From an uncultured Eubacteriales bacterium (GTDB lineage Bacteria; Bacillota; Clostridia; Oscillospirales; Oscillospiraceae): 64,000 nt of DNA. Shown here piece after piece: positions 1-64,000 of this stretch. The notes beneath the pieces are model-generated. The model was not told where the DNA came from and searched no databases. It worked only from the letters and a program-made list of their open reading frames with translations. Position numbers and translations under genes: made by a program. Numbering within the stretch: the stretch's first letter is position 1; each line of letters starts with the position of its first letter. The stretch is from positions 2,245,591-2,309,590 of the forward strand of contig OW818648.1 in assembly GCA_942492735.1 (NCBI GenBank), read 5' to 3'.

Positions 1-836
1 ATACGGACAAAAAACATGGCAACGTGACAGCCATCATGACGGGTCGCCAAAATTCCTGCGAGCAGTCCGTGTAAAAACGCGCCGTAAAAGGTGAGACTGT
101 CGACAAAATCCTTATCATCAAGGTACTCCCTGAATTTAATGATGCCTTCCGGTAAGTAATCGGGCGCTTCAAATTCAACAAACGTATCCCAAACGAGACG
201 AAGTGCCTCCGGAATTTCTGTTGGTTCGAGGCTTCTTGTTATAATGCTGTCTTTATATCGGTCGATAAACGGCTTTGCGACGACGAGGATATCCTCCTTG
301 CCGATGTACTTTTGGCCTTCAAAGTCAAGCCGGACGATATAAGGCATGAAATCGATGATGCGTTTGAATTCCTCAAAACCGCAGCTTGGATCGAAATAGT
401 TGAGGATTGTACCGAGGGCGGTCCCGTGCGTACCGATGACGATGTTCTCTAGCGGGTTGTCGTTCAGTAAAAGCTCAAGCACCGCTTCCGCGTTGCGCTG
501 TTGGACCATATCCAGTGATTCGCCGCCGTCTTCATGATATGCAAAGTCATTCCAGCGTTTTTTGATGATCTCCCACGAATTCGGCAGATTGCCGCGCTCG
601 CGCTCCCTGAGCCGTTCGTCAGTCGCTATACCCAGAGCGTGATCCTCAGCGCTTGACCGAATTGTATCGACACTTCTTTTATAAGGGCTTGATATAAACC
701 GGTTGATCGGAATCCCGTGAAGCGCGCTCGTTACCATACTGCAATCGGCTGAACCGGCAGACGATAATGGACGCGTTCTGTCATCCTCGCGGCTAAAATC
801 CGGCTCCGCGTGCCGAACGAAATACAAATGTTTCAT
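1..836 (-). CDS. Histidine phosphatase family protein (phosphoglycerate-mutase-like fold) with an extra C-terminal domain. Partial: the 3' end runs off the window start.
   Basis: Translating the minus strand from the ATG at 836 gives MKHLYFVRHAEPDF..., i.e. the RHxE catalytic motif of histidine phosphatases. The frame stays open to position 1. It is missing from the ORF track only because no stop codon lies inside the window. Confidence 0.55.
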   Translation of the reverse strand, partial: MKHLYFVRHAEPDFSREDDRTRPLSSAGSADCSMVTSALHGIPINRFISSPYKRSVDTIRSSAEDHALGIATDERLRERERGNLPNSWEIIKKRWNDFAYHEDGGESLDMVQQRNAEAVLELLLNDNPLENIVIGTHGTALGTILNYFDPSCGFEEFKRIIDFMPYIVRLDFEGQKYIGKEDILVVAKPFIDRYKDSIITRSLEPTEIPEALRLVWDTFVEFEAPDYLPEGIIKFREYLDDKDFVDSLTFYGAFLHGLLAGILATRHDGCHVAMFFVR

Positions 837-867
837 CAGGCTGATCCTTTCTGAAATTCTTATATGC

Positions 868-1518
868 TTACCCCAATAAAAGCGTCTCAATATCCGAAAC
901 GTTCTCGGCAATAAAATCTGCACCGGCCTCTTCAAGCTCGAGCCTGCTGCCGTAGCCGAACAACACACCGATCGAGGCGATACCGGATTTTTTGGCACCG
1001 AGGATATCATGCTCACGGTCACCGATCATGATAGCTGACGATAAATCTGTAACGCCGCTCATGTTAAGAACGTACTGGATGACCTCAGCTTTGTTGACGC
1101 GTGTGCCGTCTAGCTCGCTGCCGCCTATAAAGGTGAAGTATTTCGCCAAATCAAAGTGTTCCAGTACTCGTTCTGCAAAGACCTCCGGCTTTGAGGTTGC
1201 GACGACAAGTGTTTTTTTCTTGTTTTCCAAAGCAGCCAGCAGTGCGTCAATCCCAGCATAAACCGCGTTCTCGAAGATGCCGGTCACGCTGTAGTGTTCG
1301 CGATAGTATGCAACAGCCTTCTTGGCCTCTGCCTCGGAGAATCCGTAAAACCGTTCAAAAGACTCCCACAGCGGCGGACCGATGAACTTGAAGAGATCGC
1401 TTCTGTTATCCACAGTAATGCCGTATTTGCCGAGTGCGTACATTACTGAATTGGTGATGCCTATACCGGGGTCAGTTAAAGTCCCGTCGAGATCGAAGAG
1501 GATGGTATTATAATACAT
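868..1518 (-). CDS. HAD-IA family hydrolase (phosphatase)
   Basis: N-terminal FDLDGTLTD motif (HAD motif I) and a C-terminal GDREHDILGA-like motif IV, in a 216-aa protein. Confidence 0.75.
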   Translation of the reverse strand: MYYNTILFDLDGTLTDPGIGITNSVMYALGKYGITVDNRSDLFKFIGPPLWESFERFYGFSEAEAKKAVAYYREHYSVTGIFENAVYAGIDALLAALENKKKTLVVATSKPEVFAERVLEHFDLAKYFTFIGGSELDGTRVNKAEVIQYVLNMSGVTDLSSAIMIGDREHDILGAKKSGIASIGVLFGYGSRLELEEAGADFIAENVSDIETLLLG

Positions 1519-1585
1519 AGTGGTTTCCTTATGTTGAAGTAGTATTCAGTATATGTTCCATTCTGTTTCGTGCCATTGATATTAT

Positions 1586-1957
1586 TTAAGTTGAAGCGGC
1601 CTGTGCGTCTCGTGACAGTTGTTTGACAAAATGCAGCAGGGAATCAGAAAGTAGCACTTTTGTCTCTTTCGGGTAATAGAAGTGGCCGGAATCCTTGGCA
1701 ATCATGATGCTGACATTTTCCATTTCACCAAAATACCGCAGTGACTTGATACTGACGGTTTCGTCGTACGCAGATTGCACGACGACAAGAGGAAGTGACA
1801 AATGACTGATGAGCCTGCGTGTGTGTCTGCTTTTGAAGAAGAGCTCTGCAAAGCGCGGCAGAGCCGTCAGATAGCTCAAGATATCGGGCGCCCGGACGCT
1901 GTTGCTGTTTTCTGCGGCAGCGCTGATTTCGATTTTGACATCTTTTTGAATGAGAGA
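1586..1957 (-). pseudogene. Remnant of an alpha/beta-hydrolase gene, carrying only the C-terminal ~125 codons
   Basis: The open frame encodes only a C-terminal hydrolase-like segment (…SIMIAKDSGHFYYPKETKVL). No in-frame ATG start exists and an in-frame stop lies about 80 nt upstream. Only about 90 nt separate it from the neighbouring gene. Confidence 0.3.
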
Positions 1958-1969
1958 GTGTTCGGTTCT

Positions 1970-3130
1970 CTATTTAATGATGGTGTTATCTGATTCTTCA
2001 TCATAAATATAAATATCATTTTTCATTACTTTAGATTGATATAACGCTTTATCGGTATTGCGTAATAACTGCGTTGTTGTCATATAACTGGTAAACCGTG
2101 CGATTCCAAAGCTCGCGCTCAGCGGCAAACCCAAAGAAAACGCCGCAGCGTATTGTCCAAAGTCTTTTTGTATATCACGGCATGTATTTAAAACGGCGTC
2201 CATTACTTGGTTCTTAAAGAGTATGCAGAATTCGTCTCCGCCAAAACGAAAAAAACCCGCATCAGCGCATTTCACTTTCAGAATACTGCCGAAATCCTTT
2301 AAGCATTTGTCACCAATATCGTGCCCTAACGTATCGTTGAGCATTTTAAAATTGTCAAGATCTATCATAACAAAGATATATGTATTGCCCTCGGCATCCT
2401 CTTCCATACTTTCAAACGCTTTCCGCAATGCTGTTCTGTTACTGATAGCAGTCAGCTCATCTGTCTGTAATTTTTGCTGCAGCTCAAATCGTTCTATTTC
2501 TTTTTGTAGGCCAGCGTCATTTTTTGCTCTTTCAAAACGGATGACTATTAAACACACGATAAAAAAGGCACATAGTATACTGATGGAGATAATAAAGTCA
2601 GATACTCCGTATTCACTGCTGAAAGTATTTGTTTTATAAGGATCCCATTTCATAAACAGCTCTGAAATAATCTTGGCAGCCATTGAAAATGCGGCTGTAA
2701 CCGTTGTCAGGACATAGTTACCATATACAACAGTCATCAAAGCGGGAAGCGTAAAAATAAGGAATAAAGAAGAATAAATACTATGAACTGAGTAAAACAC
2801 AAAACAAATTGCTACCGTAAGAAGTGAAACAGTAAAGATTTTCGTATTCTGCTGAAAAACTGACGAGCGCATGGCCCAAAATCCGATGGCAATAAAAACG
2901 GAGTTCACCATAAGAGGACACAGGATATACTTCATAATGTATTTTTGTAATGCCAGCTCAATATTCCCTGTATTGTAGAGTGCAATGCCTAATATACATT
3001 CGATTAGAAATGCGAATAGCACAAGTCCGGCAGAAGTGTTGAAATGCAGTTTAAGCCACCGGGTATTGATCTTGTTATATTCATTTTCTATTTCAATGGC
3101 ATATGTATTTTCTTTCATTATTTTCCTCAA
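1970..3130 (-). CDS. Membrane-anchored diguanylate cyclase (GGDEF domain)
   Basis: About 200 aa of multi-pass membrane helices followed by a GGDEF domain with an intact RFGGDEF active-site motif. Confidence 0.8.
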   Translation of the reverse strand: MRKIMKENTYAIEIENEYNKINTRWLKLHFNTSAGLVLFAFLIECILGIALYNTGNIELALQKYIMKYILCPLMVNSVFIAIGFWAMRSSVFQQNTKIFTVSLLTVAICFVFYSVHSIYSSLFLIFTLPALMTVVYGNYVLTTVTAAFSMAAKIISELFMKWDPYKTNTFSSEYGVSDFIISISILCAFFIVCLIVIRFERAKNDAGLQKEIERFELQQKLQTDELTAISNRTALRKAFESMEEDAEGNTYIFVMIDLDNFKMLNDTLGHDIGDKCLKDFGSILKVKCADAGFFRFGGDEFCILFKNQVMDAVLNTCRDIQKDFGQYAAAFSLGLPLSASFGIARFTSYMTTTQLLRNTDKALYQSKVMKNDIYIYDEESDNTIIK

Positions 3131-3263
3131 TTACAAAAGAATTGAATGCTGAATACGCATTAAAATATAACATTGATGGGTCATAAAGTCCAGCAAAAGA
3201 GCATCATCATCGATGATGCTCTTTAAATAATGTACATGAATTTATTGGGTTCTTCAAACAACG

Positions 3264-4079
3264 TTATTCTTCGACGAATTGTACCAGTTCCTTGTTGAAG
3301 CGTTCACGTTGATCATAGAAAAGGAAGTGGCCGCACTCTTCAAGCGGTACAAGCTTGGCATCTTTGATGCTGTCCCTTTGGGCGATTGCAAGAGGGAAGG
3401 GACAAACCTTATCATTGACGCCGTGAAGAATCAAAGTCGGAACACTGATCGTTTTAAGATCGTAAAACAATGCTTCTTCGTAAAGCCAGGTGTTGGCGAT
3501 TGCCGCGGTAGCCCAACCCGAGGCCTGCAGACCCAGCCCGAAGATCCAGTCGGACAAAGCCTCAGTGACCTGATGATAGAATATCATGTTGCCAAAGCCT
3601 CTGAGCATATTGGGCCGGTCGGTATATGTACCGTTGATAATATCGATGACAACCTGTCTTGGCTGTCCATACGGAAAGTACGGGCGCTGTATAAGACTGG
3701 GTGCCGCCGCGGCGAAAAGCGCAAGCTTCGAAACCCCATACCCATTATGCCTTGCCATGTAGCGGACAACAATTGCGCCTCCCGTTGAATGCCCGCATAG
3801 TGTAAAATTATTCAGCTGCATCACATTAACAACAATGCGGAGATCGTCTGCCAGCCTGTTGTAATCGTATCCACCCCATGGCTTGTCTGAAAGCCCGAAA
3901 CCCCTGTAATCTATGCCGATGCATCGATATCCCATTTTCGGCAGCTGCTCAAACTGGTATTCAAACAGATTGTGGTCTCCGGGCCAGCCGTGGACAAACA
4001 GAATTATCTTGTTTCCGGTAGGGTTCAGGTCTTCCACGAATATTTTCACATTTGGTTCAACATTGATATAAAATCCCAC
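3264..4079 (-). CDS. Alpha/beta hydrolase fold protein (esterase or haloperoxidase-like)
   Basis: HGWPG oxyanion-hole region and a GHSTGG nucleophile elbow, in a 271-aa protein. Confidence 0.75.
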   Translation of the reverse strand: MGFYINVEPNVKIFVEDLNPTGNKIILFVHGWPGDHNLFEYQFEQLPKMGYRCIGIDYRGFGLSDKPWGGYDYNRLADDLRIVVNVMQLNNFTLCGHSTGGAIVVRYMARHNGYGVSKLALFAAAAPSLIQRPYFPYGQPRQVVIDIINGTYTDRPNMLRGFGNMIFYHQVTEALSDWIFGLGLQASGWATAAIANTWLYEEALFYDLKTISVPTLILHGVNDKVCPFPLAIAQRDSIKDAKLVPLEECGHFLFYDQRERFNKELVQFVEE

Positions 4080-4170
4080 ATAAACACCTCCAATGATAGT
4101 AATAAGCTATTCATAGGAGAGTGGTTATATGATGATTTCACTTGGCATCTCACGATATGTGTATATTTAG

Positions 4171-5226
4171 TCAATAAGGATGGAGTCCGTATCTTGTCAG
4201 ACCGGCAGATTCCTTGAGGCCGAACATCAGGTTCATATTCTGGACGGCGGCGTGCGCGCCGCCCTTGCCGATACTGTCCAGCGCGCTGAAAACGACAATC
4301 CGACCCCGCTGAACGTCGATGTCCAGGCCGATATGGCAGTAATTCGTCCCGGAGACGGCGGATGTCCACGGGTAAGGCTGGTATTGCCAGGAAGCGTCCG
4401 TTTCGTACGGCAGGTCGATGATTTTTATGAACTTCTCATCCTTGTAAAACGCCTTATATAGATCCAGCAGATCCGCGCGGGTGAGCTTTTTTGCGGGGAA
4501 GCAGTGACAGATATCGAGGATGCCCCGGGTTATTGGAACATATGTTGTGGTAAAATGAGCTGAGACGGCGCCGATCGCCAGATTTCCCAATTCCTGCTCG
4601 ATTTCATATGTATGGCGGTGATTGACCACGTTATACGGCACAAGATTGTTGCCGATTTCGGGGTGATGGATCGCCCGGTCCGTCTCCGCACCGGCACCGG
4701 CCGTGCCGGAAAGCCCATCCACGATGATTTTCGTACAGTCAATCAAATCGTTTTTCACAAGTGGCGCAAGCCCGAGAATCGCGGCGGAGGAGAAGCAGCC
4801 GGGATTTGCAATAACCCTTGCCCTTTTTATATCTTCACGATGAAGCTCGGGTATGCCATATACAGCTTCCTCCGCCAACGTCCAGTTTTCATGCGCCTTG
4901 TTATAGACTTGCTCCCAGACAGCTCTGTCCTTCAACCGGAAATCCGCGCCGAGGTCGATGATTTTTGTTCCATTTTCAATCAATGATCCGGCAAGCGTCA
5001 TGATCTGCCCGGAAGGCAGCGCAGAAAAAATCACATCGCACGGCGTAATATCCTCCGGCTTAATAAAGCGAAGACCGGCACCGACAAAATTCTTGTGATA
5101 GTATTCAACGGATTTATCGCCCCGGCTTGTCAGCCATGCGATTTCCGCGTCGGGATGCTCCAGCAATACGCGTACCGCCTCGCCGCCCATATAACCCGAA
5201 GCCCCTAAAATCCCGACTTTGATCAT
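4171..5226 (-). CDS. argC: N-acetyl-gamma-glutamyl-phosphate reductase-like (ArgC/LysY family) semialdehyde dehydrogenase
   Basis: MIKVGILGASGYMGGE Rossmann N-terminus and an NPGCFSS catalytic-Cys region typical of ArgC/LysY. I placed the start at the ATG at 5226, which has an AAGGAG ribosome-binding site 8 nt upstream; the track's GTG at 5235 has no spacer. Confidence 0.6.
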   Translation of the reverse strand: MIKVGILGASGYMGGEAVRVLLEHPDAEIAWLTSRGDKSVEYYHKNFVGAGLRFIKPEDITPCDVIFSALPSGQIMTLAGSLIENGTKIIDLGADFRLKDRAVWEQVYNKAHENWTLAEEAVYGIPELHREDIKRARVIANPGCFSSAAILGLAPLVKNDLIDCTKIIVDGLSGTAGAGAETDRAIHHPEIGNNLVPYNVVNHRHTYEIEQELGNLAIGAVSAHFTTTYVPITRGILDICHCFPAKKLTRADLLDLYKAFYKDEKFIKIIDLPYETDASWQYQPYPWTSAVSGTNYCHIGLDIDVQRGRIVVFSALDSIGKGGAHAAVQNMNLMFGLKESAGLTRYGLHPY

Positions 5227-5420
5227 GATGTTCACTCCTTACACGCTGGTTTTATAGAAATCCTGTCATAAAGTTTTGCAGCTTCACGATACGAAAAGGC
5301 TAAAAATTCTTCCGGCTTTTTATATCTCGAATGCGCCGTCATGATTTCCATCAGGAGAGGGAATTTTATCTGAGCCTGACACAGCAGGGCGTAGATTAAG
5401 AGAATAACATGGTCCGCGCT

Positions 5421-5486
5421 GTCATTCCCGCGAAGGCGGGAATCCACGTACCTGGGAGACTGGATTCCCGCCTACGCGGGAATGAC
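5421..5486. repeat. 66-bp near-perfect palindromic intergenic element (family 1, attcccgcgaaggcgggaat-type)
   Basis: gtcattcccgcgaaggcgggaatcc…ggattcccgcctacgcgggaatgac: two stem-loops that are themselves inverted copies of each other. Its translation gives the spurious ORF 5232..5447 (MDSRLRGNDS…). Confidence 0.7.
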
Positions 5487-5727
5487 AAGTAACGCAGGAT
5501 ACAAGAAACGCAGGATATGCTGATAACTTGTTGCGTTTATGGAAGAACAGTATCACACCGACATTGAGAACGCCGCCGGTCGGTTAATACAAAAAATTGT
5601 AAATTAATGATATAACAGAATGCGGGTGAAGTAAAGCCGAAAAAAGAGCATACCGCAGTACTTGACGAATACACAGTATCGCTATAGAGTGAAGTTATAA
5701 TAATAAATCACACGGGAGGCGTAACTT

Positions 5728-6690
5728 GTGAAGCATAAATATCTGATCAACCTGCTGGACCCGGCGGATTATTTAAGTGTCAGTCAGATGTTCAACCCGG
5801 AAACAGGCGCTTTGGAGGAGGATCAGCGCATCATCAGCCTACCTGAGGGCCCGCATATGATGTTCGACATCGTGGACACCATCATGTACGGTACGGCGCG
5901 GTACCACGAGCATTCCGTCGGTTGGGAGACGTTTTTCATCACGTCGGGCTGCTGCGACCTGACAATCCGCGGCAAGACCTGCCGCCTTGTGCCGGGCGAC
6001 ATCATCCACGTCCAGCCTTGGATGGGACATCAAATGTCCTTTCCCGAGCCCACCGTCTATAGGGGGATTTTCCACGACATCAACATGTCCGGAACACTCA
6101 AAGGCTTGGCGTACATACGCGAGGTCAATCCAAAGCAGCTTGAGGGTCTTGCGGCTTTGCAGCGGTATTTGATGCGGGCTGACAATATTATCAGGGAGAC
6201 ACCGGTCAGCGTCGTCGTCCCGGCGTCAGAGGTCCCGGAAGCGCGCACGCCTGATAACCCGCTGCGTGTCTTTGCGTTCGAGGGCATCACCCTGAAGCAG
6301 TATACAGGCCGCTGGGAGAATAACGGCCTCACCGAGCTGTGGAAGGCCGAAATGGAGGATGGCTTCACGGCCCGATTCTTCGAGGATGATCCGAATACGG
6401 ATATGTTCTACATCACCGAGGGCAATGTTAAGTTCAGTGTCGCAGGTGAAGAGTTCGTCGCTACACATGACTGCCTTGTCAAGATCCCCGGTTACGCACC
6501 ACGTTCTTTCACCGCGCAGGGAAAAGCTGTCATGTATGATCTGGCAGGGATAACGCACTGGCTCGACTTCCTGGAGGATTATACTTCGATACGGATAAAT
6601 GACCCGGAGCGTCATATGAACAAAGACGCCATGGCCGCGCTGAAAGCCAAGTATAATTGCCAGGTGGAATCCGCCGGTATTTCACGGTAA
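5728..6690 (+). CDS. Bicupin (double cupin barrel) protein of unknown function
   Basis: Two cupin-like regions (GDIIHVQPWMGHQ and HDCLVKIPGYAPRSF). GTG start with a GGGAGG ribosome-binding site 8 nt upstream. Confidence 0.55.
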   Translation: MKHKYLINLLDPADYLSVSQMFNPETGALEEDQRIISLPEGPHMMFDIVDTIMYGTARYHEHSVGWETFFITSGCCDLTIRGKTCRLVPGDIIHVQPWMGHQMSFPEPTVYRGIFHDINMSGTLKGLAYIREVNPKQLEGLAALQRYLMRADNIIRETPVSVVVPASEVPEARTPDNPLRVFAFEGITLKQYTGRWENNGLTELWKAEMEDGFTARFFEDDPNTDMFYITEGNVKFSVAGEEFVATHDCLVKIPGYAPRSFTAQGKAVMYDLAGITHWLDFLEDYTSIRINDPERHMNKDAMAALKAKYNCQVESAGISR

Positions 6691-6754
6691 ATAATCGAAG
6701 AGGCCGGGTGCCATAATGCGCGCCCGGTCTCTTGCTGTATTGTTCGATATGGGT

Positions 6755-7279
6755 TCATTCAGGGATTTCAAACGATGTCGGGTCGCTGTCCTTCGGGTGC
6801 AGTGCCCATAATTCGCTGTCGTCTTCAAAACCGGCAATGTCCGCCAGCTTCATTTTCATGTATTTTGCCACAGCAGTTAAGGCGGTGCTGCCGTCCGGCA
6901 GGATAATCTTTCCCTCTCCGGTGAAAAGACGGCTTCTATTTTCGGTAATCCTCCCAGTGATCAATAGCGGCACATCGTACGGAAGGGGCTTTTTGTACCT
7001 TGTTGAGATTTCTACCGTCACACCCCATGTCTCAGGTTCGGTTATATTAATTGCTCGGCCGATTGTTTCATCGATGAGCGCCGCACCGACGCCGCCATGA
7101 ACTCTGCCCGGATAGCTTTGATGGTATTCACGCGCGATAGCCGTCGCTGTGATTGTTCCATCCTCCAGCTCGTAAAACTCGGTGTGCAGCCCTGCATTGT
7201 TGTCAATACCGCAGACAAAGCACAACCTGGAATTGTTTTGTTTTCTGATAACCTTCTTAATCATATGTTCCCCCGACAA
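6755..7279 (-). CDS. PaaI/YbgC-type hotdog-fold acyl-CoA thioesterase
   Basis: NAGLHTEFYELEDG…HGGVGAALIDETIGRA signature of PaaI-family thioesterases. Confidence 0.75.
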   Translation of the reverse strand: MSGEHMIKKVIRKQNNSRLCFVCGIDNNAGLHTEFYELEDGTITATAIAREYHQSYPGRVHGGVGAALIDETIGRAINITEPETWGVTVEISTRYKKPLPYDVPLLITGRITENRSRLFTGEGKIILPDGSTALTAVAKYMKMKLADIAGFEDDSELWALHPKDSDPTSFEIPE

Positions 7280-7402
7280 ACAGCGTTAGGACCGAGCAGC
7301 GTTAGGACCGACACGGGGGTCGGTCCCTACAATATTATGAGGCGATATGACCCATTCAGTAATATAGCACTAACGGTTCGTACTGTCCACAAATTTCCAA
7401 AG

Positions 7403-7440
7403 CAACGGGCGTCATCTTTTGACGACGCCCGTTGTTAATT
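7403..7440. terminator. GC-rich hairpin with flanking A/T tracts, immediately downstream of the 7443..8534 gene
   Basis: caacgggcgtc…gacgcccgttg forms an 11-14 bp stem, followed by ttaattgttta. Confidence 0.45.
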
Positions 7441-7442
7441 GT

Positions 7443-8534
7443 TTACTTTATAAGGTTTATCGCGTCGGCAATGATCTGGGCCAGAGCGGTCGCGCCGGCT
7501 TTGTTCGGATGAACACCGTCACTGTAAAAATAACTGCTTTTATTAATACTGGCGCTGTACCAATCCGCTATGATTGTGTTGGTGTAATCCAAGCATACCT
7601 TTGACAGTGTGGCGTTATTACCTGCGCACCATGATCTGGGTAACTGGACGTTGACAAATACGATTTTTCTTTCGCTGCCGATCAGCTCTATAACCTTGCG
7701 CATATCAGATTCTCTGATGGTGCCGTTCGCGCCAAGCTCTATGACAACAACAGGACCCAGCTTGCCTGCCTGAAGTAATTGCGGAACAATACTTTTGGCA
7801 TCGGAGAACTGTCTGGATACTTTCGAATCGGAATAGAGGTTTGGGAAATGCATTTTTAAGTACGGTGTTAAGCCGACACCGATGGAGTCGCCGATGAGTG
7901 TCACGTTCAAATCGCCCGGTGTGCTTGTAGATGGAACAGGTGTGTAGACTATTGAGGTGTTGATTTCAATAGTGTCGTTCTCCGGGACATACGTGACGCC
8001 AAAATTGACGGCTGCGGCAATGTCACGGAGCTTTATGTAGTTAGACTCACCAATAAGATAAGCCGTCAGGGTGAGCTTTGTACCATTGAGATAAACGACA
8101 CATGGCGTTGTTGTTGCCGCAACATTTTCTGTTAATCCGGACACAAGCATCTCGCCTCCGGACGCGGTGTACGCCGTATTGGAGATTAAGTCTACCTGTT
8201 TTGTCAGATCGTCATAAGTCACCTCAAACTGTTTATCGGTGCCGATGAGTGCGTACGCGATGTCACGCAGCTTGAAATAGTTGTTGCCGTTGATGCAGTA
8301 GGCTTCAAACTCTGTCTGGGTGCTGTTGATGAGCACCGCTGACTGCGTCGGTGCCGCATTCGTGGCCGCGGCTGATGCGGGCAGAACGAGAATTGATACC
8401 AGCAGGATTATAGCGATAAGTAGGTATATAAGCTGTTTAACGGTTTTCATTGGTTTGTCCTCCAATTGTGCTGTGTTTGGTATGGAACCCATCGTATGGC
8501 ACAGCATTTTTGGCATTTGAATTCCTTGAATCAT
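7443..8534 (-). CDS. Secreted SGNH/GDSL hydrolase with two copper-amine-oxidase-like N-terminal domains (putative cell-wall esterase or acetyltransferase)
   Basis: Signal peptide, then two NGNNYFKLRDIAYAL-type repeats, then an SGNH domain with GDS(I), GxNG/GANG and DGVHPN blocks. Its SGNH domain is clearly similar (estimated by eye 60-70% identical, not computed) to those of the next two genes. Confidence 0.7.
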   Translation of the reverse strand: MIQGIQMPKMLCHTMGSIPNTAQLEDKPMKTVKQLIYLLIAIILLVSILVLPASAAATNAAPTQSAVLINSTQTEFEAYCINGNNYFKLRDIAYALIGTDKQFEVTYDDLTKQVDLISNTAYTASGGEMLVSGLTENVAATTTPCVVYLNGTKLTLTAYLIGESNYIKLRDIAAAVNFGVTYVPENDTIEINTSIVYTPVPSTSTPGDLNVTLIGDSIGVGLTPYLKMHFPNLYSDSKVSRQFSDAKSIVPQLLQAGKLGPVVVIELGANGTIRESDMRKVIELIGSERKIVFVNVQLPRSWCAGNNATLSKVCLDYTNTIIADWYSASINKSSYFYSDGVHPNKAGATALAQIIADAINLIK

Positions 8535-8658
8535 ATGCTTGACTGCTATTATAACAGACTGTTCTCATCGAAATATCACGAATTATGCAGACGGTGCGGG
8601 ACGGTAAGCGCTCATCCGGTATTTATGGCGCAGCTGTCTGCACGTTTACAGTTGTGCT

Positions 8659-9717
8659 TTAATGACCGTTATGAATCGGCTGATACGGACTATACGGCTG
8701 TATTGCGACAACCGCATCGGCAATGGTCTTCGCGAGAACGGTACATCCGGTATTGTTCGGATGAAAACCGTCTTTATAAAAGTATTGGTCGTTTTCAGCG
8801 CTGGCGCTGTACCAGTCTGCGATGATCGTATTGGCGAATTCTGCAACGACCTTCGTAAACGTTTTGTTGTCACCCTCACACCACGATCTCGGTACCCGGC
8901 AATTGACAAAGACGAGCTTTCTATCTTTTCCGATGAGCTCAATGAGCGCGCGCACATCGGTTTCCTTCACTGTGCCATTCGTTCCGAGTCCGATAACAAC
9001 GGTCGAGCTCAGCTTTTCTTCCTGCAGTAATTTCTCAATGATACTCTTTGCCTGATAAAACTGTCTTGAGGCTTTCGCATCGATATACATATTGGGAAAG
9101 TACTTCTTCAGATACGGCGCGACGCCGGCCCCAACCGAATCTCCGATGAAGGTGACGCTGAGATCGCACGGAAACGTGATTTCTAACGGAACAGGTGTAT
9201 AGACTGTTGCGGTGTCGATTTCTATGATGCTACTCTCCTGTATATACCTGACGTCAAAGTTGATCGCGGCGGCAATATCGCGAAGCTTTATAAAGTTGGA
9301 TTCACAGATGATATATGCTGTCAGGCTGAGCTTTACCCCGTCGAGATAAATATTAGATGACGTCGCCGTCGCGGCGACGCTCTCGGCGAATTCGGATACC
9401 TTCATCTCCGTTCCGGCCGCGGTGTAGGCCGCGTTGGAGATTAAGTCGACCTGATTATTCAAATCGCTATACGACACCTCAAACTGCTTGGCTGTACCGC
9501 TGAGCGCATAAGCGATGTCACGCAGTTTGAAATAGTTGCTGCCGTTTATGGTGTAGGCTTCGAATTCCTGCTTCACTCCGTTGATGAATACCGGAGATGC
9601 TGTCGGTGTCGCCTGAACAGCCGCGGCCTCAGCCGACTGAACAACAACGGAAAACAGCAAGGCGATGACGGTAAACATACATAGGATATTTTTTATTCGT
9701 TTCACTATTAACCTCAA
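8659..9717 (-). CDS. Secreted SGNH/GDSL hydrolase paralogue (same architecture as 7443..8534)
   Basis: Signal peptide, two copper-amine-oxidase-like repeats, then an SGNH domain with FIGDSVGAG…DGFHPN. Confidence 0.7.
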   Translation of the reverse strand: MRLIVKRIKNILCMFTVIALLFSVVVQSAEAAAVQATPTASPVFINGVKQEFEAYTINGSNYFKLRDIAYALSGTAKQFEVSYSDLNNQVDLISNAAYTAAGTEMKVSEFAESVAATATSSNIYLDGVKLSLTAYIICESNFIKLRDIAAAINFDVRYIQESSIIEIDTATVYTPVPLEITFPCDLSVTFIGDSVGAGVAPYLKKYFPNMYIDAKASRQFYQAKSIIEKLLQEEKLSSTVVIGLGTNGTVKETDVRALIELIGKDRKLVFVNCRVPRSWCEGDNKTFTKVVAEFANTIIADWYSASAENDQYFYKDGFHPNNTGCTVLAKTIADAVVAIQPYSPYQPIHNGH

Positions 9718-9740
9718 AATTTACCTCATTTATCTGGCTT

Positions 9741-11768
9741 TCAGCGTATCGGCATATACGGCTTGTAAGGCTGTACTTTATATATCGCATCAGCAATAAT
9801 CTTCGCCAGGATGGGAGAACCGGTGCTGTTCGGATGAAAACCGTCTTTCCAAAAGTAATCGCTTCTGTCAAGACTGACATCATACCAGTTGGCGACTGTT
9901 GTATTGTCGTATTCGGCGGCAATTTTCGTCAGCGTACTGTTGACCGCATCACACCAGGATCTCGGCACCTGTGTGTTGACAAAGACGATCTTTCTGTCAC
10001 TGCCGATCAGTTCAATCAGCGCGCGCATATGCGCTTCGGATACCGTTCCGTTGGATCCGAGCTCAATAACAACGGTTGACCACAGTTTGTTTTGCGCTAT
10101 CAATTCACTGATAATATTTTTCGCTTGATAGAACTGTCTGCCAACTTTAGCGTACATGTACATATTGGGATAATACTCCTGCAAGCTCGGGGCGATGTCG
10201 ATCGCTATCGAGTCGCCGATGACTGTGATGCAGAGGTCGCTCGGCGTTATGACTGCTGGTGCGCTATCAGGTGAAGCATCGGAGGCCTCTGGCGATGGGC
10301 TTGCTGTGGGCGGCTCCGGACTATCTGTTGGGTTCGCCGGACTGCTCGATGGAGAAGCCGAGGATAACGATGTATCCGTCGACGGACTCGTTGTCGGCGA
10401 TGGGCTTATTGACGGCGGCGGACTTGTTGTCGGCGCCATGCTTATTAACGGCGGCGCTGAAGAGGCTTCCGCATTATTTTGAGGCGTAATAATCATCTGC
10501 GAGGGTAAAGCGCTAAGTTCGTCCAAGCCTGAATTCGGCACAGCCTGTGCATTGAGAAAACCGGCGCCTGATACCAGTACCAGCGTGATTACCAGCAGAG
10601 CGGCCGTTTTTTCCCACCAACGCGTATGCAGGCAGCTCGAACAAAAATCACGGAAAGAGCTCTTTTTGAAGGATTTGATGATCTGACTCTTGCGAATCGG
10701 CATTTCTATAAGGTAATAAGAGACCGTTGCCAGCAGAATAGTCGCGGCAACCTGACAGATGCTCAGTATCACATTCAGTTTATTTGATGGCATCATTGTA
10801 TTCGAAATGATAATCACGGGAAACTGCCATAAATAAACGCCGTAGGATATTTTGCCGATAAATCGCAGCGGCCTTAAGCCAAAGAATTTTCCGATGACCG
10901 TGGTGGGACTTACAACTGCTGCGATGAGCACGCAAGAAGCGATGGAGAAAACGAACATGCCGCCGCGGTAAAGAAAATCGTCATACTGCGTCATATAGTA
11001 ACACATAAATATGATGCCGAAAAGCGCAATGAAACCAGCGATACTCGATATGAGTCGCGTATTCCTTTTTTGCATCGCTTCCGTAATCTTTTTGCTCGGA
11101 AAGGCGAACGCCAGACATGCGCCGAGCAGCAGGGAGAAAACACGGGTATCCGTGCCATAATAGATGCGGCTTGGGTCGAATCCCGGCTGATAGAGCACCG
11201 CCATGAGTGCACCCGATATAACAGCGGCGACGGCAATAACCGTGATCTTAATCCAGTTCTTTTTTATGAACCGCTGTAACAAGAGCATCAAAAAAGGCCA
11301 AACGAGATAAAACTGCACCTCAACGGCAAGCGACCAGAAGTGATTTAGAAGAGAAGGTGTCGCAAAAGAGGTGAAGTACGGAATGTCGTTGAATATGTAC
11401 CACCAATTACTGGCGAAAAACATAGCCGGCAGAAACTCGGATTTCAAGTTCGCAAAGAGGTCGGGGCGAAAAACCGTGACATAAGCAACAAGGCATATCA
11501 GCAGAAAAAACACACTTGGCAGGAGTCTTTTCCCACGCCGGATAAAGAAACTTTTCAGATTGATTTTGTTGTCTTTTGCCCACTCAGTCTGCAGTATATC
11601 GGTGATCAGATATCCTGAAAGCACAAAAAACAGCGTCACGCCTAGAAAACCGCCGGGGACAAACGGCAAGCCCAAATGATACGCAATAACCGCAAATACA
11701 GCTAAAGCCCGGAGGCCGTCAAGCCCGGGCATGTAAGAATTTTTTTGAATCGTTATATCTGTCATCAA
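9741..11768 (-). CDS. oatA: OatA-like O-acetyltransferase: acyltransferase-3 membrane domain, Pro/Ser/Thr-rich linker, C-terminal SGNH domain
   Basis: About 10 transmembrane helices with an acyltransferase-3 pattern, a low-complexity PSPTTSPS linker, and a C-terminal SGNH domain (VIGDSIAID…KDGFHPN). This matches the peptidoglycan O-acetyltransferase OatA architecture. Confidence 0.75.
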   Translation of the reverse strand: MMTDITIQKNSYMPGLDGLRALAVFAVIAYHLGLPFVPGGFLGVTLFFVLSGYLITDILQTEWAKDNKINLKSFFIRRGKRLLPSVFFLLICLVAYVTVFRPDLFANLKSEFLPAMFFASNWWYIFNDIPYFTSFATPSLLNHFWSLAVEVQFYLVWPFLMLLLQRFIKKNWIKITVIAVAAVISGALMAVLYQPGFDPSRIYYGTDTRVFSLLLGACLAFAFPSKKITEAMQKRNTRLISSIAGFIALFGIIFMCYYMTQYDDFLYRGGMFVFSIASCVLIAAVVSPTTVIGKFFGLRPLRFIGKISYGVYLWQFPVIIISNTMMPSNKLNVILSICQVAATILLATVSYYLIEMPIRKSQIIKSFKKSSFRDFCSSCLHTRWWEKTAALLVITLVLVSGAGFLNAQAVPNSGLDELSALPSQMIITPQNNAEASSAPPLISMAPTTSPPPSISPSPTTSPSTDTSLSSASPSSSPANPTDSPEPPTASPSPEASDASPDSAPAVITPSDLCITVIGDSIAIDIAPSLQEYYPNMYMYAKVGRQFYQAKNIISELIAQNKLWSTVVIELGSNGTVSEAHMRALIELIGSDRKIVFVNTQVPRSWCDAVNSTLTKIAAEYDNTTVANWYDVSLDRSDYFWKDGFHPNSTGSPILAKIIADAIYKVQPYKPYMPIR

Positions 11769-12202
11769 ATATTTTCCTTATTAAACAAACCGCCGTCTGT
11801 ATCATATTTCGTCACTATTCTACTAGACTTTCACCAAAGAGGAAAGTATTAATTTAAGAAATAATGAAAAAATTTGAAAGCCAAATAATGCATTGCTGTA
11901 ACGCCATAGAAAAAAGGCCTGACGCTGCATTAAGCATCGAGCCTCTTTTGAATAATTGACTGTCGTTTCCATTATATGATGTCGTCTGAATCTTTGTGCA
12001 TGGGTCAGTATTGATGACGTGTCTCAATGCCCCAAATTTGTAATTGGAGAATATTGTTTATTGCACGGATGCGACCAGCTGTCTTTGCGCCGTTCACCAG
12101 AGGCGGATATTGAGCAATATAGAGCAAATTTGACATATTATATTGCATATTGACTTCAGTTCGATTATACTAGTAACAAATTGTAACAACTTGGTGATTT
12201 AT

Positions 12203-13435
12203 ATGAAACTGATATCCTCAAAAAGGAAAAATGTAATATTCGCATGGCTGCTGACGTTCGCCCTTGTTATTGGCATGGGCTTTACGCCATTTGCGACGTA
12301 TGCCGAAGCCGTCAGTAAATCAGAAATAAATGCGCTGAAGAAGCAGCAGGAACAACTCGCGGCGGAAAAGGCCGAAATTCAGAAACAGGCGGATGTAGTC
12401 AACGGCCAAGTAGCTTCTCAGACAGAAAAACTAACCATACTGACTGTAAAACTCGATGTTACGAATCAGGAGATCGAAAATCTATCCCAACAGATCGGTA
12501 TATACACGAATTCCATAGCAGAAATGGAAAATGAACTTAACAACTACGAGCTGCAGCATCAGCAATTATTGGAAAAGTATAAGCAGCGCATACGAATAAT
12601 GGAAGAAAATGGCACGATTTCATACCTCGCCATCTTGTTTGACGCAACCAGCTTTACAGATATGCTGAGCCGACTCAATTACGTTAAAGAAGTCATGGAT
12701 TATGATAACGGCCTTATCAACGATGTCCAGGCTGCCAAAGAACAGGTAACAAATGCAAAAGCGGACATGGAAGGCGAGATGGCTGACCAGCAGATCGTCT
12801 TCGCGTCCTATCTGGACAAGCAGGCTGACCTTGACGTCCAGCAAAAGGAAGTACAGACGATCCTTTCAAGCCTGACGGCAAGTTCGGCGGATTACGATCA
12901 GCAGCTTGCATCCGTCAAATCAATCCAGTCCAAATTAAGCCAACAAATAAGTACTTTGCAGGAAAAACTGGCAGAACAAGAACGCATACTGGCGGAGCAA
13001 GCTGCTGCAAAGAAGCTCGCATTGGAGAAAAACAAATGGTATGGCGATGCGGTCGGAACAGGCACAGGACAGGACATCGTGGATCTAGCCAAGAAATTTC
13101 TCGGCATTCCATATGTTTATGGTGGGACCTCTCCATCCGGCTTTGACTGCTCAGGGCTTGTGTACTATTGTTACAAGAAGTTTGGCTATTCCATCAACCG
13201 CACCGCGTCAGCTCAGGCGTTAAATGGAACAGCGGTGTCGCCGTCAGAACTCAAGGTGGGGGATATCATCATATTCTCAGAGAAAAGCGGTAACTACATA
13301 GGTCACTGCGGTCTTTACATAGGGAACGGACAGTTCATCCATGCGCCCCATACCGGTGATGTCATCAAAATATCGAGCCTTTCGCAAGCTTATTACAAGA
13401 ATCACTTCTGGGGAGCCAGACGGATTATTAAGTAA
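12203..13435 (+). CDS. CwlO/PcsB-like peptidoglycan endopeptidase (coiled-coil N-terminus plus C-terminal NlpC/P60 domain)
   Basis: Signal peptide, about 280 aa of heptad-rich coiled coil, then an NlpC/P60 catalytic domain (GFDCSGLVYY…HCGLYIGNG…HAP). The ATG at 12203 has a GGTGA ribosome-binding site; the track's alternative start is 12143. Confidence 0.75.
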   Translation: MKLISSKRKNVIFAWLLTFALVIGMGFTPFATYAEAVSKSEINALKKQQEQLAAEKAEIQKQADVVNGQVASQTEKLTILTVKLDVTNQEIENLSQQIGIYTNSIAEMENELNNYELQHQQLLEKYKQRIRIMEENGTISYLAILFDATSFTDMLSRLNYVKEVMDYDNGLINDVQAAKEQVTNAKADMEGEMADQQIVFASYLDKQADLDVQQKEVQTILSSLTASSADYDQQLASVKSIQSKLSQQISTLQEKLAEQERILAEQAAAKKLALEKNKWYGDAVGTGTGQDIVDLAKKFLGIPYVYGGTSPSGFDCSGLVYYCYKKFGYSINRTASAQALNGTAVSPSELKVGDIIIFSEKSGNYIGHCGLYIGNGQFIHAPHTGDVIKISSLSQAYYKNHFWGARRIIK

Positions 13436-13449
13436 ACAAAAGTACAAAG

Positions 13450-13490
13450 AGGCTCAACACCATAAAACAGTGCTGAGCCTCTCTTTATTA
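13450..13490. terminator. Hairpin plus T-tract between convergent genes
   Basis: gaggctca…tgagcctc stem followed by tctttatta. Confidence 0.45.
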
Positions 13491-13528
13491 TCGAATCTGG
13501 TAGTGTAAGCAGTGCTCAGGAGGTTGCT

Positions 13529-15285
13529 CTAAAACAAGTAATTTTCCTTCAGATTGAACTGACTGATAAGGTTTTCCAACATCTGAGACTGGCTGGAGAG
13601 TTCTTCGCTGGCTGCAGCACTTTCTTCAGCTGTTGCAGAGTTGGTTTGTACGACGGTTGCAATCTGTTCGACACCGATGTTGACTTGCTTAATGGAATTT
13701 GCCTGTTCTTCGCTGGTATCTGCAATATACTGAATAATGTCTGACAACTTCTCGGTGTTCTGAACCACGACATCCAGAGATTTTGCGGTTTCGGATACAA
13801 TGACAGTACCCTGTTCCACCGCTTTTATGGATTTATCAATAAGGGTAGCTGTCGTTTTTGCACTTTCCGCAGATTTTCCAGCCAAGTTTCTCACCTCGTC
13901 GGCTACAACCGCAAAACCTTTACCTGACGAACCTGCTCTTGCTGCTTCAACCGCAGCATTCAGAGCAAGTATATTTGTCTGGAAAGCAATATCATCAATG
14001 ACTTTTATGATTTTACCAATCTCCCTGGACGTATCACTGATTTCGTTCATGGAGGTAATCATCTGTTGCATTTTTGCTTTGCCATGTTCGGTGGCATTGC
14101 TGGACTCTATGGAAATTTGTTTAGCGCTCGCCGCACTTTCTGCTGTTTTAATAACCTGGGAAGAAACCTCGTTAATAGTTGCAGAGAGCTCCTCAACGGA
14201 ACTTGCTTGTTCGGTTGCTCCCTGGGCAAGTGCTTGTGCCCCAGATGCAACTTGATCTGAACCTGTTGCTACCTGATCTGCGGCAACGCTGATTTGTGAA
14301 AGTGTTTGGTTTAACATGTCAGAAGTATTCGTTAAGGCTACTTTAATTTTGGCAAAATCTCCTTCGTAGGAGTTTTTGAAAATTAAGTCCAGATTACCTC
14401 TCCCTAATTCATCCAATAATTCCGACACCTCGTCGATGTAGTTGATGTACGCCTTGAGTCTGTTGGTGAGAAGACCCATGGAGCGCGCCAGCTGACCAAC
14501 CTCGTCCTTGCTGTTAATGTCAATTTTTGCGTCTAGATTCCCTTTGGCAAGATCTGAAGTCACACGATTAAGCTTTCCGATTGGCACAACGATACTAAAC
14601 ACAATGTATAACCCGAGTGCAACAGCAATTACGAGCGATATCACGATGATTATCGTCAGCTCGACAACAGACTTTTGAATGCTGCTTTCTACAAGAGATT
14701 TTTGCTGTGCAATGTAGGAGTCAATAAAGTCGGTATAGTTGCCTGTGCCGACAACCCAGTCAAAAGGCTTAAAAAAGAGAGAATATCCTCTTTTTGGCAG
14801 GGGCTCGGTTTCACCTGCTTTTGGAAAAGCGTAATCAGTATATCCTCCCCGCTTAACGCCTGTTCCTTAATAGCTTCAATAAAGGCGAACCCGTTGGCAT
14901 CCTTTGCGTTGGCGCGATTGGTCCCCTCGGTTTCTTTTCCCAATAAAACGACGCATGTTCCGTCGGTTTTATCTGCCCAAAAATAACCGCTTTCACCATA
15001 TTGCATATTTCGAAGTAGCGTAGCAGCAACGATTTCGGCTGCCGCCTTGGTATAAGCACCGGCTAAGCTTTGATCATAAACATTTTGCAAGACGGATATC
15101 GCAGATTCTGTTTGCTCCTTAATGTTTTTATCAAAATCATCACGAATTTGCTTGTCCAGCGTACTGAGAGACAACGTGTTTTGGGTATTCATCTTTTGAA
15201 TAGATATTATTGCGACGAATGAAATGGAAATAACGACAATGAGCATTAGAATAGCCATTTTTGTTTTAATCTTCAATGATTTCAT
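13529..15285 (-). pseudogene. Methyl-accepting chemotaxis protein (Cache-like sensor, HAMP, MCP signalling domain) split by a 1-nt frameshift near 14850
   Basis: ORF 14689..15285 carries the N-terminal transmembrane helix and Cache-like sensor. ORF 13529..14644 carries the second transmembrane helix, HAMP and the MCP domain. The downstream frame stays open back to about 14870 and reads …[40 protein letters not shown], which is Cache C-terminal sequence. The two frames meet at a cccc/gggg homopolymer at about 14846-14856. Confidence 0.55.
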
Positions 15286-15524
15286 TAAGTATTCGACCCC
15301 ACATATATGTTTTTAGCTGTTTGTTTCAACAGGCATATCAAAAAAATCTACCTTTTCATGATTACGAGTATAATCCAATAAAATCAACATATTCTCACAC
15401 TTTATGTGACGCGCCGATTCGAGACAAATGGCAGCAAAAACCCCTGTAAGCACAAAGCTCGCAGGGGTTTGTTAATGGTTTGATTATCTCTTATACTAAT
15501 ATTCGATTTAGATAGCGATGTGGT

Positions 15525-15560
15525 ACGCGCCGTTATTCCCGCCTGCGCGGGAATACCTAA
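15525..15560. repeat. Short palindromic element related to family 1 (ttattcccgcctgcgcgggaata)
   Basis: A 9-bp perfect stem around a tgc loop, sharing the attcccgc/gcgggaat arms of the element at 5421..5486. Confidence 0.55.
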
Positions 15561-15745
15561 GCGTTTGCACACCATGGTAAACGATCTTCAGGTAATCTCT
15601 GATTGTTGCGCCGATAATAGATTACCTTGAGATTTTTCGCAGGCTCAGAATGACAAACGCTAGTACTTAATTGCAACGACAGACGCCGGAATTTCAGAGC
15701 AATGACAAGGCAAGCCGGCCTTGCCGGTGCTTGTCGTCCGTAATT

Positions 15746-18700
15746 CTAAATCAGTCCTGATTTTTGCAGTAGATGCTGAACCATCACAGCGACCTCGGCG
15801 CGCGTCACATAGTCCTTCGGGGATAGCGTCGTTGCGCTTGTTCCGGTTGTGATACCCGCCTCGAGGCAGGCTGCAGCGCTTTGTCTCGCGTAGCTCGAAA
15901 CGTCCGCCCCATCGGTGTACTTTAAAAGAAGCGCGCTTACTTCGCTGTCTGTCAGGCTTATGCGAAGCCCGGCTAGCTTCATCGCATTGGCGATAATCGT
16001 CATCGCCTGTTCACGGGTAATCAGGTCATTCGGGCCGTAGCTTGTGCTGTCATAGCCGGATATGAGCGCATAGGCTGCCGCGGTGTCGACATCGCCGTTA
16101 AACCAGTCGGTCAGCGTTACATCGTCGAAGCTGCTTTCCGCTGTGCCCTTGGCAAGACCCAATGCTCTGACGATAATTGCCGCGAACTCTGCTCTCGTAA
16201 TGCTTCTGTCTGGCTCGAAGATGCCGTCACCGATTCCCGCGACGACCATTCTCGAGCCCATGTCGTTGATTGCCGTCTTTGCCCAGTTGTCTGTCACATC
16301 CGTAAACGTCACAGGGTTCCAGATGACGGAGTAGGTGCTGTTTGTCAGGCTGTTTATCTTTGCGTAATACTTGCCGTCGATCACAACGATCTGCGTCGGC
16401 ACATGGCGGAAGGTTCCGTCTGCGTTGAGTACGATGCCGGTTGTGATCTTGGAGGGGTCTACGCCGTCGGGTATGGCGATCGTGCGCTCCACATAACCGT
16501 TAAATTTGGATATTGAAATCGTCTTGTCACCGCTTGTGCAGGTGATTTCAAACTCAACGGGCTTTACAACAATTTGATAGCCGCCCTGGTTCGCCGTATC
16601 CTCTATAATCTTAACCGTATCCGCCGGCGGCTCGGCTATCTTGACGCTCACGTTGATGTCCTTGAGCTCGACCTGAGAGCCAAGCAGCGCCGAAACAGCG
16701 TCGATGTTGATCTGTGATGCCGGAAGTGTGTAGGTAACGGTTTCGGTTTTGATTTCGAGGGTTGCCTCTTTAGTTTCCATATTCTTGATTGTCTGCCCGT
16801 TCAGCTCGCCGACAACAACATCGGAACCCATGATGCCAGGGAGGGTGACCGTCGGCTTCTCGCCGCTGCTCTCAAGTAACTTATCCAGCTTCGTATCGTC
16901 AACGGTTATGGTCGTCGTTGTCTGTCCGCCGCTCGTCGTGGTGCTGGCTGTTCCCGCGTCCTGCCGCACGCCGTTGACTTCAACGACCGCGCTGCCAGAA
17001 GGCGTGCTGTCGTAGACGACCTGCGGCGTTACTGTAACCGTAACCGTCTTTGCCGCCGTCATAGTGCCGTCGTATGCCGTTATCTCCAATACATAGCTGT
17101 TATTCGTGTTGGTGTCGGTCGGGGTTCCGTATGATGGCGCTGTTCCAAAGGTTACGACGCCGGCAACGATGCTGAACTTTGCCGCGTCATCGCCGCCCGA
17201 AATGCTCCATGTAATCGCGCTTCCTTCCGGGTCCGAAGCCGCCGGGGTGAAGGCTGCCGTGCTGCCCTCAATAACGCTTATTGCGACACTTGTGGAAATC
17301 GCGGGTGCTTCGTTGACATTTGTGACGGTGATAGCCAAATCTTTTGAAGCAGTAAGATTTCCTCCGTCTTTTGCCACAACCAGAATGTTGTATACATTGT
17401 CTGCCCCGATGTCCTTTTTGTCCTCATAATTCGGAACGGCGTTGAAGGTTACTTTTCCGTCGCTGTCGATACTAAAGAGCGTTTTGTCCGCTCCGTCAAG
17501 GCTCCACGTAACCGTATCGCCCGCGTCAGGGTCTGTCCGTGTCGCGGTGTAGACCGTCCCTGTACCGTTCTCAGCAAAGCTAGCCGGATCTCCCGATGTG
17601 ATGCTCGGCGCTTCGTTGACCGCAGTGATTGTTATTGTTGCGGTTATGGCTGCGGAATTGACTGTTCCATCATAGGCCTTCCATGTGAAGCCGTCATTTC
17701 CGCTGTAATCGGCGGTGGCTATATAGGTAAATGTTCCGTTGGCATTAAATGAAAGTGATCCGTGGCTCGGACCAGTCCACAAGACATAGCTGAGCGTATT
17801 CCCCTCAGCGTCAGACGCATATGACGTCAGACTGTCGTTCAGCACGGTGTCCTCATTCGTTGTAAAGGTATGAGCCGTCACCGTGGGCGTGTCGTTGACG
17901 CCATTGATGGTGATGGTCAGGGTATTCCCCGTCGTGCCGGCGGAATCGGTCGCCTCAATCGTGAAGATATCGGGTACGGCTGCCGTCTGTTCATTCAGTA
18001 TCGCATTGCTGGTGGGAACATAGACGTAGGAACCGTTGCTTTTCACATACAGCGTACCGTAAATGCTGGCCTTGGAGACATTATAGGTAACACTGTCAAT
18101 GACAGTATCGCCCAATGTTCCGCCGTTGATTCCGTATCCTGTAATAGAGCCGGAATTCGCCGTTGCATCTATAGTTCCCATTACGCTGGGGAAAGTATCG
18201 TTAGCTGCCGTATCATTATAACTATGGCTGGCCGGATTAACCGTTGGGCCGCTGACTACTTTAACCGTAATCAGCAGCGCGTTACTGTTTCCGGCTGTAT
18301 CATCTACGTATACAAGCACAGCATAGCTGCCTGCGCTCAGCCCACCGGCGTTATTAATCAGCAAATTGGCTCCGGAAATTGTGAACTTGCTCATGTCGGC
18401 GCCGCCGATTAGTTGCCATCTGAGCGAATCGGTAAAGCCGGAGATTGTCGTTGCATCTGTTGCCGTCAGCGCACCCACAGTTGCACCATTTGTCGCCGCC
18501 GTCGTGCTTATGGTCAGAGTTGAGGGTGTTGTAACAGAAGGCGCTGTCGTATCGATAACAACAAGCTTAGTGCCTGCTGCCGACACATTTACAGCCGTAT
18601 CAGTCAAAGTGGCTGAAATTGTATAGCGGCCTGCCGCGTATGTATGGGCCGGAGCTGTGAAGGTGCCGGCTGCAATGGTGCCGGTAGCGTGAGCGGTGCC

Positions 18701-21694
18701 ATCACCGAAGTCCAGATCGACGCTTGCGCCCGTTTCGCCGCTGACGGTGATTGTTTGAGAGGGCGTCTTTGTAACGCCGTCATTATTGAGGTTTCCAATA
18801 TCCGAACTCATAGTAAGCGTCGGCGCAATGGGGTCGGTACTGTCCTGAGTAATTGTAACGCTTGCAGGTGCGCTATCATTGCCAACAGCATCCGATGCTA
18901 TAACAACAAGCGTATTTAAAGCATTCTGATTCAGATTCACACTTATGGAATAGCTGCCCCCGGTAGCAGTTCCGGTTGCTGTTACATTGCCGCCGGTAAT
19001 AGTAATCGTCGCTCCAACGTCTGCCGTGCCGTTGATTATAATATTGTCTGCGTTGATAGTTTGATTTCCTGTTGTAATAATCGTTAGCGTCGGATTTATG
19101 TTGTCCACCGTCGCGTTGGTCGTATCTGCTGCTGTTCTTGTATTACCCGCATTGTCCCTTGCTGTCACAGCAACATTTATGTTCGTAGCGTCAACGGTTC
19201 CAGCTGTTATCGTATAGGTCGCGGTCCATGTTCCGCCAGAATTTGTCGCAGCAACGGCGGCTCCTCCGCCGAATGCGCTGAAATCGACGTTTACACCCGA
19301 TATCGTGTCAGCGTTGTTGTCGCCGCCTGCGGTGTTGTTCCACGTTGCCGTCACGGTGTCGCCTATTTTATACGCACCGCCCGTTCCGCTTGCTCCGCTG
19401 ATAGAAATGCGCGCGTCTGTCACCGTGGGTGCAACGTTGTCCACTGTCGCATTCGTCGTATCGGCTCTTGTTGTGCTGTTGTCCGCATTGTCTTTGGCAG
19501 TTGCCGATACATTTTTATTCGTGCCGTCGATAGCTCCCGCGACTATTGTATATGTAGCAGTCCATGTCCCAGCTGAATTTGTCGCAGCAACGGCGGCTCC
19601 TCCGCCGAATGCGCTAAAGTCAACGGTTACCACCGAAATCGTATCACTGTTATTATCGCCGCCCGCGGTATTGTTCCACGTTGCCGTAACGGTGTCGCCG
19701 ATTTTATACGCTCCGCCCGTTCCGCTTGCTCCGCTGATTGAAATGTTACCGTCCGTCACCGTGGGCGCTACGCTGTCCACTGCCGCGTTCGTCGTATCGG
19801 CTGTTGTTGTGCTGTTGCCCGCATTGTCAGTTGCGGTTACCGAGACATTTCTATTCGTGGTGTCGAGGGCTCCCGCGACTATCGTATATGTAGCAGTCCA
19901 TGTCCCGGCTGAATTTGTCGCAACTACTGTGGCTCCTCCGCCGAACTGACTGAAATCAACGGTTACGCCTGATATCGTATCGCTGTTATTATCGCCGCCT
20001 GCGGTATTGTTCCACGTCGCCGTAACGGTGTCGCCGATTTTATGCGCTCCGCCCGTTCCGGTTCCGCCGCTGATGGAAATGCGCGCGGCTGTCACCGTCG
20101 GAGCGACGTTGTCCAACGTCGCATTCGTTGTATCGGCTGTTGTGGCAGCATTGCCCGCGTTGTCAGTTGCGGTTACCGAGACATTTCTATTCGTGGTGTC
20201 GAGGACTCCCGCGACTATCGTATATGTAGCGGTCCATGTCCCTGCTGAATTTGACGCAGCTACGGCGGCTCCTCCGCCGAACTGACTGAAGTTAACGGTT
20301 ACGCCGGAAATCGTATCGCTATTATTATCGCCGCCTGCGGTGTTGTTCCACGTTGCCGTCACCGTATCGCCGATTTTATACGCTCCGCCAGTGCCGCTTG
20401 CTCCGCTGATAGAAATGCGCGCGTCTGTCACCGTCGGCGCAACGTTGTCCACTGTCGCATTCGTCGTGTCGGCTTTTGTAGTGCTGGTCCCCGCATTGTC
20501 CGTGGCAGTTACCGATACATTTTTATTCGTGCCGTCGATATCCCCCGCAACTATCGGATATGTAGCAGTCCATGTCTCGGAATTATTTGTTGCAACTACA
20601 GAAGCACCGCCCCCGAATTGACTGAAATCTACAGTCACGCCTGTAATTGTAGCGCTATTATTGTCTCCAGCTGCGGTGTTGTTCCACGTTGCCGTCACCG
20701 TGTCGCCTATTTTAAACGCTCCGCCAGTGCCGCTTGCTCCGGCGATGGAAATACGCGCGTCTGTGACCGTCGGCGCGGCATTGCTGACTGTAATTCCGTT
20801 GCCGGTCAAGTCGGCAATAATGAGCGAGGCAGTGGTATTCGTATCCCAATCTTCCGCCGCGGCGAGATTATATGTAGTTCCGCCCGTTGAGCTTGTGCCG
20901 TTTTTATTCATTATCTGATTGACGGCGGCCTTGTCGAACGCGTTGAGCGTCACCGAAAAGTTGGTTGCACTGGTGGCAAACACATTACCAGAGGTAAGCG
21001 TGCACGTACTTCCACCCTCTCCGGTCAGCGTCAGTTTGTTGACAGCAATAGTGTCGCCAGTTGTCATGCCGCTGCCTGTTACTGCTAAAACGCCAGTGTT
21101 TGCATCATATGTTGCGCTCGTGATAAAGGGGGCGGCTTTTACGTCATCGATCTCAAGATCTTGAAAAACGACATACGAATCAGAAGTAAAGGTGACACTG
21201 GTAACATCGTTAAACGACGTCAGACCGGACTTCGTGATTAAGGTTTCATTCGCCGCGGTATATGGGATGCTGGTAACCATTCCGTTATAGTATACGGATA
21301 TCGTATAGCTGGGTTCTGCTGCATAATGATTTCCAGCAAACTTAAATCCGGTCAGATCAAAGGTATGCCCCGCTGCAACAGACACGGTAAAATCGACCCC
21401 GTTGTTTGCGTTGCGTGTTGAGCTAGCGTATATACCGGTTAAGGTAGTATTCGCATCGATGCTAAACCAGTTAGGAGTATATGCTGTTGAACCGTTAGCA
21501 AATGTAAATGTCTTGCCTTCGATGGGTCGTACAAAGCTGCCGCTTGCGGCATTAATGTCTTCGGGCGAATCATCTATAAATGTCACTGTCGTGACAATCG
21601 CCCTTGCCGGCAGCGTCAGCGCGGGCAAAAGGCAAATCACCAGCGCCAGAGCCATAAAAGTCGAGATTAGCTTTCGTGCAATTTTGGTTTTCAT
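15746..21694 (-). CDS. Giant S-layer-homology-anchored surface protein or adhesin (1983 aa): signal peptide, six tandem Ig-like repeats, cadherin-like and Ig-like domains, three C-terminal SLH domains
   Basis: The in-frame ATG at 21694 has a perfect AAGGAG ribosome-binding site and gives MKTKIARKL… plus a hydrophobic signal. There are six ~111-aa repeats (VAPTVTDARISISGASGTGGAYKIGDTVTATWNN…) and VNDTPTV/VNEAP cadherin-like linkers. Three SLH motifs follow (FTDV…NWA…, FDDV…, YTDG…). The longer track ORF that extends to 21916 overlaps the PadR gene. Confidence 0.85.
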   Translation of the reverse strand: MKTKIARKLISTFMALALVICLLPALTLPARAIVTTVTFIDDSPEDINAASGSFVRPIEGKTFTFANGSTAYTPNWFSIDANTTLTGIYASSTRNANNGVDFTVSVAAGHTFDLTGFKFAGNHYAAEPSYTISVYYNGMVTSIPYTAANETLITKSGLTSFNDVTSVTFTSDSYVVFQDLEIDDVKAAPFITSATYDANTGVLAVTGSGMTTGDTIAVNKLTLTGEGGSTCTLTSGNVFATSATNFSVTLNAFDKAAVNQIMNKNGTSSTGGTTYNLAAAEDWDTNTTASLIIADLTGNGITVSNAAPTVTDARISIAGASGTGGAFKIGDTVTATWNNTAAGDNNSATITGVTVDFSQFGGGASVVATNNSETWTATYPIVAGDIDGTNKNVSVTATDNAGTSTTKADTTNATVDNVAPTVTDARISISGASGTGGAYKIGDTVTATWNNTAGGDNNSDTISGVTVNFSQFGGGAAVAASNSAGTWTATYTIVAGVLDTTNRNVSVTATDNAGNAATTADTTNATLDNVAPTVTAARISISGGTGTGGAHKIGDTVTATWNNTAGGDNNSDTISGVTVDFSQFGGGATVVATNSAGTWTATYTIVAGALDTTNRNVSVTATDNAGNSTTTADTTNAAVDSVAPTVTDGNISISGASGTGGAYKIGDTVTATWNNTAGGDNNSDTISVVTVDFSAFGGGAAVAATNSAGTWTATYTIVAGAIDGTNKNVSATAKDNADNSTTRADTTNATVDNVAPTVTDARISISGASGTGGAYKIGDTVTATWNNTAGGDNNADTISGVNVDFSAFGGGAAVAATNSGGTWTATYTITAGTVDATNINVAVTARDNAGNTRTAADTTNATVDNINPTLTIITTGNQTINADNIIINGTADVGATITITGGNVTATGTATGGSYSISVNLNQNALNTLVVIASDAVGNDSAPASVTITQDSTDPIAPTLTMSSDIGNLNNDGVTKTPSQTITVSGETGASVDLDFGDGTAHATGTIAAGTFTAPAHTYAAGRYTISATLTDTAVNVSAAGTKLVVIDTTAPSVTTPSTLTISTTAATNGATVGALTATDATTISGFTDSLRWQLIGGADMSKFTISGANLLINNAGGLSAGSYAVLVYVDDTAGNSNALLITVKVVSGPTVNPASHSYNDTAANDTFPSVMGTIDATANSGSITGYGINGGTLGDTVIDSVTYNVSKASIYGTLYVKSNGSYVYVPTSNAILNEQTAAVPDIFTIEATDSAGTTGNTLTITINGVNDTPTVTAHTFTTNEDTVLNDSLTSYASDAEGNTLSYVLWTGPSHGSLSFNANGTFTYIATADYSGNDGFTWKAYDGTVNSAAITATITITAVNEAPSITSGDPASFAENGTGTVYTATRTDPDAGDTVTWSLDGADKTLFSIDSDGKVTFNAVPNYEDKKDIGADNVYNILVVAKDGGNLTASKDLAITVTNVNEAPAISTSVAISVIEGSTAAFTPAASDPEGSAITWSISGGDDAAKFSIVAGVVTFGTAPSYGTPTDTNTNNSYVLEITAYDGTMTAAKTVTVTVTPQVVYDSTPSGSAVVEVNGVRQDAGTASTTTSGGQTTTTITVDDTKLDKLLESSGEKPTVTLPGIMGSDVVVGELNGQTIKNMETKEATLEIKTETVTYTLPASQINIDAVSALLGSQVELKDINVSVKIAEPPADTVKIIEDTANQGGYQIVVKPVEFEITCTSGDKTISISKFNGYVERTIAIPDGVDPSKITTGIVLNADGTFRHVPTQIVVIDGKYYAKINSLTNSTYSVIWNPVTFTDVTDNWAKTAINDMGSRMVVAGIGDGIFEPDRSITRAEFAAIIVRALGLAKGTAESSFDDVTLTDWFNGDVDTAAAYALISGYDSTSYGPNDLITREQAMTIIANAMKLAGLRISLTDSEVSALLLKYTDGADVSSYARQSAAACLEAGITTGTSATTLSPKDYVTRAEVAVMVQHLLQKSGLI
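19100..20790. repeat. Five to six tandem copies of a ~333-bp coding repeat inside the adhesin gene (near-identical at the DNA level)
   Basis: Near-identical strings recur at a 333-bp period (for example ccgcccgttccgcttgctccgctgat, gtccactgtcgcattcgtcgta). The antisense ORFs 19305..19949, 20007..20285 and 20340..20621 are artefacts of this periodicity. Confidence 0.8.
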
Positions 21695-21734
21695 TTTTTT
21701 GCTCCTTATTCTTGTTTTCGGGGCTGCTGTCATC

Positions 21735-22292
21735 TTATTTTGCGGTAATTTCCGCCTTGATTTCTTCCATAAGCATTGCGTACTCGCGGCATTTGACGAG
21801 TCCCCAGCGGTGGGCAAAAACGGCTGATTGTAGCCGTCTGTCGTCCCCGGACAAGCCAGTCTTTCCAGTGAAATTATCGTAGTTTTCGCTGTAGTTGCCA
21901 ATAAGGCGATTTTCAAACGCCTTTATGTTGCGAAGCTGCGTGTCAATCAGACGCAGCTGCTCTTTCTTGGGCAGCGCGCCCGAGAAAAACAGCTGCATCA
22001 GAAACATGTCCCGTGAAATAAAGTCGTTCACGGAGTTTTTCGCGCCTGCAGTCAAGTAGGCCTCCCGCCCCTTGTCTGTGATAGCGTAAACCTTCCGGTC
22101 GACCGTTTCGCCTTTTTTAAGCTCCTTGAGCTCAACAAGCTCTTCCTTAACGAGTTTTTTCAGCGTTCTGTAAATCTGCGTCTGGTCCGCGGGCCAGAAG
22201 TATGAGGCCGACATGTCAAACAGCTTTTTGATATCGTAACCGGACAGAGGCTTCATGGACAAAAAGCCCATAATTCCATGCTCAAGCGACAA
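21735..22292 (-). CDS. PadR-family transcriptional regulator
   Basis: N-terminal winged-helix signature (HGYDIKKL…QIYRTLKKLVKEELV). It lies 40 nt upstream of the adhesin gene on the same strand. Confidence 0.8.
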   Translation of the reverse strand: MSLEHGIMGFLSMKPLSGYDIKKLFDMSASYFWPADQTQIYRTLKKLVKEELVELKELKKGETVDRKVYAITDKGREAYLTAGAKNSVNDFISRDMFLMQLFFSGALPKKEQLRLIDTQLRNIKAFENRLIGNYSENYDNFTGKTGLSGDDRRLQSAVFAHRWGLVKCREYAMLMEEIKAEITAK

Positions 22293-22504
22293 TCTTCACC
22301 CTCCTCGCCCAATATAGGACTTGTATTATTTTATATAATATGCGGAATGATGTCAAATGTTAGTTACATAACCAACTGAAAATACGGATTTGCCATAAAT
22401 GACTGAAACGCAAAATAAGAAAGGAGCACTTGACAAACAACGCCCAATATAGTAGCATTTCCGCTAAAGAGGAAAAAATTCGCTATAGTATTGTGGAGGC
22501 GCGA

Positions 22505-23053
22505 ATGATTACTGCAAGTGAAACTATAAGCAGAAATATAAAAAGAGTTCGGCAGGAAAGAAATCTTACATTGGATGATTTGGCAAGATTAGCTGGTGTC
22601 AGCAAAAGTATGATCAGTGACATTGAACGCTGCACAAAAAGCCCCACGATATCCGTGCTTGAAAAAATTTGTGATGGGATTAATGTTCCGCTCGCTCAAC
22701 TCACACATACCCAAACACCTCAATTAGCTTTAGTTACCAATGATACCGTTAAACATTACTCTGCATGGGATGGATTTGAGTTATTTGTTTTATTTGAATT
22801 TGACCCAAACAAAAAGTTTGAAATATTTCGTCATGTCATTTCAGCCCATTCTGAACGCGTATCCGATTGCCATGACGCAGGTATCAGAGAATATATTATT
22901 TGTACAAAGGGAATTTTCAGCATACAAGTTGGAGACGAAACGTTTTGTTTGCAAGAAGGTGAAGCAATACAGTTTCTTGCAAATTATAAGCATAGATATT
23001 TGAATACAACAAATGAAGATGTAAATATCGTTATGCTGCTATATCATGAATAG
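22505..23053 (+). CDS. XRE-family HTH regulator with a C-terminal cupin sensor domain
   Basis: HTH_3 motif (RNIKRVRQERNLTLDDLARLAGVSKSMISDIER) plus a C-terminal cupin. I placed the start at the ATG at 22505, which has a GGAGG ribosome-binding site; the track ORF begins at a TTG at 22430. Confidence 0.75.
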   Translation: MITASETISRNIKRVRQERNLTLDDLARLAGVSKSMISDIERCTKSPTISVLEKICDGINVPLAQLTHTQTPQLALVTNDTVKHYSAWDGFELFVLFEFDPNKKFEIFRHVISAHSERVSDCHDAGIREYIICTKGIFSIQVGDETFCLQEGEAIQFLANYKHRYLNTTNEDVNIVMLLYHE

Positions 23054-23735
23054 AAAGACGAAATTGACGATGAATAACTATTTGAAAAGAACAGTTAGGT
23101 TGATATTTGGATTGTTCTTGTATGCACTCGGCATTTTTCTTAGCATACAGGCGAACATAGGCTTAGCCCCTTGGGAAGCATTCAGTATGGGTGGGTCTTA
23201 TTTGACAAAATTATCATATGGCAATATCGTTGTTATTACCGGCTTTATCATCATCGTTATTGACTATGTGTTGAAAGAAAAAATTGGTTTCGGTACAATT
23301 CTCAATGCGATACTGATAGGAGTGTTTGTGGATCTGATCCGATTTATCAATATTGTTCCCACGATGTCCAATTATTGGCTTGGTTTACTCATGCTCTTGC
23401 TCGGACAAGTTGTTATCTGTATTGCAAGTTATTTTTACATTGGCGCAGCCCTCGGGTGTGGCCCGCGTGATGCACTTATGGTTGCGCTGGGAAAGCGAAT
23501 GCCAAAAGTACCCATAGGAGCAATACGAGGCTTAATAGAAGGTACCGTTCTTTTTGTTGGATGGATTTTAGGAGCAAAGGTTGGCATAGGGACAATAATA
23601 TCAGTATTTGGCATAGGACTTATTTGGCAAATCACTTTCAAATTAATACGCTTTGATGTAAAAAATATTAAGCATGAGAGTGTAGCTGATACAGTTAAAA
23701 TATTTCATCGACGCATAAATGCTCGTTTTGAATAA
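23046..23735 (+). CDS. YczE/YitT-like small integral membrane protein
   Basis: Six predicted transmembrane helices. The N-terminal region (LIFGLFLYALGIFLSIQANIGLAPWEAF) resembles YczE-family proteins. It overlaps the XRE gene by 8 nt. Confidence 0.5.
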   Translation: MNRKTKLTMNNYLKRTVRLIFGLFLYALGIFLSIQANIGLAPWEAFSMGGSYLTKLSYGNIVVITGFIIIVIDYVLKEKIGFGTILNAILIGVFVDLIRFINIVPTMSNYWLGLLMLLLGQVVICIASYFYIGAALGCGPRDALMVALGKRMPKVPIGAIRGLIEGTVLFVGWILGAKVGIGTIISVFGIGLIWQITFKLIRFDVKNIKHESVADTVKIFHRRINARFE

Positions 23736-23742
23736 ATAAATT

Positions 23743-23784
23743 AAAAGAGGCTCAACGCTTTTGTATCGCGTTGAGCCTCTTTTA
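23743..23784. terminator. Bidirectional intrinsic terminator
   Basis: aaaagaggctcaacgc…gcgttgagcctctttt: a perfect 13-bp stem flanked by an A-run and a T-run. It sits between the convergent YczE-like and rpsI genes. Confidence 0.7.
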
Positions 23785-23810
23785 ATATTGTTGCAATAAT
23801 AGCTTGCAGA

Positions 23811-24215
23811 TTATCTCTTGGAGAACTGGGGCGCTCTGCGGGCGGCTTTGAGGCCGTATTTCTTGCGCTCTTTCATTCTCGGGTCACGGGTGAGGAAACC
23901 GGCGGCTTTGAGTGCGGGGCGGAAGGTTTCGTCGACCTGAAGAAGGGCGCGGGCGATGCCGTGGCGGATCGCGCCGGCTTGACCGGTTACGCCGCCGCCG
24001 ACGACTTTGGCTTCAATATCGTATTTACCGGCTGTGCCTGTCGTGTTGAAAGGCTGACGGACAAGGAGCTTCAATGTGGCGAGACCAAAGTAATCGTCCA
24101 TATCGCGTCCGTTGATTGTAACGGTGCCTGTTCCGGCGGGAAAGAGATGGACTCTGGCAACGGAGGACTTTCTCCTGCCCGTACCATAGACATAGGGCTT
24201 TTTGCTTGTATACAT
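23811..24215 (-). CDS. rpsI: 30S ribosomal protein S9
   Basis: [10 protein letters not shown]… N-terminal region and the conserved …[10 protein letters not shown]-terminus. Confidence 0.9.
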
Positions 24216-24230
24216 TATTATTTTCCTCCC

Positions 24231-24662
24231 TTATTCCTGAGTCCAGGCTGTAGGCTTCTGCGCTTCATGCTTGTGGATGGCGCCTTTGAAGATGCGAAGG
24301 CGATTCTGAGCAAGACGATCTAAGTTGTTCTTGGCCATCATACCTTTAACAGCAAGCTGCATGGCGAGCTCAGGACGCTCGGCCATGATTTTCTTATACT
24401 GTACTTCTTTGAGTCCGCCAACCCAGCCGCTGTGGCGGCGATAGTACTTCTGCGTGAGCTTGTTGCCGGTCAAGACTGCCTGCTCAGCATTGATGATGAT
24501 GACGAAATCACCGCAGTCAACGTTCGGCGTGTAGATTGGCTTATGCTTGCCGCGGAGCAAAACAGCTGCCTGTGCTGCCGTACGGCCGAGTGGTCTGCCG
24601 GCTGCGTCAAGGATGTACCATTTGCGTATCATGGTCTCCTTTTTAGCAAGAGTAGTAGACAT
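24231..24662 (-). CDS. rplM: 50S ribosomal protein L13
   Basis: MSTTLAKKETMIRKWYILDAAGRPLGR…: a full-length L13 of 143 aa starting at the ATG at 24662. Confidence 0.9.
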   Translation of the reverse strand: MSTTLAKKETMIRKWYILDAAGRPLGRTAAQAAVLLRGKHKPIYTPNVDCGDFVIIINAEQAVLTGNKLTQKYYRRHSGWVGGLKEVQYKKIMAERPELAMQLAVKGMMAKNNLDRLAQNRLRIFKGAIHKHEAQKPTAWTQE

Positions 24663-24895
24663 AATATATCCCCCATATGAAATTATTGATACAAATAAGT
24701 TTTGACAAAGATATTGCAAACACGTAAAATACGTGCAAACAGTGCCTTATTTTTATAACATAACGAATTATCAAAGTCAATAGCAGTTTATGTTTATTTT
24801 AATTTATCATTTGATGATCTTCTGATATCTCTATTTTACGCCGATTATCTCGAATTTGCTCAAAACCTATTTTACTTTTTATTATGACCTGAAAG

Positions 24896-25072
24896 ACAGA
24901 AAAGTACTGCAATGAGGAGTATAGCGTGACAAATGCTTTTCACGCGCGGGAGAAATCAATTTGCCCGCCAAAAAAGCGGCGGCTATTTTCGAAGCGGATT
25001 GTATCCACTTGAAAACGCATCGGTTTTTACTATTTATTTGTGCTGCCGCTTTGCGGCGGAATGGAGATTTAT
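24896..25072 (+). promoter_or_regulatory. Conserved ~175-nt leader element, copy A. It contains three GC hairpins, a TTGAAA-N16-TATTTA promoter-like pair, and the ribosome-binding site and start of the downstream gene.
   Basis: It is clearly similar (identity estimated by eye at about 80%, not computed) to 28965..29137: shared blocks include atagcgtga.aaatgcttttc.cgc.cgg.agaaa, ccgccaaaaa.cgg.ggcgg, aagcggattgtatcc.cttgaaaac and ttatttgtgc.gccgctt.gcggcggaatgg.g. Confidence 0.6.
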
Positions 25073-25810
25073 ATGAATAAATTCACGGGGCTTGTACGGC
25101 GCTGCGTCGAGGATTACAAAATGATTGAAGACGGCGAAACGATTGCCGTTGGCGTTTCCGGCGGTAAGGATTCGGTGTCGCTGCTTTGCGCATTAGCGAA
25201 TCTCCGGCAGTATTATCCGAAAAAGTTCGAGCTTCAGGCCATAACCATATCAATGGGTTATGAGGAGATGGATTTTACGCCTGTACAGGAGTTGTGTGAG
25301 AGGCTGAATGTGCCGCTGACACTCCACGAGACGGGACTTGGTAAGCTCATCTTTGAAGATCGAAAGGAAAAAAATCCATGCGCGCTGTGCGCGAAAATGC
25401 GGCGCGGCGTGCTCAACGACCTTGCTCTCGGTATGGGGATCAAAAAGCTCGCCCTGGCGCATCATTATGACGATGCTGTTGAGACGTTTTTTTTGTCTCT
25501 TTTCTATGAGGGACGTATCAGCTGCTTCCAGCCGGTGACGTATATGAGCAGGGCAGGTGTGACGCAGATCCGACCGCTGCTGTATGTCGGCGAGGCGACT
25601 GTACGAAGCCTTGTTGCCCGGCATCATCTGCCGATTGTCGAAAATGTCTGTCCGATGAACGGTAAATCCAAGCGCGAGGAAGTCAAGACGCTTATAAAAA
25701 CCCTCAGCGCGCAATACCCCGATCTGAAAAGCAAAATATTCGGCGCGATGCAGCGTCTGCCGCTCGAAGGCTGGGAACCCGAGGAATACGCCAGGCGGCC
25801 GCTGCCGTAA
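25073..25810 (+). CDS. PP-loop ATP pyrophosphatase of the TtcA/TilS superfamily (tRNA thiolation-type enzyme)
   Basis: SGGKDS PP-loop motif and CALC/CxxC cysteine pairs typical of TtcA. The start at 25073 has a GGAG ribosome-binding site. Confidence 0.7.
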   Translation: MNKFTGLVRRCVEDYKMIEDGETIAVGVSGGKDSVSLLCALANLRQYYPKKFELQAITISMGYEEMDFTPVQELCERLNVPLTLHETGLGKLIFEDRKEKNPCALCAKMRRGVLNDLALGMGIKKLALAHHYDDAVETFFLSLFYEGRISCFQPVTYMSRAGVTQIRPLLYVGEATVRSLVARHHLPIVENVCPMNGKSKREEVKTLIKTLSAQYPDLKSKIFGAMQRLPLEGWEPEEYARRPLP

Positions 25811-25834
25811 AAAATGAATGCACTTGTTGCTAAG

Positions 25835-25936
25835 TGTCATTCTGAGGAGCAAAGCGACGAAGAATCTCCAGGTGATCGTATATCGGCGAAACGGCCGAGG
25901 ATCACCTGGAGATTCTTCACTTCGTTCAGAATGACA
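25835..25936. repeat. ~100-bp palindromic intergenic element (family 2, tgtcattctgagg…cagaatgaca)
   Basis: The arms tgtcattctgaggagcaaagcgacgaagaatctccaggtgatc and gatcacctggagattcttcacttcgttcagaatgaca are inverted copies. It lies between the convergent ttcA-like and rsgI genes. Confidence 0.7.
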
Positions 25937-25969
25937 AATCAGTTTTGCAACCGGTTTTCACACAAATTA

Positions 25970-28033
25970 TTACGGCGCTGTTAACTGCACTGTGTTGGAG
26001 ACGAATTTGCCGTTTCCGAATACGTAGGTGATGGCGAAGTAATACGTTTTTCCGGATTCCAGACCTGCCTCTGCCGGAACGGTCGACCACCCCGATGAAC
26101 CGAAATCGGACAGTACGCAGATGTATCCGTCGTCGGGGTAAATCGGATTGGGGTTTGTCTCGGAAGCGACGACCTTGTAATAATGAAAGTCTTCATACGA
26201 CATTCCGTTATAAATGACGGTGCTGCCCGGTAGAGCTGACCAGTTAAACGACAGCATGCCGCCGTTGGATAGAACCGACAGCGCCGGAGATGAGAAGACT
26301 GGAGCCGTCGGGGCAGTGCAGCCCGGAATTGTGGCGGTCACTGTATTTGTGACGTATTTGCCATTACCAAAGACATATGTGACAGCGAAATAATACGTTT
26401 TCCCAGCTTCCAAGGTCGGAGACTTATTATAATTTCCCGCAGATGGATCGACGGACCAGCTGGACGAGCCAAGGTCGGAAGCGTAATACAGGTAACCATT
26501 ATCGGGATAGACGGGTGTTGAGTCCGTGAGCGAGGCGACGATCTTATAGTAGTTAAAGTCTGTATACGTCTTGCCGTTATATGTCACGGTTCGGTCGGGT
26601 ATGGATGTCCAGCTGAAATTCAGGGTATTGCCTGACGTTGAAACATTCAGCTGGGGAGCAGCCGCGGCCGGCGCCGTGCTCGGTGATGCCTCATTGTATA
26701 AAGGAACCGTCGTACTCACGGTATTTGTTGTGAATTTCCCGTTCTCAAACACGTATGTGATGGCGAAATAGTACTTAACGCCGGGCTCCAGCGTCGGCGA
26801 CTGGTTGTAATCGGTTCCGGACGGATCTACTGTCCAGCTTGACGTGCTGTATTTGGAAACGGCCTGCAGATAGCCGTTATCTGGATAGATGGGGGTCGGG
26901 TCTGTTTCTGACGCAACGACCTTGTAGTATGAGAAATTCTTATACGTTTTGCCGTTGAATGTAACGGAAGTACCGCTTAAAGGCGTCCATATAAACTTAA
27001 TCTTACCGTTTAAGACTGTCGCCGTTAAACCGGGGGAGAAACTACCGGATGGTGAAGGCGATGGCGAGGGTGACGGTGAGGGCGATGGAGATGGTGACGG
27101 TGACGGTGATGGTGACGGTGACACGTGGACCTCGGGCGTGGTGTTCGAAGGGGTGGCGCTGGGCGGAACCGTTTCAGAGGGGGACGGTGTTGTATCTGAC
27201 GGTTTTACCGACGGCGTTGCGTTTGTTGATGGAGTTGCTTCAGCTTGCGCCGCTTCCTGCAGGAGAGGCTTCGTTTGCTCATCGAGGCTGAGTTTGCTGA
27301 AAATCTCACTGATGGTGCTGTCCTTAATCTCCTGCAAGCTCATGGCGAAACCATAATCCTCAGCAAATTTGTGCAGGAGCAGCCTTCCGATAGAAATGTT
27401 GCTTGCTTTCGCTTCATCAATAAAGCGTGAATCATCGATATAGACCGTGACGATTTCTGCCGCCTCGTTTTTTTCTGCAGACTTCAGGATTTCCCGAAGC
27501 TGTTCTTCAGCTGTTTGGTCGGTTTCGGTATTATTCGGAGCAGCCGAAATGAATAGAATGGAGCTCGCCCCTAAGAAACCGTTCGCTTTAGCAAATTCGA
27601 CAATCTTATTAATGCCGTCGTTGATTGGCTTCGTTTTCAGGTCGAGCTGGTCAAAAATCATCTGCCCTGCGGCGTTTGCGAAAACAATATCAATGATCTT
27701 GTTTTCCTTGTTGATGCTCAGTTCGATACTGGGGTTGATATCAATTGAGATGACTGCCGCGCACGTTGCGTCGAACGACCCTTTCTTGTCAAGACCGAAT
27801 ATCCCAAAAATGACACCTGCGGCGACGAGGATAATAAGGAGTGCCGCTGCAAGGGCGCGAAAATCGCTCAGACGGAGCCGACGCATAGGCGCTGAAATGT
27901 CCTTATTTGAAAATGTGACCTGCTGGCCGAGCATATATTCGTTTTTTGTTTTAATAAGGACCATATCGCAGGTTTTGGTGAAAACGTACGTTTTGCTTTT
28001 TGAAATATCCATGATCGTACCGGTATGAATCAT
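25970..28033 (-). CDS. rsgI: RsgI-like anti-sigma-I factor: RsgI_N cytoplasmic domain, one transmembrane helix, (PS)n linker, three FN3-like extracellular repeats
   Basis: The N-terminus (MIHTGTIMDISKSKTYVFTKTCDMVLIKTKNEYMLGQQVTF) fits the RsgI_N pattern. It overlaps the upstream sigma gene by 4 nt (ATGA). A SPSPSPSPSPSPSPSPSPS linker is followed by three ~110-aa repeats (…TVTYNGKTY.DF.YYK(I/V)VAS.TD.TP(I/V)YPDNGY…YYFA(I/V)TYVF.NGK). Confidence 0.7.
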   Translation of the reverse strand: MIHTGTIMDISKSKTYVFTKTCDMVLIKTKNEYMLGQQVTFSNKDISAPMRRLRLSDFRALAAALLIILVAAGVIFGIFGLDKKGSFDATCAAVISIDINPSIELSINKENKIIDIVFANAAGQMIFDQLDLKTKPINDGINKIVEFAKANGFLGASSILFISAAPNNTETDQTAEEQLREILKSAEKNEAAEIVTVYIDDSRFIDEAKASNISIGRLLLHKFAEDYGFAMSLQEIKDSTISEIFSKLSLDEQTKPLLQEAAQAEATPSTNATPSVKPSDTTPSPSETVPPSATPSNTTPEVHVSPSPSPSPSPSPSPSPSPSPSPSPSGSFSPGLTATVLNGKIKFIWTPLSGTSVTFNGKTYKNFSYYKVVASETDPTPIYPDNGYLQAVSKYSTSSWTVDPSGTDYNQSPTLEPGVKYYFAITYVFENGKFTTNTVSTTVPLYNEASPSTAPAAAAPQLNVSTSGNTLNFSWTSIPDRTVTYNGKTYTDFNYYKIVASLTDSTPVYPDNGYLYYASDLGSSSWSVDPSAGNYNKSPTLEAGKTYYFAVTYVFGNGKYVTNTVTATIPGCTAPTAPVFSSPALSVLSNGGMLSFNWSALPGSTVIYNGMSYEDFHYYKVVASETNPNPIYPDDGYICVLSDFGSSGWSTVPAEAGLESGKTYYFAITYVFGNGKFVSNTVQLTAP

Positions 28034-28773
28034 TGCGCATTCGCCCCCTTTATGTACGATTCGATATACCCTTTTAAGATTTCCATGTCGCTTTTGAGAA
28101 TCAGATAAAGTGCGATGATGTACTTTCTGTTCTTTTCGACTGTTTTTCGGCTCAGGCTGAAGCTCGATAGGATCCCTGTTATTGGGAGTCGGCCGTCTTC
28201 ACTGAGTCTCGCGGAGAGCTTTTTATCCTCAAAAAGCTTTTTGGCAATGGCTGCGCACATCGCCCGGGTATCGGTGTGCTTCGGCGCGGATAGAACAAGC
28301 TCGTCAAAAGAGATGCTGTATCCTTGAAGAGAATTCTTGAACGATAATATTTCGTCCTGAATTTCAAATCGTTCTGTGAGGAGGAGCGGGGGATGAAAAC
28401 CGGCTGGCTCATAATCCTCCTCGCGATCATCTAAGAGGGAGGAGAACGGGTATTCCACGCCGAATCGCTTGTTTCTCCTGAAGTAGTCTATGACCCGTCT
28501 GTTGATGACAAGTCCGGCAAACCCAAGAAAATTCGGGTTCTTGCTGCTGTCAAAGACGTCAATCGCCTCATTGAAGGCTTCAAGCGCAACGCTGAATTCG
28601 TCGGTTGAATCTGCTTTTCGTCCCGTCATCCGCGATACAATCGACCGTATGTATTCCCAGTATGTCTTAATCAGATATTCTCTGATCTCGGTTTCACCGT
28701 CTCTCAGGCGATCAATCAGCTCTTCCGGCTCGAGTGAAAGACATTCGCTCTTAGTAGTCTGCAACATTCTCAC
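28030..28773 (-). CDS. sigI: RNA polymerase sigma-I factor (SigI-type sigma-70 family)
   Basis: …EYLIKTYWEYIRSIVSRMTGRK…EFSVALEAFNEAIDVFD…FLGFAGLVINRRVIDYFRRNK matches the SigI region 2 and region 4 pattern. It is immediately upstream of, and coupled to, the RsgI-like gene. Confidence 0.8.
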   Translation of the reverse strand: MRMLQTTKSECLSLEPEELIDRLRDGETEIREYLIKTYWEYIRSIVSRMTGRKADSTDEFSVALEAFNEAIDVFDSSKNPNFLGFAGLVINRRVIDYFRRNKRFGVEYPFSSLLDDREEDYEPAGFHPPLLLTERFEIQDEILSFKNSLQGYSISFDELVLSAPKHTDTRAMCAAIAKKLFEDKKLSARLSEDGRLPITGILSSFSLSRKTVEKNRKYIIALYLILKSDMEILKGYIESYIKGANAQ

Positions 28774-28964
28774 CGCCTATAAAATATAAAACGTTTTATT
28801 TCAGGCCATATTATATTATTCGCACGATTCGACATTTTTTGTAGGGTATCCAGTAAAATAAATTGTAATTTAGTAAATAAACGGAAACTGGATCATATTT
28901 CCGAATGAGACCGTCCATCAAAGAGCAAGGAATATTATGAATGTTAAGCGGAATGTTATTAAGG

Positions 28965-29137
28965 AAAACGATGTTTATAGGAGAATAGCGTGAAAAATGC
29001 TTTTCCCGCCCGGAAGAAACCGATTTGGCCGCCAAAAACGGTGGCGGTCATTTTCAAAGCGGATTGTATCCGCTTGAAAACACATCGATTTTTCCTAATT
29101 ATTTGTGCCGCCGCTTAGCGGCGGAATGGGGGTTATT
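28965..29137 (+). promoter_or_regulatory. Conserved ~175-nt leader element, copy B (homologue of 24896..25072), directly upstream of ku
   Basis: See copy A. It ends at GGGGGTTATT immediately before the ku ATG. Confidence 0.6.
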
Positions 29138-29947
29138 ATGGCAGTCCAACACAGATCCGTTATTTCATTCGGCCTTGTGGCGATTCCTATTGCGATGTAT
29201 ACGGCGACACAGGACAATGATATTCATTTAAATCAGCTTCACAAGGATGACAATGAGCGTATCCGTTACAAAAAGACGTGTGCCCACTGCGGCGAGGAGC
29301 TGACGTCGGGCGATATCGTCAAGGGTTACGAATACGACAAAGGCCGGTATGTGGTGATTACCGACGACGAGATTGAAAAAATAAAGACCGAAAAAGAGAA
29401 GGCGATTCAAATTCTTCATTTCTCGAAACTCGATGAAATTTCGCCGGTTTATTATGACAAGACATATATGGCGATTCCAGAGCCCGGCGGCGAAAGAGCT
29501 TTCGAGCTTTTGAGAGCAGCCCTGATGTCCGAGCAGAAGGTGGCCATCGGCAAAACCGTCATTGGAACGAAAGATACTCTCATGGCGATCATTCCAAGAG
29601 ACGACGGGATTTTGATTACAACACTATTTTTTAGGGATGAAGTCAAAGACCTGCCAAAATCATATACAAAAACTGAGTCTCAAAAGGCCGAGCTTGAAAT
29701 GGCGCGGATGCTGATAGGCACGATGGATACACCGTTCAATCCGGAGGAATATCGCGACGAATACCAGTCAAAGCTGCGCGATTTGATTGAAACGAAGATA
29801 GCGGGCAGGGAAGTTCTCACAGCTCATACGGAGAGCGCAGGGAACGTCATCAATCTGATGGATGCCTTAAAGGCCAGTGTCAAACAGGCAGCGAAGCAGC
29901 CTGACGATTCAAATAAACAGCCTGAAAAGCAAAAGGTCATGGCATGA
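29138..29947 (+). CDS. ku: Ku protein, the DNA-end-binding component of non-homologous end joining
   Basis: …ISFGLVAIPIAMYTAT…IHLNQLHKDDNERIRYKKTCAHCGEEL…KGYEYDKGRYVV… is the Ku core. The start at 29138 has a GGGGG ribosome-binding site. Confidence 0.85.
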   Translation: MAVQHRSVISFGLVAIPIAMYTATQDNDIHLNQLHKDDNERIRYKKTCAHCGEELTSGDIVKGYEYDKGRYVVITDDEIEKIKTEKEKAIQILHFSKLDEISPVYYDKTYMAIPEPGGERAFELLRAALMSEQKVAIGKTVIGTKDTLMAIIPRDDGILITTLFFRDEVKDLPKSYTKTESQKAELEMARMLIGTMDTPFNPEEYRDEYQSKLRDLIETKIAGREVLTAHTESAGNVINLMDALKASVKQAAKQPDDSNKQPEKQKVMA

Positions 29948-30885
29948 CGGATATTTTTGGAAAAAAAGAAATTAAGCCGATGCTCATCGGCGCGACGGGA
30001 GCACCGTTTGACAGCAGCGACTATATCTTCGAGCTGAAGCTTGACGGAGAGCGGTGTGTTGCTTACCTCGACCCCGAATCCGGCACCGATCTCAGAAATA
30101 AGCGCAATATGAAAATGCTGCCCAAGGTCCCGGAGCTGTCCGATATCCACAGACAGGTCTCGGTGCGCTGCATATTGGACGGAGAACTGATTATTACCGT
30201 CGACGGCAAGCCCGATTTTTTTGAGATTCAAAGACGTTCGCTCACGACAAACAACTTCAGAATCAAGCTTCATGGCAGCCGATATCCAGCCACCTTTGTC
30301 GCGTATGACATTCTTTTTGTTGATAAAACGGAGGTCACGTCGCTGCCTCTCATAACGCGAAAAAAACAGCTTGAAGCCATTGTCACGGAAAATGGCAGAC
30401 TTGCCGTTTCACGATACATTGAAGGACAAGGCGCCGCGTTGTACAAGCTGACTGAAGAGCAGGGTCTTGAGGGGATCGTCGCTAAACACCGCAACAGCCT
30501 ATATACATTCGACAAACGGACAAAGGATTGGATAAAGATAAAAAACCTGCTGGACGACGATTTTGTCATCGCAGGCTTTATTCGGAAGGAGAAGGGTGTA
30601 ACGAGCGCCGTACTGGGACAGTATGACGGTGCAACGCTGCTTTATAAGGGACATGTAACGCTCGGTGTTTCATCAGATGACTTCAAACTGATGGAAAAAG
30701 CAGCTAAGCGCGGGACAACGCCGTTTGAGGAGATGCCTCCGGGCAATGAGGGAGCAACCTGGATAGAACCCAAACTTGTCTGCACCGTTAAATATATGAT
30801 GAAAACAGCAACAGGCTCCATGCGTCAGCCCGTCTTTAAGGGCATCCGGTATGACAAGGAACCGTGGGAGTGTACGGCTTCATAA
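29944..30885 (+). CDS. ligD: ATP-dependent DNA ligase (LigD ligase domain only; no polymerase or phosphoesterase modules)
   Basis: The FELKLDGER motif carries the KxDG adenylation lysine, and OB-fold motifs lie downstream. It overlaps ku by 4 nt. The 313-aa size equals a ligase domain alone. Confidence 0.8.
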   Translation: MTDIFGKKEIKPMLIGATGAPFDSSDYIFELKLDGERCVAYLDPESGTDLRNKRNMKMLPKVPELSDIHRQVSVRCILDGELIITVDGKPDFFEIQRRSLTTNNFRIKLHGSRYPATFVAYDILFVDKTEVTSLPLITRKKQLEAIVTENGRLAVSRYIEGQGAALYKLTEEQGLEGIVAKHRNSLYTFDKRTKDWIKIKNLLDDDFVIAGFIRKEKGVTSAVLGQYDGATLLYKGHVTLGVSSDDFKLMEKAAKRGTTPFEEMPPGNEGATWIEPKLVCTVKYMMKTATGSMRQPVFKGIRYDKEPWECTAS

Positions 30886-31015
30886 ATTGAACCCTTAAAG
30901 TAATTTGTTTGAATACAGCGTGCTATCATTCAGAATGTGGATGGCTCGCATTGCATAAGGATAAAGTACGCGTATTGGGTCATCTGCGAAGCTTAATAAA
31001 GAAGGGTGAATACTC

Positions 31016-32986
31016 ATGGATTATGTAACAATTATTATTGGCATCTTGGCTGGTTTGCTTGTCCTATACGTTTTCGTTGCAAAAATTTTGGGACTGCGTG
31101 TCATCAACCCCAACGAGGTCGCCGTCGTCGAAAAGTGGTGGAGCTTCAGAGGCTCGCTCAAGGATTCCATCATTGCTCTAAATGGAGAAGCGGGATACGT
31201 ACCCGATCTTCTGCGCGGTGGTATTCACTTCAGAACTGTACTGATGTACAGGATACATCGATATCCGCTGATCACCATTCCTCAGGGACAGATTGCCTAT
31301 ATTTTTGCACGGGATGGCATACCGCTTTCTCCGGCGCAGACACTTGGTAAAGTCGTTCCGCAGGCAAACAATTTTCAGGATGTCAGAGGATTTCTAAACG
31401 CCGGTGGACAAAAAGGCCCACAGCGCGCCATACTCAGAGAAGGTACCTATGCAATTAACCTGTCTCAGTTCATCGTCATCACGTCAAATGAAATCAAAAC
31501 GATTTTTAGCGGAACAAAAGCCGAAATGGCGGAGATTTCGGTGATGCATCAGACGCTCGTCGAAAGAGATGCCTTCAAACCGATCGTCATTATGGGCAAA
31601 AGTCAGAGCGCCAGTGACTATATGGGCATTGTGACCGTTCACGACGGTTATCCGCTCCCACAAGGCGAGATCATAGCCCCGGATGTCGGAGAAGAACACG
31701 CAAATTTCCAGGACCCTGAGAAGTTTTTGGCACTCGGCGGATTTAAAGGAAAACAAATAAGAGCCCTGATCGATGGTACTTACTATATCAACAGACTCTT
31801 TGCAACAGTCGAATTTAAAGAAAAGACCGTTGTACCGATCGGCTTTGTCGGCGTCGTCGTCTCCTTCTTTGGTAAAGAGGGCGTGGATACGACCGGTGAT
31901 GATTATAAGCACGGCGAGCTTGTCGCTGAAGGCTGCAAAGGTGTCCTTGAGAGACCGCTCATGCCCGGCAAATACGCATTCAACACGGACGCTGGCAAAA
32001 TTGTTCAGGTTCCGACGACGAATATCATTTTAAAGTGGAACAAGAGCGAGGTCGGAGAACACAAGTATGATCAAAATCTCGCAGAGGTCGACATCATCAC
32101 CAAGGACGCATTTGAACCGGCGCTGCCGTTATCCGTCGTCATGCACATTGACTACAAGCAGGCTCCGTGGGTTATCCAAAGGTTCGGTGATATCAACATG
32201 TTGGTCAATCAATCGCTTGACCCGCTGGTCGGGGCTTACTTTAAGGATGTTGCGCAGACAAAAACGCTCATTGAGCTCATTCAGGAGCGCAGCGCTATTC
32301 GCGAACGTGCCCTCATGGAGATGAAAGAAAAGTTTGGCAAATACAATCTTGAACTCGAGGAAGTCTTGATCGGAACACCAAGGTCATCAAACCCAAATGA
32401 TAAGCAGATTGAGAATATACTGATGCAGCTCCGTGACCGTCAGATTGCCGAAGAGAAAAAAACAACGTATCACAAGCAGCAGGAAGCTGCCGAAAGCGAA
32501 AAATCACTGCGTGAAGCGGAGGCTGTCGCCGCCCAGCAGAGCAAACTTACAGAGTCGAAGATACAAATCGAGGTCGAGCGCAACAGCGGCGCAGCGCTGG
32601 CGAGTAAGGCGGAAATGGAAGCGAGCCAGATTACCGCGCTGGCAAAGGCAAACGCCGAAAAAGTAAGGCTGGAAGGCAACGCGGAAGCATCTAAAGAGCA
32701 GGCCGTCGGTATTGCCAAAGCCAATGCGATTGAGGCGCAGGTCAAGGCCTACGGTGGGGCTGAATATCGTGTCACGCAGGAAGTGATTGATAAACTGACG
32801 GATGCGATTAAAAATACGAAGGTTGATCTTGTGCCGAGGACCGTCGTCAATATGGGCTCTAGCACAGACAACAATTCGAGCAGTGGCAGCGTCGTTCTGG
32901 AAACGCTCTTAAAGCTGATCACGCTCGGCAAGCTCGGCGTTACCTTGCCGGAAACTGCAGCAATCGATGCATCTGAGGTAAAATAG
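31016..32986 (+). CDS. Flotillin-like SPFH/band-7 family membrane protein
   Basis: N-terminal transmembrane helix, a long SPFH region and a C-terminal Ala/Glu/Lys-rich coiled-coil flotillin region (EAEAVAAQQSKLTESKIQIEVERNSGAALASKAEMEASQ…). Confidence 0.65.
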   Translation: MDYVTIIIGILAGLLVLYVFVAKILGLRVINPNEVAVVEKWWSFRGSLKDSIIALNGEAGYVPDLLRGGIHFRTVLMYRIHRYPLITIPQGQIAYIFARDGIPLSPAQTLGKVVPQANNFQDVRGFLNAGGQKGPQRAILREGTYAINLSQFIVITSNEIKTIFSGTKAEMAEISVMHQTLVERDAFKPIVIMGKSQSASDYMGIVTVHDGYPLPQGEIIAPDVGEEHANFQDPEKFLALGGFKGKQIRALIDGTYYINRLFATVEFKEKTVVPIGFVGVVVSFFGKEGVDTTGDDYKHGELVAEGCKGVLERPLMPGKYAFNTDAGKIVQVPTTNIILKWNKSEVGEHKYDQNLAEVDIITKDAFEPALPLSVVMHIDYKQAPWVIQRFGDINMLVNQSLDPLVGAYFKDVAQTKTLIELIQERSAIRERALMEMKEKFGKYNLELEEVLIGTPRSSNPNDKQIENILMQLRDRQIAEEKKTTYHKQQEAAESEKSLREAEAVAAQQSKLTESKIQIEVERNSGAALASKAEMEASQITALAKANAEKVRLEGNAEASKEQAVGIAKANAIEAQVKAYGGAEYRVTQEVIDKLTDAIKNTKVDLVPRTVVNMGSSTDNNSSSGSVVLETLLKLITLGKLGVTLPETAAIDASEVK

Positions 32987-33012
32987 TCATGTAGCATCCG
33001 AATGAAAAAATG

Positions 33013-33046
33013 AGCCGACCGGGAAACCGGCTGGCTTATTTTTTCG
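33013..33046 (+). terminator. Intrinsic terminator after the flotillin gene
   Basis: agccgaccgg-gaaa-ccggctggct hairpin followed by tattttttcg. Confidence 0.55.
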
Positions 33047-33236
33047 TTTGAGTTACGGTAAGCACATGGGATTTGTACAAATGCAATAGGAAAATATTTG
33101 TAATTTTTGTAAAATGTACATATACAATATGATATTACAGTTTTATAATAAGATTGTTAAAACATTAATCAAGTAACCAAAATGGACAGATCCATCTTGC
33201 GCTGATTATTAAACAACTCGCGGGAAGGGAGAGAAA

Positions 33237-33689
33237 TTGATGGGTTATGAAGCATATAAACTTACTGCGAAGTTACAAAATATTCTGATGGATGATATAA
33301 CCGAGGCACTTAATGCATACGGGGCGGTGCTTGTTGAAAAATTCGGCGATACTGTCACAATGGAAATGGTAAGCGTGAACGGTGTCATTGATCTCGTGCT
33401 GAGCATCGTCAATCATATCAACGAGAGGTTTTCCCCGTCTGATAAAATTAAACTGAGCATACGTTTTGCCAAATCGAATAATGTCAGAATTGCGGATGAC
33501 GTGCTGCGGCTTTTAAGAAAGCTGACCGCACAGTTTGATGTCCTGTACATTATGGATAACGAAACAAAAAAATTTATTGATTTAAACGATACTGCCGCGC
33601 TGATAAAGTCGGTAACATACGCCAAGTACGACTTCGAGTACTATTTTCCAAAACATCAGCAGTTTGTTAAATGCAGTGTCGTCTTCTAG
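33237..33689 (+). CDS. Hypothetical 150-aa protein with no recognisable domain; preceded by a ~230-bp AT-rich tract
   Basis: The ORF has a GGGAGAG ribosome-binding site and no motif I can identify. Confidence 0.35.
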   Translation: MMGYEAYKLTAKLQNILMDDITEALNAYGAVLVEKFGDTVTMEMVSVNGVIDLVLSIVNHINERFSPSDKIKLSIRFAKSNNVRIADDVLRLLRKLTAQFDVLYIMDNETKKFIDLNDTAALIKSVTYAKYDFEYYFPKHQQFVKCSVVF

Positions 33690-33711
33690 TTGATCGTCAT
33701 TTTTAGTAAGA

Positions 33712-33750
33712 AGAGCCGAAAATGCCGCGCAGTGCGGACATTTTCGGCTC
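33712..33750. terminator. Bidirectional terminator hairpin between convergent genes
   Basis: agagccgaaaatg…cattttcggctct: a perfect 13-bp stem with ttttt on one side and tatgtttat on the other. Confidence 0.55.
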
Positions 33751-33783
33751 TATGTTTATAAGAATGTTTTAGCGGAATGCCGG

Positions 33784-35202
33784 TTATGCAAGTTCTTCCG
33801 CGGCAGGTTCCTCGTGTGTCTGTATGATGGATTTATTGCGCCATTTGCCTTTTCTGAAGTAGAAGATCGTGATGATCGCGGCGCAAAGCATGGCGACATC
33901 GAGGGCGATAAAGGTTGAATTTGGGTGCCCGTTTGGGTTTATCTGACTGATCGTCAAATGGGCGATCAAAAAGGAGAGCGGGACGCGCAGCAGCACATTG
34001 ACGCCGATGGATATCCACATAGGGCCCATACTGTCGCCAGCACCGCGCATCACGCCGCTGAAGGTATTGCCAACGATCATGGCGAGATAGGCGGGGACGA
34101 GGATATAGATGAAGTTCATGCCCATATCGATGACCGCTTCCGTTTGCGTGAACAAGCCGAGCAGATGGCGCCCAAAGATCAGCATACACCCAACCATACT
34201 GACGGTGAAGATAAGGCACATCCAGAATACCGACCAAGTGCCTTTCCTGACGCGGTCCAACTTGCCTGCGCCGATGTTCTGGCCTGTATATGTTGAGGCT
34301 GACATCGAAAATGTCTGGCTTGGCAGAACAGCGAAGCCGTCAAGCCGGAACATTGCTGTGATGGCGGCGGTGACGAGAAAGCCCATGCTGTTAATGAGGG
34401 ACTGTACAACGATGGTGGAGAAGAACATAATGCCCATTGACAGCCCAGTTGGCACACCCAAGCGCACGATGTGCCCGACAATTAGTTTTTTCAGCTTGAG
34501 CATCTTGAATTTGATGTGGACGATTTTCCGCATCTTCATGATTTTAATAAGGCAGGCGACGGCAGATATTGTTTGAGCGATGACCGTTGCCCAGGCCGCC
34601 CCGGTCATGCCCCAGCGGAGACCGGCCACGAACCAGATTTCAAGCACCGCATTAAGGATGACGGTGAAGAGCAGCACAATGAGCGGGAAAAATGAATCGC
34701 CAAGCCCTCTCAAAACGCCTGATAGGACATTGTAAAACCCATTGGCCGCCGTTCCGATGAACAGGATCTGGAGATAAACCTTCGCCATTTCAAATGTTTC
34801 CGGCGGTGTGTTGACGGCTCTGAGCATAGCGCCCGTAAGCGGCGTGGCAAAACCTGTAATCAATATAGACATCAGGGCAATGAGCGTGATTGAATTGCCG
34901 ACAGAATCACCGAGGTTATTAAAATCCTTTGCACCGAAATACTGTGCGACCATGATGGTGACGCCGGTGCCGATCGCCATAAAGAACACAAGAAAAAGAT
35001 TTTGGATCGGTGCGCTGACGCCGATGGCCGCCAGTGCGGCGTCGCCCATATACTTGCCCACAATAATAGAATCGACCGTGAAATACAGCATTTGTGCGAT
35101 ATTGCCGATGAGAAGAGGCACAGAGAATTTAAGCAGGCACTTGACGGGGTTGCCCACTGTCATGTCCTGCGCGCCAAAGAGCGCTATGAATTTTTTAAGC
35201 AT
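33784..35202 (-). CDS. MATE-family multidrug or toxin efflux transporter
   Basis: 472 aa with 12 transmembrane helices. The N-terminal GNPVKCLLKFSVPLLIGNIAQMLYFTVDSIIVGKYMG is the classic MATE opening. Confidence 0.85.
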   Translation of the reverse strand: MLKKFIALFGAQDMTVGNPVKCLLKFSVPLLIGNIAQMLYFTVDSIIVGKYMGDAALAAIGVSAPIQNLFLVFFMAIGTGVTIMVAQYFGAKDFNNLGDSVGNSITLIALMSILITGFATPLTGAMLRAVNTPPETFEMAKVYLQILFIGTAANGFYNVLSGVLRGLGDSFFPLIVLLFTVILNAVLEIWFVAGLRWGMTGAAWATVIAQTISAVACLIKIMKMRKIVHIKFKMLKLKKLIVGHIVRLGVPTGLSMGIMFFSTIVVQSLINSMGFLVTAAITAMFRLDGFAVLPSQTFSMSASTYTGQNIGAGKLDRVRKGTWSVFWMCLIFTVSMVGCMLIFGRHLLGLFTQTEAVIDMGMNFIYILVPAYLAMIVGNTFSGVMRGAGDSMGPMWISIGVNVLLRVPLSFLIAHLTISQINPNGHPNSTFIALDVAMLCAAIITIFYFRKGKWRNKSIIQTHEEPAAEELA

Positions 35203-35591
35203 TATTACCTTTCACCTCAGACATTGCAAGCGCATACTGCGGTGCACACACGTGCAATGCAGCGTTTACGTAGCATGTTACTTTTTTGAAATCAGTTTAA
35301 CATACGCAGTCTGACATTTCAAGTAAATGGAGTTTAGGCATATGTCAAAATTATTGATGCATGCGGTCCCTTTTTTGGCATATGTGTTTTTACGGGTAAA
35401 AAAATGGGTTGATCAGACAACCAGCAAAGGACAAAGAAGGTTGAATACCTTGGTTGAATATGGTATTGTTATATCATAATATTTCGTTTGGAACGAAGCA
35501 GTATGAACAAAAGCTCATGACTTATCATTTGCGTGGGATAAGTTAACTTTATCGTCAAAAGCCGGCGCGCAGCGGCAGAAAGAGGAAATTT

Positions 35592-35975
35592 ATGAATTGT
35601 GAAACGCGTTTTTTTATTTGTAAGCATTGCGGCAATCTGATCGGCATCATTCACGCATCCGGTGTACCCATCATTTGCTGCGGTGAAGAGATGCAGGAGC
35701 TTAAGGCAAATACCACTGATGCCAGCCATGAAAAGCACGTCCCGGTTGTCGCTGTAGACGGCGATAAGGTGACAGTCAAAATTGGCTCGATACCGCACCC
35801 GATGCTTGAGGAGCACTATATTATGTGGGTTTACCTTCAGACAGCCAAGGGTGGCCAGCGTAAGTGCTTAAAACCCGGCGAAGCGCCTGAGGCAGTATTC
35901 ACACTCGTTGACGATAAGCCGGTTGCAGCCTTTGAATACTGCAATCTCCATGGCCTCTGGAAAACAGAGCTTTAG
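35592..35975 (+). CDS. dfx: Desulfoferrodoxin (2Fe superoxide reductase)
   Basis: N-terminal desulforedoxin CxxC…CC site (FICKHCGNL…PIICCGEEM) and a neelaredoxin-type centre II (EKHVPV…EEHYIMW…C.LHGLW). Confidence 0.85.
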   Translation: MNCETRFFICKHCGNLIGIIHASGVPIICCGEEMQELKANTTDASHEKHVPVVAVDGDKVTVKIGSIPHPMLEEHYIMWVYLQTAKGGQRKCLKPGEAPEAVFTLVDDKPVAAFEYCNLHGLWKTEL

Positions 35976-36001
35976 TCAAAAATAAAAGTCTTTTATAAGT
36001 T

Positions 36002-36036
36002 TGGCGGGCGTAAATTCGCCCGCTAACTTTTTGTAA
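36002..36036 (+). terminator. Intrinsic terminator of dfx
   Basis: ggcgggcg-taaatt-cgcccgc hairpin followed by taactttttg. Confidence 0.65.
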
Positions 36037-36065
36037 TTCATGGTTAGCTTCGTTTACGGTAACGA

Positions 36066-36131
36066 CGGTGCGATGTGGGCATCGCCCCCTACGGGCACCA
36101 CCTTGTAGGGTGCGATGCCCACATCGCACCG
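36066..36131. repeat. Palindromic intergenic element (family 3, cggtgcgatgtgggcatcgc…gcgatgcccacatcgcaccg)
   Basis: A 21-bp near-perfect inverted repeat whose central part is also self-complementary (ctacgggcacc…cttgtaggg). Confidence 0.7.
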
Positions 36132-36581
36132 TTTGCCTTGCGGTGAGTGAACGCGCCAAGACGAAAGAACAGGGATTCAATAGAGAATCCCTGTCTTTCC
36201 AAGCCTGTGTTTAGTTTATGCGGAAATAATGTTTGTCTTTAAACTTCTTGCCTACAATTCGAGAATTACTGCCCGAATAAAGTTAGGCCATTTGACGCTA
36301 TCCAACTTAATCATCTCCCAGTTTTTAACGACTAAAACCTGCTTGACGATATTCTATTATGACACCGACTCATTAAGTTTCCTTAAGGAATACTGACGTG
36401 TCCAAGTATAGTATGAGATAAAAACTCGAAATTATTCTGTGGAATAATATTCCAAAATATATATAATTAGTTTGAAAACCTCGGTATATTATGCTAAAGT
36501 AATGAGGAACAAATTACCGGAATAGATAGAGCATATGCTTAATATAAGTTATTGATTACATAACGAAAGGATAGATGAAGT

Positions 36582-37052
36582 ATGGCATTTTTTGAGGATA
36601 TTGGCAAGAAGGTGTCCCAAACGGGTCAGGACGCCATTAAAAAAACAAAAATTATGGCGGAGACATCAAAAATCAACACTCAGATTTCTTCGGAAAAGAG
36701 AGTCATCACTGAAACCTACTGCAAGCTCGGCGAGAAATATTTTGAGCTGTTTTGTGACAAGCCTGATGATAACCTCGCTGTTTTCGTCGCGGCCATCCAA
36801 GAGGCGAAACAGCGGATTGAAGAGCACGAGGATCAGATTAAGAAGCTCAGGGGAATTGAGTGCTGCCCGAATTGCGGCGCTGAGCTCAAAGATGAGGCCT
36901 TATTCTGCACCGCCTGCGGGACAAAAATTGCCGAACCGCCGTCTGAAGAAAAAGAAGCGTCTCAGGTTGTCGCCAAAATCTGCACGAATTGCGGCGCGAA
37001 GCTGGATGACGGTGTGCGCTTCTGCTCGAACTGTGGTACAAAGGCGGAATAG
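36582..37052 (+). CDS. Double zinc-ribbon protein
   Basis: Two CPNCG…CTACG and CTNCG…CSNCG Cys4 ribbons follow an N-terminal amphipathic region. The overlapping ORF 36592..37086 is low-complexity and less likely. Confidence 0.5.
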   Translation: MAFFEDIGKKVSQTGQDAIKKTKIMAETSKINTQISSEKRVITETYCKLGEKYFELFCDKPDDNLAVFVAAIQEAKQRIEEHEDQIKKLRGIECCPNCGAELKDEALFCTACGTKIAEPPSEEKEASQVVAKICTNCGAKLDDGVRFCSNCGTKAE

Positions 37053-37072
37053 ATTATTACAAAGAGGTCACT

Positions 37073-37795
37073 ATGCAAATTTATAAAAAAATAAAAAAAG
37101 CAGCAGAAGTCAAGCGAGAGAAGAGCTGTGTCAAACTAATATCGAGGGTGATTTCGGGGATACTTATCATTGCGATTACAGGCGTCATTATTATGGTCGG
37201 TATGAACAGAATCGTCATCAGTGAAAATAGCGACAGATTCGTAACAGTATCTGAAGCGATCAGCCTTGAAGATGTCGATTGTATCCTTGTTCTCGGCGCA
37301 GGCGTTTACTCAAATAAATATCCAAGTGCCATGCTTGAGGACAGACTTCTTGAGGGCATCAATCTATATCAGCTCGGTGTCTCGGACAGAATCCTCATGA
37401 GTGGGGACAACAGCAAGGTCCATTATAATGAAGTCAAGGTCATGAAAGATTTTGCTATTAAATCAGGTATACTGTCTGAGCACGTGTTTCAGGACCACGC
37501 CGGATTCTCGACCTATGAAAGCATGTACCGCGCGCGTGATGTTTTCGCAGCAAAGAAAATCGTCATCGTCACGCAGGATTACCATATGTACAGAGCACTT
37601 TATATAGCCAAAGCCCTCGGGCTTGACGCGTATGGTGTTGTTTCTAACCCGAGAATGTATGCCGGACAGGCAATACGCGATTTCAGGGAGATTCTGGCGC
37701 GGGCTAAAGATGTCTTCTATTGCACGATTAAGCCTTTACCGACATTTTTAGGCGATGTTATACCGGTCAATGGAAACGGAAATCTAACAGATTAA
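37073..37795 (+). CDS. SanA/YdcF-like DUF218 membrane-anchored protein
   Basis: N-terminal transmembrane helix and a DUF218 core (…DCILVLGAGVY…ILMSGDN…VTQDYHMYRALYIA). Confidence 0.7.
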   Translation: MQIYKKIKKAAEVKREKSCVKLISRVISGILIIAITGVIIMVGMNRIVISENSDRFVTVSEAISLEDVDCILVLGAGVYSNKYPSAMLEDRLLEGINLYQLGVSDRILMSGDNSKVHYNEVKVMKDFAIKSGILSEHVFQDHAGFSTYESMYRARDVFAAKKIVIVTQDYHMYRALYIAKALGLDAYGVVSNPRMYAGQAIRDFREILARAKDVFYCTIKPLPTFLGDVIPVNGNGNLTD

Positions 37796-37992
37796 CAAAT
37801 TGACATTCCTTAACACTGATTGGGGCATCACTGCTCCAATCAGTATTCTTATTATGCATAAAATGACACATTTAATATCAAATGTAAATTATATAAAAAA
37901 TTAACTAAAATGACAGAGAATTATCACGATATAAAGTATAAGTGTTGTCTCCTATATTGTTTTCTTGAAATATCGAAAAGTGAGGCCCCATT

Positions 37993-40311
37993 GTGCCGAA
38001 GACGAAATCCGTATTCTTGGTCTTTCTATCACTCGTGGTCGTTCTGGCAGGCGTTTATGCTTATTCATTAATGTCCCGGTCATTACGAATCGGAGAAGTC
38101 CTGTCGCCAGTGATAGACGCATTATCAGGCTGTGCTTTACTTTTTGCCTATTTACGGTCCAACCGTAAACAAAAGGAAAATTTGGCGCTGCTGTTTTTTG
38201 CGTTCGGCTGTTTTTTTTGGATGTTATCCGACATTGCGTGGGGTGTTTACTTAAATTTGGGGAAAGCACCTGCACACAATATTCCGGTCTTATTGGGATA
38301 TATGAGTGCTAATATCGTCATTGGATTCGGTACTGTATTCATTGGTATCGGAAGTTACAGTAAATGGGAACGCATCAAAAGTGTCGTCGAGGCTCTGGCT
38401 ATCGGTATTATGAGCGTCCTTTTTATTTGGATTGTTTTATTTCACAGAGGGGAACAGGCCATAGAGCTTTTAACAAGCTATGGTGTACTGTCCGCCGCCG
38501 GTATTTTTTTTGATATGTTCATCATCGCAGAATTTTTGATATTGTTCATCTCGGGACTTAAGAGGAATTTACCAGTATATGTAAACCTCGTCAGAACAGG
38601 TATACTCTTATTTTACGCCGCTGTTTTATTCTATTTGTACTGCACGTACCAAAACATTTATTATTCAGGCTCAATTACTGACGTGCTTTTAGTCGTTTCA
38701 CTGGTACTCATTGCATTCGGCGCATTGTGGAAGACACTGGCGAATGGGTCGTTCCAAAATCAATCTGCATCTGATGATGTTGGCAGAAGCCTGTGGCTAT
38801 ACTTACTGGCGTTTCCCGTGCTGACTGTCGTTTTAGAAGGTTTTTATTTCATCGACCTTTTCATGTTCGCCGGAATAATCGCACTCTATCATGCCGCTGT
38901 TAAATTTATTCATCTCGCCAAAGAGAATGGAAGACTGCTTGAAAACGAAACTTTGATAAATGGTACATTGGAGAAACGAATTTATGAGCAGCTGCAGGAG
39001 CTCACTGTGCTCGCAAATCAGGATACTGTGACGAATCTCTACAACAGACGCTATTTTTCTGTAATTCTTGATGAGACGATAAGGACGCTGAAGGATGGTA
39101 AGACGCTTGCTGTTGTGCAGTTCGATGTCGACAGGTTCAAAACAATTAATGACAGTTACGGTCATGATGTTGGCGATCGGGTCATTATCGAGCTATCAAA
39201 CAGGTTGATCTCGTGGAATAAGTATGACGCCGTTCTGGCAAGGCTCGGCGGAGACGAATTTGTCATCCTAATGCACGGTAAACTTACCCGCAATAAATTG
39301 ACTGAAATCTGTAAGCAGATTATCGATGTATGCGGTGCACCGATTTATGTTGATCATCAGGTCCTGTATTTGACGATCAGCATTGGCGTTTCTATATGCC
39401 CAAAGGATGCGTGCGACAGTGTTTCCGTCATGAAGAATGCTGATATCGCAATGTACAAGGCTAAGGCCGAAGGATATAATAAATTCGTATTCTTCAGCCC
39501 GTCATTCAAAGAGAACATCAGCCGGAAAAACGAAATCGAGGCACTCCTCCGAAATGCCGACCTCCAGACAGAATTTGAGCTTGTTTACCAACCGCAGTTT
39601 ACATTGCCGGATAAAAAGCTCATCGGCGCCGAAGCACTCATACGCTGGAAAAGCGCGGAACATGGTTATATACCACCGAGCGTCTTTGTGCCGATAGCCG
39701 AGGAGATCAACTATATCAATAGAATCGGCAAATGGGTCTTGTTCAAAGCTGTGGAACAGATCATTAAATGGAATACAGAATATGCACTGCATCTCAAAAT
39801 GGGTATAAATATATCCCCAAAACAACTGACGGAAGATGATTTTTTCATGACGCTGAAAACGCTGATTACGACGAATCAATTCAACGCGTCATGGATTGAT
39901 GCGGAGATTACCGAAAACCTGATGATTGAGGAAAAAGCGACAGTCAAGCCGATTTTCGATCTCTTTAAAGAACTCGAAATCTCTGTTTCAATTGACGACT
40001 TCGGGTCGGGATACTCATCGCTTGGTTACCTGAACAAATATCATTTTGACAGGATTAAAATTGATAAATCACTCATCGATAATCTGAAAATTCCAGGCGG
40101 GAGCGGTGTGGAGGTTGTGAAGGCTATCATTACGATGTCAAACGCTGTCGGTAAGGTCACGATAGCCGAAGGTGTTGAGACGACGGAACAGCTGCAGATT
40201 CTCAGCGAGCTTGGCTGCAGGCAGGTACAGGGCTATCTGCTTGGCAAACCGGTCTCGGCCGAGGAATTTGAAAGGAAGTTTATTGAAAAAGACGTAAGCG
40301 CTGTTATTTAG
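37993..40311 (+). CDS. Membrane-bound GGDEF-EAL c-di-GMP turnover protein
   Basis: About 300 aa of transmembrane helices, a GGDEF domain (RLGGDEFVIL) and an EAL domain (EALIRW…DDFGSGYSSL…KIDKS). Confidence 0.85.
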   Translation: MPKTKSVFLVFLSLVVVLAGVYAYSLMSRSLRIGEVLSPVIDALSGCALLFAYLRSNRKQKENLALLFFAFGCFFWMLSDIAWGVYLNLGKAPAHNIPVLLGYMSANIVIGFGTVFIGIGSYSKWERIKSVVEALAIGIMSVLFIWIVLFHRGEQAIELLTSYGVLSAAGIFFDMFIIAEFLILFISGLKRNLPVYVNLVRTGILLFYAAVLFYLYCTYQNIYYSGSITDVLLVVSLVLIAFGALWKTLANGSFQNQSASDDVGRSLWLYLLAFPVLTVVLEGFYFIDLFMFAGIIALYHAAVKFIHLAKENGRLLENETLINGTLEKRIYEQLQELTVLANQDTVTNLYNRRYFSVILDETIRTLKDGKTLAVVQFDVDRFKTINDSYGHDVGDRVIIELSNRLISWNKYDAVLARLGGDEFVILMHGKLTRNKLTEICKQIIDVCGAPIYVDHQVLYLTISIGVSICPKDACDSVSVMKNADIAMYKAKAEGYNKFVFFSPSFKENISRKNEIEALLRNADLQTEFELVYQPQFTLPDKKLIGAEALIRWKSAEHGYIPPSVFVPIAEEINYINRIGKWVLFKAVEQIIKWNTEYALHLKMGINISPKQLTEDDFFMTLKTLITTNQFNASWIDAEITENLMIEEKATVKPIFDLFKELEISVSIDDFGSGYSSLGYLNKYHFDRIKIDKSLIDNLKIPGGSGVEVVKAIITMSNAVGKVTIAEGVETTEQLQILSELGCRQVQGYLLGKPVSAEEFERKFIEKDVSAVI

Positions 40312-40350
40312 CAGCAGCGAAGCACTTGATCGAAAAAGTCAGCATCACGA

Positions 40351-40384
40351 CCGGGTGGACACAATTGTCCATCCGGTTTTCTTG
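40351..40384 (+). terminator. Intrinsic terminator after the GGDEF-EAL gene
   Basis: ccgggtggaca…tgtccatccgg hairpin followed by ttttcttgtgttt. Confidence 0.55.
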
Positions 40385-40483
40385 TGTTTGAAAACAAAGT
40401 TCTGCTGCAGAAAAAAATGGTATGCTATCAAAAAGATAATATTTATTATGAAAGAAGCAACAATAAAAACGAGGTAAGCTCAT

Positions 40484-41017
40484 ATGTATTTTTTACTGCT
40501 TTTATTGTCTCTGCTTGCAGTCGTTATTATTGCAGCGTTTTTTGAACCAGTCGTGATTTCGTTTTTCTTTGATACGAATGAAATGGACATGTACGCGGTG
40601 GCCAGATGGATTCCATTCATCAGAATTGTGGCTCGGATCATTGAATTCCGCCTTCATATCACCGTGTTTGTTTTGCGAAAGAAAATGGTCGCAGGGTTTA
40701 TGAAACCAAGTAAAAAAAGCCGGTCAAAAAAGAAGCTTTTTGATACGCTGGCGCTGTCTAACACCAGTGCGACAATCTCTTACGGTTTTAACGAGCCGTA
40801 CTTAACTGGAATATTTTGCACAGCGGCCGAATTCGCCGCAACCCTCATCAGATCAGCTGATATTGCTTTGGAGCCGGTATTTTACACTGAAAACGATTTT
40901 TTGAAAATAAGCGCAAAAACAGAGTTAAACACCGGAAAAACTCTTATCAATATGCTCAGAACTAAATTTATAAGCACCAGAAGGAGAAAGAATTATGGAC
41001 CAGCTGAACTTAACTGA
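40484..41017 (+). CDS. ytfI: YtfI-like sporulation protein (DUF2953)
   Basis: N-terminal transmembrane helix and basic central region. It overlaps and precedes a GerW/YtfJ gene, as in the Bacillus ytfI-ytfJ pair. Confidence 0.5.
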   Translation: MYFLLLLLSLLAVVIIAAFFEPVVISFFFDTNEMDMYAVARWIPFIRIVARIIEFRLHITVFVLRKKMVAGFMKPSKKSRSKKKLFDTLALSNTSATISYGFNEPYLTGIFCTAAEFAATLIRSADIALEPVFYTENDFLKISAKTELNTGKTLINMLRTKFISTRRRKNYGPAELN

Positions 41018-41447
41018 AAATGTGGATACTCTATTCAAAAGCCTCGAGGATTTCACGCAGAAGGAAGGTGTTATCGGGAAGCCGGTCACGCAGGGAGATA
41101 AAACCTTTTTACCTGTTGTATCAATCACATTGGGGTACGGCAGTGGAAATGCGAATATGAAAGGGCAGCAGGGAAATACCCCCGGCATGAGCGCCGGAAT
41201 GCCGTCAGCGTCCGGTACGGGCGCTTTGGGACTCGGGGCAAAGCTCTGTACAGATGCCGTTATCGTCATTAATGGTCAGGATGTCTCAGTCTTGCCAATG
41301 AATGCTGCCGGAGGCGCCACGAGCCTTATGGATAAAATACCGCAGATTATATTGGGTATGAAACAAGGCCAGGGACAGACCCTTAATCAGGGACAGACCT
41401 CTAATCAGGGACAAGCCCAAAACCAGGTGTCGGCTATGAGCAAGTAA
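40995..41447 (+). CDS. ytfJ: GerW/YtfJ-family sporulation protein
   Basis: …FTQKEGVIGKPVTQGDKTFLPVVSITLGYGSGNANMKGQ… fits the GerW pattern (GVIGEP.TVGDKT.IPV..V.FGFG.GG). Confidence 0.65.
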   Translation: MDQLNLTENVDTLFKSLEDFTQKEGVIGKPVTQGDKTFLPVVSITLGYGSGNANMKGQQGNTPGMSAGMPSASGTGALGLGAKLCTDAVIVINGQDVSVLPMNAAGGATSLMDKIPQIILGMKQGQGQTLNQGQTSNQGQAQNQVSAMSK

Positions 41448-41510
41448 CAATATAAGCGCGTAACACAAATGGGCGGTTATCCGCCCATTTGCTGGTCTGT
41501 TCGCGATGCA

Positions 41511-42362
41511 TTATGGCTGCTTTTCTTGCTGCATCAAAGTTAAAAAACTCCTTGGTACAGGGCTTTCGAAGGTCATTAATTTGTTTGTAAAAGGATGGCA
41601 GAACGCGAACTTGTCGGCATGGAGGCAGAGGCGACCCAACGGATTTGTTTTCGCGCCGTATTTTTTATCTCCGGCGACAGGATGGCCGAGCTCCTTCATG
41701 TGGACTCTGATTTGATTTTTTCGGCCTGTATCAAGCGCCACATTCACAAGTGCATAGTCATTTGAAACATCCGAAACCTCATAATTTGTCACGGCTTCCT
41801 GACCATCACCGGCAACGCTGCTCGAGTACGATACAAGCGTTTTTGTCTCCTTGATCCAGGATTGTATCCGGCCGCTTTTTTTCTCCGGGATGCCTTCAAC
41901 AACCGCCGTATAGCTGCGCGTTGTCACAAGTTTACTCCAGTCATCCTGCAGGGCCAGCTTCAGCTTCTCGTTCTTTGCCGCAATCAAGACGCCGGAAGTG
42001 TCACGGTCCAGACGATGAACGACGAAAATGCGATTTTTCGCCCCGCTGATACGGACGTAGTCTGTCATGAGGTGATAAGCGGTTCTCTCGGTTTCTTTCT
42101 CTGTTGCTATTGTCAGCAGACCTGCCGGCTTATCGATAACGATGAGTTCGTCGTCTTCATAAATGATTTTCAGCTGTTTAAACTGTTTCTGCAGCATATG
42201 CTCCTGCGACGAGATTCGAACCGTCTGACCCATTTTGAGCGGGTGGTCGTGGCGCGTCACTGTTTTCCCGTCGACTGATACGGTTTTATTCGTTAAGAGC
42301 GACTTGACGTTGTTTCTGGACTTATCCTTCAACTGTTTCAGCAGGAATTCCAGAAGACCCAT
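41511..42362 (-). CDS. RluA-family 23S rRNA pseudouridine synthase with an S4 domain
   Basis: HRLDRDTSGVLIAAKN catalytic-Asp motif. I placed the start at the ATG at 42362, which has an AGAGGA ribosome-binding site. Confidence 0.8.
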   Translation of the reverse strand: MGLLEFLLKQLKDKSRNNVKSLLTNKTVSVDGKTVTRHDHPLKMGQTVRISSQEHMLQKQFKQLKIIYEDDELIVIDKPAGLLTIATEKETERTAYHLMTDYVRISGAKNRIFVVHRLDRDTSGVLIAAKNEKLKLALQDDWSKLVTTRSYTAVVEGIPEKKSGRIQSWIKETKTLVSYSSSVAGDGQEAVTNYEVSDVSNDYALVNVALDTGRKNQIRVHMKELGHPVAGDKKYGAKTNPLGRLCLHADKFAFCHPFTNKLMTFESPVPRSFLTLMQQEKQP

Positions 42363-42489
42363 TTGTTCCTCTACAGTAAAAACTCTATCGGGTTGAGGTT
42401 TTGCGCGTTCTGTGTTCAGATATATCACAGCCTTCCTGAGATCTCAGCCCTGCTTTTGTGACAGTGACTGGCGCGTTTGTGGATCATGG

Positions 42490-43008
42490 TTATCCCTTCA
42501 GCAGCTTTTTGTGCTCCTTGTAATCCGGCATATACGATTCAATGAACGCATAAAACGCTTTGCTGTGGTTTTTGTGACGGATATGCGCAAGCTCATGCAC
42601 GACGACATAATCGATGGCCGCTTCGGGGTACCGCATGAGATGCCATGAAAAGCAGAGGCGGTTTTTTGAACTGCAGCTCCCAAACCTCTTTTCGGCACTT
42701 GTAATCGTGATGCCGGTCGGCGTGAGACCCATTATTCTGCTGTAATAGTCAACGCGGACCGGAATGACGGCTTTTGCGAATTTTCTCAGCGCTTCCTGGT
42801 CTTCATTATTGAGTGCAGGCCGCGCGTCGATGCGTTTTTTCTGCTTTTCAAGATGAGATTCTATCCAGTGCGTGTGTTTTTGAACCATCTGCTCAATGCT
42901 TTGCTTTGAGGTGCGGACCGGGGCACGAACAAGGATTCTTAAATCTTTCGTGATTTCAAGCCCTAAGGTTCTGCGCTTTGAGTAAATAACGGTATAGTTA
43001 TACATCAT
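42490..43008 (-). CDS. YgjP/DUF45-type zinc metallohydrolase (M48/SprT-like HExxH)
   Basis: HELAHIRHKNHS motif in a 172-aa protein. Confidence 0.65.
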   Translation of the reverse strand: MMYNYTVIYSKRRTLGLEITKDLRILVRAPVRTSKQSIEQMVQKHTHWIESHLEKQKKRIDARPALNNEDQEALRKFAKAVIPVRVDYYSRIMGLTPTGITITSAEKRFGSCSSKNRLCFSWHLMRYPEAAIDYVVVHELAHIRHKNHSKAFYAFIESYMPDYKEHKKLLKG

Positions 43009-43011
43009 AGT

Positions 43012-43248
43012 TCATTCAGTATCTTTCGCTGAATTGTCATCAATAAAGGTGAAGCGCTTCACTGATTCTCCGTTAAAAATGACTGTCTCATTCCACATCG
43101 ACGCGGGGCGAACCCAAAGACCGCCGTTGCCGTAAAGCGCGCGGTATACCACCATCGGCTCCATGGTTTCCGAGTGGAGAGCGATATCAAGTACCTCATA
43201 GTCGTTGCCTTTATAGTGGTGCCAGCGACCTTTTTTTATTTCTTCCAT
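43012..43248 (-). CDS. DUF1653 domain protein
   Basis: …WHHYKGNDYEVLDIA.HSET.E.MVVYRALYG…W.RP…. Confidence 0.55.
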   Translation of the reverse strand: MEEIKKGRWHHYKGNDYEVLDIALHSETMEPMVVYRALYGNGGLWVRPASMWNETVIFNGESVKRFTFIDDNSAKDTE

Positions 43249-43436
43249 GTTTATATCCCCTGAACGTTAGTACTGCTTGGAGTACTTTATCTTAGAATCA
43301 GTTTAGCACAGGATGAAGCATGAAGTAAAGGCAAAACGCATTAGCGTTAAATTCACCGCAACAAGAATATCTTTCCAATATTGACCATTGCAGGAAGAGA
43401 TGATATATTATCGAGGAGTAACAGCCGGGAGCTTTA

Positions 43437-43910
43437 ATGATGGAAAAAACAAATGTGATGCGCCTATTGGAGCAGAAAAAAATAAGCTATACACCGTATA
43501 CCTACGAGGCGTCAATTCTGGATGGTGTTTCGGTGGCGCGGCAGATCGGAAAACGAGCCGAATGTGTGTTTAAAACACTTGTCACCGTCGCGAATTCAGG
43601 AGAAAACTTTGTTTTTGTCATACCGGTTGCAGAGAGTCTGGATCTAAAAAAAGCCGCAAAAGCAGTATCGGTAAAATCAATAGCCATGATAAAACAAAAG
43701 GAGCTATTGCCGCTGACCGGCTATATCCACGGTGGCTGCTGCCCTGTCGGCATGAAAAAGCCGTTCCGGACGGTCATCGACGAAACGGCGCTCATGCTGG
43801 AGACGATTGTTGTCAGTGCGGGAAAGGTCGGATATCAGGCTGAGCTTGACCCCAACCTGCTCTCGGAACTGGTAGGAGCGGCATTTGAGCCGCTGACGGA
43901 AGGCGTTTAG
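43437..43910 (+). CDS. ybaK: Cys-tRNA(Pro)/Cys-tRNA(Cys) deacylase YbaK
   Basis: …KTLV…  …GYIHGGCCPVGMKK… YbaK signature in a 157-aa protein. Confidence 0.8.
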   Translation: MMEKTNVMRLLEQKKISYTPYTYEASILDGVSVARQIGKRAECVFKTLVTVANSGENFVFVIPVAESLDLKKAAKAVSVKSIAMIKQKELLPLTGYIHGGCCPVGMKKPFRTVIDETALMLETIVVSAGKVGYQAELDPNLLSELVGAAFEPLTEGV

Positions 43911-44965
43911 ACTTTGCCGAACAGGATTTGCTCTACCTTCCAATGCAGCTCCCAGACATTGCAGGTTTGATTTGCCAATATGATACTCGTTGTGTCGATA
44001 CCGGGATAATACGCCAGCATCGCCGCGACACCGGCACATTGACCTTCTTTATACATCCGAACAAGCGTGCCGCTGGTATCGTAGAAAAAGTGGCAGCCAA
44101 ATCCATTGATGATTTTGCCCCATTCTGAATTAGTTTCTATACCGGTTTGCGGTCTGAACATTTCTTCTGATAGTTCCTTCGTGAGCAGCATTCCGTTCTT
44201 TAATGCGTGTATGAAGATATCGAGATCGCCGACGCTTGTATAGGCCCCGCCGTCAGCCGTCCCGACAGGAGGGTACGAGTAAATATTCTTGCGCCATATC
44301 GGCGCGTCGTCGTGATCTGTGCCGCTTAAAAAGTAACCTTCAGCCATTTTTGCGACGCTGTCGTCCTTGGCGCTGAAGGCGGAATTATTCATACCGCATT
44401 TCTTAAATATTTCATTTTCAACAAATGTCTGATATCTTTGATTTGTCAATTTCTCAATGGCTAGTCCGAGTAGAACAAACGCACAGTTATTATATCTGAC
44501 GCCTGCTCCCGCTTTGAAGAGCGGTTCCTTATAAGCAAACTGCGGAAGGAAGTCGGTACAGCTCCTGATTGAATAATTGGGCTTGTCAATAAACAAAGCC
44601 TCATAAGATTCGCCCGCTTCCTCATCGGCGTCGTCCGCAATTCCCGATGTATGTGTGAGAAGCTGTGAAATCGTGACATCGGTAGGGATTTGAGTTCCCT
44701 TGAGATCAACTATTTCCGTAATCTTATCGCTGCGCTTCAATAAACCCCGGTCAATAAGCTGCAATATGGCGACTGCTGTAAACAGTTTTGTAACGGAGGC
44801 TGAATCAAACATCATATCAACAGTGTTCGGTATCAGGAAGCCCCGGTGCGCATATCCGTAAGCCCTGCTGAAGAGAATCGCGTCACCTTTTGCAACGCGT
44901 CCCGCGCCGGAAAAATAGTGTTCCTTGGCATATTCCTCAAACAGGGATGCAATTTGTTTTTCCAC
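43907..44965 (-). CDS. Serine hydrolase of the class C beta-lactamase/PBP-like family
   Basis: SxxK active-site motif (SASVTKLFTA) and a downstream YxN-like region. Confidence 0.7.
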   Translation of the reverse strand: MEKQIASLFEEYAKEHYFSGAGRVAKGDAILFSRAYGYAHRGFLIPNTVDMMFDSASVTKLFTAVAILQLIDRGLLKRSDKITEIVDLKGTQIPTDVTISQLLTHTSGIADDADEEAGESYEALFIDKPNYSIRSCTDFLPQFAYKEPLFKAGAGVRYNNCAFVLLGLAIEKLTNQRYQTFVENEIFKKCGMNNSAFSAKDDSVAKMAEGYFLSGTDHDDAPIWRKNIYSYPPVGTADGGAYTSVGDLDIFIHALKNGMLLTKELSEEMFRPQTGIETNSEWGKIINGFGCHFFYDTSGTLVRMYKEGQCAGVAAMLAYYPGIDTTSIILANQTCNVWELHWKVEQILFGKV

Positions 44966-45061
44966 TTTATCTCTCTCTCCCTATAGCGTAGCGTTGCATT
45001 GTGTTACAATCCTGATGAGATTTTACCATATGAAGCCATGAAATCAATACCAAAAGGAAGC

Positions 45062-45823
45062 ATGATGATGCCGGACGATATTCAACAGCTGAGAAACCGA
45101 GTGTCAGAGCTCGCACGCCGTTCGTTTTCAAAGCAGAGCTATACTTACTCGGAATTTCTCACGACGGCTGATCAGGACGTACTGCTCGGCATGAAATTTG
45201 AAGTGCATTCCTCATCGTTTACCCTTTTCGGCGGGTATGAGGATGCAGAACGAAAAGTAGCGCAATTCGGCAATGAAGCGCTTTGCGGTTATGACGAAAA
45301 GATACCGGTCGATTGCATCGCCATCCTGCCGCTCTCACAGAAATTTGCGGATATTCTGACGCATCGGGATTTTCTCGGTGCGCTGATGGCACTCGGCGTC
45401 CGCCGAAATGTTCTGGGCGATATTATTCTGCATGAGAATTGCGGCTACTTGTTCTGCCTGGATTCGATTTCTGATTTCATCGTCCGGGAATTTACGCAGG
45501 TCAAGCATACATCAGTGGGGTGCGAAATCATAGAAACACTACCTGATATTGCTGTTAAAAAACCTGATTTGACAAGCGTCAACGTCGCCTCAGAGCGGCT
45601 TGATGCGGTCATTGCCGCGGTTTATAAAATGCCGCGCGGCGAAAGCCAGGCGCTTTTCGACCGTGGTAAAGTGTATATCAACAGTCGGTTGACGGAGGAT
45701 ACAAGCCATAAATTGAATGATGGTTCAATTATATCAGTCCGCGGTTATGGACGGTTTATTTACGAAGGCATCGTCAAAGAAACCAAAAAAGGTCGTCTTT
45801 TTGTCAATGTGCGGATGTATTAA
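45062..45823 (+). CDS. ylmH: YlmH-like RNA-binding S4-domain protein
   Basis: The N-terminal FLT..E region and C-terminal S4-like region are typical of YlmH. The start is uncertain: candidate ATGs lie at 44999, 45062 and 45068. Confidence 0.5.
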   Translation: MMMPDDIQQLRNRVSELARRSFSKQSYTYSEFLTTADQDVLLGMKFEVHSSSFTLFGGYEDAERKVAQFGNEALCGYDEKIPVDCIAILPLSQKFADILTHRDFLGALMALGVRRNVLGDIILHENCGYLFCLDSISDFIVREFTQVKHTSVGCEIIETLPDIAVKKPDLTSVNVASERLDAVIAAVYKMPRGESQALFDRGKVYINSRLTEDTSHKLNDGSIISVRGYGRFIYEGIVKETKKGRLFVNVRMY

Positions 45824-45835
45824 GTGGAGATCAAT

Positions 45836-46336
45836 ATGGATTTACCAAAACGTAAACATCCCAGGCTGAAAGAATATGATTACGGCCAGAAAGGGATTTA
45901 TTTCATAACAATCTGCACCAACGTAAAGCAGTGCACACTATCCAAAATCGTAGGGCGCGGCTTCCTAGACGCGCCGCAGACCAGGCTTTCAGATTACGGA
46001 TTATGTGTTGATGGTGCTATAGAATATTTAGACGAGCATTCCGAATTACTTGAAGTAGATAAATATGTGATTATGCCAAATCATGTTCATCTATTGATCA
46101 CGATAATAAGCGATCAGAACGGCGGCGCGTCTGGGAAGCCGCGCCCTACGGATGCCGTGTTGCCGAAGTATGTATCGTCATTGAAAAGATATACAAATAG
46201 GGTCTGTGGAACCGATCTATGGCAGACTGGATATTATGACCACATTATTAGAGATGATAACGACTATATGATGAAGTGGCAATACATAGATAGTAATCCT
46301 GCCAAATGGATTGAGGATGAATATTACTCTGAATAG
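45836..46336 (+). CDS. tnpA: IS200/IS605-type HuH Y1 transposase (possibly REP-associated), solitary and with no recognisable element ends
   Basis: YFITICTN…MPNHVHLLI (HuH) and …YYDHII (catalytic Tyr region). A GGAG ribosome-binding site overlaps the stop codon of the preceding gene. Confidence 0.7.
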   Translation: MDLPKRKHPRLKEYDYGQKGIYFITICTNVKQCTLSKIVGRGFLDAPQTRLSDYGLCVDGAIEYLDEHSELLEVDKYVIMPNHVHLLITIISDQNGGASGKPRPTDAVLPKYVSSLKRYTNRVCGTDLWQTGYYDHIIRDDNDYMMKWQYIDSNPAKWIEDEYYSE

Positions 46337-46352
46337 CTTGTGAGGTGGAATT

Positions 46353-46760
46353 ATGTCTGAAATGCTGGCGGAATTAATCGCGCCTTGTGGGATGAACTGC
46401 AGGCTGTGCCTGGCTTACCAGAGGCAGACGAAGCCGTGCAAGGGCTGCAGGCCGGGATCGAACCGGTTATCATGCAGGAGCTGCAGAATTAAAAACTGTG
46501 CCGGAATGAAGGAAAGCGCACTGGGCTTTTGCTATAACTGCAAGGATTTTCCATGCAAAAGGCTTGCGCAGCTGGATAACCGTTATCGGACAAAATATCA
46601 TATGAGTGAAATTGAAAACCTGGAGTACATAAAAGAGCATGGTATGGAAGAATTCCTGCAATATGAGGAAAGGCGCTGGACATGTAAGAAATGCGGCAGC
46701 ATTATCTGTATCCACAGAGAAGTTTGCCCAAAATGTCGGGAGCCGTATTCCAGCCAATAA
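46353..46760 (+). CDS. DUF3795 Cys-rich protein
   Basis: CGMNCRLC…CKGCR…CRSCRIKNC…CYNC…FPC…CKKCG…CPKC pattern. Confidence 0.55.
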   Translation: MSEMLAELIAPCGMNCRLCLAYQRQTKPCKGCRPGSNRLSCRSCRIKNCAGMKESALGFCYNCKDFPCKRLAQLDNRYRTKYHMSEIENLEYIKEHGMEEFLQYEERRWTCKKCGSIICIHREVCPKCREPYSSQ

Positions 46761-46834
46761 CTGCTGTACAAGATTGCTTTAATTACTTAAAAGATAAGAT
46801 CATTGATAGTTGACAAGCAGGATGTGGACATGAC

Positions 46835-47440
46835 ATGAATATTGAGACGCTGATATCGCAGAGAAATAATGTGCAGGGCTTTGCTGCCAGTCTGACGAAG
46901 GAATATATAGAATTCCTTGTGCCGCTGCTTGCGGAAAAAAATGATGAAATACGATATCTGGCATTTCTCGTGTTATGTGAGCGGAGCGGAACGTATTCTG
47001 ATGTCTACCCGTATTGGGATTTGTTCGTATCAAAGCTGAGCAACGAAAACTCTTATCAGAGAACCATAGGCGTAACGCTTATAGGTGCTAATATCAAATG
47101 GGATGAAAAAAGGAAATTCGCCCGTATATTCCAGACTTTTATGAGCCTCTGCAACGATGAAAAATTCGTTACCTCAAGACTGACCATTCAGACAATCCCG
47201 GTCTGGGCGAAGCACGTTCCTGAGCTGCTCGACAAAACGGTGAATGAGCTTGTCCATATCAGCGTCAGAGGCCTGAAGGAGAGTCAGCGGAAGCTGATCC
47301 TGATGGATATCATCAACGCGCTCATCGTGATCCGTGAAATTAAGCCGTCCGATCAAATCACTCGCTATCTTATAGAGGCAATGACCGGCGGCCTTCTCGA
47401 TAGAAAAAGCGTGAAACAACTGGAACCGCAGAGGACGTAG
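46835..47440 (+). CDS. Hypothetical helical-repeat protein
   Basis: A 201-aa ORF with an AT-rich promoter-like region upstream and no diagnostic motif. Confidence 0.35.
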   Translation: MNIETLISQRNNVQGFAASLTKEYIEFLVPLLAEKNDEIRYLAFLVLCERSGTYSDVYPYWDLFVSKLSNENSYQRTIGVTLIGANIKWDEKRKFARIFQTFMSLCNDEKFVTSRLTIQTIPVWAKHVPELLDKTVNELVHISVRGLKESQRKLILMDIINALIVIREIKPSDQITRYLIEAMTGGLLDRKSVKQLEPQRT

Positions 47441-47458
47441 TACATATGCTGGCATGAG

Positions 47459-48160
47459 GTGAATTTCTTGACGAACGACCAATACCGGGTAATTGAAGAT
47501 TATATGCTCGCCTGTATGAAGGACAGCGCGCATGATAAGGAGCATATTTACAGAGTGCTTTACGTCGCGCTGGACATTGCGCAATATGAGGGATACATCG
47601 ATGAGGACGTGCTTATTGCAGCCTGCCTTCTGCACGATATCGGAAGGGAAGAGCAGAACGAGAACCCGGCCGTTTGCCACGCATTAGCCGGCGGCGAAAA
47701 AGCGTATACGTTTTTGACCTCCAACGGATGGAAAGAGGATCGGGCACAGCACGTGAAGGCCTGCATCGCATCGCACCGGTACAGAACAGACCTGCAGCCT
47801 CAGAGTATTGAAGCAAAAATCGTGTTCGACGCCGACAAGATCGACGCCACGGGCACCCTCGGCATCGCCAGAACAATCCTTTTTCGCGGCGACGGTGTGG
47901 AACCGCTGTATTCTTTTTTACCGGATGGTTCTGTTTCCGACGGCAGCCATACGCTGGAACCCTCTTTTTTTCAGGAGTATAAATTCAAGCTTGAGAAGCT
48001 CTACGATAAGTTCTATACAAAACGCGGTGTTGAAATAGCTAAAGAACGGCAGCATTCAGCCATCGCTTTCTATGACAGCATGCTGGAGGAAGTCCAATCA
48101 TCATATCAGCCGGGGAATGGTTTACTTATCAACATTTTGGCAAAAGGGGATAATTATTAA
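47459..48160 (+). CDS. HD-domain metal-dependent phosphohydrolase
   Basis: H…HD motif (HIYRVLYVALDIA…ACLLHDIGR) and a downstream D.DK.D region. Confidence 0.7.
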   Translation: MNFLTNDQYRVIEDYMLACMKDSAHDKEHIYRVLYVALDIAQYEGYIDEDVLIAACLLHDIGREEQNENPAVCHALAGGEKAYTFLTSNGWKEDRAQHVKACIASHRYRTDLQPQSIEAKIVFDADKIDATGTLGIARTILFRGDGVEPLYSFLPDGSVSDGSHTLEPSFFQEYKFKLEKLYDKFYTKRGVEIAKERQHSAIAFYDSMLEEVQSSYQPGNGLLINILAKGDNY

Positions 48161-48184
48161 TTTTCCTGCGTAAACCACAAAAAC

Positions 48185-48218
48185 GCCTCAACGGAATAAA
48201 CCGTTGAGGCATTTTTTT
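48185..48218 (+). terminator. Intrinsic terminator
   Basis: gcctcaacgg-aataaa-ccgttgaggc: a perfect 10-bp stem followed by attttttt. Confidence 0.8.
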
Positions 48219-48277
48219 ATCGTAAGGATTTATGTGATTGGGAATCTCAAGGATTTTCAGTCACATGATGTAAGTAA

Positions 48278-49456
48278 TTAACCTAATGCTGCGATGATTT
48301 CCGGTATGACCTTATAGAGGTCGCCAACGATGCCGTAATCAGCGACTTCAAAGATGGGGGCATTTTCATTCTTGTTGATGGCAACGATATAGCCGGACTT
48401 CTGCATACCGGCAAGGTGCTGAATAGCGCCGGAGATACCGCAGGCGATATACAGGTCGGGCTTAACAGTTGTACCGGTCTGTCCGACCTGATGGGCGTGG
48501 TCAATCCAGCCAGCGTCAACAGCGGCACGTGAAGAGCCGACAACGCCGCCAAGGCGGTCAGCCAGCTGCTTGATGAGCTTGAAGCCTTCGGGATTGCCGA
48601 GGCCGGCACCGCCGGATACAATGATCTTAGCGTCGACAAGGGAGACCTTCTCGGTGAGACCCTTGACAAGCTCCAGAACCTGCATGCGGATATCGTTTTC
48701 TTTGAAAGCGACGGTCAGGTTGATGAGTTCGCCCTTCTGACCTTTAACTTTCTTCGGCTTCTCCATGACGCCGGGACGAACAGTCGACATCTGCGGACGG
48801 TGATTCGGGCAGAGAATCGTGGCCATGAGGTTGCCGCCGAAGGCCGGACGTGTCTGCATGAGCTTTTTATCAGTCGGGTCGATGTCGAGTTTTGTGCAGT
48901 CGGCGGTGAGGCCTGTACCGCACTGAACGGCGAGGCAGGGACCAAGGTCGCGGCCGATATGCGTCGCGCCGAGGATGACGATTTCGGGTTTATACTTCAG
49001 AATCGCCTGATATATGACCTTTGTATAGGCGTCCGTGTTGTAGGTTACGAGCTCAGGCGCGCTGGCATAGTAGACCTTATCGGCGCCGTTTTCAAACAGT
49101 TCTTCAACAAGTCCGTCAACCTTATCGCCCAGGAGAATCGCGCAAAGCTTACAACCAATTTCGCCCGCCAGCTTTTTGCCTTCGCCGAGGAGCTCAATGG
49201 AAACACCCATGAGCTTGCCTTCACGCTGCTCAGCAAAGACCCAAACGTCGTGATAAAGTGTGATGTCAACACCTTTTTTTGCTTCATCGAGCTTTTCGAT
49301 GGCGGCAAACGGGCAGACCTCGATGCAAGCGCCGCAGCTTGTGCAAGCCGCACCGATGACAGCCAGTCGTTCGTTCATTGTGATCGCGTCAAAGGGGCAA
49401 GCCTTGATGCATTTTTGGCAGCCCTTACATTTGTCATCTATTATTCTAACAGCCAT
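48278..49456 (-). CDS. etfA: Electron-transfer flavoprotein alpha subunit with an N-terminal 2x[4Fe-4S] ferredoxin domain
   Basis: [12 protein letters not shown] and [12 protein letters not shown] clusters, then an ETF-alpha FAD-binding domain. Confidence 0.85.
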
Positions 49457-49477
49457 TTATGTCACATCCCTTCGTTA

Positions 49478-50266
49478 TTACAGCACATGTTTTTCGGTCA
49501 GCTTCTTGACTAAAGCGGAAGCCATCTCAGGAACAGTGCCGACAAGCATTTCGCCCTTACCCTTTGGTGCAGGCGTGAAGCTTCTCCACACCTGAGTCGG
49601 GCTGGCCTTCAGACCGGCGTCCTCGGGAGAGAGATTGACATCGATTTCAGTCCAGGTGGCGATTGTTTTTTTGTAAGCCGCTTCAATCTGCGCGATGGAC
49701 ATATAACGGGGCTCGTTAAGTTCCTTAACAGCTGTGAGAAGGCACGGCTTCTTGACTTCGATGACTTCGTAGCCGTCTTCAAGATTGCGCTCCACGACAA
49801 CGGTTTTCTCTTTGATCTCGCGTATTTTCTGGACATACGTGACAGAGGGGATGCCAAGACGCTGCGCTGTCTGAGGGCCAACCTGGGCGGTGTCGCCGTC
49901 GATAGCCTGACGGCCGGCGAAAATGATGTCATAGCTGCCGATTTTTCTGATACCGGCGGCGATTGTCGTGGATGTCGCGCAGGTGTCAGCGCCGCCAAAT
50001 GCGCGACTGGAGAGCAAAACTGCATCGTCAGCGCCCATTGCCAGACATTCTCTAAGCATGTAAGTCGCCTGTGGGGGACCCATGGAGATAACGGTTACGG
50101 TTGTGTCGGGATATCTGTCCTTCAATTCGAGCGCCGCCTCGAGTGCGTTGGCATCATCGGGGTTTAGTATGGAGGGGACGCCATCACGGATCAGCGTGCC
50201 CTTGATGGGGTCGATTTTAACCTCATTTGTATCAGGAACCTGTTTTACACAGACAATTATTTTCAT
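49478..50266 (-). CDS. etfB: Electron-transfer flavoprotein beta subunit
   Basis: MKIIVCVKQVPDT… ETF-beta N-terminus. Confidence 0.85.
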   Translation of the reverse strand: MKIIVCVKQVPDTNEVKIDPIKGTLIRDGVPSILNPDDANALEAALELKDRYPDTTVTVISMGPPQATYMLRECLAMGADDAVLLSSRAFGGADTCATSTTIAAGIRKIGSYDIIFAGRQAIDGDTAQVGPQTAQRLGIPSVTYVQKIREIKEKTVVVERNLEDGYEVIEVKKPCLLTAVKELNEPRYMSIAQIEAAYKKTIATWTEIDVNLSPEDAGLKASPTQVWRSFTPAPKGKGEMLVGTVPEMASALVKKLTEKHVL

Positions 50267-50283
50267 ATACGAACTCCTTTACT

Positions 50284-51426
50284 TTACTTCAGCAGGTTGC
50301 CGGCGATGACCATCTGCTGAACCTGGGAAGTACCCTCGAAGATGGTGAAAACGCGGCAGTCGCGGTAAATGCGCTCAACCTTGTACTCGTGGATATAACC
50401 GTAACCGCCGTGGATCTGTACGGCTTGGGCAGCGATTTCATTGCAGACTTCGGTCGCGTAATACTTTGCCATAGAAGCGGCCTGACCAACCTCTGGGCTA
50501 CCGGTGTCCTTCAGCTGAGCGGCTCTGTAAACCAGTTCTTTTGCGGCTTGCAGCTTCGTCGCCATATCGGCAAGCATGAAGCTGATGGCCTGGAAATCGG
50601 CGATGCGGCGGCCGAATTGCTTTCTTTCTTTGGCATAACGGACGGATTCCTCGAGCGCGCCTTGGGCGACGCCAATGGACATGGCGGCAACGCCTATACG
50701 GCCGATATCGAGTGTTTTCATGGCATTTGTAAAGCCCTTGCCCTCTTCACCGAGCATGTCGTCTTTATGAACACGGACATCTTCCATGATGATGTCGGAT
50801 GTCGGACAGCCCTTAAGGCCCATTTTATGCTCGTTCTTGCCACAAGAGACGCCAGGTAGCTTCATGTCCATGATGAACGCGGAAATGCCCTTGGAGCCTT
50901 TCTGGGTGCGGTCGGTCTTTGCGTAAATAATGCTCCAATCGGCGACAGGAGCCGTTGTGATAAACGTTTTGCGTCCGTTTAATATCCAGTAGTCGCCATC
51001 CTTTACAGCGGTGGTCGTTGTTCCGCCGGCGTCTGAACCGGCATTCGGTTCGGTTAGACCAAACGCCATGATTTTCTCGCCTCTGGCGACCGGTGTGAGA
51101 TATTTTTGAAGCTGCTCCGGCGTGCCGGCCAGCATCAGCGGTCCGCCGCCGAGGGAGTTCGGGGCAGATGCCCAGATCGTCGTCACGGCGCTGACGCGTG
51201 CGAGTTCTTCCATTGTGATAGCATATGACAGATAATCGGAACCCTGTCCGCCGTATTGGACCGGCGTCTTAATGCCGTAAAACCCTGCTTTTGCCATCTT
51301 GTCAAGCAGTTCCGTCGGGTATTCGCTTGTGTCTTCGATTTGATCCAATACATCCTTTGTCAGTTCTTTTTCGGCAAAGTCGCGGGCCAGTTTCCGAACA
51401 AGTTCATGCTTTTCAGAAAAAATCAT
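50284..51426 (-). CDS. bcd: Short-chain (butyryl-CoA) acyl-CoA dehydrogenase
   Basis: Acyl-CoA dehydrogenase fold with a catalytic-Glu C-terminus (…YEGTSQVQ…). I placed the start at the ATG at 51426, which has an AGGAGG ribosome-binding site. Confidence 0.85.
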   Translation of the reverse strand: MIFSEKHELVRKLARDFAEKELTKDVLDQIEDTSEYPTELLDKMAKAGFYGIKTPVQYGGQGSDYLSYAITMEELARVSAVTTIWASAPNSLGGGPLMLAGTPEQLQKYLTPVARGEKIMAFGLTEPNAGSDAGGTTTTAVKDGDYWILNGRKTFITTAPVADWSIIYAKTDRTQKGSKGISAFIMDMKLPGVSCGKNEHKMGLKGCPTSDIIMEDVRVHKDDMLGEEGKGFTNAMKTLDIGRIGVAAMSIGVAQGALEESVRYAKERKQFGRRIADFQAISFMLADMATKLQAAKELVYRAAQLKDTGSPEVGQAASMAKYYATEVCNEIAAQAVQIHGGYGYIHEYKVERIYRDCRVFTIFEGTSQVQQMVIAGNLLK

Positions 51427-51588
51427 TATTCTTCCTCCTATGCTCATACTAAAATTGTTATTTATATCCCAACTATAACTCGGAAAATAAAGCTAAAATA
51501 TACAACTGTCATATGCATTTATCGCCATTATGACTGCTATTATAAATGTTAGATAAAAATATTGTATTATTTTGTTTAATACTTTTTC

Positions 51589-52455
51589 TTGAATATATTC
51601 ATGTTTCATGCTAAATTAATGCCATTGGGATACATAATTATAGGTATAATGTACTCTTGCGGTGAAAGGATGGTTGCGTTGAGTTCCACACTGTTTGACT
51701 ATGAATGGCAATTTCTCCTGCAGATGGTCTCGCGAATCAATTATTGTGAGACATATATCGAGACATGTGACACAATTCTTCAGCAGATGAGGACGCTTAT
51801 TCCGTTTCAGACAGGCATCATCTTCCAGGCTGGAAGGGAAAACGGCCGCGTCATCCTCGATAATCCGGTATCGACCGAGACACTTGATGACAGTTCCGAC
51901 CACACCTTTTTTACGGAAGGCAACTATCCGCATTGGAACGAATTTATCATGGCCCCGTACAGCATCGTTTTCAGGCAGTCAGATATTATAGCGCCGTCTA
52001 AAATGGAGAAGACAAGGGTTTACCGTGAGATATGGCAGCAAAGGAACATCTACTGGGGTCTTTTTGTTTCGCTTGTTTACAAGGACTGTCCTCTCGCTGT
52101 CGTGGGCTTGATGCGCGAAAAGAGCGATGAAGATTTTTCGGCCAGGGATATCTACATCATGAATACACTCAAGGATCCGCTGGAGCGCAAGTTTTATAGT
52201 TTGCTCGAGGGAAAGATGCGTCGGAGCGGCAATTTCTCACATCCGGAACGAATCGCAAAAACAGCATCACGATACGGACTGACGAAACGCGAGACGGAGA
52301 TTGTCGCGCTTGTCTGCAGCAGCAAGAGCAGCGAAGATATGTGCCAGCAGCTCTATATCACCCATGCGACATTATCAAAACACCTGTCGAACATCTACTC
52401 AAAAACGAAGGTACGCAACAGAACGCAGCTTTTCGGGCTTTTCAACGATGCCTGA
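51589..52455 (+). CDS. LuxR-family transcriptional regulator (N-terminal sensor-like domain, C-terminal LuxR HTH)
   Basis: C-terminal LTKRETEIVALVCSSKSSEDMCQQLYITHATLSKHLSNIYSKTKVRNRTQL. It is divergent from the bcd operon. Confidence 0.65.
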   Translation: MNIFMFHAKLMPLGYIIIGIMYSCGERMVALSSTLFDYEWQFLLQMVSRINYCETYIETCDTILQQMRTLIPFQTGIIFQAGRENGRVILDNPVSTETLDDSSDHTFFTEGNYPHWNEFIMAPYSIVFRQSDIIAPSKMEKTRVYREIWQQRNIYWGLFVSLVYKDCPLAVVGLMREKSDEDFSARDIYIMNTLKDPLERKFYSLLEGKMRRSGNFSHPERIAKTASRYGLTKRETEIVALVCSSKSSEDMCQQLYITHATLSKHLSNIYSKTKVRNRTQLFGLFNDA

Positions 52456-52652
52456 TGCTTGACCTGCGTGACTTGTAAATACAAGTCAACGTTTATCCCA
52501 CTGAGCAATTATTTTATATGCTGACGACTCTTTTTGCAATGTGTAATATTAGAAAATTCAACTATCTTTTTATACTTTGATTTGATTTATCGGACAAAGG
52601 AAACATTTACATAAGTAAAATACGCGATTATGCAAAATACAAACAGTTTTAA

Positions 52653-52670
52653 AATTCATTATAATGAATT
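52653..52670. promoter_or_regulatory. Perfect 18-bp palindrome AATTCATTATAATGAATT, a candidate Fur-family (PerR-like) operator upstream of rubrerythrin
   Basis: It has an ATTATAAT core and sits 30 nt upstream of the rbr start, overlapping a likely -10 element. Confidence 0.35.
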
Positions 52671-52701
52671 GCTACTATTTGAAGAGGAGCGAAAATTAAG
52701 T

Positions 52702-53244
52702 ATGAAAGAACTAAAGGGCAGTAAAACGGCCGAAAACCTTATGACGGCGTTTTCAGGCGAATCACAGGCGAGAAACAAGTATTCCTATTATGCGTCCAAG
52801 GCGAAAAAAGACGGGTACGAGCAGATCGCCGCCATTTTTGAAGAAACAGCAGCCAACGAAAAAGAGCATGCAAAGTTGTGGTTCAAACTTCTGCATAACG
52901 GCGATGTGCCGGACACCCTGACAAACCTGAATGATGCGGCAGCCGGTGAAAATTACGAATGGACCGACATGTATGCCTCATTTGCCAAGGTCGCGCATGA
53001 AGAAGGGTTTGACGACATCGCCAAGCAGTTTGAAGGCGTTGCTAACGTCGAAAAGGTCCATGAAGAGCGATATAGAAAGCTGATCGCCAATGTCACAGGC
53101 GGACTTGTATTCTCGAAGGATCATGACGTCATCTGGCAGTGCGCGAACTGCGGCCACATTGAGATCGGGAAAAAAGCACCTGCCGAATGCCCCGTATGTG
53201 CGCACCCGCAGGCCTATTTCCAGCTTCGCGCGGAAAACTATTAA
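52702..53244 (+). CDS. rbr: Rubrerythrin
   Basis: [27 protein letters not shown]… diiron four-helix domain plus a C-terminal rubredoxin-like CANCG…CPVC. Confidence 0.8.
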
Positions 53245-53265
53245 GTATTAAATAATACCTTTCCA

Positions 53266-53349
53266 GAACGGCCAATGGCCGCTCCCTACGATATGTTGTG
53301 GTCCGTACAGAAACGCACAATATATGTAGGGGCGGCCATTGGCCGTCCG
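53266..53349. repeat. Palindromic intergenic element (family 4, ggccaatggccgctccctacg…cgtaggggcggccattggcc)
   Basis: A 22-bp near-perfect inverted repeat between the convergent rbr and fdhD genes. Confidence 0.7.
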
Positions 53350-53363
53350 TCGTTTTGTAACTT

Positions 53364-54206
53364 TTAGCAGATTTTCCGCGTATCGGTTGTTAACGCGTGC
53401 ATGGGCGTGTTGATGATCCGATTGGCCCCGCTGTATATATAGCCCGTATCATTTCTTGTATAGCCCAGGAGTGTGACATTGTACTCGTTGGCAAGCTTTA
53501 CAGCCGAGGTTGTCGGTGCTGATTTGGAAACGATAACGGGCGCACCCAGCCGAATGGCCTTTGACATAATTTCAGATGAAACCCTTCCGCTGATAAAAAT
53601 GATACCATTAACAGCGATATCCAGTTTTCCTTCTTTCAGCAAAACGCCCGTCACTTTGTCAAAACAGTTGTGTCGACCAATGTCTTCGCTGAAAACGGAA
53701 TACTCGGGCGTATACAGTAATAGGCTATGCACGCCGCCGATTTTTCTAAACACTTCCGACTGCGTCGTGAAGCTCCTCATCTTATCCATGATTTCTTCAA
53801 CCGCAAACGTGTTTTCAACATCAACTTTTTTATACTGACTATGCTTGAGCGGATTGATGTAGGTATAGCATTTTCCGCAGCCGGAGGTTATGCTCCTGAG
53901 GCTTTCCTGCCGCTTAATAGAAATACCGTCCTTTAAATGGATGATAACAGCCATTGCCCGTTCGTTATAATAGATGTCTTTTACGTCGTCATAACTGTTG
54001 ATGACGCCTTCGTTATATAAAAAACCCAACGCCAGCTCCTCGTGCTGCTGATTCAGGCATAATAAGGAGACAAGCTCTGAATCGTTGACATAGACCTTCA
54101 GAGATGTTTCTGATATAACCGACATAGTCGTATTTTCCAGTCGATAACTTTCGTTTTCATGACTGATCTTTATAACTTCAAATTCTTCAAAAATAGCGTC
54201 TTTCAT
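53364..54206 (-). CDS. fdhD: Formate dehydrogenase accessory sulfurtransferase FdhD
   Basis: GRHNCFDKV and SGRVSSEIMSKA motifs. I placed the start at the ATG at 54206. Confidence 0.8.
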   Translation of the reverse strand: MKDAIFEEFEVIKISHENESYRLENTTMSVISETSLKVYVNDSELVSLLCLNQQHEELALGFLYNEGVINSYDDVKDIYYNERAMAVIIHLKDGISIKRQESLRSITSGCGKCYTYINPLKHSQYKKVDVENTFAVEEIMDKMRSFTTQSEVFRKIGGVHSLLLYTPEYSVFSEDIGRHNCFDKVTGVLLKEGKLDIAVNGIIFISGRVSSEIMSKAIRLGAPVIVSKSAPTTSAVKLANEYNVTLLGYTRNDTGYIYSGANRIINTPMHALTTDTRKIC

Positions 54207-54409
54207 AATCACCAGGTCCAATTTGCGAAGCGATATCGCAATATATGAATTTATTCTTTCCGGGATTCTTTTTCCCGTGCCTGCTTTTAACGACAGGCGT
54301 AAATATGTCTCTTGAAGCAGTGTAGAGGCGCGTTGACGACTCAATTATTTCATTGATGTTATCTCTGCGCCTCTATTTAACTTACAATGAGGTGTCTTGC
54401 GGGATCAGG

Positions 54410-57103
54410 TTACAGCTTGGCAATATTTACAGCACAAGCCTTATATTCAGGTGTCATCGTGACACGGTCATAAGCCGGATTGGTCAGCCAGTTGGCGTTT
54501 CCTTCGCGGTAATGGAACGTCATCCACACGAGACCCGGCTGTATGCGCTTGGAGACATGCGCTGTTACTTCTACCGAGCCGCGCCGCGACCAGACTCTGA
54601 TCTTCTCTCCGTGCTTTATACCAAGGCGCTTTGCATCGACATCGGAGATGTCGGCGTACTCTTCGGGCAGAAGCTCGTTGAGTCCCTTTGAGCGTCCAGT
54701 CTGCGTCCGTGTGTGATAGTGGTACAGACGGCGGCCGGTGCTTAAGACGAACGGATATTCCGCGTCAGCTACTTCCGCAGGTGGCGTCCACTCAAGCGGC
54801 ATCAGGAAACCCTTGCCTCTTGTAAAGTTGCCATCCTTATGCAGTATTTGTGTACCGGGATGATCCTCGCTCGGGCAGGGCCATTGAATTCCTTCTCCGG
54901 CATCGAGCCTGTAGTATTTGACACCGGCAAAGGAGGGACAGAGCACAGCTAACTCATTATCCCAGATTTCCTGAGCACTGTTGGATTCCCATTCATGGCC
55001 AAAGCGCTTTGCGATCTCCTTGAAAATCCACCAGTCAGGCTTCGCCTCTCCGGGCGCGTTCTTAATCTTCCTGACGCGGCTGATTCTTCTTTCAGCATTC
55101 GTATATGTTCCCTCGTCCTCGCACCAGGAGGCTGCCGGAAGTACAACATCTGCAAAGCGTGTTGTTTCCGTCTGGAAAATATCGGTGCAGACAAGAAATT
55201 CTGCAGCTTCCATGCATTTTTCCACATGAGCGATGTCAGGCTCCGCCTGAACAAGGTTCTCTCCGAACATGAAGAAACCTCTTATTTTTTTGTCGAGCAG
55301 GCCTTCGATCATCTCGGCGATCATCAGGCCGTTGGTAGCCGGGACGCTTTTTACACCCCATGCTTTTGAGAATTTGGCGTTGACGGCTGGATCGGCAAAA
55401 TTCTGATATCCGGGGAGAACGTTGGGTAGCGCGCCCATATCGCAGGCACCCTGAACATTGTTCTGGCCGCGGAGCGGGTTAACGCCGGCGTTTTCCTTAC
55501 CGATATTGCCGAGCAGCATCTGGATGTTGGCGACCGCCATAACGTTGTCTGTGCCGCAGGTGTGCTCGGTGATGCCAAGCGTGTAGAGCAGCATAGCGGG
55601 CTTGATGGTGCCGAGCATGCGTGCAATCTCGATGATCGTCTCTTTCGGCACGTTGCTGATTTCCTCGCCTCTTTCGGGCGGGTATTTCAACACGGTGGCT
55701 TTGAGTTCTTCGAAATTCTCGCAGTGATCGCGTACAAACTCTTTATCGTAGAGGTCTTCGGTGATCAGGACATTCATGATGGCGTTGAGGAACGCGACGT
55801 CTGAACCGACCTTGATTTGAGCGAAGACATCCGCGTAATCGGCAAGCCTGTGCCGTCTCGGGTCAACCACGATCATCTTCGCGCCGTTTCTGACACCGTT
55901 TTTGACAAACGTGGCAGCGACAGGATGTGCTTCCGTCATATTGGTGCCGATGCAGAACAGCAGCTTTGTGTTGGCAAACTCTTGAATGGAGTTTGTCATG
56001 CCGCCCGTACCGAAGGACTTAATTAGGCCGGCAACAGTCGGCGCGTGACAGACGCGCGCGCAGTGGTCGATGTTGGGTGACTGGAAGACAGCGCGTACCA
56101 GCTTCTGCATTTGATAGGAATTTTCATTTGTGCTCCTGGCGCAGCTGACACCCGCGATAGCCTCTGGGCCATGCTTAGCGATAATGTCTTTGAATTTGGA
56201 AGCAACCAGATCAAGCGCTTCATCCCAGGATGCTTCACGGAAGCCGTCTTTTTCCTTGATCAGCGGCGTTTTAATTCTTTCATCCGAGTAAATAAAGTCG
56301 TAGCCGAAGCGGCCCTTGACGCACAGACGTCCGTCATTCGGGAGCGCTTTCTCAACACCGGTGACTTTGACGATATCCTCGCCCTTCATATGTAGGTTTA
56401 GCTGGCAGCCGACACCGCAGTATGGGCAGGTCGTCCGGACTTTCTTCGTCTCCCAGGTTCTTGCTTTACCGACTGATTTTTTCTCGATCAATGCACCGAC
56501 AGGGCATCTCTGGACGCACTCGCCGCACTGCACGCAGGAGGATTCTCCCATGGGCTTGTCATTATCACATGTGATGACGGTTTCGCTGCCTCTTTGACCG
56601 AGGCCCAAAACACCATTATCGACGATTTGGTTACAGGCGACCACACAGCGCTTGCACAGAATGCATTTCCGGTTGTCTCGGATGATCATCTGGCTGCTGG
56701 CGTCAATGACCGGCTTATTGACACTGTCAATAATGAATTTTGGTGTTTCAATACCAAGCTCATATGCCGCGCTCTGCAGCTGACAGTCGCCGTTTGCTTC
56801 ACAGGACAGACAGTTGTGCTCTCCATTGGAAAGCATGAGATTGACGATGGTGCGACGCGCGCTTAAAACCTTCGCGTTATTCGTACTGACAACCATGTCG
56901 TTTGCAGCTTTTAACGCGCAGGATGGCTGAAGATTCCGCATTCCTTCCACTTCGACGACGCATATTCTGCAGGAGAAGTTCTCGTGGACACCCTCCATAT
57001 AGCAAAGGGTCGGAATATGTATGCCATTCGCTTCGGCGATCTGCAGAACGGTTTGCCCCGCTTCACCTTGAACTTTTTTATTGTCTATAGTTAAGTTGAT
57101 CAT
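54410..57103 (-). CDS. fdhA: Formate dehydrogenase catalytic subunit (Mo/W-bisPGD, Cys-type) with N-terminal 2Fe-2S plus 4Fe-4S ferredoxin domains (NuoG-like)
   Basis: The N-terminal CRICVVEV…C 2Fe-2S domain, multiple CxxCxxC clusters, and an active-site region DHCARVCHAPTV with Cys in place of selenocysteine. There is no in-frame TGA. Confidence 0.85.
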   Translation of the reverse strand: MINLTIDNKKVQGEAGQTVLQIAEANGIHIPTLCYMEGVHENFSCRICVVEVEGMRNLQPSCALKAANDMVVSTNNAKVLSARRTIVNLMLSNGEHNCLSCEANGDCQLQSAAYELGIETPKFIIDSVNKPVIDASSQMIIRDNRKCILCKRCVVACNQIVDNGVLGLGQRGSETVITCDNDKPMGESSCVQCGECVQRCPVGALIEKKSVGKARTWETKKVRTTCPYCGVGCQLNLHMKGEDIVKVTGVEKALPNDGRLCVKGRFGYDFIYSDERIKTPLIKEKDGFREASWDEALDLVASKFKDIIAKHGPEAIAGVSCARSTNENSYQMQKLVRAVFQSPNIDHCARVCHAPTVAGLIKSFGTGGMTNSIQEFANTKLLFCIGTNMTEAHPVAATFVKNGVRNGAKMIVVDPRRHRLADYADVFAQIKVGSDVAFLNAIMNVLITEDLYDKEFVRDHCENFEELKATVLKYPPERGEEISNVPKETIIEIARMLGTIKPAMLLYTLGITEHTCGTDNVMAVANIQMLLGNIGKENAGVNPLRGQNNVQGACDMGALPNVLPGYQNFADPAVNAKFSKAWGVKSVPATNGLMIAEMIEGLLDKKIRGFFMFGENLVQAEPDIAHVEKCMEAAEFLVCTDIFQTETTRFADVVLPAASWCEDEGTYTNAERRISRVRKIKNAPGEAKPDWWIFKEIAKRFGHEWESNSAQEIWDNELAVLCPSFAGVKYYRLDAGEGIQWPCPSEDHPGTQILHKDGNFTRGKGFLMPLEWTPPAEVADAEYPFVLSTGRRLYHYHTRTQTGRSKGLNELLPEEYADISDVDAKRLGIKHGEKIRVWSRRGSVEVTAHVSKRIQPGLVWMTFHYREGNANWLTNPAYDRVTMTPEYKACAVNIAKL

Positions 57104-57145
57104 TACTAAACCCCCAACGTACACTTTAATAGTGAATCTGTTTGC

Positions 57146-59005
57146 TTACTGGGATATCGCTTTAAATGGACATTTTTTGAAGCATACGCCGCATTTGATA
57201 CATTTTACTTCATCAATGACATACGGCACATCCTTGCTGCCGCTGATCGCCGCAACTGGACAATTTTTAGCGCAAATGCCGCATTTTTTACAGGCTTCCG
57301 GATCGATCGTGTAACATGTCAGCGCTTTGCATTTTCCAGTAGGACATCTCTTGTCGATGATGTGCATCTCATACTCGTGCCTGAAATACCGAAGTGTACT
57401 CAGTATCGGGTTCGGCGCAGTTTGACCGAGGCCGCACAGCGCTGAAGCCGTAACATCGCGGGCGAGCGTTTCCAGCTCGTCGATATCTTCCATTGTGCCT
57501 TTACCGGTTGTTATGTTTTCCAGAATGGCAAGCATTCTCTTTGTACCAAGGCGGCAGGGTGTGCATTTACCGCAGGATTCGTCCTGCACAAAATCCATGA
57601 AGAATTTTGCGACATCCACCATACACTTGTTTTCATCCATAATGATGAGACCGCCAGAACCCATAATCGCGCCCAGCTTTGTCAGCGTGTCGTAGTCAAC
57701 CGGTGTGTCAAGGTTCTCCTTGGTGATGCATCCGCCGGAAGGACCGCCGATCTGAGCTGCCTTGAACTCTTTACCGTCGCGCAGACCGCCGCCGATTTTA
57801 TAAACAATATCACTCAGCTTCGTGCCGATCGGCACTTCGACGAGGCCTGTGTTGTTGATATCGCCGGCGAGGGCGAAAACCTTCGTCCCCTTGCTCTTCT
57901 CTGTTCCGAAGCTGGCGTACCATTCGCTGCCATTGAGGATAATTGGCGCGATATTAGCTAACGTTTCGACGTTGTTTATTATGGTAGGCTTCTGGAATAA
58001 ACCTTTTTGGAAGGGGAAGGGAGGCTTTTGCTTCGGCTCGCCTCTGTTACCCTCGATGGAAGCCATCAACGCCGTCTCTTCACCGCAGACAAAAGCGCCG
58101 GCACCGATTCGGACTTCGATATCAAAGTCGAAGCTGCTGGAGAGAATGCTCTTGCCCAGCAAACCAGCATCACGCGCCTGGTCGAGCGCCACATTGAATC
58201 GTTCAATCGCAAGAGGATATTCAGCTCTTATGTAAGCAAAGCCCTTTTGCGCGCCAATGGCGTAGGCACCGATCATAAGGCCTTCGATAATGGCATGGGG
58301 GTCGCCTTCAATCAGGCTTCTGTCCATAAATGCGCCTGGGTCGCCCTCGTCGGCGTTGCAGACGATGTATTTTACAGCGCTGTCGGCCTGGTAACCGGCT
58401 TTCCATTTGACACCTGTGGGGAAACCGGCGCCGCCTCTGCCTCTCAAACCGGAATTGGTGACTTCTTCAATCACGCTCTCCCGGGACATCTCTTTTAAAG
58501 CTTTGGCAGCGGCCTTGTAGCCATCGTTCGCGATGTATTCTTTAATGGAGGCGTAGTCAATGCTCCCGCAGTTGCGCAGCGCGATTTTGATCTGATGCTT
58601 AAAGTACTCAATGTCCTTCAGATGGGAAACGCGCTTTCTCTGAACGACATCATAGTACGTGTTGTCTTCCTTAATTTTACCGCCTACCAGATGGCTTTCC
58701 ACAATAGCAGGGATATCCGCCGGGGTGAGCTTTGTATAGAAGACCTCTTCGGGCATAACGGCCATGACGGGGCCCAGATTACATGTGCCGATGCAGCCGG
58801 TTTCAGAAACCAGGACCTTGTCCTCTAAACCGTTTTCCTTTATGGACGTCAAGAGGGCATCCTTCACGGCGTGACAATTGGCTGAAATGCAGCCGCCGCC
58901 GGAGCAGACAAGGACTCTGAATTTGTAATTTCCCAATTCGTTTTTAAACTGCTTTTTTATTTGTTCAAGATCATCGGCTGTTTTGATCAGTAATGTCTCA
59001 CTCAT
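57146..59005 (-). CDS. NuoF-like NAD(P)H-binding flavoprotein subunit (FMN, 4Fe-4S) with extra ferredoxin domains
   Basis: SGLRGRGGAGFPTGVKW NADH/FMN motif and C-terminal CxxCxxCxxxCP pairs. Confidence 0.85.
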   Translation of the reverse strand: MSETLLIKTADDLEQIKKQFKNELGNYKFRVLVCSGGGCISANCHAVKDALLTSIKENGLEDKVLVSETGCIGTCNLGPVMAVMPEEVFYTKLTPADIPAIVESHLVGGKIKEDNTYYDVVQRKRVSHLKDIEYFKHQIKIALRNCGSIDYASIKEYIANDGYKAAAKALKEMSRESVIEEVTNSGLRGRGGAGFPTGVKWKAGYQADSAVKYIVCNADEGDPGAFMDRSLIEGDPHAIIEGLMIGAYAIGAQKGFAYIRAEYPLAIERFNVALDQARDAGLLGKSILSSSFDFDIEVRIGAGAFVCGEETALMASIEGNRGEPKQKPPFPFQKGLFQKPTIINNVETLANIAPIILNGSEWYASFGTEKSKGTKVFALAGDINNTGLVEVPIGTKLSDIVYKIGGGLRDGKEFKAAQIGGPSGGCITKENLDTPVDYDTLTKLGAIMGSGGLIIMDENKCMVDVAKFFMDFVQDESCGKCTPCRLGTKRMLAILENITTGKGTMEDIDELETLARDVTASALCGLGQTAPNPILSTLRYFRHEYEMHIIDKRCPTGKCKALTCYTIDPEACKKCGICAKNCPVAAISGSKDVPYVIDEVKCIKCGVCFKKCPFKAISQ

Positions 59006-59009
59006 GCTC

Positions 59010-59525
59010 TCATACCTCTTTGTTATTCAGGATCTGGTTGATTTTGCTGGCATCGACCTGCTGATAAACAACATCATCAATCGTCATAACAGGAGCCAGT
59101 CCGCAGGCACCGATACACCGCGTGATTTCCAGTGTATATTTACCGTCTTCGGTTGTTTCCCCGACGCCGATATGCAGTTCCCGTGTCAGTGCGTCAACGA
59201 TATCCTTGGCGCCCAGGACAAAGCAAGCCGTCCCCATGCAGACTTTGATTGTATGCTCGCCTTTGGGTTCGGTGCTGAAGTGCGCGTAGAATGTCACAAC
59301 GCCATGTACTTTGGAAACCGGTATGTTCATGCATTCGGCGATATATTCCTGCAGCTCCGGAGAAATGCAGCCGAATATCCCCTGCGCCATATGAAGTATC
59401 TGAATCAGACTTCCTTCAGTGTTTTTGTAGCTCTCAATGACCTGATTCAGCCTTCCGTATCTTTGCTCATCTGTTTCCTTACCGCACATACATGAGCATT
59501 TTTGCCCGTCTAACTTTGCGTTCAT
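59010..59525 (-). CDS. NuoE-like thioredoxin-fold [2Fe-2S] ferredoxin subunit
   Basis: CMGTAC…CIGACGLAP motif pair. Confidence 0.8.
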   Translation of the reverse strand: MNAKLDGQKCSCMCGKETDEQRYGRLNQVIESYKNTEGSLIQILHMAQGIFGCISPELQEYIAECMNIPVSKVHGVVTFYAHFSTEPKGEHTIKVCMGTACFVLGAKDIVDALTRELHIGVGETTEDGKYTLEITRCIGACGLAPVMTIDDVVYQQVDASKINQILNNKEV

Positions 59526-59785
59526 ATACTCATCACCTTTAAAAAACTAATTATGTCGTTCTATTTCTAATTTTCGCTAAACATATGCTGTCAATCATAC
59601 CTTGATATTATATAAAAAGATATGGTTTATTTTAATGTCTTTTTGTAAAAATCACTTAATAAAATCTTGTAAAATGAGGGAAATTCTACAAAAATGTAAT
59701 AATATGACACAAAAATCTTATTGTAAATGCAGCGTTTTGATAGATATTTTTCCTGGAGTTGGTGGTGAATCGGCAGGGCTTCAGA

Positions 59786-59813
59786 TTGACAATAAAGCAA
59801 TAAGTGGTATAAT
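59786..59813 (+). promoter_or_regulatory. Sigma-A-type promoter for focA (TTGACA-N16-TGgTATAAT)
   Basis: Canonical -35 and extended -10 hexamers about 130 nt upstream of the focA start. Confidence 0.45.
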
Positions 59814-59941
59814 TACCATTAATTAAAGTGATTGTCAGCACCTTGTAATATGTGATAAATTAATTATGTTTTTCCGTTTGAGTGTCTGAAAATGCATTTT
59901 CTATACTATGGGCTATTATTAAGGGGCTAAGGAGGAAATAC

Positions 59942-60787
59942 ATGTATTCACCGAAAGAGGTCGCGCAAAATTATATTGCCATAGGTGCAGCGAAGACCAA
60001 AATGTCGATCAGTAAAATGCTTGTACTCGGTATATTAGCGGGTATGTTTATAGGGCTGGCCGGCATTGCGTCGACATTTGCCTCTGCCACTCTGACCGGC
60101 TCTGTTGCCAGATTGTTAGGAGCCAGTGTGTTCACAGGCGGACTGGCTATGGTGATTGTCGCAGGTAGCGAGCTTTTCACAGGAAATTGTCTGATCATCA
60201 TTCCCGTTCTTGAAAAACAGGCGACAGTCGGCGGTATGCTGAAAAACTGGGTTGTCGTTTATATCGGAAACTTTATTGGCTCCCTAATCATAGCGGCGCT
60301 GATTGTTTACGGCGGCAGCTTATCGAATTTTGGAAACGCTGTCGGAGCCGCAGCAATCAATGTCGCTGTCGGCAGGGTCTCGCTGCCTTTCGAAGATGCG
60401 CTATACCGAGGCATACTTTGTAACTTCCTCGTATGTATTGCCGTTTGGATGGCTTTTGGCGCCAAGGATGTTATCGGAAAGATAGCAGGCGTCTTCTTCC
60501 CGATCATGTTCTTTGTCCTCTGCAATTTAAACCACAGCGTCGCGGATATGGGCCTCATCATGACAGGCCTCTTCGGCGCGAACAATACAACATATATTGC
60601 GGCCTTCGCCGAGAAGTTTCCAGCTGCAGATATCAGCGTGCTGACCTGGGGCAGCATGTTCGCGAAGAATCTGCTTCCTGTAACGTTGGGCAATATCATC
60701 GGTGGTATGGTCATCGTCGGCATCGGCTACTGGTTCATTTTTCTCCGAGCGGACAAGAAGAAGGTAATCTTAACGGACAAGAAATAA
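59942..60787 (+). CDS. focA: Formate/nitrite transporter family channel
   Basis: FNT fold with six transmembrane helices. The start at 59942 has an AGGAGG ribosome-binding site. Confidence 0.8.
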   Translation: MYSPKEVAQNYIAIGAAKTKMSISKMLVLGILAGMFIGLAGIASTFASATLTGSVARLLGASVFTGGLAMVIVAGSELFTGNCLIIIPVLEKQATVGGMLKNWVVVYIGNFIGSLIIAALIVYGGSLSNFGNAVGAAAINVAVGRVSLPFEDALYRGILCNFLVCIAVWMAFGAKDVIGKIAGVFFPIMFFVLCNLNHSVADMGLIMTGLFGANNTTYIAAFAEKFPAADISVLTWGSMFAKNLLPVTLGNIIGGMVIVGIGYWFIFLRADKKKVILTDKK

Positions 60788-60825
60788 GTCCTCGTAGCTA
60801 TCAGACTGCAAGACGATTGAGTTCT

Positions 60826-60867
60826 AAAAAACATCATACTGCCGAACAGGCAGATATGATGTTTTTT
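60826..60867. terminator. Bidirectional terminator between focA and crcB
   Basis: aaaaa-acatcatactgcc…ggcagatatgatgt-tttttt. Confidence 0.6.
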
Positions 60868-60903
60868 GGCGTTATTTTGCAATGCTTCAGCCTTGAGAGG
60901 CTC

Positions 60904-61266
60904 TCAAAAGAGAATGTTTGCAATGACTTGCCCCAACGCATAAAAAGCAATACCAAACAGTACCGTGCCGACAATGTATACTGCAGCATTGAGGTATTTT
61001 TTATCATGAAAAATACTAAAGCCTTCATACATGAAGGTTGAAAATGTTGTGTATGCGCCCAAGAAACCGTCCGCAACTAAAATTGAAAGGTTACTTCCCA
61101 GATTGATACTACTGACAAAACCCAGCAGAAGAGCACCCGATATGTTGATGATCACGGTGCCTAAGGGGAATATGCGTTTTGTCTTTTCGGCTATTTTTTT
61201 GCCTAAGATATAGCGCGCGAGGCTGCCGCAGGCGCCGCCTAAACCGACAAATAGATATGCAGTCAA
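60904..61266 (-). CDS. crcB: Fluoride ion channel CrcB/Fluc
   Basis: GxxGxLxRY and GFxGAYTTFSTF motifs. Confidence 0.8.
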   Translation of the reverse strand: MTAYLFVGLGGACGSLARYILGKKIAEKTKRIFPLGTVIINISGALLLGFVSSINLGSNLSILVADGFLGAYTTFSTFMYEGFSIFHDKKYLNAAVYIVGTVLFGIAFYALGQVIANILF

Positions 61267-61270
61267 TTCT

Positions 61271-61705
61271 TCATCGCTCCTGATTCATACTGATAAGATA
61301 TTTTTGCTTTATTTTTCGGATCAGCTTAATAACAAAAGCCTTGGCTAAAAAAGCGCCAGCCCAGGATATCAGGAAACCCAGTAACAATGATAACAAAATA
61401 TATATAACAGAATTTAGGTAAAAGCCATGCGTCAGCAGATTTATTGTTTCCTTGCAGAAGGTCGAAAATGTCGTAAAGGCACTCAGAAAACCGGCAGTCA
61501 TACCTAATCTCAAATCAGCATTAATTCTCGTTGTCTCATACGCCAAGGTAATGATCAGCGAAAAGAATAAGCAGCCTGTCACATTAATAATCAGCGTATT
61601 AATCGGGAAAGCCTCCCAAAATACAGATAAATCAATGTTTTTTATTGCGTATCTGGATAAAGCGCCGAAGAAACCGAAAATACAGATAAATAAATATTTT
61701 TTCAT
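61271..61705 (-). CDS. crcB: Fluoride ion channel CrcB/Fluc, second tandem copy
   Basis: FFGALSRYAI… and …GFLSAFTTFSTF motifs. Confidence 0.8.
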   Translation of the reverse strand: MKKYLFICIFGFFGALSRYAIKNIDLSVFWEAFPINTLIINVTGCLFFSLIITLAYETTRINADLRLGMTAGFLSAFTTFSTFCKETINLLTHGFYLNSVIYILLSLLLGFLISWAGAFLAKAFVIKLIRKIKQKYLISMNQER

Positions 61706-62001
61706 TTATACCTCTTGAACGCGACAAAAATAACGAAAAAACTCCTACAAACCGTAATAACACAACTTGGTTTATTATTCAACAACAATAAATACGAATG
61801 ACACACTGAAAAGGCAAAATATTGACATAATAAAACAATATATTGTGTAATTACACATTACAATGCTGCAATAATACAATATATAGCATGATGCGAATTT
61901 TGTATGTATTGACAATCATCGATGTGACATAAAAAATGTCATATTAGACTGTTCCGCCGACATTTTGATACGATAATTATATAAGAGTCTAGGGAGAGCT
62001 G

Positions 62002-63714
62002 GTGAATTATTTGAACCTGCCGAAAAGAAAAATGCGGCTGGGCGACATACTGAAGGCACAGGGGATTGTCTCTGACAAGCAGCTTGAAGCGACGATAGCG
62101 ATTCAACAGAAAACCAAGCAGCGGCTCGGGGATATTCTCATTGAAACAGGGATAACGACTGAAACGCAGATCACCAATGCGCTCCATTCGCAGCTCGGCA
62201 TCGATATGATCGAGCTCAGGGGCATTAAAATTCCGCCGGAGGTTATCGGGCTTGTCAGCGGCTCAATACTGCGCAAGCACAAGGTACTGCCCGTCGGATT
62301 TGATGAAAAAGATTCAAATGCATTGATTTTGGCTATGGCGGACCCCCTCGACATGGTAGCCCAGGATGATATCGCCATTATAACAAACCGCCGAATTGAA
62401 CCGCGTGTTGCGACAGTCGGTGCCATCAATTCGGTCCTTGACCGGTATTTCGGCAATGAAGAAGCGATGACCGCCGCCGAACAGTATACAAAAGAACGGG
62501 AACAGCAGCTGCAGCTCATGGAAGAGGCAGCGCTGCAGGCCGAGCTAGAGCTCAATTCCGCGCCGATTGTCCAGCTTGTCAAGACGATGATTGAGCAGGC
62601 CGTCCGCCAGAGAGCAAGTGACATCCACATTGAAGCACTCGAGAAAAAGGTGCGCATCCGGTACCGTATAGACGGGATGCTCACCGAAAAAATGATGTAT
62701 GACGCGTCTCTTCTTGCGGCCATCGTCACGCGTATCAAAATATTGGGGCGCATGGACATCTCTGAAAAAAGGAAACCGCAGGACGGGCGTATCACACTGT
62801 CCGTAGACCATGCCGAATATGACGTCCGCGTCTCCGTCCTTCCGACCTCCTACGGCGAAAAAGTCGTCATGCGTATCGCATCGGCGACCGGCCTTACAAA
62901 AGAAAAATCCGAGCTCGGCTTCAGGAATTGGGAGCTGCAGAGATTCGACCATATACTCTCCAACCCGAACGGCATGATCCTTGTCACAGGCCCGACAGGG
63001 AGCGGGAAATCAACAACACTTTACACGGCACTCAGCGAGCTGAACTGTGAGGAAGTCAATATTGTCACTGTTGAAGACCCTGTTGAAGCGAATATCCCAG
63101 GTATCAATCAGGTTCATGTCAACACGAAAGCGGATATGACCTTCGCAAATGCGCTGCGTGCCATCCTCCGCCAGGACCCTGATATCATTATGATCGGTGA
63201 GATCCGTGACTATGAGACGGCGTCTATCGCCGTGCAGGCGTCCATTACCGGACATCTCGTTGTCTCGACGCTCCATACAAACAGCTCGGCGGCAACAATC
63301 ACGCGCCTGATCGATATGGGGCTTGAATCCTTCCTGCTGGCGGATTCACTCGTCGGCGTCATCGCGCAGAGACTCGTCCGAAGGCTGTGTACAGGCTGCC
63401 GTAAGCAGCGTCCGGCCACCGATCAGGAAAAAGAGCTCCTGGGGATTGACAAGGCGCAGATGCTGATGATTTATGCGCCGGTTGGCTGCCACCTCTGCGG
63501 CGAAACAGGATATTACGGGCGTATCGGTGTCTATGAGATCATGGAGATCACGCCCTCGCTCAAGCGGATTATTGCCGCAAAGGGAACGACCGAACAGATC
63601 AAAGACCAGGCGGTAGCGGATGGTATGCATACACTGCGCATGTCCGCTTCGGAGTATGTCACGGATGGGATAACGTCCGTCTCTGAAATGGTAAAGGTCT
63701 CGTTCGAACTATAA
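62002..63714 (+). CDS. pilB: Type IV pilus / type II secretion assembly ATPase (PilB/GspE family)
   Basis: N-terminal GspE_N domain, Walker A GPTGSGKST, Asp and His boxes, and a tetracysteine motif CTGC…CHLC. Confidence 0.85.
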   Translation: MNYLNLPKRKMRLGDILKAQGIVSDKQLEATIAIQQKTKQRLGDILIETGITTETQITNALHSQLGIDMIELRGIKIPPEVIGLVSGSILRKHKVLPVGFDEKDSNALILAMADPLDMVAQDDIAIITNRRIEPRVATVGAINSVLDRYFGNEEAMTAAEQYTKEREQQLQLMEEAALQAELELNSAPIVQLVKTMIEQAVRQRASDIHIEALEKKVRIRYRIDGMLTEKMMYDASLLAAIVTRIKILGRMDISEKRKPQDGRITLSVDHAEYDVRVSVLPTSYGEKVVMRIASATGLTKEKSELGFRNWELQRFDHILSNPNGMILVTGPTGSGKSTTLYTALSELNCEEVNIVTVEDPVEANIPGINQVHVNTKADMTFANALRAILRQDPDIIMIGEIRDYETASIAVQASITGHLVVSTLHTNSSAATITRLIDMGLESFLLADSLVGVIAQRLVRRLCTGCRKQRPATDQEKELLGIDKAQMLMIYAPVGCHLCGETGYYGRIGVYEIMEITPSLKRIIAAKGTTEQIKDQAVADGMHTLRMSASEYVTDGITSVSEMVKVSFEL

Positions 63715-63741
63715 CACTCTGTGGGTTGAAAGCTGGTATTT

Positions 63742-64000
63742 ATGGACTCGATTGATGATATCTTAAGAAATGCAATGGAACGAAATGCCTCCGACATCCA
63801 CTTTACCGTCGGAGTCCCGCCGGTCGTCAGAATTGACGGCGCTCTTTTAACAATGGGCGAAGAAATCCTGAAGCCTGACGATACAAGAGAACTCGCCAAT
63901 AGCCTGCTGACTGAAAAGTACCGAACTGTACTTGAGCAAAAGGGCGAGGTGGATCTTGCCTACAGTATTGCGAATCTTGGCCGTTTTCGTGTCAACGTCT
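63742..64000 (+). CDS. pilT: Twitching-motility ATPase PilT. Partial: the 3' end is beyond the window.
   Basis: MDSIDDILRNAMERNASDIHFTVGVPPVVRIDGAL… is the PilT N-terminus. It is absent from the ORF track because no stop lies in the window. Confidence 0.7.
   Translation, partial: MDSIDDILRNAMERNASDIHFTVGVPPVVRIDGALLTMGEEILKPDDTRELANSLLTEKYRTVLEQKGEVDLAYSIANLGRFRVNV

Follow-up and report, generated by a model that had tools for sequence, protein, structure and literature searches.

The 64-kb stretch of Oscillospiraceae (Clostridia) DNA analysed here (the window) probably holds two independent systems of dispersed hairpin repeats, namely GTAG-tagged REPs with a RAYT gene and GTCAT-tagged motifs related to those of Ssn nucleases. 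Inverted-repeat analysis confirms every palindrome listed in a preliminary description of this DNA at its given position. Folds of the elements as single-stranded DNA reach -33 to -36 kcal/mol, versus about -10 to -12 kcal/mol in shuffles, and the z-scores of the elements at 5420, 25836, 36065 and 53266 are -10.9, -8.6, -9.9 and -9.1, respectively, with none of 200 shuffles as good. These elements had been regarded as four unrelated families, a division that does not hold: families 3 (36065-36132) and 4 (53266-53349) have a GTAGGG/CCCTAC head in common, and families 1 (5420-5487) and 2 (25836-25935) have a GTCATTC head and a GAATC tail in common. Judged by sequence, the palindromes are two superfamilies of hairpin repeats with the tags GTAG(GG) and GTCAT. 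Both kinds have already been described, as GTAG-tagged REPs and as the GTCAT motifs of Ssn nucleases, and no new kind of element is present. The elements had also been characterized as GC-rich relative to their flanks, which is true at 5420 (0.60 versus 0.42), 36065 (0.66 versus 0.43) and 53266 (0.57 versus 0.50), but not at 25835 (0.49 versus 0.51). The proposed location between convergent or divergent genes applies to 5420 (divergent) and to 25835 and 53266 (convergent), but not to 36065 and 15525, where the genes are co-directional. Each core is present in only one or two copies within the window.

Family 3 is a REPIN-like doublet with heads inward, in which a left unit at 36065-36092 on the minus strand (GTAGGGGGCGATGCCCACATCGCACCGT) and a right unit at 36105-36132 on the plus strand (GTAGGGTGCGATGCCCACATCGCACCGT), both with a GTAG tag, are separated by a 12-nt spacer; the 28-nt arms are 96% complementary. 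Family 4 forms a second doublet, with an inverted repeat measured at 53268-53346, and consists of GTAG-tagged units at 53266-53289 (minus strand, GTAGGGAGCGGCCATTGGCCGTTC) and 53326-53348 (plus strand, GTAGGGGCGGCCATTGGCCGTCC) around a 36-nt spacer that is itself palindromic. One exact copy of the right-hand unit is found elsewhere in the Clostridia loci, together with variants whose stems are compensated (GTAGGGGCGNNCATTGNNCGYCC). Additionally, a solitary GTAG-tagged unit that was absent from the earlier list lies at 7301-7330 on the minus strand (GTAGGGACCGACCCCCGTGTCGGTCC, fold z -3.1), adjoining a partial direct duplication.

A genome scan with the family-3 25-mer (N at position 7) reveals this core in at least 118 DNA stretches from Ruminococcus, Oscillospiraceae and other Clostridia genomes, the matches listed being from species other than that of the source genome. 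Several copies are present per genome; among the matches listed, a single MAG contributes as many as 11 contigs. In the loci carrying this 25-mer, a hairpin follows 302 of the 462 GTAGGG hexamers. The hairpins comprise 95 distinct variants, which include units of the family-4 type and of the type found inside the RAYT gene, mixed in BIME-like clusters. Covariation of the stem is pronounced: across 43 variants, 95.6% of the cells are paired, and 51 cells are changed on both sides, whereas shuffles give 14.8 and none of 500 reaches the observed number. The stem sequence can vary freely provided that pairing stays, and for this reason REP units that have a head in common can be mistaken for separate families.

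The gene at 45836-46336 (plus strand, 166 aa), previously called a solitary IS200-type Y1 transposase, is a RAYT (TnpA-REP) gene with two in-frame GTAGGG REPs. Its product is a Y1 HUH transposase of subclass 2.4, in which the motifs PNHVH, LWQ and YIDSNP represent the NHVH/WQ/YIxNP-type motifs of that subclass. The protein matches the RAYT model NCBIfam NF047646 with an E value of 1e-15, yet below the curated cutoff, and it also scores below the curated Pfam cutoffs; the E value against E. coli TnpAREP (PDB 4er8) is 9e-5. There are 1165 homologs, some of which are named RayT. As in IS200/IS605 (TnpA Y1), the catalytic core is of the HUH/Y1 kind, and a short tag and hairpin on ssDNA would be recognised. 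The gene differs from these insertion sequences in that the E value to the IS200 model is only 0.3, no tnpB gene is present, and the hairpins are inside the gene and not subterminal at the element ends. Also unlike IS200/IS605, the RAYT gene is single copy in the window, and its locus is syntenic in a relative (L365).

The first embedded REP lies upstream of the HUH motif at 45950-45977 on the plus strand (GTAGGGCGCGGCTTCCTAGACGCGCCGC, encoding VGRGFLDAP), and the second, which is inverted, lies downstream of it at 46121-46149 on the minus strand (encoding GGASGKPRPT). The two are identical at 28 of 30 bases, and both are retained in nearly all of 34 aligned RAYT homologs. They covary as DNA complements, with VGxG accompanied by PxPT in 73 of 89 homologs and DxP by GxS in 73 of 86. 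In another locus (L206), a homologous RAYT bears the family-3 REP itself at these two sites. In-frame REP insertions have been published for subclass 2.4 (Quentin et al. 2018, PMC6006769), and the window gene is similar in this respect; the covariation and the fixed sites on both sides of the HUH motif, seen in nearly all homologs, however, differ from known RAYT systems. All seven GTAG-tagged units have the GTAGGG head followed by a stem, and the window contains 10 GTAGGG hexamers, 7 of which precede a hairpin. Because two GTAGGG REPs sit in its own reading frame, the RAYT gene has a direct link to families 3 and 4, and families 1 and 2 are unconnected with it.

The extragenic REPs have another stem and loop than the REP type embedded in this gene (GTAGGGCGCGGCTTCC...), of which no extragenic copy is found in the 64-kb window; a different RAYT paralog may therefore be the one on which families 3 and 4 depend. 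We consider it possible, but rather unlikely, that the window's GTAG REPs have lost activity and persist as relics, or that a RAYT encoded elsewhere in the genome acts on them, with the gene at 45836 acting only on the embedded type or having another role. Consistent with such a division, the embedded type is the abundant extragenic type in two other loci (L206 and L209), and two RAYT paralogs with different REPs coexist in one genome (L366). However, the GTAGGG foot is common to all units, and the GTAG foot is the main specificity determinant of E. coli TnpA-REP. The near-perfect arms of 36065-36132 argue for recent formation, and stem identity varies freely inside one genome.

In the second system, the sequence of family 1 fits the motif recognised by Ssn GIY-YIG nucleases (PMC11893778). 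The unit at 5420-5447 on the plus strand (TGTCATTCCCGCGAAGGCGGGAATCCAC) is an NTS-type Ssn-related motif that differs from the NTS consensus CGTCATTCCCGCGMAVGCGGGAATCYRG only at its two end positions. Its inverted partner, with heads outward and a 12-nt spacer, is at 5460-5487 on the minus strand (TGTCATTCCCGCGTAGGCGGGAATCCAG). The 27-nt arms are 96% complementary, and both fit the published SRM search pattern (Chenal et al.), which has 4 matches in the window versus 0.14 expected. The spurious open reading frame MDSRLRGNDS..., which had been attributed to this family, is found at 5232-5447 on the minus strand. As in NTS/SRM (Chenal et al. 2025, PMC11893778), the GTCAT head orients the 5420-5447 unit, and the inverted pair mirrors the published motif-ssn-motif cassette. 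The exact family-1 25-mer occurs in at least 120 viral contigs; a small GIY-YIG gene is present in 7 of the 120 viral loci listed, and the motif is mostly directly upstream of it. Among viral loci found by Ssn protein alignment, 18 of 20 have GTCAT plus a hairpin upstream and a hairpin plus ATGAC downstream. Inverted NTS pairs are mainly oriented with heads outward (47, versus 10 with heads inward), and such doublets resemble ssn cassettes (motif, ssn, inverted motif) minus the gene.

Unlike known Ssn/SRM systems, the GTCAT units of the window are gene-less inverted doublets in a Gram-positive host. The 64-kb window contains no ssn (GIY-YIG) gene, nor is one found in 836 kb of Clostridia loci, and published Ssn genes are mostly Gram-negative. 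The genome may therefore lack the cognate nuclease, with the GTCAT units possibly persisting as relics.

Family 2 spans 25836-25935, with an inverted-repeat core at 25859-25918, and consists of a GTCAT-tagged long hairpin unit with an 11-nt arm extension at 25836-25877 on the plus strand (GTCATTCTGAGGAGCAAAGCGACGAAGAATC) and, as its inverted partner, a GTCAT-tagged short hairpin unit with an arm extension at 25900-25935 on the minus strand (GTCATTCTGAACGAAGTGAAGAATC). A half-copy of family 1 spans 15525-15564 and includes a degenerate NTS-like single unit at 15532-15557 on the plus strand (GTTATTCCCGCCTGCGCGGGAATACC), the head of which is mutated from GTCAT to GTTAT. The core of this unit, ATTCCCGCCTGCGCGGGAAT, fits the pattern ATTCCC-N8-GGGAAT of dRS3, a Neisseria repeat that, with NTS/SRM, is closest to the GTCAT units. 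A decayed family-2-type element that the earlier list lacked lies at 15583-15654; its right end (GATTACCTTGAGATTTTTCGCAGGCTCAGAATGAC) resembles that of 25836-25935, and its left arm is partly kept, with a fold z of only -2.1. On the basis of the same head and tail, 25836-25935 and the relic 15532-15654 are grouped with 5420-5487 as putative Ssn-related motifs. In a metagenome ssn cassette (L353), a unit with the family-2 31-mer lies 24 nt upstream of the ssn gene and a short GTCATCCTGAGCGAAGCGAAGGATC unit is inverted downstream, and 25836-25935 has the same long-plus-short asymmetric ends.

The published search pattern for SRMs does not cover family 2. The family-2 stem is longer than that of published SRMs and depends on tandem G-A mismatches. 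The 31-mer occurs in 6 viral contigs and at least 120 metagenome contigs in unrelated gene contexts; among the 120 metagenome loci listed, no protein family is enriched beside it, and an ssn gene is present in two and adjacent in one only. These observations would suit a separate hairpin-repeat system (25836-25935 and 15583-15654) with the GTCAT head merely in common with Ssn motifs, which we regard as improbable. The GTCAT head and ATC tail are identical to those of NTS, and the two units in L353 occupy the same positions as the SRMs around 18 of 20 ssn genes. Moreover, the stems on either side of ssn genes in viral loci are highly diverse and in some cases long (L370), and a repeat with hundreds of copies per gene is expected to adjoin that gene rarely.

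The possibility that the elements arose in place, as intrinsic terminators or mRNA-stabilising hairpins of individual genes, is largely refuted already and has very little probability. Three elements are downstream of at least one gene, and the right-hand units at 53330-53348 and 36109-36130 fit a loose terminator pattern with T-rich tails; with its tail, the 53326-53348 unit weakly resembles a terminator, and the rubrerythrin gene, downstream of which it lies, has no other terminator-like site. However, 5420-5487 is between divergent gene starts, and a terminator-like site is not found there or at 25836-25935. For the gene upstream of 36065, a separate canonical terminator is present at 36001-36026, the conserved terminator at 36168-36195 persists in relatives without the 36065-36132 element, and ordinary terminators of the genome, such as 23740-23786, look different. 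The 23-31-nt cores are found again amid unrelated genes in hundreds of contigs from other organisms, which leaves the single-copy terminators envisaged in the preliminary description without support. The same is indicated by two empty sites, whose insertion boundaries are blurred by sequence divergence: the family-3 doublet is absent from the orthologous Dfx/Zn-ribbon spacer of related Oscillospiraceae (L390/L391), and 25836-25935 is absent from the orthologous intergenic site of L392/L393, likewise from related Oscillospiraceae. Both kinds of element lie in intergenic DNA, and two elements have appeared or disappeared after the divergence from these relatives.

The suggestion of REP/BIME-type elements or MITEs was right in kind, but a classical MITE reading is disfavoured. 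Deletion derivatives of a DDE-type IS, with terminal inverted repeats and target-site duplications, could account for intergenic, palindromic elements of 68-102 nt, two of which (25836-25935 and 36065-36132) are present or absent between relatives. Such derivatives are nonetheless highly unlikely, in that the repeated unit is a tag-plus-hairpin of 23-31 nt that is found unpaired as well, at 7301-7330 and 15532-15557 and in most copies at loci outside the window. Spacers between units are of any length, and the partners in one doublet can be different unit types. Additionally, the flanks contain no direct target duplications, and no DDE transposase with matching ends is present in the window.

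The GTAG units instead conform to REP/REPIN sequences with RAYT (TnpA-REP) genes (Nunvar 2010; Bertels & Rainey 2011; Di Nocera 2013, PMC3733652): the tetranucleotide is at the foot of a 20-30-nt imperfect palindrome, the units are intergenic and inverted in pairs, with singlets and mixed clusters, and one RAYT gene occupies a conserved chromosomal site. Published examples are mostly from Proteobacteria, Cyanobacteria and Bacteroidetes, whereas the host here belongs to the Clostridia. The tag is extended to GTAGGG, unlike in classical REPs, and the exact REP core is common to several genera, in contrast to classical REP families, each of which is confined to a species or genus.

The unit of either system is a short tag followed by a stem-loop that forms in ssDNA and would be recognised by a small site-specific ssDNA enzyme. 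Ssn GIY-YIG nucleases cut ssDNA beside such hairpins, as shown in the literature for the Neisseria and Wolbachia enzymes. Any influence on transcript ends or mRNA stability would be incidental to hairpin formation. The RAYT protein is a domesticated HUH/Y1 transposase that, if it acts like E. coli TnpA-REP, would bind the GTAG foot and hairpin on ssDNA, and it would cleave and rejoin ssDNA at REPs, thereby seeding and maintaining them.

The palindromes named in the preliminary description are borne out by an inverted-repeat search and by folding of single-stranded DNA. Families 1 (5420-5487) and 3 (36065-36132) each have arms of 27-28 nt that are 96% complementary, family 2 (25836-25935) is a longer imperfect palindrome around a perfect 19-nt core at 25859-25918, the arms of family 4 (53266-53349) measure 18 nt (53268-53346), and 15525-15564 holds a short palindrome. 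The four main elements fold at -33 to -36 kcal/mol as single-stranded DNA, compared with -10 to -12 kcal/mol for dinucleotide shuffles, which corresponds to z-scores of -10.9, -8.6, -9.9 and -9.1 that are equalled by none of 200 shuffles. The GC enrichment over the flanks described for all elements is present in three of the four and absent from 25836-25935 (the GC content of the window is 47%), and the elements occur in co-directional gene settings as well as in the convergent and divergent ones initially reported. The spurious open reading frame MDSRLRGNDS... is indeed present in the sequence.

The palindromes are genuine, and they are not terminators private to single genes. An intrinsic terminator has a GC-rich stem followed by a T run, and the elements lack this arrangement; no terminator-like sites are found at 5420-5487 or 25836-25935, and the right-hand units at 36109-36130 and 53330-53348 are weak matches to a loose terminator pattern. 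For the rubrerythrin gene there is no other terminator; the Dfx gene has one of its own. Side effects of the hairpins on transcription are possible. An Rfam scan of the whole window returned nothing above the gathering threshold. CRISPR arrays were dropped as a candidate because the units are inverted rather than direct and are not regularly spaced, as were integron attC sites, since the R''/R' core is absent, and DDE-type MITEs, since there are no target duplications. The several unrelated families originally proposed collapse to two published systems, REP/RAYT for families 3 and 4 and SRM/Ssn for families 1 and 2, and the window elements are most likely further members of these systems in an Oscillospiraceae, namely a host near Sporobacter (ribosomal protein S9 identity 93-95%).

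The units of the first system consist of the head GTAGGG and a hairpin. A descriptor search for GTAGGG plus stem reveals seven units in the window with stems of 6-9 pairs and loops of 3-10 nt: four in the two doublets of families 3 and 4, a singlet at 7301-7330 that had been overlooked, and two inside the open reading frame 45836-46336, so that five are extragenic within the 64 kb. The GTAGGG hexamer is not over-represented in the window, and 7 of its 10 occurrences start a hairpin unit. Both doublets read hairpin-CCCTAC, spacer, GTAGGG-hairpin, with a spacer of 12 nt and a folding energy of -35.7 kcal/mol at 36065-36132 and a spacer of 36 nt and -34.2 kcal/mol at 53266-53349. The window units thus have the GT[AG]G tag at the foot of a 20-40-nt imperfect palindrome that is characteristic of REPs, and both doublets are, like REPINs, inverted unit pairs with a short spacer that are able to fold as one hairpin. 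Beside the singlet, at 7280-7312, the outer stem arm is partly duplicated directly, AGCGTTAGGACCGAGC being followed by AGCGTTAGGACCGAC.

The family-3 core GTAGGGNGCGATGCCCACATCGCAC is not tied to one gene. A genome scan places it in at least 118 genome DNA stretches belonging to Ruminococcus, Oscillospiraceae, Eubacterium, Peptococcaceae and other Clostridia. It is multi-copy in these genomes, one metagenome-assembled genome contributing as many as 11 contigs to the matches listed. In these stretches, the core is often paired heads-inward, and the partner stem carries compensated changes, for example GTCGATG...CATCGAC. In 0.8 Mb of those Clostridia loci, a hairpin follows the GTAGGG hexamer at 302 of 462 occurrences, in 95 distinct variants. 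Among these are units of the family-4 type (GTAGGGGCGNNCATTGNNCGYCC, matched exactly once) and of the type inside the RAYT gene, and unlike REP types are intermingled in BIME-like clusters. Across 43 distinct variants of the family-3-type stem, 95.6% of stem cells are paired, all four Watson-Crick pairs are used at three positions, and 51 cells are altered on both sides compared with 14.8 in shuffles, a number that none of 500 shuffles reaches. Units that share a head therefore appear unrelated simply on account of their freely varying stems. The exact family-3 core is also present in bins labelled Bacteroidota or Actinomycetota, which would reflect either mis-binning of Clostridia contigs or spread between phyla: a Bacteroides faecis bin (loci L123, L135, L160, L186 and L197), a Bifidobacteriaceae bin (L121, L168 and L182) and a Bacteroidaceae bin (L127, L137, L146 and L171).

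Presence or absence at orthologous sites, a further property of REPs, is seen for the family-3 doublet, which is missing together with approximately 100 nt of flank from the orthologous Dfx/Zn-ribbon spacer of two relatives (L390 and L391). The neighbouring terminator and the downstream promoter region of this spacer still align, the exact insertion boundaries are blurred, and a family-3-type REP is present in these relatives at another locus. Likewise, a syntenic relative lacks the family-2 element (25836-25935) in its orthologous PP-loop/RsgI spacer. A module of approximately 160 nt occurs at 24915-25075 and again at 28979-29140 (82-87% identical). It extends up to the ribosome-binding site and ATG start codon of two genes unrelated to each other, those of a PP-loop ATPase and Ku, which bracket the sigma/RsgI operon. 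The module looks like a shared promoter or leader; it has no Rfam match, and a permissive scan of 24700-25150 gave a chance snoRNA match only.

The gene at 45836-46336 (+), taken initially for a solitary IS200-type Y1 transposase, is far better described by a RAYT (REP-associated tyrosine transposase) model, with an E-value of 1e-15 compared with 0.3 for the IS200 TnpA model NF033573. The scores against the NCBIfam RAYT model NF047646 (57.9 bits, curated cutoff 80) and PF01797 (18.7, cutoff 23) lie under the cutoffs of these models, which are built mostly on other RAYT subclasses. Members of IS200/IS605 match the TnpA model, occur in multiple identical copies and carry hairpins at the element ends, and this gene does not show these features; it is present in one copy in the window at a syntenic locus. 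Of its 1165 homologs, some are named RayT by their sources, and the sole related solved structure is that of E. coli TnpA-REP (PDB 4er8). The motifs PNHVH, LWQ and YIDSNP follow the subclass 2.4 pattern NH[IFV]H, WQ and YIxNNP with S in place of one N, and on these motifs the protein would belong to subclass 2.4 (Quentin 2018) or Group 4 (Bertels 2017). Subclass 2.4 genes carry in-frame REP insertions (Quentin et al. 2018, PMC6006769). Short repeats of the kind found in the window can make a RAYT resemble an IS200 transposase.

The RAYT gene is physically tied to REPs in the same genome through two embedded units, the first at 45950-45977, in frame and encoding VGRGFLDAP, and the second at 46121-46149, in frame, inverted relative to the first and encoding GGASGKPRPT. 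The two are inverted copies with 28 of 30 bases identical and have the HUH motif between them, and when the protein is aligned with E. coli TnpA-REP, the second falls within an 11-residue insertion. In 34 aligned homologs of approximately 50% identity, the two peptides hardly vary and are at times multiplied. Among 122 sequences, 73 of 89 homologs combine VGxG with PxPT, the combinations including T/V, D/S and S/L, and 73 of 86 combine DxP with GxS (G/P in 3 of 3 and V/T in 3 of 3). The variable residues of the two embedded REPs change jointly, as expected of complementary DNA.

In the closest relative found (L365), the RAYT locus is syntenic (RAYT, DUF3795, ETF, acyl-CoA dehydrogenase, GerE), the protein is 70% identical, and the embedded REPs are nearly base-for-base those of the window gene, which fits a vertically inherited single RAYT gene. 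What appeared to be a third, extragenic REP of the RAYT-internal type in L365 is actually a truncated second RAYT gene (...IIMPNHVHMLVMIYEEESGGASGKPRPT...) at 1760-1900 of that locus, syntenic with 48160-48278 of the window, where just a terminator is found. In another genome (L206), the two corresponding positions of the RAYT homolog hold the actual family-3 REP (encoding VGCDAHIAP) and the variant of it with GTCGATG (encoding GSMWASTPT), which indicates that the embedded REPs are tied to the extragenic family of that genome. Two RAYT paralogs 9 kb apart in one genome (L366, 10001-10528 and 19015-19509) carry different embedded GTAGGG REP pairs, each with an extra REP just upstream. In the window, the REP type embedded in the RAYT gene has no extragenic copy, and the RAYT may therefore not serve families 3 and 4. 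The REPs of these families read GTAGGGTGCGATG... and GTAGGGGCGGCC....

The second system comprises hairpins with the head GTCAT. Chenal et al. (2025, PMC11893778) described NTS, a Neisseria motif (CGTCATTCCCGCGMAVGCGGGAATCYRG) that includes the dRS3 repeat, and defined a degenerate Ssn-related motif, SRM; small GIY-YIG proteins, Ssn, cut single-stranded DNA beside such hairpins in a strand-specific manner, as shown for four proteins, and the ssn genes are typically flanked by the motif. Both arms of 5420-5487 match the published SRM pattern HGTCWYN(0-2)YYVSBRHN(0-5)WNVSBRGN(0-2)RNCYNB, which has 4 matches in the window compared with 0.14 expected from 100 simulated sequences. The exact family-1 25-mer is present in at least 120 viral contigs from very different samples as single units, tandem units and inverted pairs, and inverted NTS pairs are heads-outward in 47 cases versus heads-inward in 10. 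GIY-YIG genes were searched with an HMM built from real open reading frames; a small one (PF01541) is present in 7 of the 120 listed family-1 viral loci, with the unit directly upstream in most. An alignment of Ssn proteins retrieved 20 viral loci, of which 18 have GTCAT plus hairpin upstream and hairpin plus ATGAC downstream, with many different stems; these results independently reproduce the published association of motif and gene. No ssn gene (single-domain GIY-YIG, cd10448) is found within the 64-kb window.

Family 2 shares the GTCAT head and the ATC tail of family 1 and has a longer stem with tandem G-A mismatches; the SRM pattern has no match in 25836-25935. Its 31-mer occurs in 6 viral and at least 120 metagenome contigs in unrelated gene contexts, and the protein families found de novo beside the units in 120 metagenome loci are only unrelated housekeeping genes and spurious repeat-derived open reading frames. 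In one locus (L353), an ssn gene is preceded at a distance of 24 nt by a family-2 unit and followed, just after its stop codon, by a shorter inverted unit, GTCATCCTGAGCGAAGCGAAGGATC, and 25836-25935 has the same long-left, short-right asymmetry as this cassette. From its architecture and this one adjacent ssn locus, family 2 is probably of the Ssn type. At 15532-15654, a decayed family-2 element accompanies an NTS-like unit whose head is mutated. The gene at 15746-21916 (-) encodes a 2056-aa SLH/cadherin-like surface protein with five tandem 336-nt (112-aa) repeats of 71-78% identity at 19083-20726. Short tandem half-units are present upstream of many GTCAT hairpins, each consisting of the head with the left arm of the stem (GTCATTCCCGC or GTCATTCTGAGGAGC) and approximately 9 unrelated bases; such runs are seen in L003, L038, L114 and L120 (family-1 type) and at 5800-5950 of L353 (family-2 type), and they look like scars of repeated partial copying or of cleavage and rejoining.

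In both systems, the acting unit would be a tag plus a stem-loop, formed while the DNA is single-stranded. By analogy with E. coli TnpA-REP, the GTAG units would be bound by the RAYT at tag and hairpin, then cut and rejoined, and this action would seed and homogenise REPs, including the two embedded in the RAYT gene. The GTCAT units would be cut beside the hairpin by an Ssn nuclease, according to the literature. That Ssn spreads its own recognition sites was raised as a hypothesis in PMC11893778, and such spreading is compatible with the cassette-like ends of the gene-less doublets. The elements at 5420-5487 and 25836-25935 may be non-autonomous mobile elements that arose from motif-ssn-motif cassettes and are copied in trans by Ssn, and the covarying REP pair embedded in the RAYT gene could be functional, for example as a master copy or a self-regulating site, rather than a tolerated insertion; we consider these readings unlikely. 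Two features are noteworthy for specialists: the REP pair inside the RAYT gene, which is fixed in position and covaries, and the SRM doublets that lack a gene and resemble cassettes.

The GTAG(GG) and GTCAT tags sort seemingly unrelated palindromes into two enzyme-linked systems, which coexist in the window of one Gram-positive anaerobe and whose REP and SRM cores, identical in sequence, are common to different genera or phyla. For annotation, such short repeats yield spurious open reading frames, e.g., MDSRLRGNDS, SFPRRRES, VGRGILDAP and GASGKPRPT. The gene-less doublet and the ssn cassette with the same asymmetric ends provide a concrete locus pair for testing the spread of recognition sites by Ssn. 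If such spreading is true, it would constitute a second transposition system based on single-stranded DNA hairpins, an analogue of REPIN/RAYT on a different nuclease fold, and the Ssn-based and REPIN/RAYT systems would share one genome.

Follow-up and report, generated by a model that had tools for sequence, protein, structure and literature searches.

The window, a stretch of DNA of 64,000 nucleotides, carries on its minus strand a padR gene (21735..22292) followed by a gene for a large surface protein. As the preliminary description had it, padR lies directly upstream; the ORF coordinates give exactly 40 nt from its stop codon to the ATG of the adhesin gene. The features of the locus, listed from the promoter onwards, are:

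22328..22356, minus strand: sigma-70-type promoter-like site (TTGACA at 22356..22351, 17-nt spacer, TAAAAT at 22333..22328)
22313..22330, minus strand: 18-bp imperfect palindrome AATAATACAAGTCCTATA (consensus in the family, TATAaGACAAGTCtTATA), a candidate PadR operator
22306..22300, minus strand: padR ribosome-binding site GAGGAGG
21735..22292, minus strand: padR, start TTG at 22292; the product is a winged-helix regulator (185 aa) of PadR subfamily 1
21737..21735, minus strand: padR stop codon TAA
21695..21734, minus strand: 40-nt spacer between padR and the adhesin gene, with AAGGAG at 21707..21702
15746..21694, minus strand: adhesin coding sequence, 1982 aa plus the stop codon
21599..21694, minus strand: Sec-type signal peptide MKTKIARKLISTFMALALVICLLPALTLPARA, aa 1-32, with predicted cleavage after ARA
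21110..21598, minus strand: N-terminal tip domain, aa 33-195, an all-beta, carbohydrate-binding-module-like jelly-roll; presumed ligand-binding end
20777..21109, minus strand: module 2, aa 196-306, about 110 aa, beta-rich; common to giant proteobacterial repeat proteins
19097..20776, minus strand: five tandem 112-aa repeats, aa 307-866, 336 nt each; part of the stalk
16994..19096, minus strand: aa 867-1567, the part of the stalk with Ig-like and cadherin-like domains, from Pfam matches and the translation (Big_6, aa 877-948; Big_13, aa 957-1049; then a VCBS-like region; Cadherin_4, Big_9 and Cadherin_5 at about aa 1258-1357; two more cadherin-like units bounded by VNDTP and VNEAP)
16310..16993, minus strand: pre-SLH module, aa 1568-1795, 228 aa, alpha/beta, conserved; with it begins the cassette family's 3' arm
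15749..16309, minus strand: three SLH domains, aa 1797-1847, 1856-1907 and 1926-1977; wall anchor
15433..15470, minus strand: a GC-rich hairpin with UUUUUG after it, which lies about 280 nt past the stop codon and is probably the operon's intrinsic terminator

The positions at which the two genes start differ between gene calls. A mechanical ORF (15746..21916, minus strand) begins with TTG, has 2056 aa and overlaps padR. The public protein P0001 is 100% identical to the adhesin but was called 13 codons longer, from an ATG at 21733 (1995 aa), and the public call for padR, P0121, has 173 aa; both public starts differ from those of the preliminary description, which had regarded the mechanical ORF as an artefact and had placed the true adhesin start at the ATG at 21694..21692, seven nt downstream of AAGGAG (21707..21702). 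Homologue alignments favour these coordinates over the public gene calls. The homologous proteins open with the equivalent Met and the same signal peptide, which in most loci lies 28-65 nt after their own padR. The start at 21694 is further backed by the DNA similarity to two related loci, L002 and L004, which runs through padR and breaks off precisely where the signal peptide ends, at 21599. The product is indeed a large single multi-domain protein, of 1982 aa; the earlier figure of 1983 arose because the stop codon had been counted.

The padR product matches the Pfam PadR family with an E-value of 9.7e-14 (51.6 bits, cut-off 27). Among 30 PadR homologues of 181-202 aa the N-terminus MSLE.GI is kept, with M1 and L3 invariant. 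Residues 3-136 align to Bacillus subtilis PadR (5x11), a subfamily 1 member, and residues 1-182 to residues 1-175 of Vibrio cholerae AphA (1yg2_A, E 6.4e-14), which also belongs to subfamily 1. Y19, Y41 and K67 align with Tyr20, Tyr42 and Lys67 of the B. subtilis protein, and Y19 and Y41 are invariant in the 30 homologues. These Tyr/Tyr/Lys residues are the DNA-binding signature of the PadR family, for which the subfamilies have likewise been defined (PMC5728393). The regulator resembles 5x11 and 1yg2 in its length of about 180 aa, its N-terminal winged helix and C-terminal helical domain, the Tyr/Tyr/Lys DNA-contact residues, and a palindromic site in the promoter adjoining the regulated gene. 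However, it is only about 25-30% identical to them, as judged by eye from HMMER alignments, its palindrome reads TATAaGAC-AA-GTCtTATA and is not a PadR/LmrR-type motif, and its predicted target is a giant surface protein, whereas theirs are a decarboxylase, an efflux pump or virulence regulators. The 64-kb window has no second padR and no second C-terminal module. A link to phages was discarded, as none of the viral contigs encodes a PadR of this type.

The promoter-like site before padR is the best in the region, with an 11/12 match, and the sole strong one, located upstream of padR only; a TTGACA...TATAAT-like pair is also seen upstream of padR in most related loci. The candidate operator overlaps the -10 box at its end as well as the predicted start of transcription, and in nearly all related loci it is flanked by the -10 box and the padR ribosome-binding site. 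Its consensus TATAaGACAAGTCtTATA has a sole close match in the window, with 1 mismatch, where 0.33 matches are expected at up to 3 mismatches. At least 14 of the 18 positions are matched in 23 of 29 sequences upstream of padR, for the most part 13-25 nt ahead of the start codon, compared to 17 of 5800 shuffles. The typical PadR/LmrR operator motif is ATGT-N8-ACAT, from which the putative operator differs. A second candidate, ATGT-N5-ACAT abutting the -35 box in the window, is not kept in other loci and was rejected. The 40-nt gap has no terminator-like site. The adhesin gene has its own ribosome-binding site and is followed by a strong terminator, the hairpin at 15433..15470 (-20.2 kcal/mol, z = -3.7; 0 of 200 shuffles fold as well). 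This site replaces a hairpin close to the stop codon (15709..15725), which is weak (z = -1.4) and has no U run. A search of the whole window against Rfam gave no RNA family at threshold.

A comparison with other genomes places the locus in a wider context. About 27 related loci in Clostridia have a padR homologue and, 30-60 nt behind it, a gene for a large secreted surface protein with the same signal peptide, and this order occurs in nearly all Clostridia loci of the genome scan. In L001-L003, for example, padR homologues of 43-74% identity precede a surface-protein gene with a signal peptide. The C-terminal module is encoded on the same strand in 17 of the Clostridia loci, and the rest encode surface proteins of the Ig, cadherin, fn3 or TIG type; in Chloroflexota, Armatimonadota and Bacteroidales, the more distant padR homologues have no such surface-protein gene beside them. 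Two stretches of the window, 22342..21599 and about 16990..15747, are the only ones with DNA similarity to related loci. The same pattern is found within one chromosome, where L022 and L023 share 730 bp at 99.6% (promoter and padR) and 1685 bp at 90.9% (C-terminal module and flank), with nothing in common between the two stretches. What these comparisons show, at the level of sequence, is a cassette family in Oscillospiraceae-like Clostridia, including gut and sediment relatives, with conserved ends and an exchanged passenger. Its 5' arm consists of promoter, padR and signal peptide, and its 3' arm of the pre-SLH module and SLH domains. The nearest padR relatives suggest that the window, too, comes from an Oscillospiraceae-like member of the Clostridia.

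The preliminary description had suggested that padR and the adhesin gene form one regulated operon. This is supported by the gap without a terminator, the presence of a strong promoter and palindrome upstream of padR only, and the order conserved in some 27 loci, and we infer that the two genes are co-transcribed. Transcription would run from the promoter at 22356..22328 to the hairpin near 15433..15470. A PadR dimer, with a winged-helix N-terminal domain and a C-terminal dimerisation/effector domain, would occupy the palindrome at 22313..22330. Since this site overlaps both the -10 box and the start of transcription, bound PadR would repress padR and adhesin alike, and an effector would release the repressor.

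Two other modes of expression should be considered. The 3' end of padR contains promoter-like hexamers at 21901..21873 (TTGGCA, 17 nt, GATAAT; 10/12) and 21854..21827, which could serve the adhesin as a separate promoter. The genes would then be adjacent yet independently transcribed, with PadR acting only on itself or on distant targets, and the promoter-like matches in the region are indeed about twice as frequent as in shuffled sequence (22 vs 11.2). However, chance matches within coding sequence are to be expected, the palindrome scan of the window gave no operator-like site before the adhesin gene, and the duplicated 5' arm of L022 and L023 consists of promoter and padR and ends just past padR. 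The 28-65 nt spacing and the same-strand order are moreover kept in about 27 loci despite changing passengers and flanking genes, which makes separate transcription unlikely. The second possibility concerns the sign of the regulation. The alignment with AphA covers the full length (1yg2_A, E 6.4e-14) and AphA was deposited as a 'gene activator', so that PadR might turn the adhesin on. We regard such an activating role as very improbable. The conserved palindrome lies over the -10 box and predicted start, the position of a repressor, and not upstream of the -35 box, and most characterised PadR-family members are repressors released by an effector (PMC5728393).

A comparable arrangement is found for PadR-type repressors of adjacent envelope- or membrane-protein genes, among them LmrR-lmrCD and Listeria LftR and LadR (PMC6624303, PMC4534193), where the padR gene adjoins or is co-transcribed with its target and is autoregulated via its own promoter. 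The targets given there are transporters or membrane proteins, unlike the surface protein encoded here. A literature search found no paper that joins PadR with an SLH domain.

The adhesin starts with the signal peptide that the preliminary description had reported. A basic n-region, hydrophobic core and AXA motif are visible by inspection, and the peptide is kept in the downstream proteins of related cassettes. The protein would be exported by Sec and cut after Ala32. For the tip (aa 33-195) a confident structure model was obtained, which shows a jelly-roll. Its likeness to carbohydrate-binding modules is at the fold level only, with 10% identity and Foldseek TM-scores of 0.3-0.5; the best structural match is the putative ligand-binding (carbohydrate-binding) module of an RTX protein from Aeromonas salmonicida (9q5u). 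The jelly-roll would bind a ligand, probably a glycan, and would be held off the cell by the stalk. The tip domain is absent from all fetched cassette loci, and the metagenome contigs gave no close relative. A relative in L069 is preceded by a MarR-like regulator, as judged by sequence inspection, and not by a PadR, so the tip domain itself is not tied to PadR. Searches with aa 33-306 gave matches of 50-70% identity that cover about 43% of the query; most of the proteins concerned are named DUF4214 or 'beta strand repeat-containing'. Module 2 has no Pfam family.

The repeats that follow were initially described as six near-identical copies. Tandem Repeats Finder gives a period of 336 with 5.0 copies and 83% matches, hence five, and pairwise identities of 77-88% for protein and 73-88% for DNA do not bear out near-identity. 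The best homologues of the 112-aa repeat are repeat arrays of proteobacterial DUF4347 proteins, 64-81% identical. The repeat has no Pfam family at E<=10 besides a spurious NifU_N match and no PDB sequence match, and against the protein's own Big_6/Big_13 region hhalign gives a probability below 1%. The Ig-like fold first proposed for the repeat is thus no more than plausible. Homology of the repeat to module 2 was discarded, as there is no similarity. The cadherin-like and Ig-like segments noted earlier are recovered as Pfam matches to Cadherin_4 (E 5.6e-21, two stretches, 75.3 bits, cut-off 25.1), Big_9 (49.1 bits, cut-off 23.6), Cadherin_5 (42.7 bits, cut-off 26.5), Big_6 and Big_13. The stalk (aa 196-1567) would consist of beta-rich modules in tandem, about 1370 residues in all. 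The window shows raised GC content and AT skew over 16-22 kb, most likely because of the Thr/Ala/Gly-rich composition. Recent horizontal transfer was rejected on composition, the GC3 of adhesin segments (0.45-0.69) being within or marginally above that of the neighbours (0.30-0.66).

The C-terminal part of the protein starts with the pre-SLH module, which has no Pfam match and no PDB fold match in a low-confidence model (pLDDT 65), where only the SLH part was matched. Taken together, pre-SLH and SLH regions are 55-79% identical in cassette relatives. The preliminary description had proposed anchoring by three C-terminal SLH domains, with a profile search as the check, and Pfam SLH (PF00395) matches in three stretches with an E-value of 1.3e-26 (92.7 bits, cut-off 20.8). 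The region also aligns, in one alignment over aa 1796-1972, with the SLH domain of Bacillus anthracis Sap (3pyw and 6bt4, E about 3e-9). Foldseek matched it to 3pyw, 6bt4 and 7sv6 with target-normalised TM-scores of 0.66-0.73, for a model with a pLDDT of only 65, and the translation contains the motifs TRAE, TREQ and TRAE (ITRAEF, ITREQA, VTRAEV). Profile, sequence and fold matches and TRAE-type motifs all point to a probable SLH anchor. No csaB or pyruvyl-transferase gene was found among the scanned ORFs of the 64-kb window. Sap and the Paenibacillus alvei proteins SpaA and SlhA likewise have three tandem SLH domains forming one wall-binding unit with TRAE-type motifs. The unit described here differs in being C-terminal, after a conserved 228-aa module, and the passenger consists of a stalk of 1500 aa plus a tip and not of an S-layer lattice domain.

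Fibrillar adhesins combine in one polypeptide a binding domain at the distal N-terminus, stalk domains in tandem and an anchor at the C-terminus, and SLH is among their listed anchors, with 72 detected proteins (PMC8286594, Monzon et al. 2021). The protein has such tandem stalk domains (Big_6, Big_13, Cadherin_4, Cadherin_5, Big_9 and the five repeats), and its surface anchor is opposite to the binding end, with SLH at the C-terminus and the tip at the N-terminus. In contrast to the fibrillar adhesins of that study (PMC8286594), the tip has no Pfam family, nor have module 2 and the five repeats, which make up about half of the stalk, so that a domain-based screen would see only part of the adhesin. 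The large protein has no Pfam adhesive domain, its tip is similar to carbohydrate-binding modules in fold only, and S-layer proteins proper, such as Sap, are among the SLH proteins. It could accordingly be viewed as a structural surface protein, S-layer-associated, part of a biofilm matrix or an envelope-shaping spacer, and not a ligand-specific adhesin. Against this, which we consider rather improbable, the combination of a jelly-roll, tandem beta-rich modules and a C-terminal anchor is the fibrillar-adhesin layout (PMC8286594), in structure the tip comes closest to an RTX protein's putative ligand-binding module, and tip and stalk modules are common to giant proteobacterial repeat proteins (DUF4347, DUF4214).

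These giant DUF4347/DUF4214 proteins with RTX repeats (PF00353) have the tip family, module 2 and the 112-aa repeat in common with the adhesin, at 45-81% identity; proteobacterial members of the tip-domain family are P0354, P0356, P0357 and P0359. They differ in possessing an N-terminal DUF4347, or a C-terminal DUF4214 with RTX repeats, and in lacking an SLH anchor, a Sec signal peptide of this type and an upstream padR. From the RTX repeats we assume that they are exported by type I secretion.

In view of the above, the locus is probably a two-gene operon of padR and a fibrillar adhesin, repressed at the palindrome, with a wall-anchored product, and belonging to the cassette family. The adhesin is of an ordinary kind, and the conserved, probably PadR-controlled cassette in which it lies is apparently undescribed so far. 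More tentatively, the cassettes could serve modular surface-protein diversification in Oscillospiraceae-like Clostridia, with the arms as recombination handles, passengers swapped among paralogous cassettes and species, and a PadR switch for each. The passengers considered here include modules also used by the giant proteobacterial repeat proteins. Because the operators are nearly alike, paralogous PadRs could cross-regulate. If such diversification occurs, the cell would have a condition-dependent adhesin repertoire. The CWP family of Clostridioides difficile is comparable in that its paralogues combine a conserved wall-binding module with variable functional domains. However, its anchor is CWB2 and not SLH, no dedicated PadR is known to precede each gene, and cwpV is switched by DNA inversion and not by a repressor.

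Oscillospiraceae and their relatives, mostly uncultured, abound in guts, digesters and sediments. No concept is overturned by the proposed operon, since every component works in a known way. If the model holds, the cassette of padR, operator, signal peptide, passenger, pre-SLH module and SLH domains would allow adhesin genes to be found in metagenome-assembled genomes and their boundaries to be corrected, as in the present case, where the public calls start both genes elsewhere. It would also flag four module families without a Pfam entry, namely the tip, module 2, the 112-aa repeat and the pre-SLH module, and would provide a testable regulatory handle consisting of one palindrome and one repressor. 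Finally, it would mean that adhesin modules are common to SLH-anchored monoderm proteins and giant proteobacterial repeat proteins.

Two minus-strand open reading frames occupy the region, padR at 21735..22292 and a mechanically called frame at 15746..21916 that opens with TTG, spans 2056 aa and overlaps the 3' end of padR. The preliminary description regarded the latter as a read-through into padR, and had the adhesin start at an ATG with an AAGGAG ribosome-binding site, 40 nt past the regulator gene. The boundaries were located as follows.

21737..21735, minus strand: padR stop codon TAA, from reading the sequence
21707..21702, minus strand: AAGGAG ribosome-binding site of the adhesin gene
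21694..21692, minus strand: adhesin start codon ATG

The gap is exactly 40 nt. An alternative in-frame ATG (21731..21733) lies one base past the padR stop and lacks a ribosome-binding site. It is the start used for P0001, an entry of 1995 aa in the public protein collection that is 100% identical to the adhesin. The collection calls padR at 173 aa (P0121), whereby the conserved MSLEHGIMGFLS N-terminus is lost, and its calls for this genome thus use codons different from the homology-supported starts for both genes. The 30 relatives of padR (181-202 aa) share an MSLE.GI N-terminus in which M1 and L3 are invariant, which favours TTG at 22292, with its GAGGAGG ribosome-binding site, as the padR start. 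Relatives of the large protein start equivalently, opening with the same signal peptide (MKTKIARKLISTFMALALVICLLPALTLPARA in the adhesin, MKNKITKKLISTFMALALVISLLPPLTLPATA in the public protein P0105) 28-65 nt past their own padR. The homologues argue for the starts originally proposed over the public calls. Counted from 21694 the adhesin has 1982 aa; the earlier figure of 1983 included the stop codon.

The proposed domain plan was largely recovered. Pfam found SLH domains at the C-terminus (1.3e-26, three stretches) and cadherin-like and Ig-like segments, namely Cadherin_4 (5.6e-21, two stretches), Cadherin_5, Big_9, Big_6 (aa 877-948) and Big_13 (aa 957-1049), to which NCBIfam added tandem-95-type and VCBS-type matches. 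At the sequence level the SLH region matches Sap of Bacillus anthracis (3pyw, 6bt4), and its repeats carry TRAE, TREQ and TRAE motifs. An AlphaFold2 model of aa 1568-1982 reached a mean pLDDT of just 65; its SLH part matches 3pyw and 6bt4 (Sap with the pyruvylated wall-polymer unit) and 7sv6 (SpaA). Judged by its sequence, the anchor is an SLH unit. The 228-aa module preceding it has no Pfam family and no PDB fold match.

The repeats differ from the six near-identical Ig-like units first described. Tandem Repeats Finder reported a single array at 19100..20776 with a period of 336 nt and 5.0 copies, and direct extraction gave five 112-aa units (aa 307-866) that have clearly diverged, with 77-88% protein and 73-88% DNA identity between units. 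An Ig-like fold is plausible for a tandem, beta-rich unit of this size but is not established, since even at E<=10 the repeat finds no Pfam family, PDB sequences give no match, and profile comparison relates it neither to the Big_6/Big_13 region nor to the preceding module.

The tip (aa 33-199) belongs to a rare family: a search of 1.84 billion proteins yielded 16 representatives at E<=1e-3. In SLH proteins (P0352, P0358) it forms the N-terminal end; in giant DUF4347/DUF4214-type proteins named from Proteobacteria (P0354, P0357, P0359) it begins the protein or comes just past DUF4347. For module 2 (aa 196-306) and for the 112-aa repeats, the best-matching sequences are proteobacterial proteins of the DUF4347, DUF4214 and RTX-repeat kinds, 50-81% identical. 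Tip, module 2 and repeat (window 19097..21598) are common to Clostridia SLH proteins and these giant proteobacterial proteins (P0016, P0031, P0116, P0354, P0359). Identity over the repeat array, up to 79-81%, is unusually high, though GC3 is host-like: every adhesin segment falls inside, or marginally above, the range of neighbouring genes, so composition shows no sign of recent import. A tip relative with 50% identity in a fermentation metagenome (L069, 2597..3820) has upstream of it a winged-helix regulator of MarR-like appearance on sequence inspection, not a PadR.

The regulator matches Pfam PadR (9.7e-14). The DNA-contact residues Tyr20, Tyr42 and Lys67 that form the PadR signature (PMC5728393) are kept as Y19, Y41 and K67, and alignment with AphA across the whole length places it in subfamily 1, all of whose characteristics at the level of primary structure it displays. 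The 130 nt upstream of padR from 29 loci, aligned by eye, contain a consistent TTGACA...TATAAT-like promoter followed directly by a palindrome with consensus TATAaGACAAGTCtTATA. It matches at least 14 of 18 positions in 23 of the 29 regions, mostly 13-25 nt ahead of the start codon; 17 of 5800 composition-matched shuffles scored as well. In the window one copy was located.

22313..22330, minus strand: putative operator AATAATACAAGTCCTATA, overlapping both the final -10 box bases and the expected start site

This is the sole good match within the 64 kb, and the predicted site has the placement of an autorepressor operator.

The suggestion that padR and the adhesin gene form one regulated operon is supported in the window by the best promoter-like site (TTGACA, 17 nt, TAAAAT, 22356..22328), upstream of padR, and by a padR-adhesin gap in which nothing terminator-like was found. 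A hairpin adjoining the adhesin stop codon is weak; a strong one with a U run follows at 15433..15470 (-20.2 kcal/mol, z = -3.7). Between the adhesin stop codon and this strong hairpin stretch ~280 nt of long 3' untranslated sequence (15471..15745, minus strand) with no ORF and no Rfam match, unlike the 3' flanks of any other cassette compared. Both genes are probably co-transcribed from the padR promoter.

Several neighbouring genes deserve mention. A methyl-accepting chemotaxis protein gene (13529..15285, minus strand; sCache_2, HAMP and MCP signalling domains) has a frameshift near 14860 that divides it between two ORFs, with the Cache domain carrying on in the downstream ORF's frame; either the gene is a pseudogene or the sequencing is at fault here. 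Two ORFs of ~350-360 aa without a Pfam match (7443..8534 and 8659..9717, minus strand) adjoin a 675-aa Acyl_transf_3 protein (9741..11768) and an NlpC/P60-PcsB-like hydrolase (12143..13435), an arrangement suggestive of a small cluster of cell-envelope genes. Adjacent Ku and ATP-dependent DNA ligase genes (29105..30885, plus strand) are a pair that serves non-homologous end joining. A SigI/RsgI-like pair occupies 25970..28773; such pairs serve extracellular polysaccharide sensing in cellulolytic Clostridia.

28030..28773, minus strand: sigma-70 region 2 protein, SigI-like
25970..28033, minus strand: anti-sigma factor with RsgI_N and RsgI_M domains and a weak CBM_5_12 match

On the operon question, comparison across loci is more telling than the window. 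Downstream of each of three padR homologues (58-70% identical), at a distance of 38-42 nt, lies the gene for a giant secreted protein. Scanning one genome per species for padR homologues gave 65 loci. Those from Clostridia (padR 43-74% identical) include [Clostridium] viride, Oscillibacter valericigenes and metagenome-assembled genomes of Sporobacter, Papillibacter, Lawsonibacter and Oscillospiraceae, and the gene that follows on the same strand nearly always opens with a signal peptide of the adhesin's type. Seventeen distinct loci also have the ~415-aa C-terminal module, 50-77% identical to adhesin aa 1568-1982; the others, too, encode surface proteins, of Ig, cadherin, fn3 or TIG kinds. Distant homologues (Chloroflexota, Armatimonadota, Bacteroidales, others) have unrelated neighbours.

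DNA similarity between the window and related loci is confined to two arms, 22342..21599, from the operator through the last signal-peptide codon (L002/L004), and about 16990..15747, from the pre-SLH module through the stop codon. Two cassettes 1.7 Mb apart in one uncultured Sporobacter chromosome (OY776214.1; L022, L023) share 730 bp at 99.6% (promoter, operator and entire padR) and 1685 bp at 90.9% (C-terminal module and 3' flank), with 3.4-5.6 kb lacking similarity in between and unrelated passengers of 1480 and 2280 aa. The likely origin is either gene conversion of the arms or swapping of passengers. Loci L019 and L021 repeat the two-arm pattern across genomes. At locus L014, a second padR 5' arm (16122..16318) begins ~230 nt past the first adhesin gene, giving tandem cassettes. 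An 11-kb Logan contig (L001) has its cassette between two recombinase genes and may reflect carriage on a mobile element.

594..1787: phage-type tyrosine integrase gene of L001
9465..11042: large serine recombinase gene of L001

Among viral contigs none encodes this PadR type.

A mechanism can be built on the observed domain content, spacing, ribosome-binding sites, synteny, palindrome, arms, SLH fold and fold class of the tip. PadR would repress its own operon via the palindrome until relieved by some effector. The adhesin would be exported by Sec and cleaved after Ala32, its SLH unit would bind pyruvylated wall polymer, and a stalk of ~1370 residues would project the tip, which may bind glycan.

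The adhesin taken alone is an ordinary member of a known protein kind. It has the layout of fibrillar adhesins, among whose anchors SLH is listed (PMC8286594), but its adhesive domain is outside the recognised families. The PadR-adhesin pairing and the cassette structure appear undescribed within the literature searched, since no paper there combines 'PadR' and 'SLH domain', and related searches turned up only PadR repressors whose targets are transporters and membrane proteins. The preliminary description was right except for repeat count, repeat identity and one residue of length, and its interpretation is supported. A conserved cassette joining PadR, operator and adhesin, in which the arms would recombine and four module families lie outside Pfam, is modestly novel. 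It would hold little surprise for a specialist and is of use in annotating Oscillospiraceae and in studying their surface biology.

Follow-up and report, generated by a model that had tools for sequence, protein, structure and literature searches.

Two collinear sequences of about 146 bp in the 64-kb window (the whole stretch of DNA that was analyzed), located directly upstream of a PP-loop (TtcA-like) gene (copy A) and of ku (copy B), are very probably independent insertions of a nonautonomous, MITE-like derivative of an IS110-family insertion sequence (IS). Both copies were assigned as nonautonomous IS110 derivatives because their termini and insertion context match those of full-length IS copies and the transposase is missing. 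IS110-family elements have no long terminal inverted repeats and no fixed-length target duplication. A fixed-length target duplication was likewise absent from the window element, and an inverted-repeat search returned only internal hairpins and 6- to 7-nt subterminal matches; terminal inverted repeats are therefore lacking, and the element is termed MITE-like rather than a classical MITE. A DEDD transposase, as expected of an autonomous IS110-family member, was found in related full-length loci only and is not encoded by the 146-bp window element. Searching the 64-kb window with the transposase of locus L048 (tblastn) revealed no IS110 transposase (best E = 1.2).

The presence of two collinear copies, as proposed in the original prediction for positions 24896 to 25072 and 28965 to 29137, was borne out (80.4% identity, 144/179 columns). 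The true unit spans 24922 to 25066 (copy A, 145 bp) and 28986 to 29131 (copy B, 146 bp), with 85.6% identity (125/146) between the copies and unrelated flanks (50% identity over the 40 nt 5' of the unit and 41% over the 40 nt past the ATG). Copy A had thus been drawn too long, its 5'-most ~25 nt (24896 to 24921) being native PP-loop leader that is homologous to the leaders of element-free relatives. A 25-mer core occurred exactly twice in the window (0 expected from 100 shuffles), and a covariance model of the element (CM R1) detected only copies A (136 bits) and B (152 bits); neither CM R1 nor an HMM built on the 3' module turned up a third or partial copy in the window. Both copies have the same orientation relative to the host gene and end 6 nt upstream of its start codon (ATG 25073 of the PP-loop gene and ATG 29138 of ku). 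The 11 codons previously read as translations of the repeat at the start of both ORFs are an extension introduced by the ORF caller, as homologues begin at the downstream ATG. The gene identities assigned earlier (PP-loop/TtcA-like, RsgI, SigI-type sigma factor, Ku, and ATP-dependent ligase) were upheld.

Presence and absence of the unit were compared at both loci in relatives. PP-loop leaders of five relatives (L126, L127, L128, L129, and L002) lacked ~146 nt exactly between GAGGWGT and TTTxA plus the start codon, with the PP-loop proteins of L126, L127, L128, and L129 being 83 to 90% identical to that of the window. The same ~146-bp unit was missing from the ku leaders of L001, L002, L004, L005, and L129. 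The gene order rplM, PP-loop gene, rsgI, sigI, (radical SAM), and ku was kept in the element-free relatives, and the description of the unit as a conserved leader did not hold, with five relatives per locus being without it and gene order being unchanged. An insertion of the 3.9-kb ttcA-like/rsgI/sigI block had also been suggested, of which the copies, as direct repeats bracketing the block, would be the duplication scar. This explanation was refuted and retains practically no probability, because relatives without the copies have the same order from rplM to ku; copy A, moreover, lies upstream of the PP-loop ATG and not at a boundary of the block.

A search for further copies and their downstream genes, which had been put forward as a check, was carried out; many copies were recovered, and the outcome was decisive. 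The 3' block of the element (GCCGCTTNGCGGCGGAATGG) was present at 120 or more metagenome loci, where it was followed by AG, 4 to 10 nt, and ATG in 61 of 120 matches. These loci were picked by an exact 19-nt pattern, and conservation of the 3' hairpin among them is therefore partly imposed by the search. The hairpin followed by GGAATGGAG, ~6 nt, and ATG was found upstream of at least 51 distinct ORFs, including def, secA, metG, dapA, and genes for a class II aminoacyl-tRNA synthetase, rubrerythrin, and another PP-loop protein. At about a dozen of these loci (L011, L014, L019, L040, L046, L048, L051, L052, L055, L057, L058, L067, L080, and L112), this module was contiguous with an IS110-family transposase gene on the opposite strand. 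Transposases were identified by tblastn and by Pfam domains PF01548 and PF02371 (DEDD_Tnp_IS110 and Transposase_20), with a match to NCBIfam NF033542 (IS110 family RNA-guided transposase) of 236 bits (cutoff, 140). The full-length IS is ~1.65 kb in length, with the module forming the outer end of a ~290-nt noncoding left end and the transposase gene lying antisense to the host gene.

Junctions had a common layout in the ~1.65-kb IS copies, in 248-bp copies without a transposase, and in both window copies. Read in the orientation of the host gene, host GGAG or GGAGG and 2 to 5 nt were followed by the element, from TAGTGTGAAAG to GGAATGGAG, and then by 6 nt and ATG; the corresponding window junctions were AGGAG TA followed by TAGCGTGAC... 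(copy A) and AGGAG AA followed by TAGCGTGAA... (copy B). GGAG was present on both sides of the element; the left one is the Shine-Dalgarno sequence (SD) of the host gene, and its distance from the element varies. The right-end (RE) terminus, TTTCAC(A/G)CT(A/T) in IS orientation, was retained even where transposases were ~50% identical. At the 5' end of the window element, TAGCGTGAmAAA matched the full-length IS end TAGTGTGAAAG, and at its 3' end, ~45 to 50 nt were 84 to 93% identical to the outer left end of the full-length IS. No similarity was detected between the central ~80 nt and the noncoding ends of those full-length IS copies that were sampled, and no full-length IS with termini of the window subtype (TAGCGTGA... 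and ...GCGGCGGAATGGAG) was found among the sampled loci. Three more full-length minielements of the window type were recovered (L035, L054, and L119), with the same SD/ATG context where flanks were available. Exact-pattern scans produced no match for the central palindrome AAGCGGATTGTATCCNCTTGAAA in the genome or metagenome contig collections and none for the 5' block ATAGCGTGANAAATGCTTTTC in the genome contig collection; no paper containing the terminal sequence itself was found in the literature.

In the window, the elements lie on the minus strand in IS orientation, and all other coordinates refer to the plus strand. Copy A, a transposase-less IS110-family derivative, has its RE terminus at 24922 and its left-end (LE) terminus at 25066, with boundaries that are uncertain by about 4 nt. 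It now separates the native SD of the PP-loop gene (AGGAG, 24915 to 24919), which aligns with GAGGTG of the element-free relatives L126, L128, and L002, from the start codon. The RE-type terminus (TAGCGTGAC..., 24922 to 24945) contains a subterminal hairpin (GCGTGA...TCACGC) and resembles both TAGTGTGAAAG, which marks the RE junction in the full-length IS and in the 248-bp minielements, and TTTCACACTT, which is found in IS copies with a transposase that is only ~50% identical. The central structured part (24948 to 25030), delimited by a consensus fold of five minielements and by single-sequence folds, has an outer stem formed by GGGAGAAATCAAT and ATCGGTTTTTAC that encloses hairpin 1 (24963 to 24983, terminator-like according to a terminator scan) and hairpin 2 (24992 to 25010). 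The LE terminus (25043 to 25066) consists of a 7-bp GC hairpin (CTGCCGC TTT GCGGCGG) followed by AATGGAG, the same module that was found at the outer IS110 left end at many loci; compensatory changes in this hairpin were observed in L035. The GGAG at 25063 to 25066 probably serves as an element-borne replacement SD of the PP-loop gene. Downstream lie the native spacer ATTTAT and ATG (25067 to 25075; TTTTA, TTTCA, or TTACA and then the start codon in relatives), which constitute the left-target flank in IS orientation, and the PP-loop gene itself (25073 to 25810; Pfam PF01171), the true start of which is ATG 25073. Most homologues of the PP-loop protein are 245 amino acids in length, and its score against NCBIfam TtcA was below the cutoff. 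A GTG at 24926 in copy A starts a 28-codon upstream ORF (uORF) downstream of the host SD. A leader peptide encoded by this uORF was considered and rejected, as the frames differ past an indel between copies A and B and substitutions are mostly nonsynonymous.

Copy B has the corresponding position in the ku leader. An ancestral promoter-like motif of ku (GGAATA-N15-GGAATGTTA, 28929 to 28958), which we infer to be of the sigma-G type, is kept upstream of copy B and is conserved in L001, L002, L004, L005, and L129. The native SD of ku (AGGAG, 28979 to 28983) was located by alignment with four relatives, and copy B now lies between this SD and the start codon. Its LE terminus (29108 to 29131) comprises the hairpin CCGCCGC TTA GCGGCGG followed by AATGGGG, in which GGGG (29128 to 29131) occupies the position of a replacement SD and presumably now acts as the SD of ku. 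The element is followed by the native spacer GTTATT and ATG (29132 to 29140; ACTTAT, AATTTT, ATCAAT, or ATCATT and then ATG GCT GTT in relatives) and by ku (29138 to 29947), which overlaps an ATP-dependent ligase gene (29944 to 30885; the two together span 29138 to 30885, with Pfam matches to Ku, DNA_ligase_A_M, and DNA_ligase_A_C).

The previously reported pair TTGAAA-N16-TATTTA/TAATTA is present in both copies. In copy A (25009 to 25036, toward the PP-loop gene), it was seen directly in the sequence and was not called by a consensus promoter scan. In copy B, TTGAAA-N17-AATTAT toward ku (29074 to 29102; alternatively N16-TAATTA, ending at 29101) was called by the scan with 9 of 12 positions matching the consensus. 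With the terminator-like hairpin 1 and this outward promoter-like pair, the element may uncouple the PP-loop gene and ku from their old promoters; promoter or leader activity of the element is putative.

The copies contain the hairpins that were originally described, and the pairing of hairpin 1 with hairpin 3 is part of the minimum-free-energy structure predicted for copy A. One rival explanation is that both copies are a cis-regulatory RNA leader, of a riboswitch-like, protein-binding, or uORF-attenuation type, that coregulates the PP-loop gene and ku-ligD. The element does form the immediate 5' leader, including the RBS, of both genes, and this part of the regulatory-leader proposal stands. 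Compared with shuffled sequences, copy B has a much more stable fold (z = -3.4 for the plus strand and z = -3.6 for the minus strand), and a consensus three-way structure with several G-U pairs on the host-gene (mRNA) strand is common to the five copies. These G-U pairs could mean that the structure is selected in the mRNA, something that a purely selfish relic would not need. The uORF that begins behind the host SD also crosses hairpin 1, and an alternative pairing is possible between the two GC hairpins. Against a coregulating leader, copy A folds no better than shuffled sequences (z = -0.84), the central hairpin is not conserved across the five minielements, the indel breaks the uORF frame between the copies, and covariation in support of the hairpins, for which the original prediction had proposed a test, was almost nil (compensatory changes in 1 to 2 of 28 predicted pairs). 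Rfam searches at the gathering threshold (whole window) and at an E value of ≤10 (positions 24500 to 29500) returned only spurious miRNA matches on an unrelated inverted repeat. With five relatives per locus having orthologous leaders that lack the unit, and with the unit found elsewhere before at least 51 unrelated genes, among them housekeeping genes of other organisms, a riboswitch or protein-binding role was not supported, and this explanation is very unlikely.

Sequences of the full-length IS copies also bear on how insertion sites are chosen. Within the full-length IS, a 10-mer whose position is fixed (-127 to -129) equals the flanking G plus spacer plus ATG, and its variants (GATTAATATG, GATTTTTATG, and GATTAAAATG) track the flank, with a 10/10 match in six full-length copies and a 9/10 match in two. 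Target choice by the IS is most likely RNA guided, judging from this covariation. Within the minielements, a search for a target guide gave chance-level matches only. The left end of the full-length IS had no match in Rfam. Junctions and the alignment of noncoding ends are ambiguous with respect to the core dinucleotide and crossover: the gap from SD to RE varies from 2 to 5 nt, and copies A and B are followed by spacer-plus-ATG sequences that disagree with each other at several positions.

An alternative in which the ~146-bp unit is an independent REP-like repeat that serves as the homing target of an IS110 element, with the full-length copies nested inside it, is improbable. It would fit the unrelatedness of the element center to the sampled IS noncoding ends and the occurrence of hairpin-SD modules in many different upstream contexts, and many IS110-family members are known to target repeated extragenic sequences, such as REP in the case of ISPpu9 (PMC12288879). 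However, the TAGTGTGAAAG end directly abuts host sequence and SD and the GGAATGGAG end abuts the spacer and ATG, and there are therefore no extra repeat halves outside the IS. The guide-like 10-mer inside the IS, furthermore, matches and varies together with host sequence beyond the GGAG end, not with sequence inside the module, and the mobility of such a repeat would stay unexplained.

That only two copies are present in 64 kb, 4 kb apart and in the same orientation, might also point to nontranspositional duplication or gene conversion of a promoter/5' untranslated region (5' UTR) module, with the likeness to IS ends being incidental. Near-identical upstream regions before nonhomologous genes have reportedly been described as "putative mobile promoters" (promoter propagation) by Matus-Garcia, Nijveen and van Passel in 2012, and the window copies share this feature. 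In contrast to such promoters, both the vehicle (IS110-family ends) and the place of insertion (the SD-ATG spacer) are identified in the present case, and promoter activity is putative. Propagation without transposition is extremely unlikely, since both ends coincide with IS110-family ends from other organisms, both insertions are in the same context between SD and spacer-ATG as the IS copies, and the flanks share no homology for recombination.

Insertion of a nonautonomous IS110-family derivative therefore remains the preferred explanation, and it has parallels in known systems. The target motif of IS900, an IS110-family member that "targets translation initiation signals," is CATGNNNNNNTCTCCTT, which is complementary to SD-N6-CATG (PMC8141618). 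Elements of the IS900/IS901/IS902 type (Mycobacterium) resemble the present family in their DEDD transposase, their lack of terminal inverted repeats, and their orientation-specific insertion between RBS and start codon with the transposase antisense to the host gene, and their target (CATGN6TCTCCTT; PMC8141618) is comparable to CAT-N6-CTCC here. They differ in that the present family is from Clostridia and gut metagenomes, its left end closes with a hairpin and a replacement SD, and the copies in the window, at 146 bp, are derivatives without a transposase; in place of a hed-like long antisense ORF, there is a short nonconserved uORF or, in full-length copies, a GTG-TGA pair.

Likeness to the bridge-RNA (seekRNA) recombinases IS621/IS110 lies in the match of the full-length relatives to "IS110 family RNA-guided transposase," their long noncoding left end upstream of the transposase gene, and a segment identical to the left flank that changes with it, as expected of a left target guide (PMC11208160); guidance by a bridge RNA is putative, the comparison covering the transposase and the left-flank 10-mer. 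As differences, the present family naturally inserts at translation initiation regions and not in a REP sequence, and the window element has no guide. A 22-bp donor with bridge RNA in trans suffices for recombination (PMC11208160), and mini-IS constructs with ends only are able to move when the transposase and noncoding region are provided in trans (PMC11187229). A MITE-like IS110-family derivative has been recorded previously, namely, MITEPpu9, derived from ISPpu9 (PMC12288879). It is likewise a small nonautonomous unit bounded by LE/RE-like sequences, and it occurs both beside the transposase gene and separately from it (PMC12288879), but it contains a small RNA gene (ssr9) and goes with the REP-targeting ISPpu9 in Pseudomonas, whereas the present element is 60 to 250 bp in length depending on subtype, lies between SD and ATG, and has at most a hypothetical RNA product.

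Under the proposed mechanism, the full-length IS would enter the gap that separates the host SD from the start codon, in a single orientation, with its transposase gene antisense and its target picked by the 10-nt segment of the noncoding end that changes along with the flank. The RE terminus (TAGYGTGAAA..., host-gene orientation) would end up 2 to 5 nt past the host SD, and the LE terminus, with its 7-bp GC hairpin and AATGGAG, would come to lie 6 nt upstream of the host ATG, so that the element would provide a new SD at the correct distance. As the window copies lack both a transposase and a guide, they would have been mobilized in trans by a full-length copy located outside the window.

The tempting reading of these repeats as a new riboswitch gives way to a concrete mobile-element explanation. 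A natural IS110-family lineage is documented that is widespread in Clostridia and gut metagenomes, targets translation initiation regions, brings its own SD at its end, and has given rise to nonautonomous derivatives that range from ~60 to ~250 bp. Work on bridge recombinases would gain natural guide/target pairs (spacer plus ATG) and natural minimal donors from this lineage. Annotation is affected as well: the element accounts for the starts of both genes having been called inside it, 4 codons (NCBI record) or 11 codons (ORF track) ahead of the true ATG. For the host, the question is raised whether ku-ligD and the PP-loop gene are now driven by element-borne signals. A further reaching and rather doubtful interpretation is that the family constitutes an RNA-guided portable translation-initiation cassette, which would home to the SD-ATG spacer and swap the 5' UTR for a hairpin and SD, possibly with an outward promoter behind the terminator-like hairpin, and in which the mRNA-strand structure would be functional. 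If so, the ku-ligase NHEJ operon would have been rewired from its ancestral sporulation-type promoter, as would the tRNA-thiolation-type gene.

Reading and alignment of both regions bore out the collinear two-copy repeat of the original prediction, with corrected coordinates of 24922-25066 for copy A, upstream of the PP-loop (TtcA-like) gene, and 28986-29131 for copy B, upstream of ku, and a boundary uncertainty of about 4 nt. The copies were identical at 125 of 146 positions (85.6%). Positions 24896-24921, originally included in the repeat, belong to the native PP-loop leader (alignment A4) and lie outside it. The flanks were unrelated, with background-level identity over 40 nt on the 5' side (50%) and 40 nt past the start codons (41%). 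A central 25-mer had two exact occurrences in the window and none in 100 shuffles, and no third copy was found in the 64 kb by a repeat finder, a hidden Markov model of the 3' module (terminal hairpin and Shine-Dalgarno [SD] end), or a covariance model of the whole unit. The neighboring genes were as predicted: rpsI and rplM (minus strand), the PP-loop gene, rsgI and sigI (minus strand), ku, an ATP-dependent ligase gene, and a Band_7 gene. The predicted hairpins, a possible pairing of hairpin 1 with hairpin 3, and the TTGAAA-N16-TAwTTA pair were all present. Other repeats in the window included a near-perfect inverted repeat of about 110 nt (25829-25939; stems of about 45 nt) that separates the PP-loop gene from the convergent rsgI. 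Its database matches were limited to spurious miRNA models; it may terminate transcription in both directions or be a further small repeat. Five tandem 336-bp repeats (19083-20726; 71 to 78% identity) and a second set spaced at about 1.25 kb (7461-9914) probably represent protein-domain repeats or gene paralogs.

Syntenic loci of relatives (handles beginning with L denote retrieved loci from relatives' genomes or metagenome contigs) were retrieved via Ku and PP-loop homologues. At ku, four relatives (L001, L002, L004, and L005; Ku 76 to 82% identical) shared with the window an upstream motif, GGAATA-N-GGAATGTTA, and the ribosome-binding site and ATG and were without the approximately 145 nt that separate these in the window (alignment A2); the ku leader of L129 was also without the element. 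At the PP-loop gene, L126 and L127 (protein 90% identical), L128, L129, and L002 matched the window as far as GAGGWGT and again from TTTxA and the start codon, between which the window has about 146 extra nt (alignment A4). The proposed conserved leader was thus absent from five relatives at each locus, and the element had no Rfam match at the gathering threshold or at an E value of ≤10. The alternative offered originally, that the copies are the scar of a 3.9-kb block inserted between them, was refuted by synteny: relatives without the element keep the order rplM, PP-loop, rsgI, sigI, and ku, so the block is ancestral. The motif upstream of ku (GGAATA-N15-18-GGAATGTTA; window 28929-28958, L001, L002, L004, L005, and L129) resembles, in our reading, a forespore sigma-G-type promoter (-35 GnATA, -10 AATGTTA); because of the element, it now lies about 180 nt from the ku ATG in the window. 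The ATP-dependent ligase gene (29944-30885) overlaps the ku stop codon and was present in the window alone compared with L001, L002, and L129; the relatives have an Fe-ADH gene next after ku or the Band_7 gene immediately behind it. Between sigI and ku, L001, L002, and L128 carry a gene for a B12-binding radical SAM protein, which is missing in the window and L005.

Further copies, which the original prediction had proposed to look for together with their downstream genes, were found before unrelated genes. An exact scan with the 3' block GCCGCTTNGCGGCGGAATGG returned at least 120 metagenome loci, and about half of the matches listed were chance or coding-region matches; exact scans with the central palindrome (genome and metagenome contigs) and the 5' block (genome contigs) gave no match. 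Among the at least 120 matches listed, 61 had AG, 4 to 10 nt, and ATG, followed by an open reading frame (ORF). At least 51 distinct ORFs stood behind the block among these listed matches, 41 of them with a length of ≥60 amino acids (aa) or cut off by the contig end. Ten downstream ORFs that were scanned were mutually unrelated, encoding peptide deformylase, SecA, a class I (Met-type) and a class II aminoacyl-tRNA synthetase, DapA, rubrerythrin, another PP-loop protein, Ham1, a CN-hydrolase, and an ABC ATPase. Selecting the loci by an exact 19-nt match biases how conserved the 3' hairpin appears. A BLAST search of the loci listed with the complete window element gave 40- to 52-nt matches (84 to 93% identity) in most loci and full-length homologues at 70 to 75% identity in L035, L054, and L119. 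Hairpin-SD modules also occurred in series, three before three successive genes in L074 (6031-9103) and two, nested or tandem, 80 nt apart in L076 (1-130, minus strand).

In one large group of loci, conserved sequence ran on upstream for about 290 nt, ending at a reverse-complemented gene start. The product, which begins MKVTYQTCCGVDVHK, has 424 aa, contains the Pfam domains DEDD_Tnp_IS110 and Transposase_20, and scored 236 bits against NCBIfam NF033542, "IS110 family RNA-guided transposase" (cutoff, 140). A tblastn search placed this transposase or relatives (down to 48% identity) beside the module in fourteen loci of full or near-full length and gave fragmentary matches in another four; no IS110 transposase was found in the 64-kb window. 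Since the module adjoins the transposase gene, the hairpin and GGAATGGAG are the outer tip of an IS110-family noncoding left end. In full-length copies, the transposase runs antisense to the host gene (the gene directly behind the element), and the other end reads ...CTTTCACACTA/T, followed by the complement of the host SD (TCCTCC, TTCTCC, or GTTCCTCC). In host-gene orientation, the junctions consist of host GGAG or GGAGG with 2 to 5 nt, the element from TAGTGTGAAAG to GGAATGGAG, and then 6 nt and ATG; this layout held in copies of about 1.65 kb (L014, L048, L052, L057, and L058) and was identical in 248-bp transposase-less copies (L015, L062, and L093). Copy A enters after AGGAG-TA with TAGCGTGACAAATG and leaves with GGAATGGAG before ATTTAT-ATG; copy B enters after AGGAG-AA with TAGCGTGAAAAATG and leaves with GGAATGGGG before GTTATT-ATG. 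The window copies therefore share both ends and the insertion context with the IS, and their middle is short and without a transposase. Nontranspositional copying between the PP-loop and ku loci would leave the coincidence of the boundaries with IS termini unexplained. The window element is a mobile-element relic and no dedicated regulator, a MITE-like derivative of the IS110 family with an IS900-like target preference, and elements of such kinds are already known. Size classes of about 60, 80, 146, and 248 bp occurred alongside the IS of about 1.65 kb. One full-length copy (L057, on an unrelated metagenome contig) precedes another PP-loop/TtcA-like gene; that this gene and the one downstream of copy A belong to a single family is probably coincidence.

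At a fixed place in the noncoding end of full-length relatives, 127 to 129 nt from the hairpin, a 10-mer equals the adjoining flank (the last G of GGAG, spacer, and ATG). Its three variants, GATTAATATG (L011, L055, and L058), GATTTTTATG (L014 and L052), and GATTAAAATG (L057), each track their flank, and 9 of 10 positions agree in L019 and L048. This is as expected of a bridge-RNA left target guide (PMC11208160), for which the 10-mer is a candidate. No such segment was found in the transposase-less short copies, including those of the window. The reading of the element as a REP-like target repeat, a homing site for IS110 elements, is disfavored, because full-length copies have no repeat sequence outside the IS ends and because the internal candidate guide matches host sequence past the GGAG end. 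The noncoding left end (e.g., L048 9053-9297) also contains UACACUAAG, resembling the right-end terminus CACACUA, and GCACAAAUAAGUGG, resembling the left-end sequence GCACAAAUAGUAAUG; both are possible donor guides or stem partners.

Homologues fix the true starts at ATG 25073 (PP-loop) and ATG 29138 (ku), and each copy stops 6 nt short of them. Ku relatives begin MAV(A/Q)H(K/R)S, and PP-loop homologues mostly have 245 aa; the 11 extra codons once read as translated from the repeat are an ORF extension. The public-record proteins P0121 (249 aa) and P0001 (273 aa) begin at an ATG within GGAATGG of the element, 4 codons earlier (25061-25075 and 29126-29140), and both starts appear misannotated because of the element. 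A GTG at the element's 5' end, 6 nt past the host SD, opens upstream ORFs (uORFs) of 28 codons (copy A, 24926-25012) and 42 codons (copy B, 28990-29118), the frames of which diverge downstream of an indel; the corresponding position in full-length copies reads GTG-TGA, a start followed directly by a stop. Common to five window-type copies is an outer 12-bp stem around a conserved GC hairpin and a nonconserved central hairpin, followed by a terminal 7-bp hairpin. Compensatory changes among them were confined to the terminal hairpin, in L035, and several G-U pairs fall on the host-gene strand. Copy B folded well on both strands (z scores of -3.4 and -3.6), and the plus strand of copy A folded no better than shuffles (z = -0.84); as evidence for a selected RNA structure, these predicted folds are weak at best. 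A shared leader with a ribosome-binding site does precede both genes, as originally claimed, but several results speak against its reading as a regulatory leader: orthologous sites are empty, covariation is lacking, the uORF frame is broken, and the downstream genes are promiscuous and unrelated.

In the proposed mechanism, both copies in the window are nonautonomous derivatives that would have been mobilized in trans by a full-length element outside the window. Such mobilization is plausible given that mini-IS constructs with the ends alone move when transposase and the noncoding region are supplied in trans (PMC11187229) and that a 22-bp donor with bridge RNA in trans suffices for recombination (PMC11208160). 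A MITE-like IS110-family derivative, MITEPpu9, is on record (PMC12288879). Insertion between SD and ATG, as in the window copies, is already known from IS900 of the same family (target motif, CATGNNNNNNTCTCCTT), an element that "targets translation initiation signals" (PMC8141618). A candidate promoter facing out of the element reads TTGAAA-N16-TAnTTA in the window and, in the gut lineage, TACTAT paired with a weak -35, and hairpin 1 is a candidate terminator of incoming transcripts, with a T-tract that is not conserved in L035, L054, and L119. What sets this lineage apart is a left end whose last bases, GGAG, lie 6 nt before the host ATG, so that translation of the interrupted gene can still be initiated; the occurrence of the module before def, secA, and aminoacyl-tRNA synthetase genes suggests that it is.
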